A stretch of DNA of 44,311 nucleotides from assembly GCA_000991645.1 (NCBI GenBank), contig LBRX01000002.1, positions 1 to 44,311 on the forward strand. The letters run 5' to 3'. Below are positions 1 to 44,311 of the stretch, piece by piece. The notes beneath the pieces are model-generated. The model made no database searches. It was given only the letters and a program-made list of their open reading frames with translations, and was not told the DNA's origin. Source of the DNA: Candidatus Moranbacteria bacterium GW2011_GWE2_36_40. Its GTDB lineage: Bacteria > Patescibacteriota > Minisyncoccia > Moranbacterales > GWC2-37-73. Numbering within the stretch: position 1 is the stretch's first letter; each line of letters opens with the position of its first letter. The position numbers and the translations under genes were made by a program.

Positions 1-160
1 TGGTGGCAACTGCTAGAAAGTTTTTAAGGTTTATGCACGCTCATTATTTCAGAGAAATGCAAACAGTATAATTTGACAAGTTACTATAATAGGACTCTGT
101 CTTGAGTACAAGACATCTCTCCTTAACAAAGGAGAGAAAGATATTGAAGAAAACTATCGT

Positions 161-496
161 ATGCCAACAAAAACAAAACAAACCAGTCACTCGCGAGCGA
201 CTGGTCAAAATAAAAAAGAAACAAAAAGCACTGATTGGAAAGGTTTGGTGCAAGGATTTGTTGGTAACATGCTTGAGCAATTGAATGAAAATGTGACAAA
301 TCGTGTTCACGCTTGGACAAAACAAATGAAACGAAGAGCAATTGGCGGGGTTGTGATGGTCCTTGGTGCTTCATATTTGCTGACGGGCATTTCATCTTAT
401 GCGGAATCAACATTAGGAAAAAATATTCCAGGACTTGGTTATATGGCAATCGGAACAGTTGCGTTGTTAATAGGCTACTTAGTTAGTAGGAAATAA
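161..496 (+). CDS. Small membrane protein with two C-terminal TM helices
   Basis: 111-aa ORF; charged N-terminus followed by two hydrophobic segments; directly upstream of a DUF883-like gene. Confidence 0.7.
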   Translation: MPTKTKQTSHSRATGQNKKETKSTDWKGLVQGFVGNMLEQLNENVTNRVHAWTKQMKRRAIGGVVMVLGASYLLTGISSYAESTLGKNIPGLGYMAIGTVALLIGYLVSRK

Positions 497-516
497 AAAT
501 AATTAATAATAAAAAA

Positions 517-590
517 TCCTAGTTAAATAGTATGGAATACCATAATTTAACCAGCCTCGACTAGACGTCAAGTCTAGGCGGGCGGGACAA
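517..590 (+). repeat. Family-A palindromic element with nested family-G insert
   Basis: CCTAGTTAAAT-hairpin-ATTTAAC[cagcctcgactagac..gtctaggcggg]CGGGACAA. Confidence 0.75.
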
Positions 591-597
591 GAACAAC

Positions 598-900
598 ATG
601 AACAAAAAACAAATTCACCCTGTTAAATCCGCCAAAAGCGGTGCGAAGCAATTAAACAGGGTAAAAAAAGTTGTGAAAAAAAATGTGGAAAAGGCACAAG
701 CATCAGGAGCTGAACTTCAAAAAATGGCTCTTAAGGAATATGACAAAATCAAAAAACAAATGGATGCAACTTCAAAAAAAGTTGAAGTTTATGTGAAAAA
801 GAATCCAGCTAAAGCCGCAGCAATCTCTGCCGGTATCGGTATGGCTCTCGGCGCAGTCGCCGGAATCCTGGCTGCTGGAGGAGAAAAGAAGAAGAAATAA
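598..900 (+). CDS. ElaB/YqjD (DUF883)-like tail-anchored protein
   Basis: Lys-rich coiled coil then 'YVKKNPAKAAAISAGIGMALG' C-terminal TM signature; N-terminus contains a family-A palindromic insert (HPVKSAKSGAKQLNRV). Confidence 0.75.
   Translation: MNKKQIHPVKSAKSGAKQLNRVKKVVKKNVEKAQASGAELQKMALKEYDKIKKQMDATSKKVEVYVKKNPAKAAAISAGIGMALGAVAGILAAGGEKKKK
617..665 (+). repeat. Family-A element inside a CDS
   Basis: ACCCTGTTAAAT...ATTAAACAGGGTAAA. Confidence 0.85.
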
Positions 901-1029
901 CCTGTCGCTCACGAGACACGTCACTCACGAATGACATGTCGAGCGACGGGTTAAACCAGTTAGTCAAGACTGACAGGTTAAGGTTCATATAACATAAAAC
1001 ATAGAACACGAAGCAAAATACAAAATTAA

Positions 1030-1063
1030 AAAAGCCTGCTCTGTTTCGATGGTGCAGGCTTTT
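1030..1063 (+). terminator. Intrinsic terminator
   Basis: AAAGCCTGC...GCAGGCTTTT. Confidence 0.6.
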
Positions 1064-1088
1064 GCTGTGGAATAAAAAATGTTATTAT

Positions 1089-1829
1089 ATGGATATGGAT
1101 AAAGAAGAATTTATTAAAAATAGTAGAGATTGGATTAAAACAAATAAAAAAGAAATTATCAAAAAATTTGCTAATGATATTTTGCCAATCCCAAATGTTA
1201 AGCCTTTTGTGATATTTATGGCTGGATCTCCAGGGGCAGGCAAGACAGAAACTTCAAAAAACTTCATCACTGAATTTGAACAATTATATTATAGTAAATC
1301 AGGAAAGAAACATCCTTCAATTCATGTAGTAAGAATAGACCCTGATGAAATAAGAGAAATGATTCCTGGTTATGATGGAGCGAATGCAGAATTGTTTCAA
1401 GGTCCGGCTTCGCTCGGAGTTGAGAAGGTATATGATTATGTTATGAAAAAAGATCTTAGCGTTATTGTTGATGGTACTTTAGCCAGTTATAGTGTTGCAT
1501 ATAAAAATATAGAAATTGCACTGCGAAAAAAAAGAAACGTTGCTATATTTTATGTTTATCAAGACCCCTTAATCGCTTGGAAATTTACCAAGGCAAGGGA
1601 AGATGAGGATGGGAGACATATTTCTAAAGCAAGATTCGTGGAAGCATTTTTTAAAGCAAAAATAAATACTAATAAATTGAAAAAAGAATTTGGTAATAGA
1701 ATTCAAGTTTTCCTAATTATAAAAAACTATAGTAATGCAACTGAAAAGACTGAATTTAACATAGAGAATATTGACAATTATTTGAAAGTTAACTATACTA
1801 AGCAATCATTAATGAAAAAAATATGTTGA
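1089..1829 (+). CDS. Zeta-toxin-family P-loop kinase
   Basis: Walker A GSPGAGKT, 'IDPDEIRE', 'VIVDGT', 'RED..GRHI'; start probably ATG 1089 or 1095 rather than TTG 1062. Confidence 0.8.
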   Translation: MDMDKEEFIKNSRDWIKTNKKEIIKKFANDILPIPNVKPFVIFMAGSPGAGKTETSKNFITEFEQLYYSKSGKKHPSIHVVRIDPDEIREMIPGYDGANAELFQGPASLGVEKVYDYVMKKDLSVIVDGTLASYSVAYKNIEIALRKKRNVAIFYVYQDPLIAWKFTKAREDEDGRHISKARFVEAFFKAKINTNKLKKEFGNRIQVFLIIKNYSNATEKTEFNIENIDNYLKVNYTKQSLMKKIC

Positions 1830-2002
1830 ATATATTTAAGAAAAAAATTGATAAAAAACTTGATTTTTTTGAATTGCCTTCTGGTGAACAAAAGAAGCTT
1901 ATTAAGCGTGCTGTTAATGGTGCTAATAAGGATCAGATGGAGCTTGTTAAACGGTATGAAAAAAAATATAAAAACCTCGAGTTGCATGAATGTGTGAGAT
2001 AA
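1823..2002 (+). CDS. 59-aa protein overlapping the zeta-like gene (candidate antitoxin/partner)
   Basis: Manually translated: MLNIFKKKIDKKLDFFELPSGEQKKLIKRAVNGANKDQMELVKRYEKKYKNLELHECVR*; ATG lies 7 nt inside the end of the zeta-like gene; just under the ORF-track cut-off. Confidence 0.7.
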   Translation: MLNIFKKKIDKKLDFFELPSGEQKKLIKRAVNGANKDQMELVKRYEKKYKNLELHECVR

Positions 2003-2084
2003 TATTTTGAAATTTAGTACTATTGACACTTTTTTAAATCTGTGTTAACTTACTTGTACATTCACGACTTAGGATTGAGACTCC

Positions 2085-2207
2085 ACCCTAGTTAAATAGT
2101 CAGCTGGTGCTGAATTTAACGGGGTAAACTTTTTGCATTGTTTTTGGGTGAAAACAGCGCACAAACTCCGGTTAAATAGATGGCTACGCCGTATTTAACA
2201 GGGTAAA
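2085..2207 (+). repeat. Two family-A elements (2085-2128, 2167-2207) in the rpoB leader
   Basis: GTTAAATAG-hairpin-ATTTAAC(G/A)GGGTAAACTTTTTG, twice. Confidence 0.85.
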
Positions 2208-2376
2208 CTTTTTGTCAAATCAGAGCTTTAAAAAGTCTCTGTTTGAAGAATTATTCTCGCAAGTAATGAGAATCAAGGACGCACAAATTTAATAGCCTTA
2301 ATTTAAACTCGCTGCTGAGCTCTTCGCTTTCGGACATTGATCCAAAGCAAGGAGAGAACTGGTGAGGGTTGTTTTT

Positions 2377-5300
2377 ATGGTCAAAGAAAAGAAAGCCCTA
2401 AAAGTGAAGGAATCGTACGGTGCGTCTTCCTCGCTGTCTCGAAGAAAGTTTTTCAAAAAACAATTAATGGTGTCATTGCCAAACCTTATTGAAGGTCAAA
2501 TTGATGCCTACCAGTGGTTTTTGGATAGAGGTCTTCGAGAATTGTTTGATGAAATAAATCCTATTGGCGATTTTACTGGCAAGGATTTGGAGCTTTCTCT
2601 CACGGACTATTATCTTGATGAGCCAAAAACAGACGAGCTTACTGCGAAAAATAAAAATATTTCATATGAAGCTCCTCTTCGAGCAAAGGCGCGTTTGACC
2701 ATTAAAAAAACTGGTGAAATAAAGGAGCAAGAGATTTATCTTGGAGACTTTCCTGTGATGACTCCTCGCGGAACATTCATTATTAATGGTGTTGAACGTG
2801 TTGTTGTTTCTCAACTTATCCGTTCTTCTGGAGTTTTCTTTACAATGGAATATTCCAAGGGAAAGAAATTGTTTGGAGCAAAACTTATTCCAAATCGTGG
2901 AGCATGGATAGAAATTGATACAGGTTTGGATGGCGTGCTTAATGTTCGCATTGATCGCAAACGAAAAATACCAGTAACTGCATTGCTGAGGGCTTTTGGT
3001 ATGGAAAAAAATGAGGAAATTTTGAAAGCTTTCGAAGGTGCTGACAATGGAGAAACAAAATTCATTGAAGAATCTTTGGCCAAGGATATTACCAAAACTC
3101 AAGCTGAGGGATATAAGGAAATTTACAAAAGAATTAGACCAGGCGATTTGGCTACACCAGAAAATGCAAAACAATTGGTCAATGGAATGTTTTTCAATTT
3201 TGAAAAATATGATTTTGGATCAGTGGGGCGCTATCGCTTGAATCAAAGACTTTTGATTGATAGACCAGACAATGAAGAAAACAGAATTTTATTGGTGGAA
3301 GATTTGTTGCTTATTATTAAGGAAATTATTCGTCTTAATAATAATCCTCAGGCAATTGCTGATGATATTGATCATCTTGGAAATAGAAGAGTTAGAGGTG
3401 TCGGAGAATTGGTTCAAAACAAACTTCGCATTGGTATGGCTCGCATGGCTCGCAATATTAAAGACAGAATGAGTACTTGTGACATTGAAACAGTTGTTCC
3501 AGGACAACTTATCAACTCTCGTCCAGTTGCTGCTGCAATTAAAGAATTTTTCTCAAGTTCACAACTTTCACAATTCATGGATCAGGTGAATCCCTTGGCT
3601 GAACTTGAACACAAAAGAAGACTTTCAGCGATGGGACCGGGAGGACTTACCAGGGAACGCGCAGGCTTTGAAGTTCGAGATGTGCATCATTCTCATTATG
3701 GAAGAATTTGTCCGATTGAAACTCCTGAAGGTCCAAATATTGGATTGGTTGGACATATGGCATCATATGCCAGAATCAATGATTTTGGATTTTTGGAAAC
3801 ACCTTATATTAAGTTATATAAAGAGATTCCAAATACTGTTGCTGATTTGACAAATAGGGTTTTGAATGAGGATGTGGCTGGTGGAAAGGGTGGAGAATTA
3901 ATCAGTGAAGAATTGGCCAAAAAAATTGCCAAAACTCCTGCCAAGACTATTAAAATCAAACCATATATTTCTGATGAAATTGAATATATAAATGCAACAG
4001 TTGAAGATCGCTGCGTGATTACACATGCTCGTGTTAATGCAGATGAAAATAGGAATATTGTTGATAGAATTGTGGAAGCTCGCGTAAAAGGACATCCTGA
4101 AATGATTGAAACGGATAAGTTGGATTATATGGATGTGAGTGCAAAGCAATGCATCTCAGTTGCAACCTCTCTTATCCCATTTTTGGAACATGATGATGCA
4201 AACCGTGCATTGATGGGTTCAAACATGCAACGTCAAGCTGTTCCTTGTATTGTGCCACAAGCTCCATTTGTTGGAACTGGTATTGAAGACAAGGCTGCTG
4301 CTGATTCGGGACAAGTTGTTCTGGCTTTAAATGATGGAGAAGTTGTGGAAGTTGATGGAGCACACATTACGATCAAAGAAAATGCTCCTATTGGTGCTAA
4401 AAAAGATAATTTCAAGCGTGAATATTGTTTGCAAAGTTTTGCAAAATCAAATGCTTTCACGTCGATGAGTCAATTACCACGAGTTGAAAAAGGTAAAATG
4501 GTAAAAAAGGGTGACTTGTTGGCTGATGGAGCTGCGACAGAAAATGGAGAATTGGCACTTGGACAAAATCCATTGGTGGCTTTTATTCCATGGGACGGAT
4601 ATAACTTTGAAGATGCTATCATTCTTTCAGAAAGACTTTTGAAAGAAGATTGGTATAGTTCAATTCATATTGAGGATTTTTCAATCGACGTGCGCGACAC
4701 AAAGCTTGGGCCGGAGGTTGTGACTCGTGATATTCCAAACATCGGAGAAGAAAGATTGAAGAATCTTGATGAAACAGGAATCATCCGTATCGGAGCAGAA
4801 GTTTCTTCTGGCGATATTCTTTGTGGAAAAATCACTCCAAAAGGAGAAGGAGATCTTACTCCAGAAGAAAGATTGCTTCGCGCTATTTTTGGTGAAAAAT
4901 CTAAGGATGTTAAAGATTCATCTTTGTATCTTCCACATGGAGAGCACGGAAAAGTTGTTGATATTAAAATTCTTTCAAGAGAACAAGGTGACAAACTTTC
5001 AACTGGTGTTATAAAGCAAATTCAAGTTTCAGTTGCTCAACTTCGAAAAGTTTCCGTTGGAGACAAGTTGGCTGGACGACATGGAAACAAAGGTGTGATC
5101 TCACGTATTGCTCCTGTTGAAGACATGCCATATCTTCCAGATGGAACTCCAATTGATGTTATCCTAAATCCATTGGGAGTTATCTCTCGTATGAATATCG
5201 GACAGATTTTGGAAACACATCTTGGATGGGCAGCTCTTAAGCTTGGTTACAAAGCAGCAACTCCTGCATTGGATGGAATCACTGAGGAAGATATTAAGGG

Positions 5301-5811
5301 TGAACTTAAGAAAGCTGGACTTCCTGAAAGTGGAAAGATTAGATTGATTGATGGAAAGACTGGTGAGTCTTTCGATAATGAAACAACTGTTGGTGTTATG
5401 TATATCATGAAATTGAACCATTTGGTGGAAGACAAATTACACATGCGTTCAATCGGACCATATTCATTGATTACCCAACAACCACTTGGAGGAAAAGCTC
5501 AATTTGGAGGACAGCGTTTTGGAGAAATGGAAGTATGGGCACTCGAAGGATACGGCGCAGCATATACATTGCAAGAAATGCTCACAATCAAATCTGATGA
5601 TGTGCTTGGAAGATCAAAAGCATATGAATCAATTATTAAAGGTGAGAAGATAAAGAGTCCAAATATTCCTGCATCATTCCATGTGCTTGTTAATGAGCTC
5701 AAAGGATTGTGTTTGGATGTTGAATTGGTTGATTCCAAAATGAAGGAAGATGAGCATGATGATGAAATTGGTGGATATGACAAGCCAGAAGAAGACGTTG
5801 ATCAAATTTAA
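2377..5811 (+). CDS. rpoB: RNA polymerase beta subunit
   Basis: Motifs SQLSQFMDQ, HYGRICPIETPEG, GDKLAGRHGNKG, GGQRFGEME; ATG 2377 preferred to GTG 2362. Confidence 0.99.
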   Translation: MVKEKKALKVKESYGASSSLSRRKFFKKQLMVSLPNLIEGQIDAYQWFLDRGLRELFDEINPIGDFTGKDLELSLTDYYLDEPKTDELTAKNKNISYEAPLRAKARLTIKKTGEIKEQEIYLGDFPVMTPRGTFIINGVERVVVSQLIRSSGVFFTMEYSKGKKLFGAKLIPNRGAWIEIDTGLDGVLNVRIDRKRKIPVTALLRAFGMEKNEEILKAFEGADNGETKFIEESLAKDITKTQAEGYKEIYKRIRPGDLATPENAKQLVNGMFFNFEKYDFGSVGRYRLNQRLLIDRPDNEENRILLVEDLLLIIKEIIRLNNNPQAIADDIDHLGNRRVRGVGELVQNKLRIGMARMARNIKDRMSTCDIETVVPGQLINSRPVAAAIKEFFSSSQLSQFMDQVNPLAELEHKRRLSAMGPGGLTRERAGFEVRDVHHSHYGRICPIETPEGPNIGLVGHMASYARINDFGFLETPYIKLYKEIPNTVADLTNRVLNEDVAGGKGGELISEELAKKIAKTPAKTIKIKPYISDEIEYINATVEDRCVITHARVNADENRNIVDRIVEARVKGHPEMIETDKLDYMDVSAKQCISVATSLIPFLEHDDANRALMGSNMQRQAVPCIVPQAPFVGTGIEDKAAADSGQVVLALNDGEVVEVDGAHITIKENAPIGAKKDNFKREYCLQSFAKSNAFTSMSQLPRVEKGKMVKKGDLLADGAATENGELALGQNPLVAFIPWDGYNFEDAIILSERLLKEDWYSSIHIEDFSIDVRDTKLGPEVVTRDIPNIGEERLKNLDETGIIRIGAEVSSGDILCGKITPKGEGDLTPEERLLRAIFGEKSKDVKDSSLYLPHGEHGKVVDIKILSREQGDKLSTGVIKQIQVSVAQLRKVSVGDKLAGRHGNKGVISRIAPVEDMPYLPDGTPIDVILNPLGVISRMNIGQILETHLGWAALKLGYKAATPALDGITEEDIKGELKKAGLPESGKIRLIDGKTGESFDNETTVGVMYIMKLNHLVEDKLHMRSIGPYSLITQQPLGGKAQFGGQRFGEMEVWALEGYGAAYTLQEMLTIKSDDVLGRSKAYESIIKGEKIKSPNIPASFHVLVNELKGLCLDVELVDSKMKEDEHDDEIGGYDKPEEDVDQI

Positions 5812-5848
5812 TCTATAAACTTTGTAATAAATATCTAAAAACCCCTTA

Positions 5849-5902
5849 ACCTCATCCGTCCCGATTGCTATCGGGGCACCTTCTCCTTAAAAGGAGAAGG
5901 GG
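5849..5902. repeat. Family-B double-hairpin element
   Basis: ACCTCA-hairpin-CCTTCTCCTT AA AAGGAGAAGG. Confidence 0.8.
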
Positions 5903-5923
5903 GGTAGGGAAGAAATCATTTTT

Positions 5924-8900
5924 ATGGAAAATATTACTAAAGTGAGCGATTTCAATAGCGTCAGACTTCGATTGGCAAGTCCTGACGCAATCATGAACTG
6001 GTCTCACGGAGAAATAACAAAGCCTGAAACAATTAATTATAGAACTCAGCGATACGAAAAAGATGGTCTGTTTTGTGAAAAAATATTTGGACCATCAAAA
6101 GATTGGGAGTGTTATTGCGGAAAGTATAAAAGAATCAGATATAAAGGGATAGTTTGTGATAAATGTGGAGTTGAGGTAACTCGCTCAATTGTGCGTCGCG
6201 AAAGAATGGGTCACATCAAATTGGCTGTGCCTGTTTCGCATATTTGGTTTTTGCGAGGTGTGCCTTCAAAAATTGGCTCAGCTCTTGGACTTGGAGTGCA
6301 GGATTTGGAAAAAGTTATTTATTTTTCTGCCTATATTATTAAGGATGTTAATGAAGCTGAGCGTACACGCGTAATTGATCAATTGGAGCAGGAATATAAA
6401 TCAAAGCAAAAAGAAATTAAGGGCGGAAAAACAGAAAATGAACGTGGGGCAGAGGCAATGCTGGATGAACTTCGTGATCAATATAAAGGTGTTAAAGATG
6501 ACCTTAAAAACTTGAAGCCAATGCAGATTCTTTCTGAGTTGGAATATTTCAATTTGTCATCACGTTTTGGTCAGGTTTTTTCTGCTGGAATTGGAGCTGA
6601 AGCGGTTCGCGCAGTGCTTGAATCAATGGACATCGAAAAGATGATCAAGCATGTTAAAAAAGAATTGGAAAATGAAGATACTGCTGACAAAAAGAAGCTT
6701 TTCAAGCGAATGAAATTGTTCCAAGGTTTCAAAAAAGCTAGTCTTAAACTTGAATGGATGCTTCCAACAGCTATTCCAGTTATTCCACCAGATTTGCGAC
6801 CGATGGTTGCTCTTGATGGAGGACGCTTTGCAACTTCAGATTTGAATGATCTTTATCGTCGTATTATTAACAGGAATAATCGTTTGAAAAAATTGATTGA
6901 TCTTGGTGCTCCTGAAGTTATTACTCGAAATGAAAAAAGAATGTTACAGGAAGCTGTGGATGCCCTTTTTGACAATTCTGCTCGCAAAGGACAATCATCA
7001 GTAGCTGCTTCAACAGGGCAACGAAGACCACTTCGTTCATTGGCTGATGCTCTCAAAGGAAAACAAGGACGTTTCCGTCAAAACTTGCTTGGAAAACGCG
7101 TGGATTATTCTGGACGATCTGTGATTGTGGTTGGACCGCAGCTTAAACTTCATCAAGCTGGTTTGCCGAAGAAGATGGCTTTGGAACTTTTCAAACCGTT
7201 TATTATCAATAAGCTTATTGAAAAAGAATTTGCACATAATGTTAGAACTGCTGGACGAATGGTGGATGCTGAAGCTGAAGAAGCATATGAAATTTTGGAT
7301 GAAATTATTGAGCATCACTACGTGCTTCTCAATCGTGCGCCAACTTTGCATCGCTTGTCTATCCAGGCTTTTCAACCAGTATTGATTGAAGGAAAAGCTA
7401 TTCAGGTTCATCCTATGGTTTGTGCTGCTTTCAATGCTGATTTCGATGGAGATCAGATGGCGGTGCATGTTCCTTTGACTGATCAAGCACGCGAGGAAAG
7501 TGCGAATATCATGCTTTCTTCAAAAAATCTTTTGAAACCTGCTTCTGGAGAACCGATAGCAGTGCCTTCAAAAGATATTGTGCTTGGAATATATTTCATT
7601 ACTCACATCAAGGCAGGAGTAAAAGGAGAGGGAAAGATTTTTGCTACTGATGAAGAGGCTATACTTGCTTACCAAATGGGATTTATTGCAGTTAATGCAA
7701 AAATAAAAGTTGATATTAATGGAGAGATTTTGGAAACTTCTGCTGGAAGAATTATGCTTAATGATATTCTTCCTGAGGAACTACGTTTTGTTAATGAAGA
7801 GTTGACTCAAAAAGAAATCAAGCAATTGGTTGCAAAAATGTTGCGCATGAAGGGACAAGAAGAAACTGCTGCTTTCATTGATCGCATCAAGGCACTTGGA
7901 TTCAAAATGGCTGGACGCTCTGGTATCAGTTGGGGTATGGATGATTTGAAACAATCTCCAGTAAAGAAGGATGCTATGGTAAAAGCTGAAGAAGAAGTTG
8001 CAACAATTAATGGTCAGTATGCTGTAGGACTTCTTACTGAAGAAGAAAGAAAAAATCGTGTTATTGAGATCTGGAATCGAACCAAGAATTTGATTGCTGA
8101 TGACGTTAAGGCCTCTCTTGATAAAGAAGGATCAGTGTATACCATGGTTCATTCAAAAGCTCGTGGATCTGAATCAGTTGTGGTGCAAATGATGGGTATG
8201 AAGGGACTTGTGGCTGGACCAACTGGAGAAACGATTGAATTGCCAGTAAAAAGCTCTTTCAAGGAAGGTTTCAATGTGTTGGAATATTTCATTTCAACTC
8301 ATGGAGCTCGAAAAGGTATGGCTGATACAGCTCTTCGAACTGCGACTGCTGGATATCTAACACGTCGCCTCGTGGATGTTTCTCAGGATATTATTGTTCG
8401 TGATGAAGACTGTGGTGATGTTGAAGGGGCATATATGTATAAAGAAGATTCAGACCGTGTCGGACAAAGTTTTGCAGTTCGCGTGGAGGGAAGATATCTT
8501 GTTGAAGATGTTATTGACCCCGCAACCAAAAAGGTTATCGTGAAAGCTGGCACCATGGCAACCAAGGAAGATGGCTTGGCTGTTGAAACTGCCAATGTTG
8601 AAAAAGTTAAAATTCGAAGCGTGGTAACATGCAAAAGCAAACGAGGAATTTGTCGACATTGTTACGGGATTGACCTTGGACGAAGCGAGTTGGTAAAAAT
8701 TGGACAAGCTGTTGGTGTTGTGGCTGCTCAAGCTATTGGAGAACCTGGAACACAGTTGACTATGCGTACTTTTCATACTGGAGGTGTTGCTGGTGGATCT
8801 GATATTACACAAGGACTTCCACGTGTTGAAGAAATTTTTGAATGCAGACCTCCAAAGGGAGAAGCGGTTATTTCTGAAGTTGATGGAAAAATTGTTGAAA

Positions 8901-9502
8901 TAGTAAGTGAGAACAAAAAAACTGTTACTATCAAAATTGAAACTGTTGACGGAGAAATTACAGAATGCCAAGTTCCAAGCGAATCAACATTAGTTGTTTC
9001 AAAAGGACAACTGATTGGTAAAGGAACACAATTTAATGAGGGTCATATTGATCTTAAAAAGTTGTTTGAGACCATGGGGCAAGAGGCAATCCAGCGCTAT
9101 GTTATTGGAGAAGTTAAGGAGATTTATGCTGCACAAGGAGAACCTCTTCAAGACAAACATGTTGAAGTTATCATTCGTCAAATGCTTTCTCGTGTGAAAG
9201 TTTTGACTGCTGGTGACACTGATCTTTTGCCTGGAGACATTGTTGAAAAAGATCAATTTGAAGAATCTAATAATGAAGCAATTGCTGCTAAAGAAGAAAT
9301 TGCAACTGGTGAGCAACTCATTATGGGAATCACCAAGGTTGCTCTTTCAACCGAATCATTCCTTTCAGCTGCATCCTTCCAAGAAACTGCTCGCGTCCTC
9401 ATTAACGCTGCAGTAACCGGAAAAGATGATCGTCTACGAGGACTTAAGGAAAATGTAATTATCGGACGCTTGATTCCTGCGGGAACTGGATACCGAAAGT
9501 AA
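5924..9502 (+). CDS. rpoC: RNA polymerase beta' subunit
   Basis: NADFDGD catalytic motif, N-terminal Zn finger, directly after rpoB. Confidence 0.99.
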   Translation: MENITKVSDFNSVRLRLASPDAIMNWSHGEITKPETINYRTQRYEKDGLFCEKIFGPSKDWECYCGKYKRIRYKGIVCDKCGVEVTRSIVRRERMGHIKLAVPVSHIWFLRGVPSKIGSALGLGVQDLEKVIYFSAYIIKDVNEAERTRVIDQLEQEYKSKQKEIKGGKTENERGAEAMLDELRDQYKGVKDDLKNLKPMQILSELEYFNLSSRFGQVFSAGIGAEAVRAVLESMDIEKMIKHVKKELENEDTADKKKLFKRMKLFQGFKKASLKLEWMLPTAIPVIPPDLRPMVALDGGRFATSDLNDLYRRIINRNNRLKKLIDLGAPEVITRNEKRMLQEAVDALFDNSARKGQSSVAASTGQRRPLRSLADALKGKQGRFRQNLLGKRVDYSGRSVIVVGPQLKLHQAGLPKKMALELFKPFIINKLIEKEFAHNVRTAGRMVDAEAEEAYEILDEIIEHHYVLLNRAPTLHRLSIQAFQPVLIEGKAIQVHPMVCAAFNADFDGDQMAVHVPLTDQAREESANIMLSSKNLLKPASGEPIAVPSKDIVLGIYFITHIKAGVKGEGKIFATDEEAILAYQMGFIAVNAKIKVDINGEILETSAGRIMLNDILPEELRFVNEELTQKEIKQLVAKMLRMKGQEETAAFIDRIKALGFKMAGRSGISWGMDDLKQSPVKKDAMVKAEEEVATINGQYAVGLLTEEERKNRVIEIWNRTKNLIADDVKASLDKEGSVYTMVHSKARGSESVVVQMMGMKGLVAGPTGETIELPVKSSFKEGFNVLEYFISTHGARKGMADTALRTATAGYLTRRLVDVSQDIIVRDEDCGDVEGAYMYKEDSDRVGQSFAVRVEGRYLVEDVIDPATKKVIVKAGTMATKEDGLAVETANVEKVKIRSVVTCKSKRGICRHCYGIDLGRSELVKIGQAVGVVAAQAIGEPGTQLTMRTFHTGGVAGGSDITQGLPRVEEIFECRPPKGEAVISEVDGKIVEIVSENKKTVTIKIETVDGEITECQVPSESTLVVSKGQLIGKGTQFNEGHIDLKKLFETMGQEAIQRYVIGEVKEIYAAQGEPLQDKHVEVIIRQMLSRVKVLTAGDTDLLPGDIVEKDQFEESNNEAIAAKEEIATGEQLIMGITKVALSTESFLSAASFQETARVLINAAVTGKDDRLRGLKENVIIGRLIPAGTGYRK

Positions 9503-9562
9503 TAGACAGCTTATTAGGCATTAGCTTTTTAGCTTCTTAGGGAATACGAAATACTTATAACC

Positions 9563-9590
9563 TGTCATTCCTGCGTAGGCGGGAATCCAG
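9563..9590. repeat. Family-C half element
   Basis: TGTCATTCCTGCGTAGGCGGGAATCCAG. Confidence 0.7.
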
Positions 9591-9635
9591 GACCTTAGCA
9601 CAACTTTGCTCAGTATAGAGCAGTATGGAAACATC

Positions 9636-9664
9636 AAACGTCTCACGAAAGTGGGGCGTTTTTT
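9636..9664 (+). terminator. rpoBC terminator
   Basis: AACGTCTCAC GAAA GTGGGGCGTT TTTT. Confidence 0.75.
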
Positions 9665-9750
9665 GTGTTGACAGAAGATTATTTTTTATGCAATAATATG
9701 GAGTCGGTGCTTCATTGAAAGCATCAATATTCCAAGGGAGGGAACAAAAA

Positions 9751-9921
9751 ATGAAATGTCCAGTATGTGAGACTAGGAATGAAATTGATCTTGGTAAGTC
9801 AGACGGTTATTCTTCGGAGTCGCCAGTAAAAGAATGTGGTAAATGCGGCTTGGTATGGCGCATTGTGCCAGATGGAAATGATGGTGGTAGGCTCGATATT
9901 ATACATCAACCACAGCCATAG
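9751..9921 (+). CDS. Small zinc-ribbon protein
   Basis: MKCPVC...ECGKCG (two CxxC pairs); AAGGGAGG SD upstream of ATG 9751; own terminator downstream. Confidence 0.7.
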   Translation: MKCPVCETRNEIDLGKSDGYSSESPVKECGKCGLVWRIVPDGNDGGRLDIIHQPQP

Positions 9922-9971
9922 ACAGCAAAAATAATTTATATTTTTTGTGTGCATTGTTCATATGAAAAATG

Positions 9972-10003
9972 AAAAACCTTAGCAAAAAATGCTGAGGTTT
10001 TTT
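9972..10003 (+). terminator. Intrinsic terminator
   Basis: AAAACCTTAGCA..TGCTGAGGTTTTTT. Confidence 0.65.
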
Positions 10004-10028
10004 GCTTTAAAGACGGCTTAACGAGCAC

Positions 10029-10074
10029 TTATCCACAGTGTTTTCTTGCAGTGTTAATATAGTAGTGATATAAT
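10029..10074 (+). promoter_or_regulatory. DnaA box plus lexA promoter
   Basis: TTATCCACA 10029-10037; TTGCAG-17-TATAAT with extended TG. Confidence 0.55.
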
Positions 10075-10132
10075 AGTATTGTTAGGAAGAAAATAATAAT
10101 AAAAATTTAATTTAATAATTTACAAAAAAAAT

Positions 10133-10801
10133 ATGGAAGTGAAGTTGACTGCGAAACAAAAAAACATTCTCGAATCAATTCGAGAACTCACCATGCAAAA
10201 AGGTGAAAAACCAACCAGCTATCGTGTTTGCAAACATCTTGTTGCTCAAGGAGCAAAAGAGAGCATGAAATCAGTGATGCAAGTAATTGAATCATTGGAA
10301 AAAAAGGAACTCATTACTCGCGATGATAAAAAGAAAATTTATCTCGTAGAAAATGATAGTTATGGCGACGCTCAAAACGTTATGTCTATTCCACTTTATG
10401 GTTTGGCATCTTGTGGAGAGGCTTTGGCTTATGCTGATGATAGTGGCACTGATGATTTCTTGCAACTTTCAAGGAGCTTGTTTCAACGCCCTGAGCCAGA
10501 AAAATTGTTTGCAGTTAAAGCTCTAGGAGATTCCATGAATAAAGAGGGAATTAGTGATGGAGACTATGTGATCTTTGAAAAAGCCGAAGGACAAAGTGAT
10601 TTTGAGGGCAAGATCGTGGTTGCTGTGATCAACGGGATGGCCACCATTAAACGTTATAAAAATGTTGGAAAGGGGATTATTGGTCTTTTCCCTCATTCCA
10701 CCAATTTTACTCATCATCCAATCTATCTTTCTGAGGCGGATGTAGTTTTTATTGCTGGGATTTTTAAGAAAGTGTTGCCTGTAAAATTTGTTAGTTTATA
10801 A
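10133..10801 (+). CDS. lexA: LexA-family repressor (wHTH + S24 peptidase)
   Basis: N-terminal LTAKQ wHTH, IPLYGLASCG cleavage region, GDSM catalytic Ser, ATIKR catalytic Lys. Confidence 0.85.
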   Translation: MEVKLTAKQKNILESIRELTMQKGEKPTSYRVCKHLVAQGAKESMKSVMQVIESLEKKELITRDDKKKIYLVENDSYGDAQNVMSIPLYGLASCGEALAYADDSGTDDFLQLSRSLFQRPEPEKLFAVKALGDSMNKEGISDGDYVIFEKAEGQSDFEGKIVVAVINGMATIKRYKNVGKGIIGLFPHSTNFTHHPIYLSEADVVFIAGIFKKVLPVKFVSL

Positions 10802-10820
10802 TATATTTCTTCCATGTCTT

Positions 10821-10863
10821 TCTCTCCTCAGTTGAGGAGAGATGTCCGTAGGACAGAGAGGTT
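10821..10863. repeat. Family-B element after lexA
   Basis: TCTCTCCTCA GT TGAGGAGAGA TGTCC GTA GGACA GAGAGGTT. Confidence 0.85.
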
Positions 10864-11081
10864 GATATGAGCATGAAAGAAGTGAGGTGATTTATTTTAG
10901 AAAATTTATTGTTAATAGAAAAAAGTACCTTAAAAATAAAACAGAATAATAAAAAGTAGAAGTAAATCTTGATATGTGCTAAAATAAGCATGTTATGTTT
11001 AAAAAGGTGCATATTATCCAATCTAGATTCAGTTGAATTCTTGTGGCGTTTACGCCATTTGAGTTTGCAAACATATATAGT

Positions 11082-13454
11082 ATGGGAAGACGAAAAAAAC
11101 AAGAAGTTGAAGTTGAAAAGGAGGAATTATTTTCCATTATGCATGGTGATGCCAAGCGAAGTGTGGCAGCAATTTTTTTGTTCACTTTTGCAGTGTTGTT
11201 TGTGCTAGGATTCTTGGCTGATGCAAAAATTATCGGAAGCGGACTTTTGTTGGATTGGCTTAATCTGTTGGCGGGGCTGATTTTTGGAATAGGAAAATAT
11301 ATTTCTCCGGTAGTTTTGGTAATTGCTGGAATAATTTTACTTTTTCGCAAGGAAACATTGTTTTATGTTTCAAAATTATTGGGCCTTACAATTGCATTCT
11401 CTAGTGTTTTGGGATTAATTCATATTTTGGCCTATGATGGTGAGAAAATGTTGAGTATTGCAAAGGCTGGAGAAGGCGGTGGTTTTATTGGATATATTTT
11501 TGCAATAATTTTTCTGAAATTAGCTGGGACAATAGGAGGAAGTGTTATTTTGGTTTCTCTTTTTTTAATTGGTGTTATTGTTGCTTTCAATTTTTCATTG
11601 ATAACTTTGCTTAAGAAATTTATTAAGGAAAAAGTTGATCAGGAAAAAGTGGAAGCAGAAGATAATGAAATTGTTGATGATGTTGATGAAGATTCAGAAG
11701 AAGATGTCGATGAAGATCCAATTATTGAAGTTGAAAATGAAAATCTTTCCAAAAAAACAGAGTTTGTGCAAGATCCAAATGAGGACGAAGAAAAAGAGAG
11801 TCGCATGGCTAATGTGCTCAAGAAAGCTGCAGCCTGGAAGCCTAAGGGAGAAAAAAATAAAGAAAAGAAAGAGCAGATTGAGGATCTTGATTGGGAGCTC
11901 CCTCCAGTTTCACTTTTGGAATCTTCTATCGAGAAAGCGCAAGGGGGAGATGTTGAAAAAAATGCAAAAATTATTCAAGAAACCTTGCTTAATTTTGGTA
12001 TTGAGGTTGAATTGGGCGAAATTAAAACTGGTCCAACCGTAACTCAGTATAGTTTTCGTCCTGCTGTTGGTGTGAAATTAAGCAGAATCACAACGCTCAG
12101 TAGCGACTTGGCTTTGCGTTTGGCGGCACGTCAGGTTCGCATAGAAGCTCCAATTCCAGGAAGATCATTGGTTGGAATAGAAGTTCCAAACAAAACAACT
12201 GCCACAATAAGATTGCCAGAGCTTTTGCAAGCCTTGGAATTTGAAAATAGGAAATCAAATTTGTTGTTGGCGCTAGGAAAGGACGTTAGTGGAAATTATA
12301 TTTTTGGAGATTTGAAAAAGATGCCACATTTGTTGATTGCTGGTTCTACTGGCAGTGGAAAAAGTGTTTGCGTCAACACAATTTTAATATCGATGCTGTA
12401 TCAAAATTCTCCTCAGGATTTGAAGTTGATATTGGTTGATCCAAAGCGTGTTGAGCTTACTCCATATAATGGAATTCCACATTTATTGACTGACGTGATT
12501 GTTGAAAATGGGAAGGTTTTGAGTGCATTAAAATGGGCCATTGGAGAGATGGAACGTCGATACAAGATCTTGCAAAAGGTTGGTTCTAAAGATATTTCTT
12601 CTTTCAATAAAAAAGCTGAGAGTGGAGAGCTGTTCAAAAATATTAATACTGAAACAGGTGAAATAACTGAAGAATGTGTTGAAAAAATTCCATATATTGT
12701 TATTGTTATTGATGAATTGGCTGATTTGATGGCATCTCATGGAAAAGAGGTTGAGGGAGCTATCATACGCTTGGCTCAAATGGCTAGAGCAGTAGGAATT
12801 CATTTGATTCTTAGTACTCAAAAACCAATAGTGACTGTTATCACAAGTCTTATCAAATCAAACATACCAACACGTATTGCATTTCGTGTTCCGTCATTGA
12901 TGGATTCTAGAACAATTTTGGATGCAAGTGGTGCCGAAAAACTTCTGGGAAATGGTGACATGCTTTTTTCTGCAGCTGAGGCTGTTGATCTTAGGCGCGT
13001 GCAAGGAGTTTTTGTTTCAGAAGAAGAAGTTAAAAGGGTTGTCGAATTCATTAAAGGTCAAAGATCTGAAAAAATGGAGGATAACTTGGATGATGAAATA
13101 GTTGTTGGTGAATCAAAACCTGAAGGAAACAAAAATGGGGAAGTGAAAACCGTGCAATATGCTGATAAAATAGATTTTGATTCCATTGAGGCTAGTGACC
13201 AAGAAGATTTATTGTACGATGAAGCCAAAAAAATCGTCATTCAATCTGGGAAAGCGTCATCATCTCTTTTGCAAAGAAGACTCAGGGTTGGATATTCAAG
13301 GGCTGCACGATTGATTGATATGTTGGAGGAAAGAGGTATTATAGGTGCGGCTGATGGAGCTAAACCTCGTGAAATCCTGGTTGGCAACAATGATCAGCCA
13401 CAATATGAAGAACCAATGATGGACCAAGTAGCGAGGGATAAATGGCAAATGTAA
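11082..13454 (+). CDS. ftsK: DNA translocase FtsK/SpoIIIE
   Basis: N-terminal TM helices, PHLLIAGSTGSGKS, DELADLM, gamma domain LQRRLRVGYSRAARL. Confidence 0.97.
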   Translation: MGRRKKQEVEVEKEELFSIMHGDAKRSVAAIFLFTFAVLFVLGFLADAKIIGSGLLLDWLNLLAGLIFGIGKYISPVVLVIAGIILLFRKETLFYVSKLLGLTIAFSSVLGLIHILAYDGEKMLSIAKAGEGGGFIGYIFAIIFLKLAGTIGGSVILVSLFLIGVIVAFNFSLITLLKKFIKEKVDQEKVEAEDNEIVDDVDEDSEEDVDEDPIIEVENENLSKKTEFVQDPNEDEEKESRMANVLKKAAAWKPKGEKNKEKKEQIEDLDWELPPVSLLESSIEKAQGGDVEKNAKIIQETLLNFGIEVELGEIKTGPTVTQYSFRPAVGVKLSRITTLSSDLALRLAARQVRIEAPIPGRSLVGIEVPNKTTATIRLPELLQALEFENRKSNLLLALGKDVSGNYIFGDLKKMPHLLIAGSTGSGKSVCVNTILISMLYQNSPQDLKLILVDPKRVELTPYNGIPHLLTDVIVENGKVLSALKWAIGEMERRYKILQKVGSKDISSFNKKAESGELFKNINTETGEITEECVEKIPYIVIVIDELADLMASHGKEVEGAIIRLAQMARAVGIHLILSTQKPIVTVITSLIKSNIPTRIAFRVPSLMDSRTILDASGAEKLLGNGDMLFSAAEAVDLRRVQGVFVSEEEVKRVVEFIKGQRSEKMEDNLDDEIVVGESKPEGNKNGEVKTVQYADKIDFDSIEASDQEDLLYDEAKKIVIQSGKASSSLLQRRLRVGYSRAARLIDMLEERGIIGAADGAKPREILVGNNDQPQYEEPMMDQVARDKWQM

Positions 13455-13460
13455 AAAACA

Positions 13461-13547
13461 CGATTCGAAACTACGAATGGCATTCGAATCTACGAACAAA
13501 CGCAAATTTTTTTCGTAGATTCGTATATGTTTAGTAGTTTCGTATCG
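13461..13547. repeat. Inverted TACGAA/TTCGTA array
   Basis: Imperfect IR filling the ftsK-HTH gap; a degenerate sister copy lies at 14588-14667. Confidence 0.75.
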
Positions 13548-13549
13548 GT

Positions 13550-14566
13550 ATGTGTATGGTTAGATTCACCACTAAAAAGATAGATTCATTGACCCTTGGA
13601 GAGCGCATGAAAAAGTTGAGAGATGAGCGCAGACTAAGCTTGATGGAAATTTCAAAGCATACCAAAATTCAAGTAAAATATCTTGAATATATTGAAGATG
13701 GTGTGTACGCCAAACTCCCAGCTGATGTTTACGTGAAGGGATTTTTGAGAAGCTATGCAATTTTTATGGGCTTGAGTGAATCAAACATAATTAAACAATT
13801 TGAACGAGAAAAGGGTATTCATAAAAATATCAAAAAAGTTGTCGAAGATGAAAATGTGGGAAAACCTTTGAAATTTTCAAGTTTGGTTATCACACCAAAA
13901 ATGATTATTGTGACATCCATATTATTGCTAGTAGCGTCTAGTTTTGTTTATTTGTATATGCAAGTGAATAATTTCGTTTCCAAGCCTAGATTGGTAATAA
14001 TGGCTCCATCTGATGGATCAAGGGTAAATGGAAATTCTGTGCATGTTACTGGAATTGCTGAGAAAGATGCATTGGTCTTCATAAATGATCAGCCAATACT
14101 AGTAAGTGAAAAAGGAGAATTCAGTGAGGATGTTGGACTCACGCCAGGAGTAAATAGCATAAGTATTAAGGCGCGAAGTAAATTCAACAAAGAAGCTGTC
14201 GAGTCTATTATTGTTAATGCTGATTTTGAAAACAATGTTTCTGAGCAGTCAGACAATGCTATTGTTGACGAGCTGAATCAGCAAATTCAACCAGTTCAAT
14301 CATTGGAACCAATAAAACTTGAAATTCACGTAAGTCCTAATCCAACTTGGATGTCAATTGAAGCTGATGGAAATCTTGTTTATAGCGGCGTTCTTTTGCC
14401 GGATTCTGTTCAAGCATTTGATGCTAATGAGAATGTTAGCATAACATCTGGAAAAGGAAATGAAACTTTTGTTAAAATAAACGGTAAAGAGTTTGGTGCA
14501 CTTAGCACTGATGGTACTGTTGTGCGTGATGTCAAATATAATGCGAAGGGGAAGATTGAAAATTAA
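13550..14566 (+). CDS. RodZ-like protein (XRE HTH, TM, Ig-like and DUF4115-like domain)
   Basis: LGERMKKLR...LPADVYVKGFLRSYA HTH, single TM, located after ftsK. Confidence 0.75.
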   Translation: MCMVRFTTKKIDSLTLGERMKKLRDERRLSLMEISKHTKIQVKYLEYIEDGVYAKLPADVYVKGFLRSYAIFMGLSESNIIKQFEREKGIHKNIKKVVEDENVGKPLKFSSLVITPKMIIVTSILLLVASSFVYLYMQVNNFVSKPRLVIMAPSDGSRVNGNSVHVTGIAEKDALVFINDQPILVSEKGEFSEDVGLTPGVNSISIKARSKFNKEAVESIIVNADFENNVSEQSDNAIVDELNQQIQPVQSLEPIKLEIHVSPNPTWMSIEADGNLVYSGVLLPDSVQAFDANENVSITSGKGNETFVKINGKEFGALSTDGTVVRDVKYNAKGKIEN

Positions 14567-14677
14567 TAAAATTAAAAAAAATAAATACGATCAAAAACAA
14601 CAAACTATTCTTTAATCTCCAAAAATTATTTTGTGTAGATTCGGATATATTTTGTAGTTTGGTATCGGTATACAAAA

Positions 14678-15712
14678 ATGGCGAAAGAAAAAAAGGCACC
14701 AAAGGATGCCGTGGAAAAACACAAGCAAGCTGATAAAAAAGATATAGATAAATTGGTTGATGATATGCAGGAAAAATTTGGGGAAGGAATGTTGATGAAA
14801 TTGGGAGATGTAAAAAGAGTTGATGTTGAATCTATCCCAACAGGATCTATTTCTTTGGATATAGCTATGGGGATAGGCGGTGTTCCTCGCGGAAGAATTG
14901 TTGAGATTTATGGACCTGAATCTTCTGGAAAAACAACCTTAACTTTACATATTGTTGCTAATGCTCAAAAAAATGGCGGAACAGCTGCATTCGTTGATGC
15001 GGAACATGCTCTTGATCCTGAATATGCCCAAAAGATCGGTGTCGATATTAAAAACCTATTAGTTTCTCAGCCAGATACTGGCGAACAAGCTTTGGACATT
15101 GTTGAATCATTGGTGCGCTCAAGTATGGTGGATGTGATTGTGGTGGACTCTGTGGCGGCGTTGGTTCCAAAGGCTGAGATTGAGGGGGAGATGGGAGATC
15201 AGCATGTTGGACGTCAAGCAAGGTTGATGAGTCAAGCCTTGAGAAAACTTACAGCAATTATTTCTCGTTCAAATACGACAGTGATTTTCATTAATCAGAT
15301 TCGTATGAAAATTGGAGTGATGTTTGGAAATCCTGAGACAACAACTGGTGGACAAGCTTTAAAATTTTATTCTTCAGTGCGAGTTGAAGTTCGTCGAGCT
15401 GCTCAAATTAAAAAAGGAGAGGATGTTGTTGGAAATCGCGTGAAAGTTAAGATTGTAAAAAACAAAGTTGCGCCACCTTTTAAAACTGCTGAATTTGATA
15501 TTATGTACAACGAAGGAATTTCTTTGGCTGGAGATTTGCTGGATGCGGGAGTGAAGTTTGAGATAGTAAAAAAATCCGGCAATTCTCTTTCTTATGGGGA
15601 AACAAAGCTTGGAGCTGGTCGTGAAAGTGCCAAGGTATTTTTAAAAGAAAATTCTAAAATTGCTGATAAGATTTTCAAGGAAATCTCAGAAAAAGCCAAG
15701 CTTGCAGCATAA
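14678..15712 (+). CDS. recA: Recombinase A
   Basis: [37 protein letters not shown]. Confidence 0.99.
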
Positions 15713-15785
15713 AAATTTTAAGATTATGTTTTTTTTGAAAATTGTCTGCCAGCCAAGCAGGCAAGAAAATTCTGAAGTTATAATT

Positions 15786-15830
15786 TCAGCAAAAAGTACA
15801 TTTGACTTTTTGCTGATTTGGGTGTATAAT
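15786..15830 (+). promoter_or_regulatory. Promoter with overlapping 12-7-12 inverted repeat
   Basis: TCAGCAAAAAGT-N7-ACTTTTTGCTGA overlapping TTGACT-17-TATAAT. Confidence 0.6.
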
Positions 15831-15940
15831 GTATTTATAGGGATAAGAACCGGGTGATTTATTGCCACGGTTCTTTTCTTTAAGATAAAAGTAAATAATA
15901 AATAAATCATTAATTTTTGCTCGGGGGAGCAATAAAAACA

Positions 15941-15983
15941 TCCCAGTTAAATAGTGCGGAGTACCGCAATTTAACAGGGTAAA
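15941..15983 (+). repeat. Family-A element
   Basis: TCCCAGTTAAATAGTGCGGAGTACCGCAATTTAACAGGGTAAA. Confidence 0.85.
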
Positions 15984-15990
15984 CAAAAAT

Positions 15991-16131
15991 ATGGAGACAA
16001 CACACAAGTGTCCTCATTGTGACAAAAGAGCCAAGCATGAGGCACAACAAGAGGAATTTAATTTGGCAGTTTTGGTTTCACTGGTTCCTCTGATGGTTTT
16101 CACTCTATTTGGACAAATTGGACTTTTCTAA
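15991..16131 (+). CDS. 46-aa CxxC membrane micro-protein
   Basis: Manually translated: METTHKCPHCDKRAKHEAQQEEFNLAVLVSLVPLMVFTLFGQIGLF*; has its own promoter and terminator. Confidence 0.7.
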   Translation: METTHKCPHCDKRAKHEAQQEEFNLAVLVSLVPLMVFTLFGQIGLF

Positions 16132-16141
16132 GCCCAAATTG

Positions 16142-16167
16142 AAATCCCGCTTTCGTGCGGGGTTTTT
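16142..16167 (+). terminator. Terminator after the micro-ORF
   Basis: ATCCCGC TTTCGT GCGGGGT TTTT. Confidence 0.65.
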
Positions 16168-16226
16168 GTTTTTGGTTTGTATCTGTTATATTTTTTTATT
16201 TCTTGATTGCAGTATATTTTTATAGC

Positions 16227-16255
16227 AAAAAACCATCCTTGAGGATGGTTTTTTT
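16227..16255. terminator. Bidirectional terminator
   Basis: AAAAAACCATCCT TG AGGATGGTTTTTTT between convergent units. Confidence 0.75.
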
Positions 16256-16268
16256 GTGGCTTGTTTTT

Positions 16269-16318
16269 ACCTCACATGTCATGAGTACATGACATCCTCT
16301 CCTTATCAAAGGAGAGGA
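16269..16318. repeat. Family-B element after efp
   Basis: ACCTCAC ATGTCATG..CATGACAT CCTCTCCTT..AAGGAGAGG. Confidence 0.85.
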
Positions 16319-16338
16319 AACTATTGAAGAAAGTTATT

Positions 16339-16896
16339 TTATGCCCTCGATACGTATTGGCCTTTTTCGGTATTGATGATGATCTTGTCGCCTTCGTTGA
16401 CGAAAAGAGGAGTTGTGACCTTGAGGCCGGTTTCAAGAGTAACAACTTTGTCGCCGCCAGAAGAAGTGTCACCTTTGACTCCTGGTGGAGCTTCGGTTAC
16501 CAATAGCGTTACCTTTATTGGTAGCTCGATGTTGACTGGAATTTCATTGAAGTTAAGCACACTTACTTCGGTTCCTTCCAAAAGATACAAGTATGAATCT
16601 CCAATTACATCTTTTGCAAGAGTAAATTGGTCATAGGTTGTCATATCCATAAACACGAATCCATCTTGTTCAGCATAGAGGTATTGTGCTTTTGATTTTG
16701 ACATGTCAGCCTCATCAGCCTTGTCTGATCCATTGAAAGTTTTTTCCAATACACTTCCGTTGAGAAGATTTTTGAGCTTGGTTCGAAGTACTGCGCCAGC
16801 ACGTCCCGTCTTGGAATGCTCAGCAGATAGCACTACATATGGGGAACCTTCCCAGAGAATGTTTTTGCCAGCTTTGATATCACTTATTCCTAACAT
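16339..16896 (-). CDS. efp: Elongation factor P
   Basis: HSKTGRAGA loop, PPGVKGDT, LETGL, G.Y..R; the track's upstream extension is repeat-derived, so ATG 16896 is preferred. Confidence 0.97.
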   Translation of the reverse strand: MLGISDIKAGKNILWEGSPYVVLSAEHSKTGRAGAVLRTKLKNLLNGSVLEKTFNGSDKADEADMSKSKAQYLYAEQDGFVFMDMTTYDQFTLAKDVIGDSYLYLLEGTEVSVLNFNEIPVNIELPIKVTLLVTEAPPGVKGDTSSGGDKVVTLETGLKVTTPLFVNEGDKIIINTEKGQYVSRA

Positions 16897-16903
16897 ATTT
16901 TTG

Positions 16904-16969
16904 ACTAACAACTGACAACAATCAACTAACAACAAGTGATGAGTTGTAAGTTGTGAGTTGTAAGTTGTT
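16904..16969. repeat. Inverted heptamer array
   Basis: ACAACT/ACTAACA units facing AGTTGT(A/G)A units. Confidence 0.8.
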
Positions 16970-16971
16970 TG

Positions 16972-17178
16972 TTATTTAACTACAAAAGGTGCAAGTGCCA
17001 TCACGCGAGCACGCTTGATTGCTTGAGAAAGTGTTCGTTGGTGTTTTGTGCAAATCCCATGTCTTTTTGGTGGGTAGATTTTTCCTTGTGAGTTCATAAA
17101 TCTGCGAATTAGATAAGCATCTTTGTAGTCGATCTTATCCATTTTTTCATCACAGAAATAACATTGTTTTCGTTCCAT
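16972..17178 (-). CDS. rpsR: 30S ribosomal protein S18 (Zn-binding C+ form)
   Basis: CYFC...IDYKD...C.KHQR...AIKRAR. Confidence 0.98.
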   Translation of the reverse strand: MERKQCYFCDEKMDKIDYKDAYLIRRFMNSQGKIYPPKRHGICTKHQRTLSQAIKRARVMALAPFVVK

Positions 17179-17184
17179 AGATTT

Positions 17185-17263
17185 TAGTTGAGTGGTTGAT
17201 TAGTTGATTTGTTAATTAGGAATTTTTTGAATTTAACCTATTTAACTAATTAACTAAGTGACT
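17185..17263. repeat. Inverted octamer array (TAGTTGAT family)
   Basis: (TAGTTGAT)n-TAGGAATT..CCTA-(TTAACTAA)n. Confidence 0.8.
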
Positions 17264-17274
17264 GTTTAACTTAT

Positions 17275-17763
17275 TTAGAAGGGTACGTCTTCAATTCTAA
17301 CTTCATCAGTTTCTTCATCAAGATTGATGGTTGGAATTTCTTCTGCTATCGGTGCTTGTTGTTGAGAAGCTGGACGAGATGCTGCAGCGGCTGCACCCAT
17401 CGTTGCTGGAGCTGGTCTTGGTCCGGATGAACCTTGCGCACGCTGTCCCATCTGCATGTTTTCAGCAATTATTTCTGTTGTTTTCCTTTCGACTCCGTCT
17501 TTGCCGGTAAAGGAATTTGTTTCGAGTCTTCCTTCGAAATATGCTTCTTGTCCTTTGGTTAGATATTGTCCAGCAATTTCAGCTAAACGTCCCCAAATTA
17601 CAATGTTGTGAAATTCCGTTTTCTCTTGTTTTTGTCCAGCTTTATCATTCCAAGTTCGGTTTGTTGCGATTCCAACTCTAGTCACTGTTTGGCCAGAAGG
17701 AGTGGTGCGCAATTCAGGGTCTCTAGTTAAACGTCCGATGAGTTGAACTTTGTTTAAATTCAT
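17275..17763 (-). CDS. ssb: Single-stranded DNA-binding protein
   Basis: LNKVQLIGRLTRDPELR, acidic EDVPF tail, rpsF-ssb-rpsR synteny. Confidence 0.99.
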   Translation of the reverse strand: MNLNKVQLIGRLTRDPELRTTPSGQTVTRVGIATNRTWNDKAGQKQEKTEFHNIVIWGRLAEIAGQYLTKGQEAYFEGRLETNSFTGKDGVERKTTEIIAENMQMGQRAQGSSGPRPAPATMGAAAAASRPASQQQAPIAEEIPTINLDEETDEVRIEDVPF

Positions 17764-17765
17764 AG

Positions 17766-17843
17766 TAGTTGATTAGTTGATTAGTTGCATAGTTGATTAG
17801 GAATTTTTCCTATTTAACTAGTAAGCTAATTAACTATTTAACT
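17766..17843. repeat. Inverted octamer array (TAGTTGAT family)
   Basis: Same architecture as the 17185 copy. Confidence 0.8.
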
Positions 17844-17868
17844 TTTTAAATTTGTTTAACGAATTTAA

Positions 17869-18426
17869 TTAAATATTGAGTAGCTCATCCAATTGCTTGT
17901 CGATGTTTTTTGATTCTTCTTTTGGAGTTTCAATTTTTTTTGCTGGAGCAGCAGTTGGGGTTGTTTGACGTTGAACAGGTCGTTGTGCTGGACGATAATT
18001 GTTGTCGCGTCGATCATTGTTTCTTGTTTGTGGTCTTTGTGCTCCTTGTGGTTTTTGCGAATTCATTTCTTGTGCTTTGCGACGATCTTTAGCACCGAGA
18101 TCTGGCAAATCTTTTGTTTTTACTATTATGAATCGCAAAACATCATTATTAAGATTCATCTTGTTTGTGATGGCGCTGATTCCAAATTCTTTTTCTCCAT
18201 TTGCTTCATCTGCCCAAAAGTCATTTTCGGGAAGTTCGAAACGTCTGGTAATATAGATCCCTTTGTTTTGGTGCTTGATTTCATAAGCGAGTTTTCTTTT
18301 TTCGCTTAATTCTTCTCCAACCATTGTGGCATTTTCCAATGCCAAGATTGCATTAACTCCTTCTTTGATTGCGGGCAGGTTTGCTTCTTGGCGTTCGCCA
18401 ACAAGGTAAAACAGTTCGTATTGCAT
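17869..18426 (-). CDS. rpsF: 30S ribosomal protein S6 with long C-terminal tail
   Basis: MQYELFYLV, KRKLAYEI, VLRFIIVK; operon position. Confidence 0.95.
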   Translation of the reverse strand: MQYELFYLVGERQEANLPAIKEGVNAILALENATMVGEELSEKRKLAYEIKHQNKGIYITRRFELPENDFWADEANGEKEFGISAITNKMNLNNDVLRFIIVKTKDLPDLGAKDRRKAQEMNSQKPQGAQRPQTRNNDRRDNNYRPAQRPVQRQTTPTAAPAKKIETPKEESKNIDKQLDELLNI

Positions 18427-18487
18427 ACGCGTTTTGTTTAATTAATTATAATTGATCAATAAAATTGTGAAAACTTTTTATTGAAAT

Positions 18488-18604
18488 AATTTTGAATTTC
18501 TAATTTTGAATTTCGAATCAAACTTGAATGATAGAATGTTTAAAACATTAAATCATTAAAAATTAAAAATTGATTCGAAATTCGAGTTTCAAAATTCAAA
18601 ATTT
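18488..18604. repeat. Inverted heptamer array (AATTTTG/CAAAATT)
   Basis: Imperfect ~115-bp IR built of heptamers. Confidence 0.75.
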
Positions 18605-18608
18605 CTAC

Positions 18609-18712
18609 AAAAAAATTCCACCAAACAAGAAAATCCTTGCTTTTAGTGGAGCATTCCAACCTATCCGTTTTTGGCTCAACGGCGGGCTAGATTCGGACTT
18701 TCTTAGTTGTGA
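18609..18712 (-). ncRNA. Candidate S6:S18-type leader RNA with terminator hairpin
   Basis: Follows a promoter; stem UCCGAAUCUA/UAGGUUGGA with a GCCCG internal loop and CCGUU/AACGG cap, then a UCCAC..GUGGA hairpin with U tract, upstream of rpsF. Confidence 0.45.
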
Positions 18713-18716
18713 ATAA

Positions 18717-18744
18717 ATTATAGCAGGTTTTGGGGATTTGGCAA
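18717..18744 (-). promoter_or_regulatory. Sigma70 promoter of the rpsF operon
   Basis: TTGCCA-16 bp-TATAAT with extended TG (minus strand). Confidence 0.6.
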
Positions 18745-19000
18745 GAGTTAAGGCGCTTTCACGATGGAAAGCGCCTTTTGGTTTAAATCCATTTGTCCAC
18801 AGTGCACCTCCTGATTGTGTTTGGATTCCTAAGCTCCTTTGTCGACCATCGGATCTCTGTGTCTGCAACCTTTCTCTTTCATGATCGTTTCCTCCTTTAA
18901 ATGGATGACAACTTTGTATTGATATATTATCAATTTTGATGAGTAATTGTCAAATTGATGTTTGTGGACATTTTTATAATAAAATTGTAGTATTAGATAT

Positions 19001-19125
19001 CAATTTTCAATTTTTAATTTTCAATTTTCAAACAAATCTCAATGATTCAATGTTATAATTTTCAAACATTGAGAAATTAAGTCATTGGAAATTGTTTAGA
19101 AATTAGAAATTGAAAATTAGAAATT
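19001..19125. repeat. Inverted heptamer array (CAATTTT/AAATTAG)
   Basis: Imperfect ~125-bp IR; sister copy at 44025-44162. Confidence 0.8.
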
Positions 19126-19133
19126 ATTAATCT

Positions 19134-19228
19134 ATGAAATTTGAAATTAACTCAAAATATAAACCTGCTGGCGACCCCAGTAGCAGATCCGTCTGCTGAC
19201 GGCTCGCTACGGGGCAAGCCAACCTCAA
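19134..19228 (+). pseudogene. Relic uvrB 5' end interrupted by a palindromic element
   Basis: MKFEINSKYKPAGD-[44-bp insert]-QPQ versus intact UvrB start [16 protein letters not shown]. Confidence 0.8.
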
Positions 19229-19245
19229 TTCTATAAAATATTACT

Positions 19246-21204
19246 ATGAAATTCATAATCGATAGTAAATTTAAGCCAAGTGGAGATCAACCGGGGGCGA
19301 TTGAGCTTCTTGTGCATGGATTGAATCATCATAAAAAATTTCAGACATTGATGGGTGTTACTGGTTCGGGAAAAACTTTCACAATTGCCAATGTTATTGA
19401 GGCTGTGCAGAAGCCGACATTGGTAATAGCGCCAAACAAAACTCTTGCGGCGCAGTTGGTGCAAGAGTTTCGAACTTTTTTTCCAAAAAATGCTGTGGAA
19501 TATTTTGTTTCATATTATGATTATTATCAGCCGGAAGCATACATTGCTTCATCGGACACTTATATTGAAAAAGAAGTGCAAATCAATGAAGAAATTGACC
19601 GATTGCGTCATGCCGCGACCAGTGGACTTTTGTCTAGGCGAGATGTAATTATTGTGGCTTCTGTTTCTTGTATCTATGGATTGGGATCGCCGGATTATTA
19701 TCGTGAAGGTACGGTTGAAGTGGAAGTAGGCAAAGAAAACTCGCGCGAAAAAATCATGCAAAAGATGGTGGACATGCAATATCATCGCAGCGAAGTTTTG
19801 GAACGAGGAAAATTTCGCGTCACAGGCGACACGATTGAAGTTATCACTCCGGGACGGGAAATTGTGACGCGCATTGAGTTGGAAGGAGGCTTGGTAAAAC
19901 GCATCCATGAATATGATTTGCTGACGGGTGAAAAATTGGGAGATTTGGAAAAAACATTGATTTATCCAGCGAAACATTTTGTGGTGCCGGAACCAGTAAT
20001 GCAAGAAGCATTAGCTGAAATAGAAGCGGATGCTAAGGAGAGAGTGAAATATTTCAAAGATAAGGGTAAACTTTTGGAGGCTGAAAGAATCGGACGACGC
20101 ACTGAGCAAGATCTGGAAATGATGCGAGAGGTTGGTTATTGCAATGGTATTGAAAATTATTCGCGTTATCTGACAGATAGATTGGCTGGCGAAGCCCCAT
20201 ATACCTTAATGGATTATTTCCCCAAGGACTTTTTGTTGGTGGTGGATGAATCGCATGTGACCATTCCGCAAATTGGTGCCATGTATCATGGCGATCGCTC
20301 TCGCAAAGAAGCTTTGATTGAAAATGGATTTCGTCTTCCGAGCGCCTTTGATAATCGTCCACTTAAATTTGAAGAATTTGAAGAACATATTAATCAGATG
20401 ATTTTTACGTCAGCCACACCTTCGAAATATGAAAAAGAAAATTCTACTGCAATTGCTCAACAAATTATTCGTCCAACCGGCTTAATTGATCCAGAGCTCA
20501 TTATTAAAAGTGCCAAGGGACAAGTAAAGGATGTTTTTGTTGAAATTGAAAAAGTGGTGGCTAAAAATGAGAGAGTGTTGATTACAACTCTGACTAAAAA
20601 AATGGCCGAGGATCTGACGGAGTTTTTGAAAGAGAATGGAATCAAATGTGAATATGTTCATTCTGATGTTGACACTTTGGATCGTGTGCGAATTTTGGAA
20701 GGGCTTCGACGTGGAGAATTTGACGTGTTGGTGGGAGTAAATCTTCTTCGTGAGGGACTTGATTTGCCAGAGGTTTCTCTTGTGGCTATTTTGGATGCTG
20801 ACAAAGAAGGTTTTTTGCGAAGTGAGACATCACTTATTCAAACAATTGGACGAGCTGCTAGAAATATTAATGGACGTGTTATTTTGTATGCAGATAGTGT
20901 TACAGGCTCAATGAAACGCGCTATTGATGAAACAAATCGTCGACGTGAAATTCAAATGGCTTATAACAAAAAACATCACATTACACCAAAAACAATTCAA
21001 AAAAATATCAAATCAATTGTTGATCACGAGATTAATCCTGAAATTGCAATGGATTTTTCAAGACTTGAATCCTTGGAGGATATTGGTGGATATATTAAAC
21101 AGAAAGAAAAAGAAATGAAAGAAGCAGCCAGGGGTCTTCAATTTGAAAAGGCTGCCTTGATTCGCGATGAGATTTCAACTTTGCGAAAATTGCAATTAAA
21201 GTAA
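19246..21204 (+). CDS. uvrB: Excinuclease ABC subunit B
   Basis: [34 protein letters not shown]-terminal UVR domain. Confidence 0.99.
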
Positions 21205-21331
21205 GTTTAATTTTTTCGTATCGCATATTACGCTTAGTCTTGTGCGATTTTGAATAACCCTGTAAAATAGGACAAGTGTTAAAAGGACACTATTTTAATA
21301 AAAAATTTAAGTATTAAAAAGTACGTATTTT

Positions 21332-22426
21332 ATGGAAAATGAAAACAAGTTGGAAGATAAAATATTAGAAGCTTCTGAAACAAAAATTGATCAAGAAAAA
21401 GTTGAAAGCAAAAAAGATGCGAATTGTTTTATGAATAAATTGTGTTGCAAGGATGGTCTTTGCAAATGTGGTAAAGGCAAATGGGTAGCATTAGCTGCTG
21501 TGGTATTGATTATTGCAGTTGCTGGATCTTATCTTTATAAAATTAAAAAAACAGATATTGGAGTTGATGGTGCAAAAGCAAAAGTTGAGCAATTCATTAA
21601 GGAAAATACTCCTGAAAATGGAAAGGGAATTGAAATTAAGGAGGTTATTAAAGAGGCTGGATTGTATAAGGTGACAATTGATGCTAATAAGCAAGAAATA
21701 GTTGCTTATATTGCAATCGATGGTAGCAAGTTTTTCCCGCAGGCAATAGATTTGAACAAGAAAGATGAAGCAGCAGCAGATAAAGCTGCGCAAGCTCCTG
21801 AAAAAACTGAAGCTGAAAATAAGACAGATGTGCCAACCGTTGACTTGTTTGTGATGAGTTATTGCCCATATGGACTTCAAATGGAAAGAGGCATTTTGCC
21901 TGCAGTTGAAGCATTGGGTAATAAAATTAAATTTAACTTAAAATTTGTTGACTATGCCTTGCACGGACAAAAAGAAGTGGATGAGAACTTGAATCAATAT
22001 TGCATCAGTAAAACACAGCCAACGAAATTAAACAGTTATTTGAAATGTTTTTGGAAGGATAGCAAGGGAGCGAGCGCTGCCTGCATGAAAACTTTGGGAA
22101 TAAATGCTGCACAAATTTCAACTTGCGTTAGTGATGCAGTTAAACAATTTGGTTCTACGGAAAAGTCTCTTGGGGTTAACAAGGAAGAGGGGGTGCAATT
22201 TGGAGTGCAAGGTTCTCCAACATTGGTTGTTAATGAAACAACAATTGCATCTGGTCGTGACAGCGCTAGTGTTTTGAAGGCAATCTGTTCAGGATTTGCA
22301 AATCAGCCAAAAGAATGTCAGGCAAAACTATCCGCAACTTCTCCAGTGGCTGGATTTGATGATCAAGCATCTGCTTCCGCAGGCGGAAGTGCACCAGCCG
22401 CTTCATGTGAAACGCCAGCAAAGTAA
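21332..22426 (+). CDS. Membrane-anchored thioredoxin/DsbA-fold protein
   Basis: TM anchor, LFVMSYCPYG, GVQGSPTLVVN cis-Pro loop, several Cys pairs. Confidence 0.75.
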   Translation: MENENKLEDKILEASETKIDQEKVESKKDANCFMNKLCCKDGLCKCGKGKWVALAAVVLIIAVAGSYLYKIKKTDIGVDGAKAKVEQFIKENTPENGKGIEIKEVIKEAGLYKVTIDANKQEIVAYIAIDGSKFFPQAIDLNKKDEAAADKAAQAPEKTEAENKTDVPTVDLFVMSYCPYGLQMERGILPAVEALGNKIKFNLKFVDYALHGQKEVDENLNQYCISKTQPTKLNSYLKCFWKDSKGASAACMKTLGINAAQISTCVSDAVKQFGSTEKSLGVNKEEGVQFGVQGSPTLVVNETTIASGRDSASVLKAICSGFANQPKECQAKLSATSPVAGFDDQASASAGGSAPAASCETPAK

Positions 22427-22447
22427 TATTACAAAATTGATTTCTTC

Positions 22448-22480
22448 TTAAAAGCGTAGTACTATGTATTACGCTTTTAA
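22448..22480 (+). terminator. Terminator-like hairpin
   Basis: AAAAGCGTAGTAC TAT GTATTACGCTTTT. Confidence 0.55.
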
Positions 22481-22501
22481 ATTTGTGATTTAATTTTAAA
22501 T

Positions 22502-25471
22502 ATGCAGGAAAATAAAATAGTCATCAAGGGTGCGCGTGAGCATAACCTAAAAAATATAGATTTGGAGTTGCCTCGAAATAAGTTTATCGTGTTTACGGGG
22601 CTTTCTGGTAGTGGAAAATCAACATTGGCATTTGACACTATCTTTGCGGAAGGTCAGAGAAGATATTTGGAAAGTTTGTCGAGTTATGCTAGGCAATTTT
22701 TGGGACAAATGGATAAGCCTGATGTTGACTATATTGAAGGACTTTCGCCTGCTATTTCTATTGATCAAAAATCAACATCTCACAATCCACGTTCAACGGT
22801 TGGAACTGTAACAGAAATTCATGATTATCTGAGACTTCTTTATGCAAAGATTGGAATTCCACATTGTCCAGAATGTGGACGTGAAATTTCCAAGCTTTCA
22901 ACTGATGAAATTGTGGACAGAATTTTGAATCTCACTGAACCTCACCCCGACCCTCTCCTTAAAAAGGAGAGGGGGGAAAATGGAAACGCGAATACGCGCA
23001 ACGTTTCTATCGAAATTCTTTCACCGTTGGTGCGTGAGCGAAAGGGCGAATATTTGGCGATCCTTGATGATATGTGGAAGCGTGGATTTTCTGAGGCGAT
23101 TGTGGATGGAAAATTATTGCGCCTGGAAGATTTTAAAGATGTAAAGCTTGAGCGATATAAAAAACATAGCATTGATATCATTGTTGATCGTGTTGAAATA
23201 AATGATGAAAATTTGACGCGAATTTTTGAAGGAGTGGAAAAAGCTCTTAGGCTTTCACATGGGATTGTAAAAGTAAAATGTCAAAAACAACAGACAGCAG
23301 ACAATAAACAACAAACAACAAAAAATTCTAAATCCAAAAATTCAGATGAGTGTGAGGTTGAGCAGATTTTTAATCAGAATTTATCTTGTCCAATTCATGA
23401 TATTGAATTTCCAGATTTGGAACCTCGATTGTTTTCATTTAATTCTCCATTTGGTGCCTGTGAAGCTTGTGAGGGATTGGGTGTGAAGAAAGAAATTGAT
23501 CCTGCAAGAATAATGCCAGACAAAAATAAAACCATTGCCGAAGGAGGTTTGATGCCTTGGAGTTATAAAAAAAATAATTATATTGGTTCAGTGCTTAAGG
23601 CGGTTTGTGAATTTTATTATATACCAGACAATAAACGTTTGCGTGACCTGACCAAAACTCAATTGGATTTGTTGCTTTATGGTCATAGTGATGAGGATGT
23701 AATTAGGGTAAAGTTTTTTGCACGCGGGGGTGGAGGACATTTTAATGTGACATGGAAAGGCGTGATCTTTTGGATGCAAGAGCGCTATAGAACAACAACT
23801 TCAGATGCAATTAGACAAGACATTGAAAAATACATGTCTCAAAAGTCTTGTAGTGTTTGCCATGGTTCACGTTATAAAAGTCAGGTGCTTTTAGTTACAG
23901 TTGGACAAAAAAATATTCATGAAACCTCAATTCAAAGCATAAAAGAATGCATATCTTTTTTTGAGCATATTAAACTTACACATCGTGAAGAATTAATTGC
24001 AGGAAGAATCCTCAAGGAAATTGTTGCACGTTTGGTATTTTTGAATAATGTTGGATTGGATTATTTGACATTGCAAAGAGCTGCTTATTCTTTGTCAGGA
24101 GGAGAGTCCCAGCGCATTCGCTTGGCATCACAAATTGGCTCACAATTGGTTGGCGTGCTGTACATTTTGGATGAACCATCTATTGGTCTTCATGCACGTG
24201 ATAATATTAAGCTTATTGACGCATTGCGTCATCTGCAAAAAATAGGAAACACTTTGATTGTTATTGAGCATGATGAAGAAATGATGCGCAGTGCTGATTG
24301 GCTTGTGGATATTGGACCACGTGCCGGAAAACATGGTGGGGAAATTGTTGCTCAAGGAACACCAAATGAGGTTATTAACAATCCCAATTCTCTTACTGGT
24401 CAGTATCTTAGAGGAGAATTGCAAATTGAAATTCCTAAGGTTCGTCGCTCTATAAATAAGAAGAGATCTATTACTGTGCGTGGTGCGAGTGAACACAATC
24501 TTAAGAATGTGACAGTTGAATTTCCACTTAAAGTTTTCACTTGCGTGACTGGAGTTTCTGGCTCTGGAAAATCAACGCTGGTTGAGGACACCTTGTATAA
24601 AGCCTTGGCCAATAAGCTTCATCGTGCACTTGATGTGCCAGCACATCACAATGAAATTATTGGAATTGAGAATATAAACAAAGTAATCATGATTGATCAG
24701 TCACCGATTGGAAGAACACCACGATCAAATCCTGCTACCTATACCGGACTTTTTACACATATTCGTGAATTGTTCGCTAAAACAAAGGATGCTAAATTGC
24801 GAGGATATGGACCAGGACGTTTTTCTTTTAACGTTGCTGGTGGACGTTGTGATAATTGCAGTGGAGAAGGATATTTGAAAATCGAAATGCAATTTATGCC
24901 TGATGTTTATTTGCCGTGTGATGTTTGTCATGGAAAAAGATATAATAGTGAAACACTTCAAGTGAAATTCAAAGGTAAAAATATTGCAGAAGTATTGGGA
25001 ATGACTGTTTCGGAAGGTGTTGAATTTTTTTCCTCAATTTCAAAAATTTCTGATCCTTTGAAAATTTTGGAAGATGTTGGCTTGGGATATATCGAACTTG
25101 GTCAAAGTGCTACCACGCTTTCTGGCGGGGAAGCGCAAAGAATAAAACTCGCCTCTGAACTTTCCCGTCGTGCTACTGGGGACACGTTGTATATCCTGGA
25201 TGAACCAACCACAGGGCTGCATTTTGATGATATAAAAAAATTATTGGAAGTACTTAATCGTCTTGTAAATGCTGGCAACACCGTTGTTGTAATTGAACAT
25301 AATATGGATGTTATTAAAACTGCTGACTGGATTATTGATATGGGGCCAGAGGGTGGAGATGGTGGCGGAAAGATTATCGTTACTGGCCCACCGGAAGAAA
25401 TCATCAAATATTATAAAGAAAGCTACACCGCCAAATATTTGCGGCAAGTTTTGAAACCGAAAAGTCTATAA
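22502..25471 (+). CDS. uvrA: Excinuclease ABC subunit A
   Basis: Two ABC domains ([13 protein letters not shown]; [13 protein letters not shown]) and Zn fingers; carries two repeat-derived inserts. Confidence 0.99.
22939..22976. repeat. Family-B element in frame in uvrA
   Basis: ACCTCACCCCGACCCTCTCCTTAAAAAGGAGAGGG, read as [12 protein letters not shown]. Confidence 0.85.
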
Positions 25472-25490
25472 TAGCTTTTTTCTTTATCTT

Positions 25491-25543
25491 TCTCTCCTCA
25501 GATGAGGAGAGATGTCCCGATACGGAATCGGGACAGAGAGGTT
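25491..25543. repeat. Family-B element after uvrA
   Basis: Near-identical to the 10821 copy with a longer second hairpin. Confidence 0.85.
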
Positions 25544-25667
25544 TGATTCGCTGTAAGAAAACAAAAAAAACCAAAACACAAGCGGTCGTATGATTTTTGG
25601 TTTTTTTGAAAAATAAAAAGGTATTTGCGCATATTAGGCAAATACCTTGGATCGTTCCTTTGTTTTT

Positions 25668-26069
25668 TTAGACTGTCTCGTGTTTGTTGTGTAGTTTCAG
25701 GTGGTTTAGGCAAACAAACATTGAGATGAAAATTGTTCTTATTGCCCATGATATGTTGGGTAGGTCATCCTTATTTGTCGTCCTCAAGATGTATTTTATT
25801 TCTTCTTCAGCTGAGATGGCAGGCATATTTCTGCGTGGCTTGCATGTCAACAATGATGCCGATACATGTATGCACGCAGTTATGATGCATTCATCAAAAA
25901 GGATTCCTTTTTGGGCCTTGGATGCATTGTCCAAAAAGTATTCAAATTCTCCATACTCTGTTACATATCTGAATAATAATGGATGAATATTCTCCAAATC
26001 AAGTTTGTCTACATGTTTGAGAACAGCCACACATGTTTCTATGGATACAAGATTATCATTGTTTTGCAT
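25668..26069 (-). CDS. Hypothetical protein (orphan)
   Basis: 133-aa ORF preceded by an AAGGAGG SD; fills the uvrA-uvrC gap. Confidence 0.55.
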   Translation of the reverse strand: MQNNDNLVSIETCVAVLKHVDKLDLENIHPLLFRYVTEYGEFEYFLDNASKAQKGILFDECIITACIHVSASLLTCKPRRNMPAISAEEEIKYILRTTNKDDLPNISWAIRTIFISMFVCLNHLKLHNKHETV

Positions 26070-26167
26070 CGCGCTTCCTCCTTGAGAATGTTGTTTTGTA
26101 AGAACTATTGATACTTCAAAATAATATGATATATTAAATTGATATTAATGTCAATAATTATTTAATC

Positions 26168-27646
26168 ATGAAAAGAAATAATTTTCAAGATATTGTCAAA
26201 AAATTACCACAAGCACTAGGGGTGTATTTTTTTCGTGGGGGAAAAGGCAAAATTTTGTATATTGGCAAAGCCACAAATTTGCGAAGTCGAGTGGCTTCAT
26301 ATTTTCGCGGGCAGGGTTCGGAGTCCGACTCCGAATTTCGGAGTCGGACTCCGATCACACCACTTAGCGTGGCAGGTCGAAGTGAGTGGATTGGCTTGAT
26401 GGTTTCTCAAGTGGTCAACATTGATTTCGAGCAGACCGATTCTGTGCTGGAGGCTTTAATTTTGGAAAGCAACTCAATCAAAAAACATCAGCCAAAATAT
26501 AATACACTGGAAAAAGATGATAAAAGTTTTTCATATTTTGTTGTGACTAAAGAAGAATTTCCAAAAGTTTTGATTGTGAGGAAAACCGACTTGAAAAATT
26601 ATGTCATTCCGAACTTGTTTCGGAATCTAGAAGAGCCCAGCGAGATCCCTGAGCTAAATTCAGTGCAGGCTCTGAAACAAGTTCAGGATGGCAAAAAAAC
26701 AAACACTAAGAAGCTAATGCCTGAAAAGCTAAAAGCTATTTACGGTCCTTACACAAGCAAGCAGCAGATGCAGATTGCGCTTAAGATTATTCGCAGAATT
26801 TTTCCATTCCATGCTGGCAAACAAAAAACTGAAAAAGGTTGTTTGGATTTTCAAATAGGGATGTGTCCTGGGCCTTATGCGGATGCAATTTCCAAAGTTG
26901 ATTACAGGAAAAATATCTGTGGAATCGAAATGATTTTGCAGGGAAAGAAAAAAAGTTTGATTTCAAGAATGGAAAAAGAAATGCAGACTTTTTCCAAAAG
27001 AAACGAATTTGAAAAAGCGGCAGTCCTCCGAAATAAAATTTTTGCATTGCAACACATTCGCGACGTGGCGCTGATGACAAGAGATTTTGAGCCTGTTGAA
27101 TTTTCTAAAAAGCTAACGCCTAATAAGCTAAAGCCTGCCCGCATTGAGGCTTACGACATCTCTAATATTTCAGGCGATCACGCTGTGGGCTCGATGGTAG
27201 TTTTTTCCGCCAAAGGCGGATCCGCCTTTGGCGGAGAAAACTGGCTGCCGGAAAAATCGCAGTATCGAAAATTCAAAATTAAAACAGTAGAAGGTTCAAA
27301 TGATGTGGCGATGATGAAAGAAGTTTTGTCGCGAAGATTTAATAATGACTGGACAATGCCAGACTTGATTTTGTTAGATGGTGGACAGGGACACGTTAAT
27401 ATGGCAGGGGACTTAGTACGCGAATTAGGACTAGATGTATTGATTGTTGGTGTAGCTAAGGGTAAGACGCGTAAAAATCTCAATTTCCAATTTCCAATTT
27501 CCAATAAAATCCAAATGACTCAATTTCCAAGGGAATTGCAGGATTTTTTGAATGATAAAAATTCAGTAAAGCACATAATGGATGAGGCGCATCGTTTTGC
27601 AATCTCTTATCACCGAAAATTACGCAGCAAAAACTCTTTAAAATAG
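26168..27646 (+). CDS. uvrC: Excinuclease ABC subunit C (short form without HhH)
   Basis: GVY..LYIGKA GIY-YIG domain, UVR domain, RIEAYDIS, DGGQG, DEAHRFAI; multiple in-frame repeat inserts. Confidence 0.95.
   Translation: MKRNNFQDIVKKLPQALGVYFFRGGKGKILYIGKATNLRSRVASYFRGQGSESDSEFRSRTPITPLSVAGRSEWIGLMVSQVVNIDFEQTDSVLEALILESNSIKKHQPKYNTLEKDDKSFSYFVVTKEEFPKVLIVRKTDLKNYVIPNLFRNLEEPSEIPELNSVQALKQVQDGKKTNTKKLMPEKLKAIYGPYTSKQQMQIALKIIRRIFPFHAGKQKTEKGCLDFQIGMCPGPYADAISKVDYRKNICGIEMILQGKKKSLISRMEKEMQTFSKRNEFEKAAVLRNKIFALQHIRDVALMTRDFEPVEFSKKLTPNKLKPARIEAYDISNISGDHAVGSMVVFSAKGGSAFGGENWLPEKSQYRKFKIKTVEGSNDVAMMKEVLSRRFNNDWTMPDLILLDGGQGHVNMAGDLVRELGLDVLIVGVAKGKTRKNLNFQFPISNKIQMTQFPRELQDFLNDKNSVKHIMDEAHRFAISYHRKLRSKNSLK
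26318..26354. repeat. 37-bp palindrome in uvrC (family D)
   Basis: TCGGAGTCCGACTCCGAA-T-TTCGGAGTCGGACTCCGA. Confidence 0.9.
26602..26693. repeat. Family-C element in frame in uvrC
   Basis: TGTCATTCCGAACTTGTTTCGGAATC...CTGAAACAAGTTCAGGATGGCA. Confidence 0.85.
27206..27235. repeat. Perfect 30-bp palindrome in uvrC (family E)
   Basis: TCCGCCAAAGGCGGATCCGCCTTTGGCGGA, read as SAKGGSAFGG. Confidence 0.9.
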
Positions 27647-27740
27647 TTGAAAGACAGTTACTGTTGTTGCGTATCAATAAATACAAATCAAGACTGAACT
27701 TCGGGAGGATAGGCGGAGCTCAGTTTTGTGCAATGGAAAT

Positions 27741-28187
27741 ATGATTCAAAAAATATCACGAAATTTTTTATCAAGTTTTTTGTTGGCTGCAATCCTTTTG
27801 GTTGCTTCTGGTTTTTCTGATGGAACGATTGCTCTCGCCTCGAATCGACAAGATGTCTCATCGAGTCGAAGCGGGTCAGCTGCCATGAATTCAATGGATA
27901 ATAATATTACATTGGATCAAACAATGCATGCTGTAACTGGAGCAGTAATGATCATGCATCAAGATGAAACTTCAGATAATAATGCATTGAAGCCTTGCTG
28001 TGAAGATAAACAAGGTGGTGCGTCAGCAATTCAATCCTCTGCTTTCAATCAAAATATTAAATTTTTTCCTCTTGGCACCGAAACAATTATTGATCCAAAT
28101 TATATTTTTCAATATAAATTAATAGAATTATCTTCTGCTTCGCCACCGAAGCCAGATATTATTTCTTCCGTCCTCTTGAAAGAATAA
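27741..28187 (+). CDS. Exported Met/His/Cys-containing protein upstream of the copper genes (possible DUF2946-like leader)
   Basis: Signal-like N-terminus, MHAV..MIMH, PCC, C-terminal SPPKP. Confidence 0.6.
   Translation: MIQKISRNFLSSFLLAAILLVASGFSDGTIALASNRQDVSSSRSGSAAMNSMDNNITLDQTMHAVTGAVMIMHQDETSDNNALKPCCEDKQGGASAIQSSAFNQNIKFFPLGTETIIDPNYIFQYKLIELSSASPPKPDIISSVLLKE
27834..27875. repeat. Family-G hairpin inside a CDS
   Basis: CTCGCCTCGAATCGA...TCGAGTCGAAGCGGG; related to the insert at 552-583. Confidence 0.65.
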
Positions 28188-28259
28188 ATCATTTTCTTTG
28201 TTTGCCCTTTTTAAATCAAGGGTTGTTTTTGGTATACTTAAAAAATAAAATTGTATAAT

Positions 28260-29744
28260 ATGCAAAAAATAATAGTTTCTATTGGTGGTATGCATTGTCG
28301 ATCTTGTGAAATATTGGTAGAGGAAAAACTTTCTGAAATTTCTAAAATTAAAAAAATAGAAGTTAACCATAAAAAAGGTGAAGCTGAAATTTTTTATGAT
28401 TCTCAAAAACCCAGCATGATGGAAATTGAGAATGCAATCAGGGAATCGGGATATACTATTGGGGTAATTGAAAAAAAACCATTGTTCAGTAAAAACGTTA
28501 GTGATTATAAGGACCTGGGAATCGCATTCCTGTTTCTTTTTGGTATCTATATTGTAGCAAAAAATTTGGGCTTGACTGATATTGGTATTGGTAACACAAG
28601 CAATCCGTCTAGTCTTGGAGTAGTTTTCTTGGTGGGAATCACTGCTGGAATTTCAACTTGCATGGCATTGGTTGGCGGTTTGATTCTGGGAATTTCTGCT
28701 CGTCATAGTGAAAAAAACCCTGAAGCTACACCTGCACAAAAGTTTCGTCCGCATTTATTTTTCAATGCCGGCAGAATCGCAATCTATGCGTTGTTGGGAG
28801 GTGTGCTCGGACTTATTGGGTCATCATTTCAGTTGTCAGGAATGACTCTGGGAATTTTGACAATCACAGTTGGCATTGTGATGTTAATTCTTGGATTAAA
28901 ATTAATTGGAATTTTTCCCAGATTGGAGAATGGTGGAATTACATTGCCGAAAAGTATTAGCAGTGCGCTTGGTATAAAAAAAAGCACCAAAGAATATAGT
29001 CACAAAAACTCGTTCCTCATGGGCGGGCTGACATTTTTTCTGCCATGCGGATTTACACAGGCAATGCAGCTTTACGCTGTAAGTAGTGGAAGTTTCACTC
29101 AGGGAGCTTTGATTATGGGAATATTCGCACTTGGAACTGCTCCGGGACTTTTGGGAGTCGGTGGGCTTGCCAGTGTGGTGCGTGGAATTTTTGCCAAGCG
29201 CTTCTTTAAATTCTCTGGAATACTGGTAATATTTTTGGCTATATTTAATATGGCTAATGGGTATAATCTGACAGGTTGGCAATTATTAACTAACAACTCA
29301 CAACCCACAACTAGTAACCTGCCTACCGGACAGGCAGGCAAACAAAATGATCCGAATGTGACGATGGAAAATGGAGTGCAGGTTGTGAGGATGAAAGAAA
29401 TAGCAAGCGGTTATTCGCCGAACAAATTTACCATCAAAAAGGGTGTGCCGGTCAAATGGATTATTGATGCTCAGGCACCATATTCATGTGCTAGTAGTTT
29501 GGTGGTTTCAAGCTTGAAAATTCAAAAAACTTTGAAAGCCAGTGAAAATATTATTGAATTTACCCCAAAAGAGACTGGTAAAATCCCATTCTCTTGCAGT
29601 ATGGGGATGTATACGGGACTTTTTAATGTTGTTGATGAAAATGGTGGCAGCGAAATTGTCGAAGAAATAAGTGACAAGGACAAAACTCCTAATGGAATAT
29701 GTAATATGCAAGGATGTACAATAAATAAGGATCAAACTAAATAA
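28260..29744 (+). CDS. HMA + DsbD_2/TauE-like membrane + cupredoxin-domain protein
   Basis: [33 protein letters not shown]. Confidence 0.85.
29288..29338. repeat. Heptamer run plus family-F hairpin inside a CDS
   Basis: (AACTAAC)-like units followed by CCTGCCT ACCGGAC AGGCAGG, read as [17 protein letters not shown]. Confidence 0.75.
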
Positions 29745-29755
29745 TTAAAATTATT

Positions 29756-32215
29756 ATGAAAAGAATAAACTTATCACTTTCTGGTATGCACTGCGCGTCG
29801 TGTGCAATGTTAATTGAGCGAACATTGGGAAAAACGCCAGGTGTTCAAAAAGCCACCGTTAATTTTGCAGCTGAAAAAGTATTAATAGATTTTGATGAAA
29901 AGTTGACCGATCCGCAGAAATTGATTGCTGCTATAGTGAAGGGTGGATATGGTGCTCAGGAAATTGATGCTAAAGACAGTGAATTTGAAAAGAAAAAAAG
30001 AGACCATGAAGTCTCGGAATATTTTTCGAAATTTATTTTTAGCGCCTTGCTCAGTGCACCGATGTTGTATTTTATGTTAGGTGATTTTTTCAAATGGCTT
30101 CCTGGCGCAAAACCAGTTATGCCATATGTTGCAATGATATCCTTGTTGCTGACAATTCCGATACAGTTTTTTATTGGCAAAGGTTTTTATAAGGGTGCAT
30201 GGGCAGCGTTGAAAATGAAAACTTTCAACATGGATAGTTTGGTGGCAATTGGAACTTCAACCGCATTTTTATATAGTTTGATTAACTATATTTTGTTTGC
30301 AGTGAAAAATCATACAATATTTGGAATTGGCGGCGAAATGGTTCCAGATTTATATTTTGAAACTGCAGCCTATTTGATTACGTTTGTAATCTTGGGTAAG
30401 TGGTTGGAAATAAGAACAAAAGGAAAAACCTCTGATGCAATCAAGAAGTTGATGGGACTTCAAGCGAAAACTGCTCGTGTGATCCGCGATGGTCAAACAC
30501 TCGACATTGCTATTGATGATGTGATTCATGGTGATATTATTATTGTTCGTCCGGGAGAGAAAGTTCCAGTGGATGGAAAAATTACCAAGGGTTCTTCTGC
30601 TGTGGATGAATCTATGATTACTGGGGAAAGCTTGCCAGTGGAAAAAACTATCGGTAGTAATGTTGTTGGAGGAACAATCAATAAAACTGGAAGTTTTGAA
30701 TTTGAGGCTACAAAAATAGGATCAGAAACAACGTTGGCGCAGATTATTCGCTTGATTGAAGAAGCGCAAGGTTCGAAAGCACCAATTCAAAATTTTGCTG
30801 ATAGTATTTCTGCCTGGTTTGTGCCAGTAGTAATTATTTTAGCTATCTTAACATTTGGAGTATGGTATTTTGTTCTTGGTTCAACGTTAGCTTTCGCTCT
30901 GATGGCGTTCACATCGGTTATAGTAATCGCATGTCCATGTGCGCTTGGTTTGGCAACGCCAACCTCTCTTATGGTAGGAACGGGCAAAGGTGCTGAATAC
31001 GGAGTGCTTGTGAAGGGTGGAGAAGCCCTGGAGGCAGCCAGTAATATCTCAGCTGTAATTTTTGATAAGACGGGAACACTTACTCATGGAAAACCAGAGG
31101 TTACTGATATTCTTGTATTTAGCACGCAAGATGAGGATGAAATTTTGGCAATAGCTGCAAGTTTGGAAAAACTCTCAGAGCATCCATTGGCTGAAGCTAT
31201 TTGCAATCACGCAGACGAGGAAAATATTGATCTAAAAGAAGTTCAAAATTTCAACTCAATAACTGGACGAGGTGTACAAGGAGATATTGATGGAACAACA
31301 TATTTTATTGGAACGCGCAAGTTGATGATTGAAACTTTAAATTTGGAAAATAAAGAGATTGACCCTGTTAAATATGGTCCGCTTATGGCGGAATTTAACA
31401 GGGTAAACCGAAAAATGGTACGTCTAGAAGAACAGGGCAAGACCGCGATGATTTTGGCAACCAAAGAGGGAATAGTTGGAATCATTGCAGTTGCAGACAC
31501 TGTTAAAGAAACATCTCGCGAAGCGGTGGAAAAATTAAAGAAAATGGGAATAGAGGTATTCATGATAACAGGTGACAACAAAAGGACTGCAAATGCGATT
31601 GCCAAAATTGTAGGCATTGATGATGCTCATGTTCTTGCTGAAATATTACCTGAAGACAAAGCTAAAGTAGTAAAAGCTCTGCAGGATGGAAATATAAATA
31701 AATTCAATCCATTATTTCAAAATTCAAAATTCGAAATTCAAAATTTAGGAGTGAAGCGACGAGTGGCTATGGTTGGAGATGGCGTTAATGATGCTCCAGC
31801 ACTTGCTCAGGCCAATGTTGGAATTGCAATGGGATCAGGAACTGATGTTGCCATGGAAGCAGGCGACATTGTGATTATGAAAAGTGACCTCAATGACGTT
31901 GTTACTTCGTTTCAGCTTTCAAAAGAAACGATGTCGAAAATAAAACAAAATATGTTTTTTGCTTTGTTTTATAATGTGATTGGAATTCCGATTGCGGCTC
32001 GCGTGTTCTTTGCATTCGGATTAGTTTTGAAGCCAGAACTAGCAGGACTTGCGATGGCATTGAGTTCTATTTCAGTGGTTGGTAACTCATTGTTGCTTAA
32101 ACTTTTTAAACCAAATAAACGGAATTATATATCCTTGCTTGCACCGTTTGTGATGATGGCAGTGTTTACATACGGATTTATTTTGTTTGCACAGTTGAGC
32201 AGTAGCATGAAATAA
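29756..32215 (+). CDS. copA: Cu(I)-exporting P1B-type ATPase
   Basis: GMHCASC, TGES, CPC, DKTGT, SEHP, GDGVND, YN and MALSS transmembrane ligands. Confidence 0.93.
31362..31407 (+). repeat. Family-A element in frame in copA
   Basis: Perfect 12-bp IR ACCCTGTTAAAT/ATTTAACAGGGT; read as [16 protein letters not shown]. Confidence 0.9.
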
Positions 32216-32240
32216 AATATCATTTAAAAAATAAATAAAT

Positions 32241-32273
32241 AATCAGGTCAATCTTTTGATTGATCTGATTTTT
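32241..32273 (+). terminator. copA terminator
   Basis: AATCAGGTCAATC TTTT GATTGATCTGATT TTT. Confidence 0.65.
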
Positions 32274-32368
32274 GTTACGTAATATATTACGTAACAAAAC
32301 TTGATATTTTTAGGTTATTTGCATTTAGATTGGTATCCTTTACATTTCACGTTTTTTCTGATATCATT

Positions 32369-32482
32369 CCCCGCAGTAGAAATTCGAACTTTTCTATGTA
32401 ATCAAAAATTTTTGTAGCAGCTAGGGTATAGTATTCATGCAGATTTTTATTAGATAATTTCGAATTTCACTGCATGGGTAAA
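32369..32482. mobile_element. MITE-like element related to family A
   Basis: CCCCGCAGTAGAAATTCGAA...TTCGAATTTCACTGCATGGGTAAA. Confidence 0.55.
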
Positions 32483-32527
32483 CTCTAGACAATTTTCAAT
32501 TTACAATTCATAAATTTTCAACATAAT

Positions 32528-35320
32528 ATGGCTTCCAAGAAAGATAATTTGAAAACAACTGGTGAAATAGTTATTAAAGGTGCGCGAGTTAATAATTTGA
32601 AGAATATTGACGTAAATATTCCACGGGATAAGTTTGTTGTTATTACTGGACTTTCTGGTTCAGGAAAATCTTCATTGGCATTTGATACTATTTATGCTGA
32701 AGGTAATCGTCGATATATGGAGGGTCTTTCAACTTATGCTAGGAATTTTCTTGATCCTCAGGCTAAGCCTGACGTGGATAAGATCGAAAATCTTTCACCC
32801 CCTATTTCTATTGATCAAAAAAGTATTTCTCGTTCTCCGCGCTCAACCGTTGGAACATTGACGGAGGTGTATGATTATTTGCGCATTATGTATGCAAAAA
32901 TAGGTGTGTTGCATTGTCCTGAATGTGGAACATCAATGCAGAAAAGAAGCAGCCAGGAAATCTTGGATGAAATCTTAACTTTCTCTCATCATACTCAGAT
33001 AGCATTTTTATCAAAACCCAAAGATAAAAACCAAGGCAAGGAACTCTTAAAACAAATTGCTCAAATGGGCTATGCTAGAGTTCGTTTTAATGGAAAAATG
33101 TTTACTGTTGCTGAATCAATGATGCTTGAGGAAAATTCATTTGAAACTGATATTGAGGTTGTTATTGACAGGATTGTTTTGGACAAAAAAAAGCCTGATA
33201 TTGAAAGGATGCTGGATTCAATTGAAACTGCAATGAAGATTGGAGGTGCTTCCATGAAACTTTTATTTGATAACACTGAAGAGAGAAGCTATAACCAAGA
33301 TTTTTTTTGTAGTAAATGTGGTATAAAAATAAAAGAAGTAACACCAAGACACTTTTCATTTAATAGTCCGGAGGGTGCATGTGATACCTGCGCTGGTCTT
33401 GGTTATACATTGAAGGTTAACGAAGAACTCATTATTCCAAATAAAAATCTTTCATTAATTGAAGGAGCAATTCAACCATGGAGTAAATCTGGAGGAAAAA
33501 TAAGTGGACAAAGTGTCCAGTTGTTGACATTGAAAGATGTTGCAAAAAAACACAAGTTTTCAATGAATGTGCCAGTTAAAAAATTGTCATCCCAACAACT
33601 TGCAATAGTGTTGTACGGTGGTAATGATTTTGAAGGTGTTATTCCTGCTTTGGAAAAGAAATATCGTGAAACAAAGTCTGATTATGTTCGAACAGAAATT
33701 GAAAAGTACATGACTGCGTACACATGTCCAGCTTGCGATGGTAAGCGTTTGAAAAAGGAATTTTTGGCAGTTGAGGTACAGGGAAAAACTATTGATGAAA
33801 TGGTCGGTTTGAGTATTATGCATCTTAGGGAATTTTTTAAAAATTTTGAAAATTGGACTATTGGTTCTCAAGAAAAAAGTGTTGCGCAACCAATTGTGCG
33901 TGAAGTTTTGCAGCGTCTTTTTGCCCTAGAAAATGTTGGTCTCGAATATTTAAATCTTGGAAGAAGTGCCCAAACAATTTCTGGAGGTGAGGCACAACGA
34001 ATTCGTTTGGCAGCACAACTCAACTCTCAGTTAATGGGAATTGTATATGTGTTGGATGAACCTTCAATTGGGCTTCATTCTCGTGACACGGAAAAATTGG
34101 TTGCAACAATTAAAGCGCTTCAAAGCATCGGCAATTCATTGATTGTTGTTGAGCATGACGAAAGTATTATTAAGGCAGCTGATTGGATTGTTGATATGGG
34201 TCCTGGAGCTGGTGAAGAAGGGGGAGTTGTCGTTTTTGAGGGAAACTATGATCAACTTTTAAAATCCAAAAACCTTACCGCTCAATATATTTCTAAAAAG
34301 AAAAAAGTTTCCGACAAGAAAAAAATAAGATCAGGTAGTGGAAAATTTATTGAAATTTTTGGAGCTGAAGAAAATAATTTAAAAAATGTTGATTTGGCTA
34401 TTCCATTGGATAAATTCGTTGTAATTTGCGGTGTTTCAGGCAGCGGAAAATCAACTTTGGTAAAAAATATTTTAGCTAAAGCGTTATCGCGACATTTTTA
34501 TAACACCAAGGATTTGCCAGGAAAACACAAAAAAATTAAGGGATTTGAACATATTAAAAAAGTTATCAGTATAAATCAAAATCCTATTGGTCGCACACCA
34601 CGCTCTAATGCTGCAACATACACAGGAGTTTTCTCTCATATTCGTGATCTTTTTGCTGAGGTTGAAGAAGCAAAAAACAGAGGATATACTGCTAGTCGCT
34701 TTTCTTTCAATATGAAGGGTGGACGTTGTGAAGTTTGTCAGGGAGATGGATCAAAGAAAATTGAAATGCATCTTTTGCCGGATATGTATGTGAAATGTGA
34801 AGCTTGTGGTGGAACAAGGTTTAGTAAAAAAACTTTGGAAATTGAATATAAAGGATTTAATATTGCTCAAATTTTAGATATGGATGTGCGTTTGGCACTT
34901 CGATTTTTTGCACGGCATCCGCTTATTGCAGAAAAATTGAAAACCATGGAAGATGTTGGTCTTGGATATTTGAAACTTGGACAAAGTGCCACAAATCTTT
35001 CTGGTGGAGAAGCACAGCGCATAAAATTGGCGACTGAACTGGCTCGTAAATCAACAGGAAGCACATTGTATATCTTGGATGAGCCAACCGCTGGCCTTCA
35101 TTTTGATGATATTCGCAGATTGCTTGGAGTTTTGAATGCATTGGTGGATAAAGGAAATTCTGTAATTGTTGTTGAACATAATTTGGATGTTATTCGTGAT
35201 GCTGATCATGTGATTGAGCTTGGGCCAGATGGTGGGGAGCTTGGTGGTTATCTTACTTTTGCCGGCACGCCAGATCAACTCAAAAAAGACAAGAAAAGTT
35301 GGACCGCGAAATACCTCTAA
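32528..35320 (+). CDS. uvrA: Second UvrA paralog
   Basis: Full-length, two ABC domains and Zn fingers; clearly diverged from the 22502 copy. Confidence 0.95.
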
Positions 35321-35445
35321 AAAATTGAGTGAAAATTTATTCGAATACATTTTTATTTTTGTCACGGAGAAATAATTGCAACTTTTGACATAGCGCCAAG
35401 GAGACTCATTTCTAGTGAAAAAATAAAAAGTATTCTCAAAATTTT

Positions 35446-35907
35446 CTACAATAATAAAAGTGTAATTGCACCGAGCGAGAAAATAATGTCATTAAGCACA
35501 TTTCGGAGTGTCCATGCTCGCTCAGGTGATCCATCGGCAAAGCGGCCGTGCACAAATTGATGAAATTCGTATATTTTTTCTAAGAATTTGAAATTAAGTT
35601 TCCAATAGAGTACTGTTAATAAATCGGGAAACATTGAGATGAGCGCACCTGTGATCATTGAGATGGAAATTGCGGATGATATATTTTTAGCATAAATTGC
35701 AACAAGAATAATCACACCGCCAACAAAAAGATCGAGAGTTACCTTCCAAGTTGTATTTTTGAAAGTTGATTTTTTGTTTAAATATTCTCCATGACGAAAA
35801 ATATCCAAGGCATAATGCAGGGGGATTAAGATAGTTGTTAAAACTAAGGGATTATGAATATATTTTCCAACAGCAGCGCCGACTAGCGCATGAGTAGTTA
35901 AAATCAT
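35446..35907 (-). CDS. Membrane protein, metal-dependent hydrolase-like
   Basis: THALVG, HYALD..H, FPD, H..VH motifs with TM segments. Confidence 0.65.
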   Translation of the reverse strand: MILTTHALVGAAVGKYIHNPLVLTTILIPLHYALDIFRHGEYLNKKSTFKNTTWKVTLDLFVGGVIILVAIYAKNISSAISISMITGALISMFPDLLTVLYWKLNFKFLEKIYEFHQFVHGRFADGSPERAWTLRNVLNDIIFSLGAITLLLL

Positions 35908-35919
35908 AAATTAAATTCA

Positions 35920-36017
35920 GAACCACTGATTAACACTTGATTATTTTGATTACACATGATTTTTAAATCAGTGAAATCATGTGATCTCATGTGATCTCAT
36001 GTGATAATCAATGGTTC
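35920..36017. repeat. Inverted repeat element with an internal 10-bp tandem repeat
   Basis: GAACCACTGATTA/TAATCAATGGTTC ends; TCATGTGATC repeated about three times. Confidence 0.7.
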
Positions 36018-36029
36018 AGATTATTAGGT

Positions 36030-36698
36030 ATGCAGGGAAAATTATTTATCGTCGCTACTCCAATTGGTAATCTTGAAGATATTACTATTCGAGCACTGCG
36101 CGTGCTCAAGGAGGCTGATATGGTGGCGTGTGAAGATACTAGAGTTACCAGAAAATTGCTTAATCATTATAACATAGAGACCAAGGCAATTGTATATCAT
36201 CAGCATACCAAGGATGATAAAATCGAAAAAATTATTGATGAAATTTTGGCTGGCAAAAATGTGGCAGTTGTTACTGATGCTGGCACGCCGGGCGTTTCTG
36301 ATCCTGGAAATATTTTAGTAGCCGAAGCCGTTGCTAACAATATTGTTGTTTTGCCAATTCCAGGAGCTTCAGCACTAGCTTCTGTTATAAGTATAGCTGG
36401 AATTGATATGCAGCAGTTTACATTTTTGGGTTTTCCTCCGCACAAAAAAGGACGAGAAACATATTTTAAAAAAGTGGCAGCAAGCGTTATCCCAGTCATT
36501 TATTATGAATCACCTCATCGTGTTATTAAAAATTTAACAATGCTTTTAGAATTTGCTCCCGAAAAAAAGATTATTCTCGGACGCGAACTAACTAAAATGT
36601 TTGAAGAAGTGGTGCGCGGAAACGTTTCAGAAGTGTTGGAATATTTTACAAAAAATCCTTCAAAAATAAAAGGGGAGTTTGTTATTGTTGTCCATTAA
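36030..36698 (+). CDS. rsmI: 16S rRNA C1402 2'-O-methyltransferase
   Basis: LFIVATPIGNLEDIT, CEDTR, DAGTPGVSDPG, YESPHR, RELTK, KGE; the track's upstream extension is repeat-derived. Confidence 0.97.
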   Translation: MQGKLFIVATPIGNLEDITIRALRVLKEADMVACEDTRVTRKLLNHYNIETKAIVYHQHTKDDKIEKIIDEILAGKNVAVVTDAGTPGVSDPGNILVAEAVANNIVVLPIPGASALASVISIAGIDMQQFTFLGFPPHKKGRETYFKKVAASVIPVIYYESPHRVIKNLTMLLEFAPEKKIILGRELTKMFEEVVRGNVSEVLEYFTKNPSKIKGEFVIVVH

Positions 36699-36721
36699 AG
36701 AAGTAACTATCATAATATTCG

Positions 36722-36746
36722 AAAAATCCCGCAAAAGCGGGTTTTT
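36722..36746 (+). terminator. rsmI terminator
   Basis: CCCGC AAAA GCGGG TTTTT. Confidence 0.7.
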
Positions 36747-36749
36747 CTA

Positions 36750-36777
36750 TTGCTCAAATCTAGCTAGCATGTATAAT
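36750..36777 (+). promoter_or_regulatory. argS promoter (leaderless geometry)
   Basis: TTGCTC-16-TATAAT-6 nt-ATG. Confidence 0.55.
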
Positions 36778-36783
36778 TAAGGT

Positions 36784-38459
36784 ATGAAGAAAAACATCCA
36801 AAAAATTATTAAAAGTGCCTTAACTGAGGCAAAAAAGTCCAATGGCTGGCCTGATTTTGAGTTGAATGAAATTATAGTGGACTACCCAAAAAGCGAGCAA
36901 TTTGGGGATTATACTTCAAATATTGCCATGATTCTAGCCAAGAAAATTGGTAAAAATCCAATGGAAACGGCAAATTATCTCAAGGAGATTATTTGTCGTC
37001 CTGAACTTGTTTCAGGATCCCGTGATGTTACGAATGGCGCGCAAAGCATAGAGATGCTGAAACAAGTTCAGCATGACATGACAGGGATTTTTGAAAAAAT
37101 AGAGGTGGCTCAGCCGGGATATCTTAATTTCTATCTTTCTAAAAAATATTTGCAAGATATTGTTGAAAAAATAAATACTGAGAAAGAGAAATTTGGAAAT
37201 TCTGAAGTTGGAAAAAATATTAAAATTAACAATGAGTTTATTTCTGCCAATCCGACCGGACCACTTCATCTTGGAAATGGACGTGGTGGATTTTATGGAG
37301 ATTCTCTTTCACGCGTTTTGCGAAAGGCTGGATTTGAGGTAACGAATGAATATTACGTTAATGATGCTGGTGGGCAAGTTGAAAAATTAGGGCATAGTGT
37401 TTTGAAAGACGAAGAGGCTTCATACACTGGAGAATATATTGATGAGCTTAATAAGAAGTATGCAAAGCTAAAAGATGTACGAGAGATTGGAAAAATTGCA
37501 GCTCGTGAAGTTTTGGAAAATATCATCAAAAAAACTACCAAAGAAAAAATGCAAATTTCTTTTGATGAATGGACAAGTGAACAAAAACTTAGTGATGAGG
37601 GATATGATAAGCGCGCTATTTCATTGCTCAAGGAAAAAGGATTAACCTATGAATCAGAAGGTGCGCTGTGGCTTAAGACTACTGACTTTGGTGATGATAA
37701 AGACAGGGTTTTAATTAAAAAAGATGGTAAAAATGCTTATATAGCTGGAGATTGTGGTTATATGCTCAATAAAATTGAAAGAGGGTATTCGCGATTAATT
37801 ATGGGACTTGGTGCTGATCATCACGGATATGTGTCGCGGCTTAAAGCAGTGGCGTTAGCGCTTGGATTTAATGAAGATTTTAGAATAATTATTTCACAAT
37901 TGGTTAGGTTGATAAAGGATGGTAAAGAAGCCCGCATGAGTAAACGCGCAGGAAATGTTATTAATCTTGATGATTTGATTGATGAAATAGGACACGATGT
38001 AACAATATTTTTCTTCTTGATGTATTCTCCTGATACTCATATGAATTTTGATTTGGGATTAGCAAAAGAGCGTAGTTCTAAAAATCCTGTTTTTTATGTG
38101 CAGTATGCACATGCGAGAATCGCCAGTATTCTTGCAAAGTCACAAATAACTAACAATCTACAACAAACAACAGAAAAAACAAAAAATTTGAATTTTGACC
38201 GTAGTAAGTCGTTAGTTGTTAGTTGTGGGTTATTGACTCATGAAAAGGAATTGAGTTTGAAAGTTATGAGGTTCACAAACTTCCGCAATATGCAATGAAA
38301 TTGGCTGACAAATTTCATAGTTTTTATGATGCATGTAAGGTTATTGATGAGAATAATGAAGAGTTAACAATCGCTAGACTTTCTTTGATAAATGCTGTTA
38401 GAATAGTGTTAGCTGAAGTCCTTGAGCTTATTGGGGTGGGTGCACCTTCTAAGATGTAA
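36784..38459 (+). CDS. argS: Arginine-tRNA ligase, frameshifted near 38259
   Basis: SANPTGPLHLGNGR, MSKRAG, YVQYAHAR; C-terminus ESYEVHKLPQY...FHSFY...APSKM* continues in the -1 frame (38259-38459). Confidence 0.93.
36994..37078. repeat. Family-C element in frame in argS
   Basis: TGTCGTCCTGAACTTGTTTCAGGATC...GATGCTGAAACAAGTTCAGCATGACA. Confidence 0.88.
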
Positions 38460-38498
38460 AATTAGCTTAAAAGGTGGTTTAAATTGAAAATTATGAGA

Positions 38499-38573
38499 AG
38501 TTAATTAGTTGCATAGGTAATTAGTTAGATAGGAATTCCTAATTAACTAATAAACTAATTAACCAATCAACTA
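38499..38573. repeat. Inverted octamer array (TAGTTGAT family)
   Basis: Same architecture, reverse orientation, directly before the GT4 ATG. Confidence 0.8.
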
Positions 38574-38578
38574 AATAT

Positions 38579-39760
38579 ATGAGAATTGGAATTGATGCAC
38601 GCTCGATTTTGAATCCTGAAAAAGGAGATGCTATTGGAGTTGGACACTACACTTATCAACTAATTCGTCATCTGCTCAAGATAGACAAGGAAAACGAATA
38701 TGTTATTTTCTTTGATTTTCGTGTTCGCGAAAAGGATGTTAAAAAATTTGCACAGCCAAATGTTAAGATAAAATTCTATCCTTTTTCTGATTATAAAAAA
38801 TATCTTCCAGGTGCTTATAGTGAAATTTTGGGTACTGCTACTTTGCAGAAAGAAAAATTGGATGTTCTTCATTCAACATCATCTTTTAATCGTATTCCGA
38901 TGAGTTATGGTGGAAAAGTTGCTGTGACTTTTCATGATATGTCCATGTTTAATATCCCGGAATATCTTTCTGCAATGAAAAGAACTCGCAACAAAGCAAT
39001 TGCAAGATTGATGGCAAAAAAGGCTGACAAAATAATTGCAGTTTCGAATTCCATTCAAGCTGATTTGCAGAAATTTCTTAATGTGTCATTGGAGAAAATA
39101 GATGTTATTTATAGTGGGTTGGATCATCGTTTTTTTGATGAATCAGAAATTGATGCTGGAAAAATATTGGTTAAATATGATATTACAAAAAAATATATTC
39201 TTTTTCTTGGAACCCTGGAACCTTCCAAAAATATCGCTAGACTCTTGGAGTCTTTTGCAAAATTTAAATTTACTCAAAAGAAAAAAAGTGGTGGAAAATT
39301 TGAATACCAATTAGTTTTGGCTGGTAAACGTGGTTGGCTTGCTCAAGAATATCAACAAATTATTAAAGACCTGGGACTTTCAAAGGATGTGGTTTTTACT
39401 GGTTATGTAATTGGTGATGAACTTGTTCCGCTTTTTAAGGGGGCAGAATTTTTTGTAATGCCATCTCTCTATGAAGGTTTTGGAATGACTGTTTTGGAAG
39501 CTTTTGCGACAAAAACACCAGCAATTATTTCCCAAGTTGCATCATTGCCTGAATTGGCAGGAGAAGCAGCTTATTATATTAATCCTTTGGATACTGTTGA
39601 AATGGCAAAGGCTTTTGAAGAATTTTCCTCAAATACTGAGTTGCGCCGTGAATATGTTGCCAGAGGCACAGAACAGGTTAAGAAATTCGATTGGGAAAAA
39701 ACTGCCCGTGAAACATTAGAAGTTTATAAACAATTAGCTGAAAAAAACAAAAATGTTTAA
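38579..39760 (+). CDS. Glycosyltransferase family 4
   Basis: MRIGIDAR, FLGTLEPSKN, PSLYEGFGMTVLEA. Confidence 0.92.
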   Translation: MRIGIDARSILNPEKGDAIGVGHYTYQLIRHLLKIDKENEYVIFFDFRVREKDVKKFAQPNVKIKFYPFSDYKKYLPGAYSEILGTATLQKEKLDVLHSTSSFNRIPMSYGGKVAVTFHDMSMFNIPEYLSAMKRTRNKAIARLMAKKADKIIAVSNSIQADLQKFLNVSLEKIDVIYSGLDHRFFDESEIDAGKILVKYDITKKYILFLGTLEPSKNIARLLESFAKFKFTQKKKSGGKFEYQLVLAGKRGWLAQEYQQIIKDLGLSKDVVFTGYVIGDELVPLFKGAEFFVMPSLYEGFGMTVLEAFATKTPAIISQVASLPELAGEAAYYINPLDTVEMAKAFEEFSSNTELRREYVARGTEQVKKFDWEKTARETLEVYKQLAEKNKNV

Positions 39761-42659
39761 AAAAGTTGATCCAAAACAGAGCTTGCCAGAAATGGAAAAA
39801 GAAATTTTGAAATTTTGGGAGAAAGAAAAAATATTTGAAAAATCGCTGGATATTCGTAAAGATAATCAAGAGTATTCTTTTTTTGATGGACCTCCTTTTG
39901 CAACAGGCACGCCGCATTATGGCCATTTGGTTGGCTCAACAATGAAAGATGTGGTGCCGCGTTATTGGACGATGCGTGGATTTCATGTGGAAAGAAAATG
40001 GGGATGGGATTGCCATGGACTTCCAATTGAAAATATTGTGGAAAAAGAACTTGGCTCAAAAGCAAAGAGTGATATTGAAAAAATGGGAATTGAAAAGTTT
40101 AATGAGCTTTGTCGCTCAAAGGTTCTTAAATATGTTGATGAATGGAAGGTTGTAATAAATCGCTTGGGGCGCTGGGCTGACATGGACAATGCCTACAGGA
40201 CAATGGATCTTTCATATATGGAATCGGTATGGTGGGTTTTTAAGGAGCTTTGGGATAAGGGTCTGATTTATGAAGGATATCGCTCAATGCACGTTTGTCC
40301 GCGCTGCGAAACCACTCTTTCTCAAATGGAAGTTAGTGAGGGATATCAAGACATAAAAGATTTATCGGTAACTGCAAAGTTTGAATTGATGGATGAACCT
40401 GGCGTGTACGTTTTGGCTTGGACGACCACTCCATGGACGTTAATTGGGAATGTAGCATTGGCTGTAAATCCTGAAATTGAATATGTCTACGTGGAGATGG
40501 TTAATATTGAAAATGATGGAGAATTTAGGGAGGAAGTTTTTGTGGTGGCAAAAAATCGCGTTGCTGATTTGTTTAAAGATAAAAAGATTGAAATTGTGAG
40601 GACAATTTTTGGTAGGGATTTGATCGGAAAAAAGTATAAACCTCTTTTTGAATATTATGCTAAGCCAGAGTTGGAAAATTTTTCCAATGGATGGCAAGTG
40701 GTTGGTGGAGATTTTGTTGGCGCTGAAGATGGAACAGGAGTTGTTCATATTGCACCAGCTTTTGGTGAGGACGATTTGAATCTTGGTAAAGAAAAGGATC
40801 TGCCATTTGTGCAGCATGTTGGGATGGATGGCATAATCAAGTCAGGCGCAGGAGAGTTTTCAGGGTTAAGCGTCAAGCCAGCAGGAGATCATACTTCGAC
40901 TGATGTTGAAATAATAAAACATCTTGCCAAAATTGAGAGACTTTTTGCTAAATCAAAATATGAACATAGTTATCCTCATTGCTGGAGATGCGATACTCCT
41001 CTTATAAACTACGCAACTTCTTCTTGGTTTGTGAATGTTGCTGACATTAAGCCTAAAGCACTTGAATTAGCAAAAGAAATAAATTGGTCCCCGGAAAATA
41101 TTAAAGAAGGTCGTTTTGGAAAATGGCTGGAAGGTGCGCGTGATTGGTCAATTTCTCGTCAGCGATTTTGGGCCTCTGTTATTCCTGTTTGGCGTTGTGA
41201 ATGTGGAGAGGTGAAAGTTTTTGGATCAGTTTCCGAGCTCGAACAAGCAAGTAATCAAAAAATAGAGGATATTCATAAACATGTGGTGGACAAAATTCTT
41301 GTTGACTGTGTTGAATGCGGAAAGCAGATGAAAAGAGTTCCAGATGTGTTGGATACATGGTTTGATTCAGGTTCAATGCCATATGCGCAGCAGCATTATC
41401 CTTTTGAAAATGGTGAAAAATTTGAAAAAAGTTTTCCAGCTGAATTTATTGCAGAAGGTGTGGATCAAACACGCGCTTGGTTTTATTATCAACATATTAT
41501 TGCAAGTGCTATTAAAAAATCCGTGGCTTTTAAAAATGTGATTGTGAATGGAACAGTTTTGGCAGAAGATGGAAAAAAAATGAGCAAACGTCTTTCCAAT
41601 TATCCTGATCCAATGTTGATGTTTGATAAATATGGAGCTGATTCAATAAGATTTTATTTGATGAGTTCTCCTGTGGTGGCCGCACAAAACTTGAATTTTT
41701 CAGAAAAAGATGTTGCTGAGTTTACTCGTGGTCCAATGAGGATGCTTTGGAATTCGTATTCCTTTTTCGTGCTATACGCAAATATTGATCAATGGAAACA
41801 CACTGATTATTTCAAGCATTCAGTTGCTTCCAATTTGCTTGATAGATGGATTCTCTCAGAGCTTAATACTCTTATTGTTTCAGTGCATGATGGAATGGAA
41901 AATTATAAATTGCATCAAGCAGCACGTTCTTTTCCAAAATTCATTGACGATCTTTCCAACTGGTACGTGCGTAGAAGCAGAAAGCGTTTTTGGAAAAGTG
42001 AAAACGATGTTGATAAAAATGAAGCATATGCAACTTTGCATCATGTGTTGGTAAATTTGTCAAAAATGATGGCTCCGTTCGCACCTTTTATTAGTGAAGA
42101 AATCTATAAAAATCTTACTGGGAAAGAATCTGTGCATCTTGCTGATCTGCCAACAGGTGATCGTCATCATGTGGATGAGTTTTTGAATGACAAAATGCGC
42201 AGCGTGCGAGAAATTGTGACTCATGGTTTGCAACTTCGCTCCCAAGCAAAAATTAAAGTTCGTCAGCCATTGTCCAAGGTTACAGTCAAGGAAGTCTTTG
42301 AAGATGAATTGGTGGAGATAATTAAGGATGAACTTAATGTTAAAGAAGTTTGTGTTGATGCTGAACAAGAGGATAGAATTTTGCTTGAAACTGAAATAAC
42401 CGAAGAATTAGCATTGGAAGGGGTGGCTCGTGAAATTGTGCGGCACATTCAAGAGATGCGCAAAGAGGCAGGCTATGATGTTGACAATCACATCAAAGTG
42501 TGCTATAATGGACAATCGGATGTGTTTGAAAAATTTGGTGACCTTATTGCTAAAGAAACGCTTTCCGATGCCATTTACAAGGAAATCTCTGAAGATGGTG
42601 ATTTGATAAAAACAATCGTGCTTGATGGAAATGAATTTTTAATTTCCATCAAAAGATGA
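39753..42659 (+). CDS. ileS: Isoleucine-tRNA ligase, type 2
   Basis: DGPPFATGTPHYGH, GWDCHGLP, WTTTPWT, KMSKR, and type-2 C-terminal REIVRHIQEMRK. Confidence 0.98.
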   Translation: MFKKVDPKQSLPEMEKEILKFWEKEKIFEKSLDIRKDNQEYSFFDGPPFATGTPHYGHLVGSTMKDVVPRYWTMRGFHVERKWGWDCHGLPIENIVEKELGSKAKSDIEKMGIEKFNELCRSKVLKYVDEWKVVINRLGRWADMDNAYRTMDLSYMESVWWVFKELWDKGLIYEGYRSMHVCPRCETTLSQMEVSEGYQDIKDLSVTAKFELMDEPGVYVLAWTTTPWTLIGNVALAVNPEIEYVYVEMVNIENDGEFREEVFVVAKNRVADLFKDKKIEIVRTIFGRDLIGKKYKPLFEYYAKPELENFSNGWQVVGGDFVGAEDGTGVVHIAPAFGEDDLNLGKEKDLPFVQHVGMDGIIKSGAGEFSGLSVKPAGDHTSTDVEIIKHLAKIERLFAKSKYEHSYPHCWRCDTPLINYATSSWFVNVADIKPKALELAKEINWSPENIKEGRFGKWLEGARDWSISRQRFWASVIPVWRCECGEVKVFGSVSELEQASNQKIEDIHKHVVDKILVDCVECGKQMKRVPDVLDTWFDSGSMPYAQQHYPFENGEKFEKSFPAEFIAEGVDQTRAWFYYQHIIASAIKKSVAFKNVIVNGTVLAEDGKKMSKRLSNYPDPMLMFDKYGADSIRFYLMSSPVVAAQNLNFSEKDVAEFTRGPMRMLWNSYSFFVLYANIDQWKHTDYFKHSVASNLLDRWILSELNTLIVSVHDGMENYKLHQAARSFPKFIDDLSNWYVRRSRKRFWKSENDVDKNEAYATLHHVLVNLSKMMAPFAPFISEEIYKNLTGKESVHLADLPTGDRHHVDEFLNDKMRSVREIVTHGLQLRSQAKIKVRQPLSKVTVKEVFEDELVEIIKDELNVKEVCVDAEQEDRILLETEITEELALEGVAREIVRHIQEMRKEAGYDVDNHIKVCYNGQSDVFEKFGDLIAKETLSDAIYKEISEDGDLIKTIVLDGNEFLISIKR

Positions 42660-42748
42660 TAAAATAAATCCATAAAGATAGTTCTTTTTGGATATTAGAA
42701 GGGGAAATTCAACCATGCCTGGAAAAACCAGGAGAAAGGAAGTGAAAA

Positions 42749-43021
42749 ATGAAATATGCAAATGCAGTAGGAGTCAAAAGGCAGGGAAGGCTTGGCGATA
42801 TAGTAGCTTCTCTGGAAAGAATTTCGGAGATATTCTTTCTGATTGTTCTTTCTATTGCAATGATTGCTGTGTATTTTTTTGTCGGCACATTTCTTTTTGA
42901 TCATGTTGTTTTGGTCAAAAAAGGCTTGCTTGCACTTTTCGCCTTCTTTCTTTTTCTCTTTTTTTTAAATTCGCTTACGCAAGATTTTTTTAGTGAGCGT
43001 GAGCAAATTTACTGGGAGTGA
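42749..43021 (+). CDS. Small two-TM orphan protein
   Basis: Purine-rich SD-like leader, two hydrophobic helices, terminator follows. Confidence 0.55.
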   Translation: MKYANAVGVKRQGRLGDIVASLERISEIFFLIVLSIAMIAVYFFVGTFLFDHVVLVKKGLLALFAFFLFLFFLNSLTQDFFSEREQIYWE

Positions 43022-43044
43022 TTTGATTTTTCCAAAATTTTTTT

Positions 43045-43076
43045 GGTTACCGGCAACTTGTCGGTAACCTTTTTTT
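43045..43076 (+). terminator. Intrinsic terminator
   Basis: GGTTACCGGCAA C TTGTCGGTAACC TTTTTTT. Confidence 0.75.
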
Positions 43077-43121
43077 ATTTTCCACAAACATGGTTATACA
43101 CGACGTATGGTTTGTTAGTTG

Positions 43122-43238
43122 GCTTTTGATTTGCTTGTTTCCTTTTTCGGCACGCTCTTGGTCAAAATTCATGGCCAATCGCTCTTAATTTCCTGTCGTC
43201 ATTAAACGGCCTCGAAAGAAAACAGCCAAATCAAAAGC
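43122..43238. mobile_element. MITE-like IR element
   Basis: GCTTTTGATTTG...CAAATCAAAAGC perfect 12-bp termini, with imperfect pairing further inward. Confidence 0.5.
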
Positions 43239-43264
43239 TGGGAGTTATTTTTTGAAACCAGATA

Positions 43265-43294
43265 TTGCGCAGGACCCAACAAGCACCCTATAAT
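43265..43294 (+). promoter_or_regulatory. recO promoter (leaderless geometry)
   Basis: TTGCGC-18-TATAAT-6 nt-ATG. Confidence 0.5.
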
Positions 43295-43300
43295 GAAAAG

Positions 43301-44023
43301 ATGGAATATAAATACACTGGCATTATTTTAAATAAGCGTGATGCGGGAGAAACTGACAGGATTTGCACAATCTATACTCTTGAAGGTGGCAAAATTCGTT
43401 CATTGGCTAAAGGTGTTCGCAAAGCTCAGGCCAAACTGGCTGCTTCATTGGAAAATATCACTTTGGCTGATATCACAATTGTTAGAGCTAGAGGTTTAGG
43501 TAAGATAACAGGTTCTATTGTGGAAAATAATTTTTCTTTTCTTAAACAAGATATTGATGCATTGACGGAAGCTTTTGGAGGACTAGCCATCTTTGATAAA
43601 ATGGTTGACTATGAACATCCTGATGATGCAGTGTTTGTCTTGCTCAAGGAATATCTTGAGGCGGTTGAAATTGCTGCCGTGGAAAAATTGTCGGAAAAAC
43701 AAATTTTGTTGCGGCTTGGTTTTACAATAAAATTATTGGATTCTCTTGGCTATGCGCTTGAGGTTGATAAGTGTGTTGCTTGCGGGGGAAAATTAAACGA
43801 AAAATCAATTTCTTTTAATTCTCGCTCTGGCGGTGTTTTGTGTGGAAATTGTCCTTCGCAGCATGATGATTCCCTGAGTTTGCCCATAAGCTCTAATGCT
43901 ATAAAAATGATAAGATTATTTTTGGCAAACAATATGGCCACACTTGGAAAAATAAAAGCTTCTCGTCAGGATTATGACAGTGTTCGTTTGGTGGTGGATG
44001 ACTTTTTGAGATGGACACTATAA
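43301..44023 (+). CDS. recO: DNA repair protein RecO
   Basis: GIILN..GETDRI..YT..GKI..AKGVRK, CxxC..CxxC Zn finger; ATG 43301. Confidence 0.95.
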   Translation: MEYKYTGIILNKRDAGETDRICTIYTLEGGKIRSLAKGVRKAQAKLAASLENITLADITIVRARGLGKITGSIVENNFSFLKQDIDALTEAFGGLAIFDKMVDYEHPDDAVFVLLKEYLEAVEIAAVEKLSEKQILLRLGFTIKLLDSLGYALEVDKCVACGGKLNEKSISFNSRSGGVLCGNCPSQHDDSLSLPISSNAIKMIRLFLANNMATLGKIKASRQDYDSVRLVVDDFLRWTL

Positions 44024-44024
44024 A

Positions 44025-44162
44025 AATTTTTAATTTTCAATTTTTAATTTCTAAACAATCCGCCAGCTGGCGAACTAGTGACTTAACTTTAAAATTTTTA
44101 AAAAATTGATGCATTGGAACATTGAGATTTGTTTGAAAATTGAAAATTGTGAATTGTAAATT
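44025..44162. repeat. Inverted heptamer array with nested family-E half site
   Basis: AATTTT(C/T) units...TCCGCCAGCTGGCG...GAAAATT units. Confidence 0.75.
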
Positions 44163-44277
44163 ATTGATAACGTTATTTTGAAAAAGCTTTATTTTATAGT
44201 ATAATAATAATAAATTGAACTGGTCTAAAGTAATCATAGATTTTTCCCGAATATTGACCGAAAGTTAATCATAGAAA

Positions 44278-44311
44278 ATGCCAGATAATGAAATCCTAGA
44301 AAAGTGCATTG
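44278..44311 (+). CDS. Start of a gene truncated by the window edge (possibly glycyl-tRNA ligase)
   Basis: MPDNEILEKCI...; product guessed only from the common recO-glyRS neighbourhood. Confidence 0.3.
   Translation, partial: MPDNEILEKCI

Follow-up and report, generated by a model that had tools for sequence, protein, structure and literature searches.

The window, by which we mean the whole stretch of 44,311 nucleotides analysed here, is one entire contig from a very small, uncultured groundwater bacterium of Candidatus Moranbacteria (CPR), whose genome is labelled G000 below. It carries, among others, rpoB, rpoC, lexA, recA, efp, ssb, uvrA1, uvrA2, uvrB, uvrC, copA, argS and recO. A Pfam search of its 30 ORFs gave no transposase, in agreement with the preliminary description of this DNA, which had seen no mobilising enzyme in it. 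Where that description had counted at least seven hairpin families plus inverted 7/8-mer arrays, we find at least ten hairpin-repeat families in the window (Table 1), and they recur elsewhere in the genome. Comparing the window with the genome by blastn gave 37 repeated short segments, of which 13 fall within long ORFs, and RNA folding resulted in z-scores of -3.0 to -8.6 for 13 of the 14 elements tested.

Table 1: Repeat elements of the window, in order of position, with strand (. where no strand applies) and the analysis on which each entry is based.
Element	Position	Strand	Basis
Family B2 hairpin CTCTCC..GGAGAG, intergenic, 5' of ORF 161-496	112..141	.	repeat map
Family-A-like hairpin, then palindrome CCAGCCTCGAC..GGCGGG, intergenic	511..582	.	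repeat map
Compound hairpin of family A (CCCTGTTAAAT..ATTAAACAGGG), ORF 598-900, first codons	614..665	+	repeat comparison
Pair of family A hairpins, 5' of rpoB	2084..2210	.	repeat map
Hairpins including CCTTCTCCTTAAAAGGAGAAGG, intergenic, rpoB/rpoC	5850..5901	.	repeat map
Family H short array, AGCTT..-type, downstream of rpoC	9506..9540	.	repeat map
REP monomer with TGTC tag (CGTC-type), 3' of rpoC	9563..9590	+	TGTC copy survey
Family B2 hairpin directly 3' of lexA	10812..10860	.	repeat map
Family F nested hairpin, 91 nt (CGATACGAAACTACGAA..), ftsK/RodZ-like gene gap	13459..13549	.	repeat map
Family F half copy	14635-14669
Family A hairpin, downstream of recA	15939..15984	.	repeat map
B2-type hairpin, downstream of efp	16269..16320	.	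repeat map
Inverted heptamer array (AACAACT / AGTTGTT), efp start	16907..16977	.	repeat map
Inverted octamer array (TTAGTTGA type), 3' of ssb	17183..17269	.	fold z -4.8
Inverted octamer array, ssb/rpsF gap	17759..17849	.	repeat map
~140-nt element, arms = AATTTYNA octamers	18476..18615	.	fold z -5.4
Second octamer-armed element, upstream of uvrB	19001..19126	.	fold z -6.5
Hairpin insert, in frame, uvrA1 (17-residue peptide)	22938..22985	+	13-relative alignment, DNA junctions
B2 hairpin directly 3' of uvrA1	25487..25548	.	repeat map
Family C twin-hairpin palindrome, in frame, uvrC GIY-YIG domain (SESDSEFRSRTP)	26318..26354	+	ortholog alignment, fold
TGTC-REP tag-outward dimer, in frame, uvrC (YVIPNLFRNL..ALKQVQDGKK)	26599..26696	+	ortholog alignment
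Family E 30-nt twin hairpin plus flanks, in frame, uvrC RNase H-like domain (SAKGGSAFGGENW)	27199..27242	+	ortholog alignment
Octamer-array-derived coding segment, uvrC (KNLNFQFPISNKIQMTQFP)	27473..27527	+	alignment of uvrC relatives, repeat map
Family G hairpin CCTGCCTACCGGACAGGCAGG, in frame, linker of HMA/DsbD/cupredoxin gene (NLPTGQAG)	29316..29345	+	repeat map, alignment
Family A 45-nt hairpin, in frame, copA (15-residue peptide)	31362..31406	+	alignment, DNA junction
One-armed octamer array, copA (12-residue peptide)	31715..31748	+	alignment
Octamer-armed hairpin, upstream of uvrA2	32379..32523	.	hairpin scan
Repeat ATTCAGAACCACTGATT.., upstream of TP-methylase gene	35915..35995	.	hairpin cluster 17, repeat map
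85-nt TGTC-REP tag-outward heterodimer, in frame, argS (ICRPELVSGS..MLKQVQHDM)	36994..37078	+	alignment
Inverted heptamer-array hairpin, in frame, near argS C-terminus (..TEKTKNLNFDRSKSLVV..)	~38145..38226	+	alignment, fold
Inverted octamer array, argS/GT4 gene gap	38499..38578	.	fold z -4.4
Portion of ~88-nt intergenic repeat (..TTTCCTTTTTCGGCACGC..)	43124..43162	.	hairpin cluster 5, repeat map
Octamer-armed element, 3' of recO	44024..44160	.	fold z -3.6
Contig-end repeat common to 10 further contig ends	44199..44311	.	contig-end comparison

Genome-wide, 351 hairpins with a score of at least 12 were found vs 76 in a second-order Markov control, and 165 vs 9 with a score of at least 14. The 351 hairpins form 233 clusters, 20 of which have at least three members; 216 are intergenic and 103 fall within ORFs, the remaining 32 being at gene edges, in a genome that is 87% coding. 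Family B2 has 12 loci (ten intergenic, two in ORFs), family F has 24 (20 intergenic, three in ORFs, one at a gene edge; fold z -7.8), and families C and E have seven each. The 14-mers of the ~140-nt element at 18476-18615 are the commonest of the whole genome, and a relative of the palindrome that begins with CCAGCCTCGAC is located at the left end of a GIY-YIG gene on contig C32. Near-identical copies of the repeats have unrelated flanks, and Rfam gave no match. In a phylum sample of 301 genomes the twin hairpin E is present in 16 and a TGTC 25-mer in 61, with none for the reversed-pattern controls. Host genes elsewhere in the genome are real ones, as all 15 that were examined contain Pfam domains; they include UvrD, PolA, Fpg, TatD, LeuRS, FolD, ATP synthase gamma and a Mur ligase. 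Nearly all contig ends of the assembly overlap further ends; as the assembly is broken at repeats, absences in G000 carry little weight. An rve search detected no DDE transposase in the assembly.

Nine in-frame inserts were verified against orthologs, three in uvrC, one in uvrA, two in copA, two in argS and one in the HMA/DsbD gene, and all of them keep the frame and are free of stops. In most orthologs they correspond to gaps or to different inserts, their presence is patchy among close relatives, and the same protein site is filled by different families in different genomes, so that random insertion and selection alone may be insufficient to account for sites shared across genomes. The three hairpin inserts of uvrC were verified by alignment with 19 relatives: the family C site (fold z -7.3) has no extra residues in 14 of them and other inserts in five, the family E site (z -8.6) is a gap in 16, and the TGTC dimer folds with z -5.1. 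At the family C insert the pLDDT is below 50 over residues 49-70. At the third site, a hot spot, the relative L008 has a peptide of the family G (NLPTGQAG) type. Public contigs show many loose ends at 27201-27235 in uvrC, and contigs of co-occurring relatives are without inserts at 26278-26369, 26589-26726 and 31347-31409. The uvrA1 insert (z -3.7) is absent from ten of 13 relatives and present in one, with six extra residues in another and a sequence cut at the site in the last. All 13 copA relatives are without the 45-nt insert (z -6.9), at whose DNA junction no duplication of more than 1-2 nt was seen; the one-armed octamer array of copA, which shows no hairpin fold (z -0.83), is absent in eight of 13 relatives, and the other five have different octamer variants there. 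In argS the closest relative is without the TGTC heterodimer (z -6.1) and eight of 38 relatives have an insert of at least 20 aa at this site, while the heptamer-array insert (MFE -19.4 kcal/mol) is common only to the closest relative L022. The family G insert is located in a variable linker, and close relatives do not have it.

The ortholog alignments thus bear out the in-frame elements that the preliminary description had proposed for uvrC, uvrA, copA, argS and the HMA/DsbD gene. The one it had placed in ORF 27741 (ORF 27726-28187) is not confirmed, as this ORF contains only a weak palindrome of 71% complementarity with no family copies. Its "DUF883" gene is doubtful: Pfam does not call this domain in ORF 598-900, and since the hairpin at 614-665, which is real, lies at the very start of the ORF and its right arm adjoins start codons at five further loci, its position suggests that it may be a 5' leader and not an insert.

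The TGTC family is built from a TGTC tag, an 8-bp stem beginning with AT and a CCAG tail, and forms tag-outward dimers. G000 contains 46 copies, whose upstream flanks are unrelated right up to the tag, and one 28-mer occurs in 11 identical copies. In an unbiased tag test TGTC was enriched 14.6-fold 5' of small hairpins and CTGG, corresponding to the CCAG tail, 8.3-fold. Position 3 of the stem is paired in 21 of 23 copies and covaries (C-G 10, G-C 6, T-A 4, G-T 1). The REP is stop-free in two of three phases, both of which are used in the window, and no target-site duplication was seen at three dimers whose flanks were compared by eye. In the passages of PMC3733652 at hand, the CGTC-tagged REP superfamily is described with the tag CGTC, often TGTC, stems of 8-9 bp starting with A-T, T-A, loops of 4-5 nt, the tail CCA and tag-outward (HH) dimers that are often heterodimers; the same source finds some of these REPs within genes, above all uvrA/B/C, those of the polA type and those for tRNA synthetases (PMC3733652; Di Nocera, De Gregorio & Rocco 2013). 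The family described here matches in tag, stem, tail, dimers and intragenic hosts and, judged by its sequence, fits into this superfamily; as such intragenic REPs, in uvrA/B/C and in genes for tRNA synthetases, are reported in those passages, the kind of element is already known. Patescibacteria are not among the phyla that they name. They further describe CGTC REPs as being without a dedicated transposase and contain no occurrence of GIY-YIG, whereas the TGTC repeats here bracket a small GIY-YIG nuclease gene.

This gene (105 aa, contig C19, 19319-19633), which a search for partner genes returned for a family present in the window, lies outside it and has tag-outward TGTC REPs at 19266 and 19666. 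The protein matches Pfam PF01541; nothing in NCBIfam scored above the cut-off, the best hit being a group I intron endonuclease (E 0.0017), and no relative in the PDB was found by sequence. The association of gene and repeat extends across the phylum: strict REPs stand on both sides of GIY-YIG homologs at 18 of 50 loci (12/30 in the order, 6/20 in other families) vs none of 82 control windows, on at least one side at 20/30 and 9/20 loci, respectively, vs 2/82 controls, and on neither side at 21 of the 50. Two within-genome copy pairs, one in G076 and one in G096, share similarity that begins at one tag and stops at the other. Among 12 gene-less TGTC copies six go on with GTT.. like the left sub-terminus of the unit, and four contain a motif AAATT..GGGC.GGAT like its right one.

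A second association concerns a RAYT-like gene, again outside the window (C5:36590-37165, minus strand; Pfam Y1_Tnp 29.4 bits, NCBIfam REP_Tyr_transpos E 1.1e-17), and a GTAG palindrome family on its flanks that has no copy in the window. Of 121 genomes in the order 68 have Y1 genes, and among 16 RAYT-like genes of ~225 aa ten are framed on both sides by the same private hairpin. The cognate hairpin also has a copy in frame within the transposase gene itself in eight of these 16 and in the genes of G000 and G007, for which we know of no earlier description. For families A, B, C, E, F and G and the octamer arrays no partner gene was found.

We consider it probable that the window is filled by REP-like or MITE-like selfish hairpin repeats, a minority of which became fixed in frame inside genes. 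The unrelated flanks, the precise ortholog gaps and the mostly intergenic copies support this, as they do the earlier reading of non-autonomous elements that seed loops in proteins. Most copies would settle between genes, and those inside genes would survive if their length is a multiple of three, their frame stop-free and their site a tolerant loop or linker; they would then be read through, adding 7-33 residues to the protein. Judged from families C and E in their three phases, the GC-rich palindromes have no stop in any frame. In this phylum the TGTC REPs bound a ~0.35-0.4 kb unit on both sides, and its sole gene encodes the ~100-aa GIY-YIG nuclease; we infer that this nuclease could mobilise them. 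That it is the partner enzyme, with the gene-less dimers and singletons as its internally deleted non-autonomous derivatives, we give slightly less than an even chance. The GTAG-tagged family is tied to the RAYT-like Y1 transposase.

The nuclease gene could also be a homing-endonuclease-like passenger in the spacer of existing TGTC-REP dimers, the REPs having been multiplied otherwise, by a RAYT in trans or a host process. The gene copies of G076 speak for this, being identical over most of their length, with substitutions only near the 3' end, while their left REP stems differ, but this pattern suits homing into existing dimers and REP mobilisation equally well. REP subtypes around homologous GIY-YIG genes also vary widely, and G000 has 46 REP copies but one REP-flanked GIY-YIG gene. 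As six and four of the 12 gene-less copies retain the left and the right sub-terminus of the unit, respectively, a pattern of internal deletion, and as the 12 Y1-family genes that were evaluated, of 17 loci in five REP-rich genomes, have no TGTC REPs on their flanks, we regard a passenger as possible but somewhat unlikely. It is improbable that RAYT-type Y1 (HUH) transposases, in the manner put forward for classical REPs, mobilise all families in trans by acting on hairpins of single-stranded DNA: the GTAG palindromes at the RAYT-like gene of G000, the frequent Y1 genes with private hairpin pairs in the order and the copA insert, at which no target duplication was seen, would agree with it, but the RAYT-like genes each go with a hairpin of their own and not with the window families, the GTAG family is not in the window, and the survey in PMC3733652, in the passages at hand, found no RAYT with CGTC units on its flanks.

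If the hairpins were cis-elements that the host selects for their function at each place, be they pause sites, terminators or mRNA stabilisers, with in-frame copies kept for the peptide or the RNA hairpin, this would explain why GC-richer hairpins number 24 per 109 convergent gaps vs 9 per 98 divergent ones, why stems covary and why some hairpin is kept at the same protein site by relatives. We see little likelihood in this, given the patchy presence among close relatives, the location of inserts in low-confidence loops, the identical 25-30-nt sequences in unrelated contexts across the phylum and AT-rich arrays that are not depleted at divergent gaps. A local origin in low-complexity linkers, through slippage or template switching, which would make the palindromes only family-like, agrees with the tandem octamer and heptamer arrays and with unit sequences that differ between orthologous sites (copA site 2), but is very unlikely in view of near-identical 28-45-nt copies with unrelated flanks, the clean 45-nt indel in copA and the recurrence of these sequences in 61 of 301 genomes vs none for the control; for the GC-rich families it is contradicted. 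Assembly or binning artefacts, or excision before translation like an intron or intein, are scarcely credible. Apart from the repeat-fragmented assembly we found no support for them, independent assemblies contain the same inserts (uvrA and uvrC of G002, argS of L023), public contigs show no differences over 25565-26575 and 28745-32893, the nine verified inserts keep a stop-free frame, and there is no Rfam match.

Rickettsia palindromic elements, reportedly described by Ogata et al. in 2000 and 2002, are by their description alike in that several palindromic families of a small genome lie in housekeeping genes in frame, with the reading frame intact; here the host belongs to an unrelated lineage, most elements are shorter (28-90 nt) and there are candidate partner genes. 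The analogy to these elements and to REPs, drawn in the preliminary description, holds, as the elements behave like both RPEs and intragenic REPs. GIY-YIG domains are known from homing endonuclease genes and from stand-alone YhbQ/Slx1-like proteins, and here too the protein is a single GIY-YIG domain of ~100 aa, within a short multi-copy unit; here, however, no intron or intein surrounds it, and its boundaries are REP hairpins. The MITEs of Coxiella burnetii, as presented in passages of PMC5896051, are likewise short non-autonomous inverted-repeat elements that can extend or interrupt ORFs, whereas here no target-site duplication was seen at the copA insert or at the three TGTC dimers compared, and the rve search of the assembly found no DDE transposase. 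With the REP/RAYT systems (REPIN), so far as passages of PMC3733652 and PMC6006769 describe them, our genome shares a Y1 HUH protein with GTAG-tagged palindromes on its flanks, and its relatives hold several such genes, each with private hairpins; here the GTAG family lies outside the window, and in some of these genes the cognate hairpin also occurs inside the transposase gene.

Hairpins are in strong excess in the genome of Candidatus Moranbacteria bacterium GW2011_GWE2_36_40 (1.006 Mb in 63 contigs, 36% G+C; the window corresponds to contig C2 in its entirety), where a genome-wide scan found 351 with a score of at least 12 against 76 in a Markov control and 165 against 9 at a score of at least 14. 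They fall into 233 clusters, 20 with at least three members, and the commonest 14-mers of the genome all derive from these repeats. As an 11-mer frequency map proved too noisy in this AT-rich genome, the window was compared with the genome using BLASTN, giving 37 short repeated segments with 13 of them inside long ORFs. RNA folding gave z-scores of -3.0 to -8.6 for 13 of 14 elements, the exception being a one-armed octamer array in copA. The hairpins are strongly intergenic (of the 351, 216 lie between genes, 103 within ORFs and 32 at the edges of genes, at a coding fraction of 87% from a crude gene call), and the census agrees with the preliminary description in that most families are represented both between and within genes. 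The untagged families comprise the twin hairpins C and E (30–37 nt), the compound hairpin A (45 nt), the CTCTCC..GGAGAG hairpins of family B, the hairpin G (21 nt), the nested hairpin F (91 nt, intergenic at 20 of 24 loci) and AT-rich elements, about 130 nt long, with arms built of tandem octamers. In a sample of 301 genomes from across the phylum, the 25-nt pattern of the tagged family, described below as TGTC REPs, was present with at most one mismatch in 61, at up to 62 copies each, and the 30-nt twin hairpin in 16; reversed-pattern controls gave no hits.

Frame-preserving inserts had been proposed for several window genes, and alignment of UvrC with 19 relatives, UvrA1 and CopA with 13 each and ArgS with 38 confirmed them in uvrC, uvrA1, copA, argS and the HMA/DsbD gene, where the palindromes lie in frame and the host ORF is intact, as in the Rickettsia palindromic elements (RPEs). 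The residues of the first uvrC insert are absent from 14 of 19 relatives and the other five carry different inserts, two of them reading ..IPN.F.DL....LKQVQHD.., which is the peptide of a TGTC-REP dimer. The second uvrC insert lies in a variable linker, and the third has no counterpart in 16 of 19 relatives; one relative has the same hairpin family there, and in another the site is taken by NLPTGQAGG, the peptide of a family found in the window's HMA/DsbD gene. In the HMA/DsbD gene itself NLPTGQAG stands in a variable linker and is missing in close relatives. The UvrA1 insert recurs in one genome of the same genus, and 10 of 13 relatives lack it; the clean CopA insert is missing in all 13, five of which have a second, array-derived CopA segment. 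The ArgS REP dimer is missing in the closest relative, the second closest has the same family at the site and in seven more relatives the site holds other inserts, while a second ArgS insert, an inverted array near the C-terminus, is common only to the closest relative (the best ArgS match among the 80 relatives listed has 83% identity). Public contigs from co-occurring relatives have shorter sequence in place of three of these segments, and dozens of public contigs align only over the twin hairpin of the third uvrC insert with both flanks diverging. The AlphaFold2 prediction for UvrC is weak as a whole (mean pLDDT 62.5, 18 sequences) but places insert 1 (aa 49–70) and insert 3 (aa 351–356) in low-confidence loops of the confident GIY-YIG and RNase H-like domains; residues 120–243 have low pLDDT throughout, making it uninformative on insert 2.

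Two further inserts from the preliminary description fared less well. The one in ORF 27726–28187 was not borne out, as this ORF holds a weak palindrome with no family copies. The ORF described as the DUF883 gene does contain a hairpin, and its status as an insert is doubtful: it sits at the first codons and is just as likely to be a 5' leader, because the same right arm precedes start codons at five other loci. This right arm of family A (TTTAACAGGGTAAA) lies immediately 5' of ATG at five loci within a common motif of about 22 nt, and judged from this position the element may supply a ribosome-binding leader or imitate one.

In-frame copies also occur outside the window, where all 15 scanned host genes have Pfam domains, including UvrD, PolA, Fpg, TatD, LeuRS, FolD, ATP synthase gamma and Mur ligase. 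A raw host tally over the loci L156–L170 and the window shows DNA replication and repair genes as frequent hosts (uvrA, uvrC, uvrD, polA, fpg, tatD), which echoes the 2013 survey of Di Nocera, De Gregorio and Rocco (PMC3733652). As a separate observation, argS is frameshifted in the window: the frame containing ..THEKELSL stops, the last approximately 85 residues (SYEVHKLPQYAMKLADKF..APSKM) read on in another frame, and about 16 residues of the closest relative are missing, which could reflect an assembly error, strain variation or a pseudogene.

Locations of repeats, inserts and associated genes (window coordinates unless a contig is named)
Location	Feature	Detail
1–99; 44199–44311	Window ends	Overlap other contig ends
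598–900	ORF described as DUF883 gene	Hairpin at first codons
1062–1829	Zeta-toxin/AAA_33 ORF	E 1e-36; upstream of rpoB
2192–2210; 15965–15990; C1:9965; C3:7639; C11:526; C31:9899; C1:3637	Family A right-arm sites
22448–22480	Palindrome, 33 nt	Upstream of uvrA1
22938–22985	UvrA1 insert
26279–26368; 26590–26725; 31348–31408	Segments shorter in public contigs
26318–26354	uvrC insert 1	Twin-hairpin palindrome SESDSEFRSRTP
26599–26696	uvrC insert 2	98-nt REP dimer
26602–26626; 37054–37078	TGTC REPs	Examples of loop covariation
27199–27242	uvrC insert 3	30-nt twin hairpin AKGGSAFGGENW
27203–27235	Twin hairpin	Only aligned part in dozens of public contigs
27726–28187	ORF (also called ORF 27741)	Weak palindrome
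31362–31406	CopA insert	45 nt
32270–32299	Palindrome, perfect, 30 nt	Upstream of uvrA2
36994–37078	ArgS insert	85-nt REP dimer
38230–38480	argS frameshift	Stop at 38298
C5:30700–31050	GIY-YIG gene	Ends are inverted repeats of about 23 nt
C5:36590–37165(-)	RAYT-like gene	Within locus L127 (C5:36500–37320)
C19:19319–19633	GIY-YIG gene, 105 aa	Domain 19337–19558; REPs at 19266 and 19666
C32:1580–1900	GIY-YIG gene	Within tRNA gene; left-end hairpin CCCGCCTCG..CGAGGCGGG

The tag of the TGTC REPs was established without bias by tabulating the four bases outside all small hairpins of the genome, which gave a 14.6-fold enrichment of TGTC 5' of the hairpins and an 8.3-fold enrichment of CTGG, the complement of a CCAG tail, on the other strand. 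Among 53 tagged monomers (30 intergenic, 17 in ORFs, 6 at gene edges) the tag is TGTC in 52 and CGTC in one, CGTC forms being present in other genomes, and the tetranucleotide following the stem is CCAG in 20, CTAG in 7, CTCG in 5 and CTCT and CTAC in 4 each. The stems have 8 pairs, always starting with A-T and then T-A, and loops of 4–5 nt; the CTGAA subfamily keeps this start, the 8 paired positions and a 5-nt loop in 23 of 23 copies, the TTCCCGTG subfamily has an 8-bp stem with a 4-nt loop, and stem position 3 covaries (C-G 10, G-C 6, T-A 4). Loop positions 13 and 16 covary as well, with C..G in CTTGT and T..A in TTTAT, a pairing that would close a loop of just 2 nt. One subfamily forms tag-outward pairs, in most cases heterodimers. 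Tag-outward pairs are present in uvrC and argS and on contigs C8, C10, C13, C19, C23 (two), C46 and C49, the majority combining ATCC/ATGC/ATTC stems. No conserved target was found 5' of the tag in 46 copies, except for a T at -1 in 26 of them.

Set by structural features, the TGTC family matches point by point the CGTC-tagged REPs of the 2013 survey (PMC3733652): the unpaired terminal tag (CGTC, with TGTC or CCTC as variants), a stem of 8–9 bp with the A-T/T-A start, a loop of 4–5 nt, a short unpaired CCA tail and HH dimers, often heterodimers, HH being defined there as having the tags outside. The survey also counts Neisseria dRS3 and the Rickettsia elements RPE-4 and RPE-6 among the CGTC superfamily, equates the two RPEs with CGTC-4 and CGTC-1, and reports REPs within uvrA, uvrB, uvrC, polymerase and tRNA synthetase genes.

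The window itself encodes no mobilising enzyme, as had been stated before: none of 30 scanned ORFs is a transposase according to Pfam, and the named genes form a housekeeping and DNA repair set (rpoB, rpoC, lexA, ftsK, RodZ-like, recA, efp, ssb, rpsF, uvrB, DsbA-like, uvrA1, uvrC, HMA/DsbD/cupredoxin, copA, uvrA2, TP-methylase, argS, GT4, ileS, recO and a Zeta-toxin-domain ORF). Rfam at the gathering threshold and tRNA scans gave no matches over the whole window. An alternative genetic code was rejected, since the long ORFs are open under table 11. Nearly all contig ends of the genome, those of the window included, overlap other ends by about 95–105 nt in groups of up to 15. The assembly halts at multi-copy repeats whose interiors, possibly IS elements, lie outside the bin, and because of these breaks absences in this genome carry little weight.

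RAYT and GIY-YIG genes flanked by repeat families, for which a search had been suggested, both occur outside the window. A Pfam search of the genome for Y1_Tnp was negative, and a RAYT-like gene was recovered only by TBLASTN with a same-genus ORF. An in-frame hairpin splits its domain, which scores 29.4 bits for Pfam Y1_Tnp (cut-off 23) and 64.3 bits (E 1.1e-17) for NCBIfam REP_Tyr_transpos, under the curated cut-off of 80 bits. Around it are GTAG..CTAC palindromes, 2.5 copies upstream, one variant downstream and one inside in frame, and the arrangement typical of REP/RAYT systems, a Y1 HUH gene between cognate REPs, occurs only for this GTAG family on contig C5, no copy of which (GTAGAGACGC) was found in the window. 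Y1 genes are present in 68 of 121 genomes of the order, and 10 of 16 RAYT-like genes of about 225 aa have the same private hairpin upstream and downstream. The paralogs (L127, L108–L121 and L124–L125) each have a different hairpin sequence; in 8 of the 16 genes of about 225 aa a copy of the gene's own hairpin is found within the reading frame at +201 to +230 nt, and internal hairpins are found at +300 in L127 and in L124 from the relative G007 and at +354 in its L125. For the TGTC REPs a Y1 partner was sought in five TGTC-REP-rich genomes, where 0 of 12 evaluated genes were flanked by them (17 loci, 5 left out), in agreement with the 2013 survey (PMC3733652). MITEs of a DDE transposon are a further possibility from which the elements differ: a target duplication of more than 1–2 nt was not found in the DNA alignment of the copA insert junction, and searches of the genome found no related full-length IS. 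The search for rve gave no match and the TnpB zinc-ribbon family gave one of 17 bits, under the cut-off, in an assembly from which IS interiors may be missing.

The TGTC REPs are associated with a GIY-YIG gene. A PF01541 search revealed four stand-alone GIY-YIG genes of 83–114 aa, and the one on contig C19, with a domain score of 54.1 bits (cut-off 22.6), lies between tag-outward TGTC REPs in a unit of 401 nt that ends 3 nt short of the contig end. The protein could not be named from sequence searches of NCBIfam and PDB. Of 101 genomes of the order, 55 contain homologs. With a strict REP detector, REPs were found on both sides of 12 of 30 loci from the order and on at least one side of 20, on both sides of 11 of the 13 best matches, and on both sides of 6 and at least one side of 9 of 20 loci in four genomes from other families. 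Control windows at the same loci gave 0 of 82 and 2 of 82, so that pooled both-side bracketing is 18 of 50 versus 0 of 82. In two pairs of copies, within the genomes G076 and G096, the similarity runs exactly from left tag to right tag and the sequences are unrelated beyond. Among 12 gene-less copies of the same subfamily in this genome the left sub-terminal GTT.. continues in 6, and the right sub-terminal motif follows 40–60 nt further on in 4, the pattern expected of internal-deletion derivatives. Two other small GIY-YIG genes, on C5 and on C32, have different ends, and the one on C32 sits within a tRNA gene that has a duplication of its first 22 nt.

The families are dispersed and sharp-ended, their in-frame inserts lie at tolerant loops, and one family is associated with a GIY-YIG gene and another with a RAYT. 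We infer that the hairpin elements multiply as selfish DNA and that intragenic copies would survive only if they keep the frame and bring no stops. By our own reading, GC-rich palindromes such as those of families C and E are free of stops in every phase; for the TGTC REP this holds in two of three phases, both of which are used (VIPNLF.. in uvrC, ICRPELV.. in argS). The GIY-YIG nuclease may be the mobilising or homing enzyme of the TGTC family. It is conceivable, if on balance improbable, that the CGTC/TGTC REPs are non-autonomous progeny of a tiny mobile element, of a kind not described before, in which two tag-outward hairpins enclose a gene of about 100 aa for a structure-specific GIY-YIG nuclease, the nuclease cutting extruded hairpins and repair copying or replacing them. 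Such cutting and repair would account both for the presence of different REP subtypes at one protein loop in different genomes and for the frequency of DNA-repair genes among the hosts. In the highest-rated alternative, the nuclease gene does no more than home into REP dimers, a reading that fits the mosaic copies in G076. The occupation of one loop by different families in different genomes would be accounted for either by strong site tolerance or by hairpin-directed replacement.

In-frame palindromic repeats are already known from the Rickettsia RPEs and from intragenic REPs. REPs in Patescibacteria and a link of GIY-YIG genes with REPs or bacterial MITEs were not found in literature searches (full-text for the former) whose scope excluded most subscription journals, and a term search of PMC12306157 and PMC6006769 gave no mention of REPs in Patescibacteria. 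Such palindromes are a rare and direct route to new loops in essential proteins, and in a genome of just about 1 Mb the window has about nine in-frame inserts, spread over five housekeeping genes; because relatives differ in which family has hit a given loop, the process is frequent in this lineage. What moves CGTC-type REPs was a question left open in 2013, to which the GIY-YIG link offers a testable answer. If the small GIY-YIG nuclease is the partner enzyme, the unit of about 0.35–0.4 kb would be among the smallest autonomous DNA elements known in bacteria, and REPs, Rickettsia-type coding palindromes and hairpin-cutting nucleases would be joined in one mechanism. In practice, CPR gene callers and protein-family models will often encounter such inserts.

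Besides the repeats, a Zeta-toxin/AAA_33 ORF precedes rpoB, and long palindromes lie upstream of uvrA2 and uvrA1. A similar TACGTAA..TTACGTA palindrome has one further copy in the genome on contig C39, and given the SOS-type gene set of the window the two upstream palindromes may be operator sites.

Follow-up and report, generated by a model that had tools for sequence, protein, structure and literature searches.

The uvrC gene of Candidatus Moranbacteria bacterium GW2011_GWE2_36_40 raises the question of how much of a conserved repair enzyme can consist of translated DNA repeats, and of which among these repeats were inserted and which belong to older linkers. The window, a stretch of 44,311 nucleotides, is contig C2 of a genome of 1.006 Mb (here G000) that comprises 63 contigs, has 36% G+C and is 94.6% complete. 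A sequence-only reading of the window had described UvrC as a mosaic of six or more in-frame element insertions that amount to roughly 90 of 492 residues and leave the frame and the catalytic motifs intact, implying selection for function. All six peptides quoted in that reading are located in the open reading frame where it had placed them. The gene, its domains and the repeat patches, all on the + strand, are as follows:

26168..27646, +, uvrC coding sequence, 492 amino acids plus stop, the same open reading frame as first described
26219-26503, +, GIY-YIG domain (Pfam PF01541), residues 18-112
26312..26371, +, site 1 block with the D palindrome, residues 49-68, a net gain of 17 amino acids in the GIY-YIG domain
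26603..26692, +, C element (site 2), exactly 90 nt, residues 146-175, aligned with intergenic copies and with uvrC copies of relatives
26647..26670 (approximate), +, nested 24-nt hairpin module in C, found only in the uvrC and C34 copies among ten aligned
26708..26737, +, AAGCTA-type heptamer patch 1, KKLMPEKLKA, residues 181-190, with six other loci
26951-27055, +, UvrB-binding UVR motif (Pfam PF02151), residues 262-296
27107..27136, +, AAGCTA-type heptamer patch 2 (site 3), KKLTPNKLKP, residues 314-323, with nine other loci
27131-27604, +, RNase H-like endonuclease domain (Pfam PF08459, UvrC_RNaseH), residues 322-479
27206..27235, +, E palindrome (site 4), exactly 30 nt, SAKGGSAFGG, residues 347-356, an insertion in the RNase H-like domain
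27481..27530, +, CAATTTC array with a conserved non-repeat core (site 5), residues ~439-455, with six other loci

The product of the gene scores 304.2 bits against the TIGR00194 equivalog model (cut-off 285.45), and its best sequence matches in the PDB are solved fragments of UvrC. In an alignment of 30 sequences, residues Y20, Y31, R41, E100 and N112 of the GIY-YIG catalytic site and D330 and D404 of the endonuclease domain are invariant. H475 is retained in at least 90% of the sequences and is lacking only where a contig end truncates the gene. The five GIY-YIG residues are those that we take to be equivalent to Y19, Y29, R39, E76 and N88 of T. maritima; the offsets in the sequence and fold alignments with solved structures are consistent with this equivalence. 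Core dN/dS between the uvrC of G000 and those of seven relatives is 0.054-0.100, far from neutral, with core dS of 0.9-1.1 against the two nearest relatives and saturation for more distant ones. A C-terminal tandem HhH2 DNA-binding domain is typical of UvrC but not universal; a Pfam search of the protein found no HhH family at E<=0.01, the chain ends 13 residues past the RNase H-like domain, and HhH2 is missing also in all 28 relatives that have their C-terminus within the contig. As far as constraint on the sequence can indicate enzyme function, uvrC appears to be a working gene under strong purifying selection, with an open frame and intact catalytic motifs as first proposed.

An AF2 model of the protein, with the 30-sequence alignment as input, has a mean pLDDT of 70. 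Its GIY-YIG domain matches the fold of 1yd6 (Z 16.2, rmsd 1.6, 94 residues aligned, span 3-118), and its C-terminal half matches 8b0q (Z 16.7) and 2nrz (Z 16.0), with 134-146 residues aligned within 322-486; superposition of model residues 322-483 on residues 359-496 of the 2nrz chain places D330 on 367 and H475 on 488. The inserts are left out of both nuclease-domain superpositions on solved structures. Values of pLDDT below 50 are confined to residues 53-70, 146-185, 302-321, 434-436 and 440-446 and to short stretches of the Cys-rich region. The inserts are accordingly placed by the model, where surface loops had been anticipated, in predicted low-confidence loops that would lie outside the catalytic folds, a surface loop being judged from low pLDDT together with alignment gaps.

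All six segments belong to repeat families that are dispersed over the genome, well beyond chance. A search of the 1.0-Mb genome with each segment (blastn-short, E<=1e-3) found further loci for D (4), C (8), heptamer patch 1 (6), heptamer patch 2 (9), E (4) and the CAATTTC run (6), and none of the six had a match in any of five simulated genomes of equal size (order-3 Markov). A family-blind census of 16-mers with three or more occurrences, counting both strands, covered 3.4% of the real genome versus 0.28% of one simulated genome; a census of 13-mers, which covered 15.9% of the genome, was dropped as too lenient in favor of the calibrated 16-mers. The 16-mer census recovered six patches in uvrC at exactly the six places first noticed, and these come from at least five repeat families. 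Among 612 open frames of at least 200 amino acids, counted from stop to stop and not as curated genes, uvrC ranks third, behind two frames of 2631 and 1211 amino acids that have a common patch pattern, and 372 of the 612 have no repeat patch. Repeat 16-mers make up 9.2% of bases outside these long frames versus 1.3% inside. In UvrC, 88-99 of the 492 residues (18-20% of the protein) are repeat-derived, a count that bears out the estimate made by eye.

Most of the other copies lie in short frames, and the families are mainly intergenic. Copies read in frame in Pfam-supported genes number one of four for D, three of four for E, one of nine for heptamer patch 2 and two of six for the CAATTTC run, and the following genes carry repeats of these families:

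D copy in frame, class I methyltransferase
E copies in frame, DNA polymerase I 5'-3' exonuclease domain, TPP enzyme and ATP synthase gamma
AAGCTA unit in frame, PrmC-like methyltransferase
CAATTTC runs in frame, inter-domain linkers of a GT4 glycosyltransferase and a MiaB-like enzyme
36999-37071 of the window, C-type element, arginyl-tRNA synthetase

Whether each patch is an insertion was decided by comparison with orthologs. A search of 41 genomes, 36 of which had a match, yielded 30 loci including that of G000 itself, and the UvrC of the 29 relatives was compared as protein and codon alignments. In a wider set, 78 of 80 loci were kept (the two dropped had an open frame below 380 amino acids) and split by identity into 37 Moranbacteria-like sequences and 41 from other members of the candidate phyla radiation (CPR). 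The medians of the other-CPR sequences at the five sites are 7, 14, 14, 6 and 22 amino acids, versus 24, 51, 19, 16 and 35 in G000. The UvrC of G000 exceeds these medians by ~82 amino acids, near the number of repeat-derived residues, and exceeds the shortest same-genus orthologs (424-426 amino acids) by ~66. The segments match no conserved sequence in distant UvrCs, as the claim of insertion had required. With respect to same-genus orthologs, however, the net insertions are D, C and E only, and the remaining three patches (both AAGCTA-type runs and the CAATTTC run) represent old linkers or loops made of heptamer repeats rather than recent insertions. The mosaic of six insertions is thus upheld as six in-frame repeat patches, three of which were inserted. 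The same division holds for folding: D, C and E form strong hairpins, and the heptamer patches do not fold (z -0.1, +0.4 and +1.8).

The peptide encoded by D, SESDSEFRSRTP, occupies residues 51-62 (26318-26353), and the core of the element (26318-26354) consists of two self-complementary 17-nt halves with a 3-nt centre, a fold energy of -22 kcal/mol and a hairpin z of -7.7. The block sits between helices 38-45 and 73-80 and follows the motif YFRG; the residues between the anchors of site 1 number 24 in G000 and 4-9 in 22 of 29 relatives. A clean empty site is seen at the DNA level in six same-genus orthologs. Site 1 is expanded to at least 12 amino acids in seven of the 29 relatives; the sister genome G003 has a C-type element there, and G020 has yet another sequence. 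In the wider set, 17 of 79 sequences are expanded at site 1, all of them Moranbacteria-like, and none of the 41 other-CPR sequences is.

The C element at site 2 adds 30 amino acids net, its peptide (VIPNLFRNL..LKQVQDG) lying where it was first placed. In alignment with intergenic copies on C34, C49, C13 and C8, it is seen to consist of a GTCAT tag, a hairpin of 8-9 bp, a short spacer, an inverted hairpin and a degenerate ATGAC tag (hairpin z -4.4), and it is REP-doublet-like. The nested hairpin noticed within it is real, being a module in common with the intergenic copy on C34. C is missing from G007, G008 and G001, in which site 2 is a heptamer-built linker of 17 amino acids only; G020 has an orthologous C copy, and G003 and G006 have other GTCAT...ATGAC doublets with an identical start point. 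The spacer of the intragenic copies (site 2 of G000, site 1 of G003, site 2 of G020) is short, free of stop codons and common to all three, and the spacers of intergenic copies are longer.

In E, two 13-nt hairpins together make up a perfect palindrome of 30 nt (z -9.2), and the stems of other copies of its family are preserved through compensatory paired changes. In the AF2 model it is placed at a beta-hairpin turn between strands 338-349 and 358-361. Site 4 has six residues in 24 of 29 relatives, which is the empty state, versus 16 in G000, in which the extra DNA is exactly the palindrome (10 amino acids net), and there is a gap opposite E in all three solved UvrCs with alignments shown. The in-frame copies of E are read in one Gly/Ser/Ala-rich frame in four cases of four, although all three frames read as open. 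E is found at the exact site also in G002, and a different insert is found there in G007. G002 is not the sister of G000 in the core tree, so that the presence of E at one site in both calls either for a preferred site or for several lineages to have lost E.

The heptamer patches are of another kind. Patch 1 is part of an old linker ahead of the conserved YGP, with an array of the same type at the matching place in G007, G008, G001 and G020. Patch 2 belongs to the linker that joins the UVR motif to the RNase H-like domain; this linker has 19 amino acids in G000 versus a median of 16 in relatives, with no net insertion. KKLTPNKLKP is identical in G007, and in most relatives a tract of equal length is made of other heptamer units. 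Each AAGCTA-type patch is a copy of a unit of 26-28 nt, inverted pairs of which are frequent between genes (on C44, C33 and C10). A rule by which the units of sites 2 and 3 would be the same within a genome was dropped: the two sites match in G003 and G019, nearly match in G006 and are by eye both of AAGCTA type in G000 and G007, but they differ in G005, G020, G008, G001 and others. At site 5, which encodes the peptide NFQFPISN..TQFP (residues 439-454), three to four CAATTTC units occupy 27481-27501. The patch corresponds to the left arm plus the conserved centre of a longer heptamer-armed hairpin element, whose intergenic copies on C24 and C5 also bear the right arm as an inverted array. Site 5 has 35 amino acids in G000, versus medians of 32-34 in Moranbacteria-like sequences and 22 in other CPR, so that the CAATTTC run adds 1-3 amino acids over the former and ~13 over the latter. 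That the heptamers are older and the palindromes younger is supported by E-type palindromes nested within the site-5 heptamer element in the relatives L045 and L071, and by the adjacency of C to a heptamer linker, including KKLMPEKLKA, that exists also in orthologs without C.

These observations probably reflect a working uvrC whose loops and linkers took up the small non-coding repeats of its genome, which are translated straight through. An old layer of heptamer tracts would make up the linkers on both sides of the central Cys/UVR region as well as a loop in the RNase H-like domain; these tracts would have been present before the genera split and would have evolved since as DNA repeats under constraint of length and frame, by a combination of unit mutation, slippage and homogenisation. 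A young layer of REP-doublet-type palindromes (D, C and E) would have been inserted precisely, in multiples of three nucleotides, at spots that are empty or hold a different element in related genomes. Insertion would occur genome-wide, and selection would retain only those copies that preserve the frame, lack stop codons and encode harmless flexible peptides in tolerant loops. The differing repeats held by the uvrC sites of relatives, whether orthologs of C or other elements at shared sites, are consistent with such a process. No target-site duplication or other footprint of transposition is readable at the junctions of D, C and E, and a Y1/RAYT transposase (PF01797) has no match in the 94.6%-complete G000 genome, as compared with matches in six of 14 control genomes.

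As an alternative, the mosaic could be an artefact of metagenome mis-assembly across repeats, by which pieces of co-occurring relatives were joined. The same samples do contain, at greater depth, a relative resembling G007 that lacks D and C, and groundwater Logan contigs break at C and at heptamer patch 2, with none spanning the whole of uvrC. Such an origin is nevertheless very improbable: the frame is open across all junctions, the core tree consistently puts G000 beside G003, comparable inserts occupy matching sites in independent genomes, and contig pieces from two groundwater samples cover 26100-26575 (including D) and 26602-27101 with 0 differences, although these may derive from the source data. 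In the parts of uvrC covered by the Logan contigs, no presence/absence polymorphism of the G000 allele was found; contigs that seemed to skip D and C as allele variants belong to the co-occurring G007-like relative, which is ~86% identical. A search for sequencing runs that contain the gene listed no RNA run. The same contigs bear on the idea that the heptamer runs are contingency tracts, prone to slippage, that frameshift uvrC off and on. Heptamer tracts are known slippage substrates, and the gain or loss of one 7-nt unit shifts the frame. The number of heptanucleotide units is reported to range from 2 to 26 in other bacteria (PMC4692102). The tracts of uvrC, by comparison, are short and imperfect with 2-4 units, 30 of 30 orthologs are in frame, and among the groundwater Logan contigs no clear change in unit number is seen for the G000 allele (an 8-letter insertion at 27109 in one contig may stem from another repeat copy), so that phase variation of this kind has very little probability.

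Exaptation is also unlikely; in this case the repeat-derived segments, above all the heptamer tracts, would serve UvrC as flexible linkers of fixed length or as contact peptides, or would be DNA or RNA signals embedded in the gene. Site 3 varies in sequence but keeps a length of 13-26 amino acids in 27 of 29 relatives, and most relatives fill both sites 2 and 3 with heptamer runs. On the other hand, the peptides of close relatives at one site are completely different, D, C and E are missing or replaced by other elements in same-genus orthologs, the segments have low model confidence, and the UvrCs of other CPR manage with far shorter loops. The observation that tolerated junk does not simply predict is the conservation of third positions at site 5. 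The DNA of this site is 88-93% identical between G000 and five of 29 relatives, of which G003 is in the same genus and G020, G017, G011 and G019 are in four others; third positions agree in 19 of 20 codons in four of these carriers and in 16 of 20 in the fifth, compared with only 41-62% agreement of core third positions. The carriers are scattered over the core tree, the near-identical form is missing in the same-genus G001, G005, G006, G007 and G008, and a degenerate form of the element is found in further relatives beyond the five. Lateral transfer of a larger uvrC segment was rejected as the cause because the high identity is limited to residues ~431-450, and gene conversion from the intergenic copies of G000 was rejected because the orthologous copies, which share differences from those intergenic copies, are closer to each other than to them. 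Because third positions at site 5 hardly vary over at least five genera, in a gene otherwise saturated for silent substitutions, the heptamer elements may not be passive, and the element at 27481-27530 may be kept by selection at the DNA or RNA level as a cis-acting signal in the coding sequence, a reading to which only a small probability is given. If it were true, the CAATTTC element would be, for example, a protein-binding array or an mRNA element inside a coding sequence, and the linkers that flank the UVR motif would belong to a system, common to the lineage, by which protein linkers are supplied and renewed from repeat DNA.

With uptake and tolerance of non-coding repeats as the preferred account, the uvrC mosaic may work like the Rickettsia palindromic elements (RPEs) and the intragenic REPs, as an unusually dense case of selfish DNA inside genes. 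RPEs usually occur once per gene and fall into ten sequence families in Rickettsia. They were described by Ogata et al. (2000) and are given a length of ~150 bp in a MITE review that summarises this work (PMC10969869), and insertion followed by selective retention has been proposed both there and, for intragenic REPs, in PMC3733652. The likeness to RPEs is that dispersed, hairpin-forming, non-autonomous repeats are found in frame in unrelated housekeeping genes of a bacterium with a small genome, adding peptide segments to proteins that remain unbroken; in uvrC the copies are in frame, and those that form hairpins are D, C and E only. The differences are that the uvrC elements are 30, ~37 and 90 nt and are set apart by size from RPEs of the length given in that review, that at least five families and six patches with heptamer arrays mixed in are found in one protein of 492 amino acids, and that the host phylum belongs to the CPR.

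The REPs described by Di Nocera, De Gregorio and Rocco (2013, PMC3733652), with GTAG- and CGTC-tagged classes, are palindromes of 20-40 bp, for the most part intergenic and frequently paired as inverted dimers. Some are contained entirely in open reading frames and code for 20-30 amino acids, and the paper also reports intragenic REPs in repair genes with a bias to excision-repair genes. D and E, each with two self-complementary halves, and C, with two inverted hairpins around a spacer, resemble these elements in structure, and the lack of a dedicated transposase in evidence for the uvrC elements is a likeness to the CGTC class of that paper. By eye, the aligned copies of D, C and E have no consistent GTAG/CTAC or CGTC/GACG end tags; the ends of the C family are GTCAT...ATGAC and neither GTAG nor CGTC. 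Unlike a REPIN/RAYT system, the uvrC elements have no RAYT match in their genome, and the CPR are not among the phyla named for intragenic REPs in the available text of PMC3733652.

The heptamer tracts have a different counterpart. Cyanobacterial STRR sequences are heptanucleotide simple repeats. GGGNATC heptanucleotide repeats have been described in Xanthomonas and Nostoc (Rehm et al. 2015, PMC4692102), and the tracts of uvrC are like them in being dispersed tandem 7-nt units that are over-represented outside genes in arrays of few units. They differ in that the uvrC units are A/T-rich and unable to form G-quadruplexes, in that units of this type are the arms of long intergenic hairpin elements, and in that they are translated here, in frame, into linkers whose positions are conserved in an enzyme of essential type.

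A literature search found no published description of such repeats in CPR genes. With an empty ortholog site available for each young insert, uvrC offers a clean and dated example of a minimal-genome bacterium that tolerates mobile hairpin DNA and repeat tracts in a conserved repair enzyme, and the positions of the inserts map the loops of UvrC that are able to accept 10-30 extra residues. The published bias of intragenic REPs toward excision-repair genes is repeated in this uvrC, and the analogy, if it holds, would extend the picture drawn from Rickettsia and from REPs to the candidate phyla radiation.

The UvrC protein of the source genome (26168-27646, + strand) lacks the HhH2 DNA-binding domain and stops just past the RNase H-like domain; both traits recur in 28 of 28 aligned relatives (among loci L002-L030) with the C-terminus on the contig. 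The open frames of the 41 UvrCs from other CPR genomes in the wider set are approximately 390-450 residues long.

The uvrC of relative G014 (locus L026), with a product of 587 residues, has big additional blocks at sites 1, 2 and 3 of the five repeat-bearing positions and between residues 390 and 395, and is a mosaic more heavily loaded than that of the source genome. At site 5, in a loop of the RNase H-like domain, the heptamer element holds small nested palindromes of the E type in two relatives (L045, L071). The peptide LPTGQAG, inserted at site 4 in relative G007 (L011), recurs in the DsbD/HMA/cupredoxin protein encoded at 28251-29744 of the window, and is probably one more translated repeat family.

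The window's arginyl-tRNA synthetase has an in-frame hairpin doublet of the C type, placed past the N-terminal domain (residues 5-76) and ahead of the catalytic domain. Two uvrA paralogs are present, seen as a 300-nt direct repeat with 71% identity, and the first, with a product of 989 residues, includes a heptamer-like run that is translated in frame as a Gln/Thr/Lys-rich stretch.

22502-25471, + strand, first uvrA
23276-23312, heptamer-like run in the first uvrA
from about 32565 on, second uvrA
36781-38295, + strand, arginyl-tRNA synthetase frame
36999-37071, C-type hairpin doublet within that frame

Between genes, the window has long hairpins with arms that are arrays of 7-8-nt units of several types, some hairpins being near-identical to one another across the window. 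There are also three copies, 80-85% alike, of an element of approximately 55-60 nt with a GC-rich hairpin.

17168-17275, long hairpin
17749-17855, long hairpin
18476-18615, long hairpin
19001-19129, long hairpin
38494-38576, long hairpin
44021-44162, long hairpin
112-171, GC-rich-hairpin element
10787-10847, GC-rich-hairpin element
25463-25517, GC-rich-hairpin element

The GC-rich-hairpin elements are positioned at gene ends, with one copy immediately 3' of uvrA, and look like terminator-type repeats.
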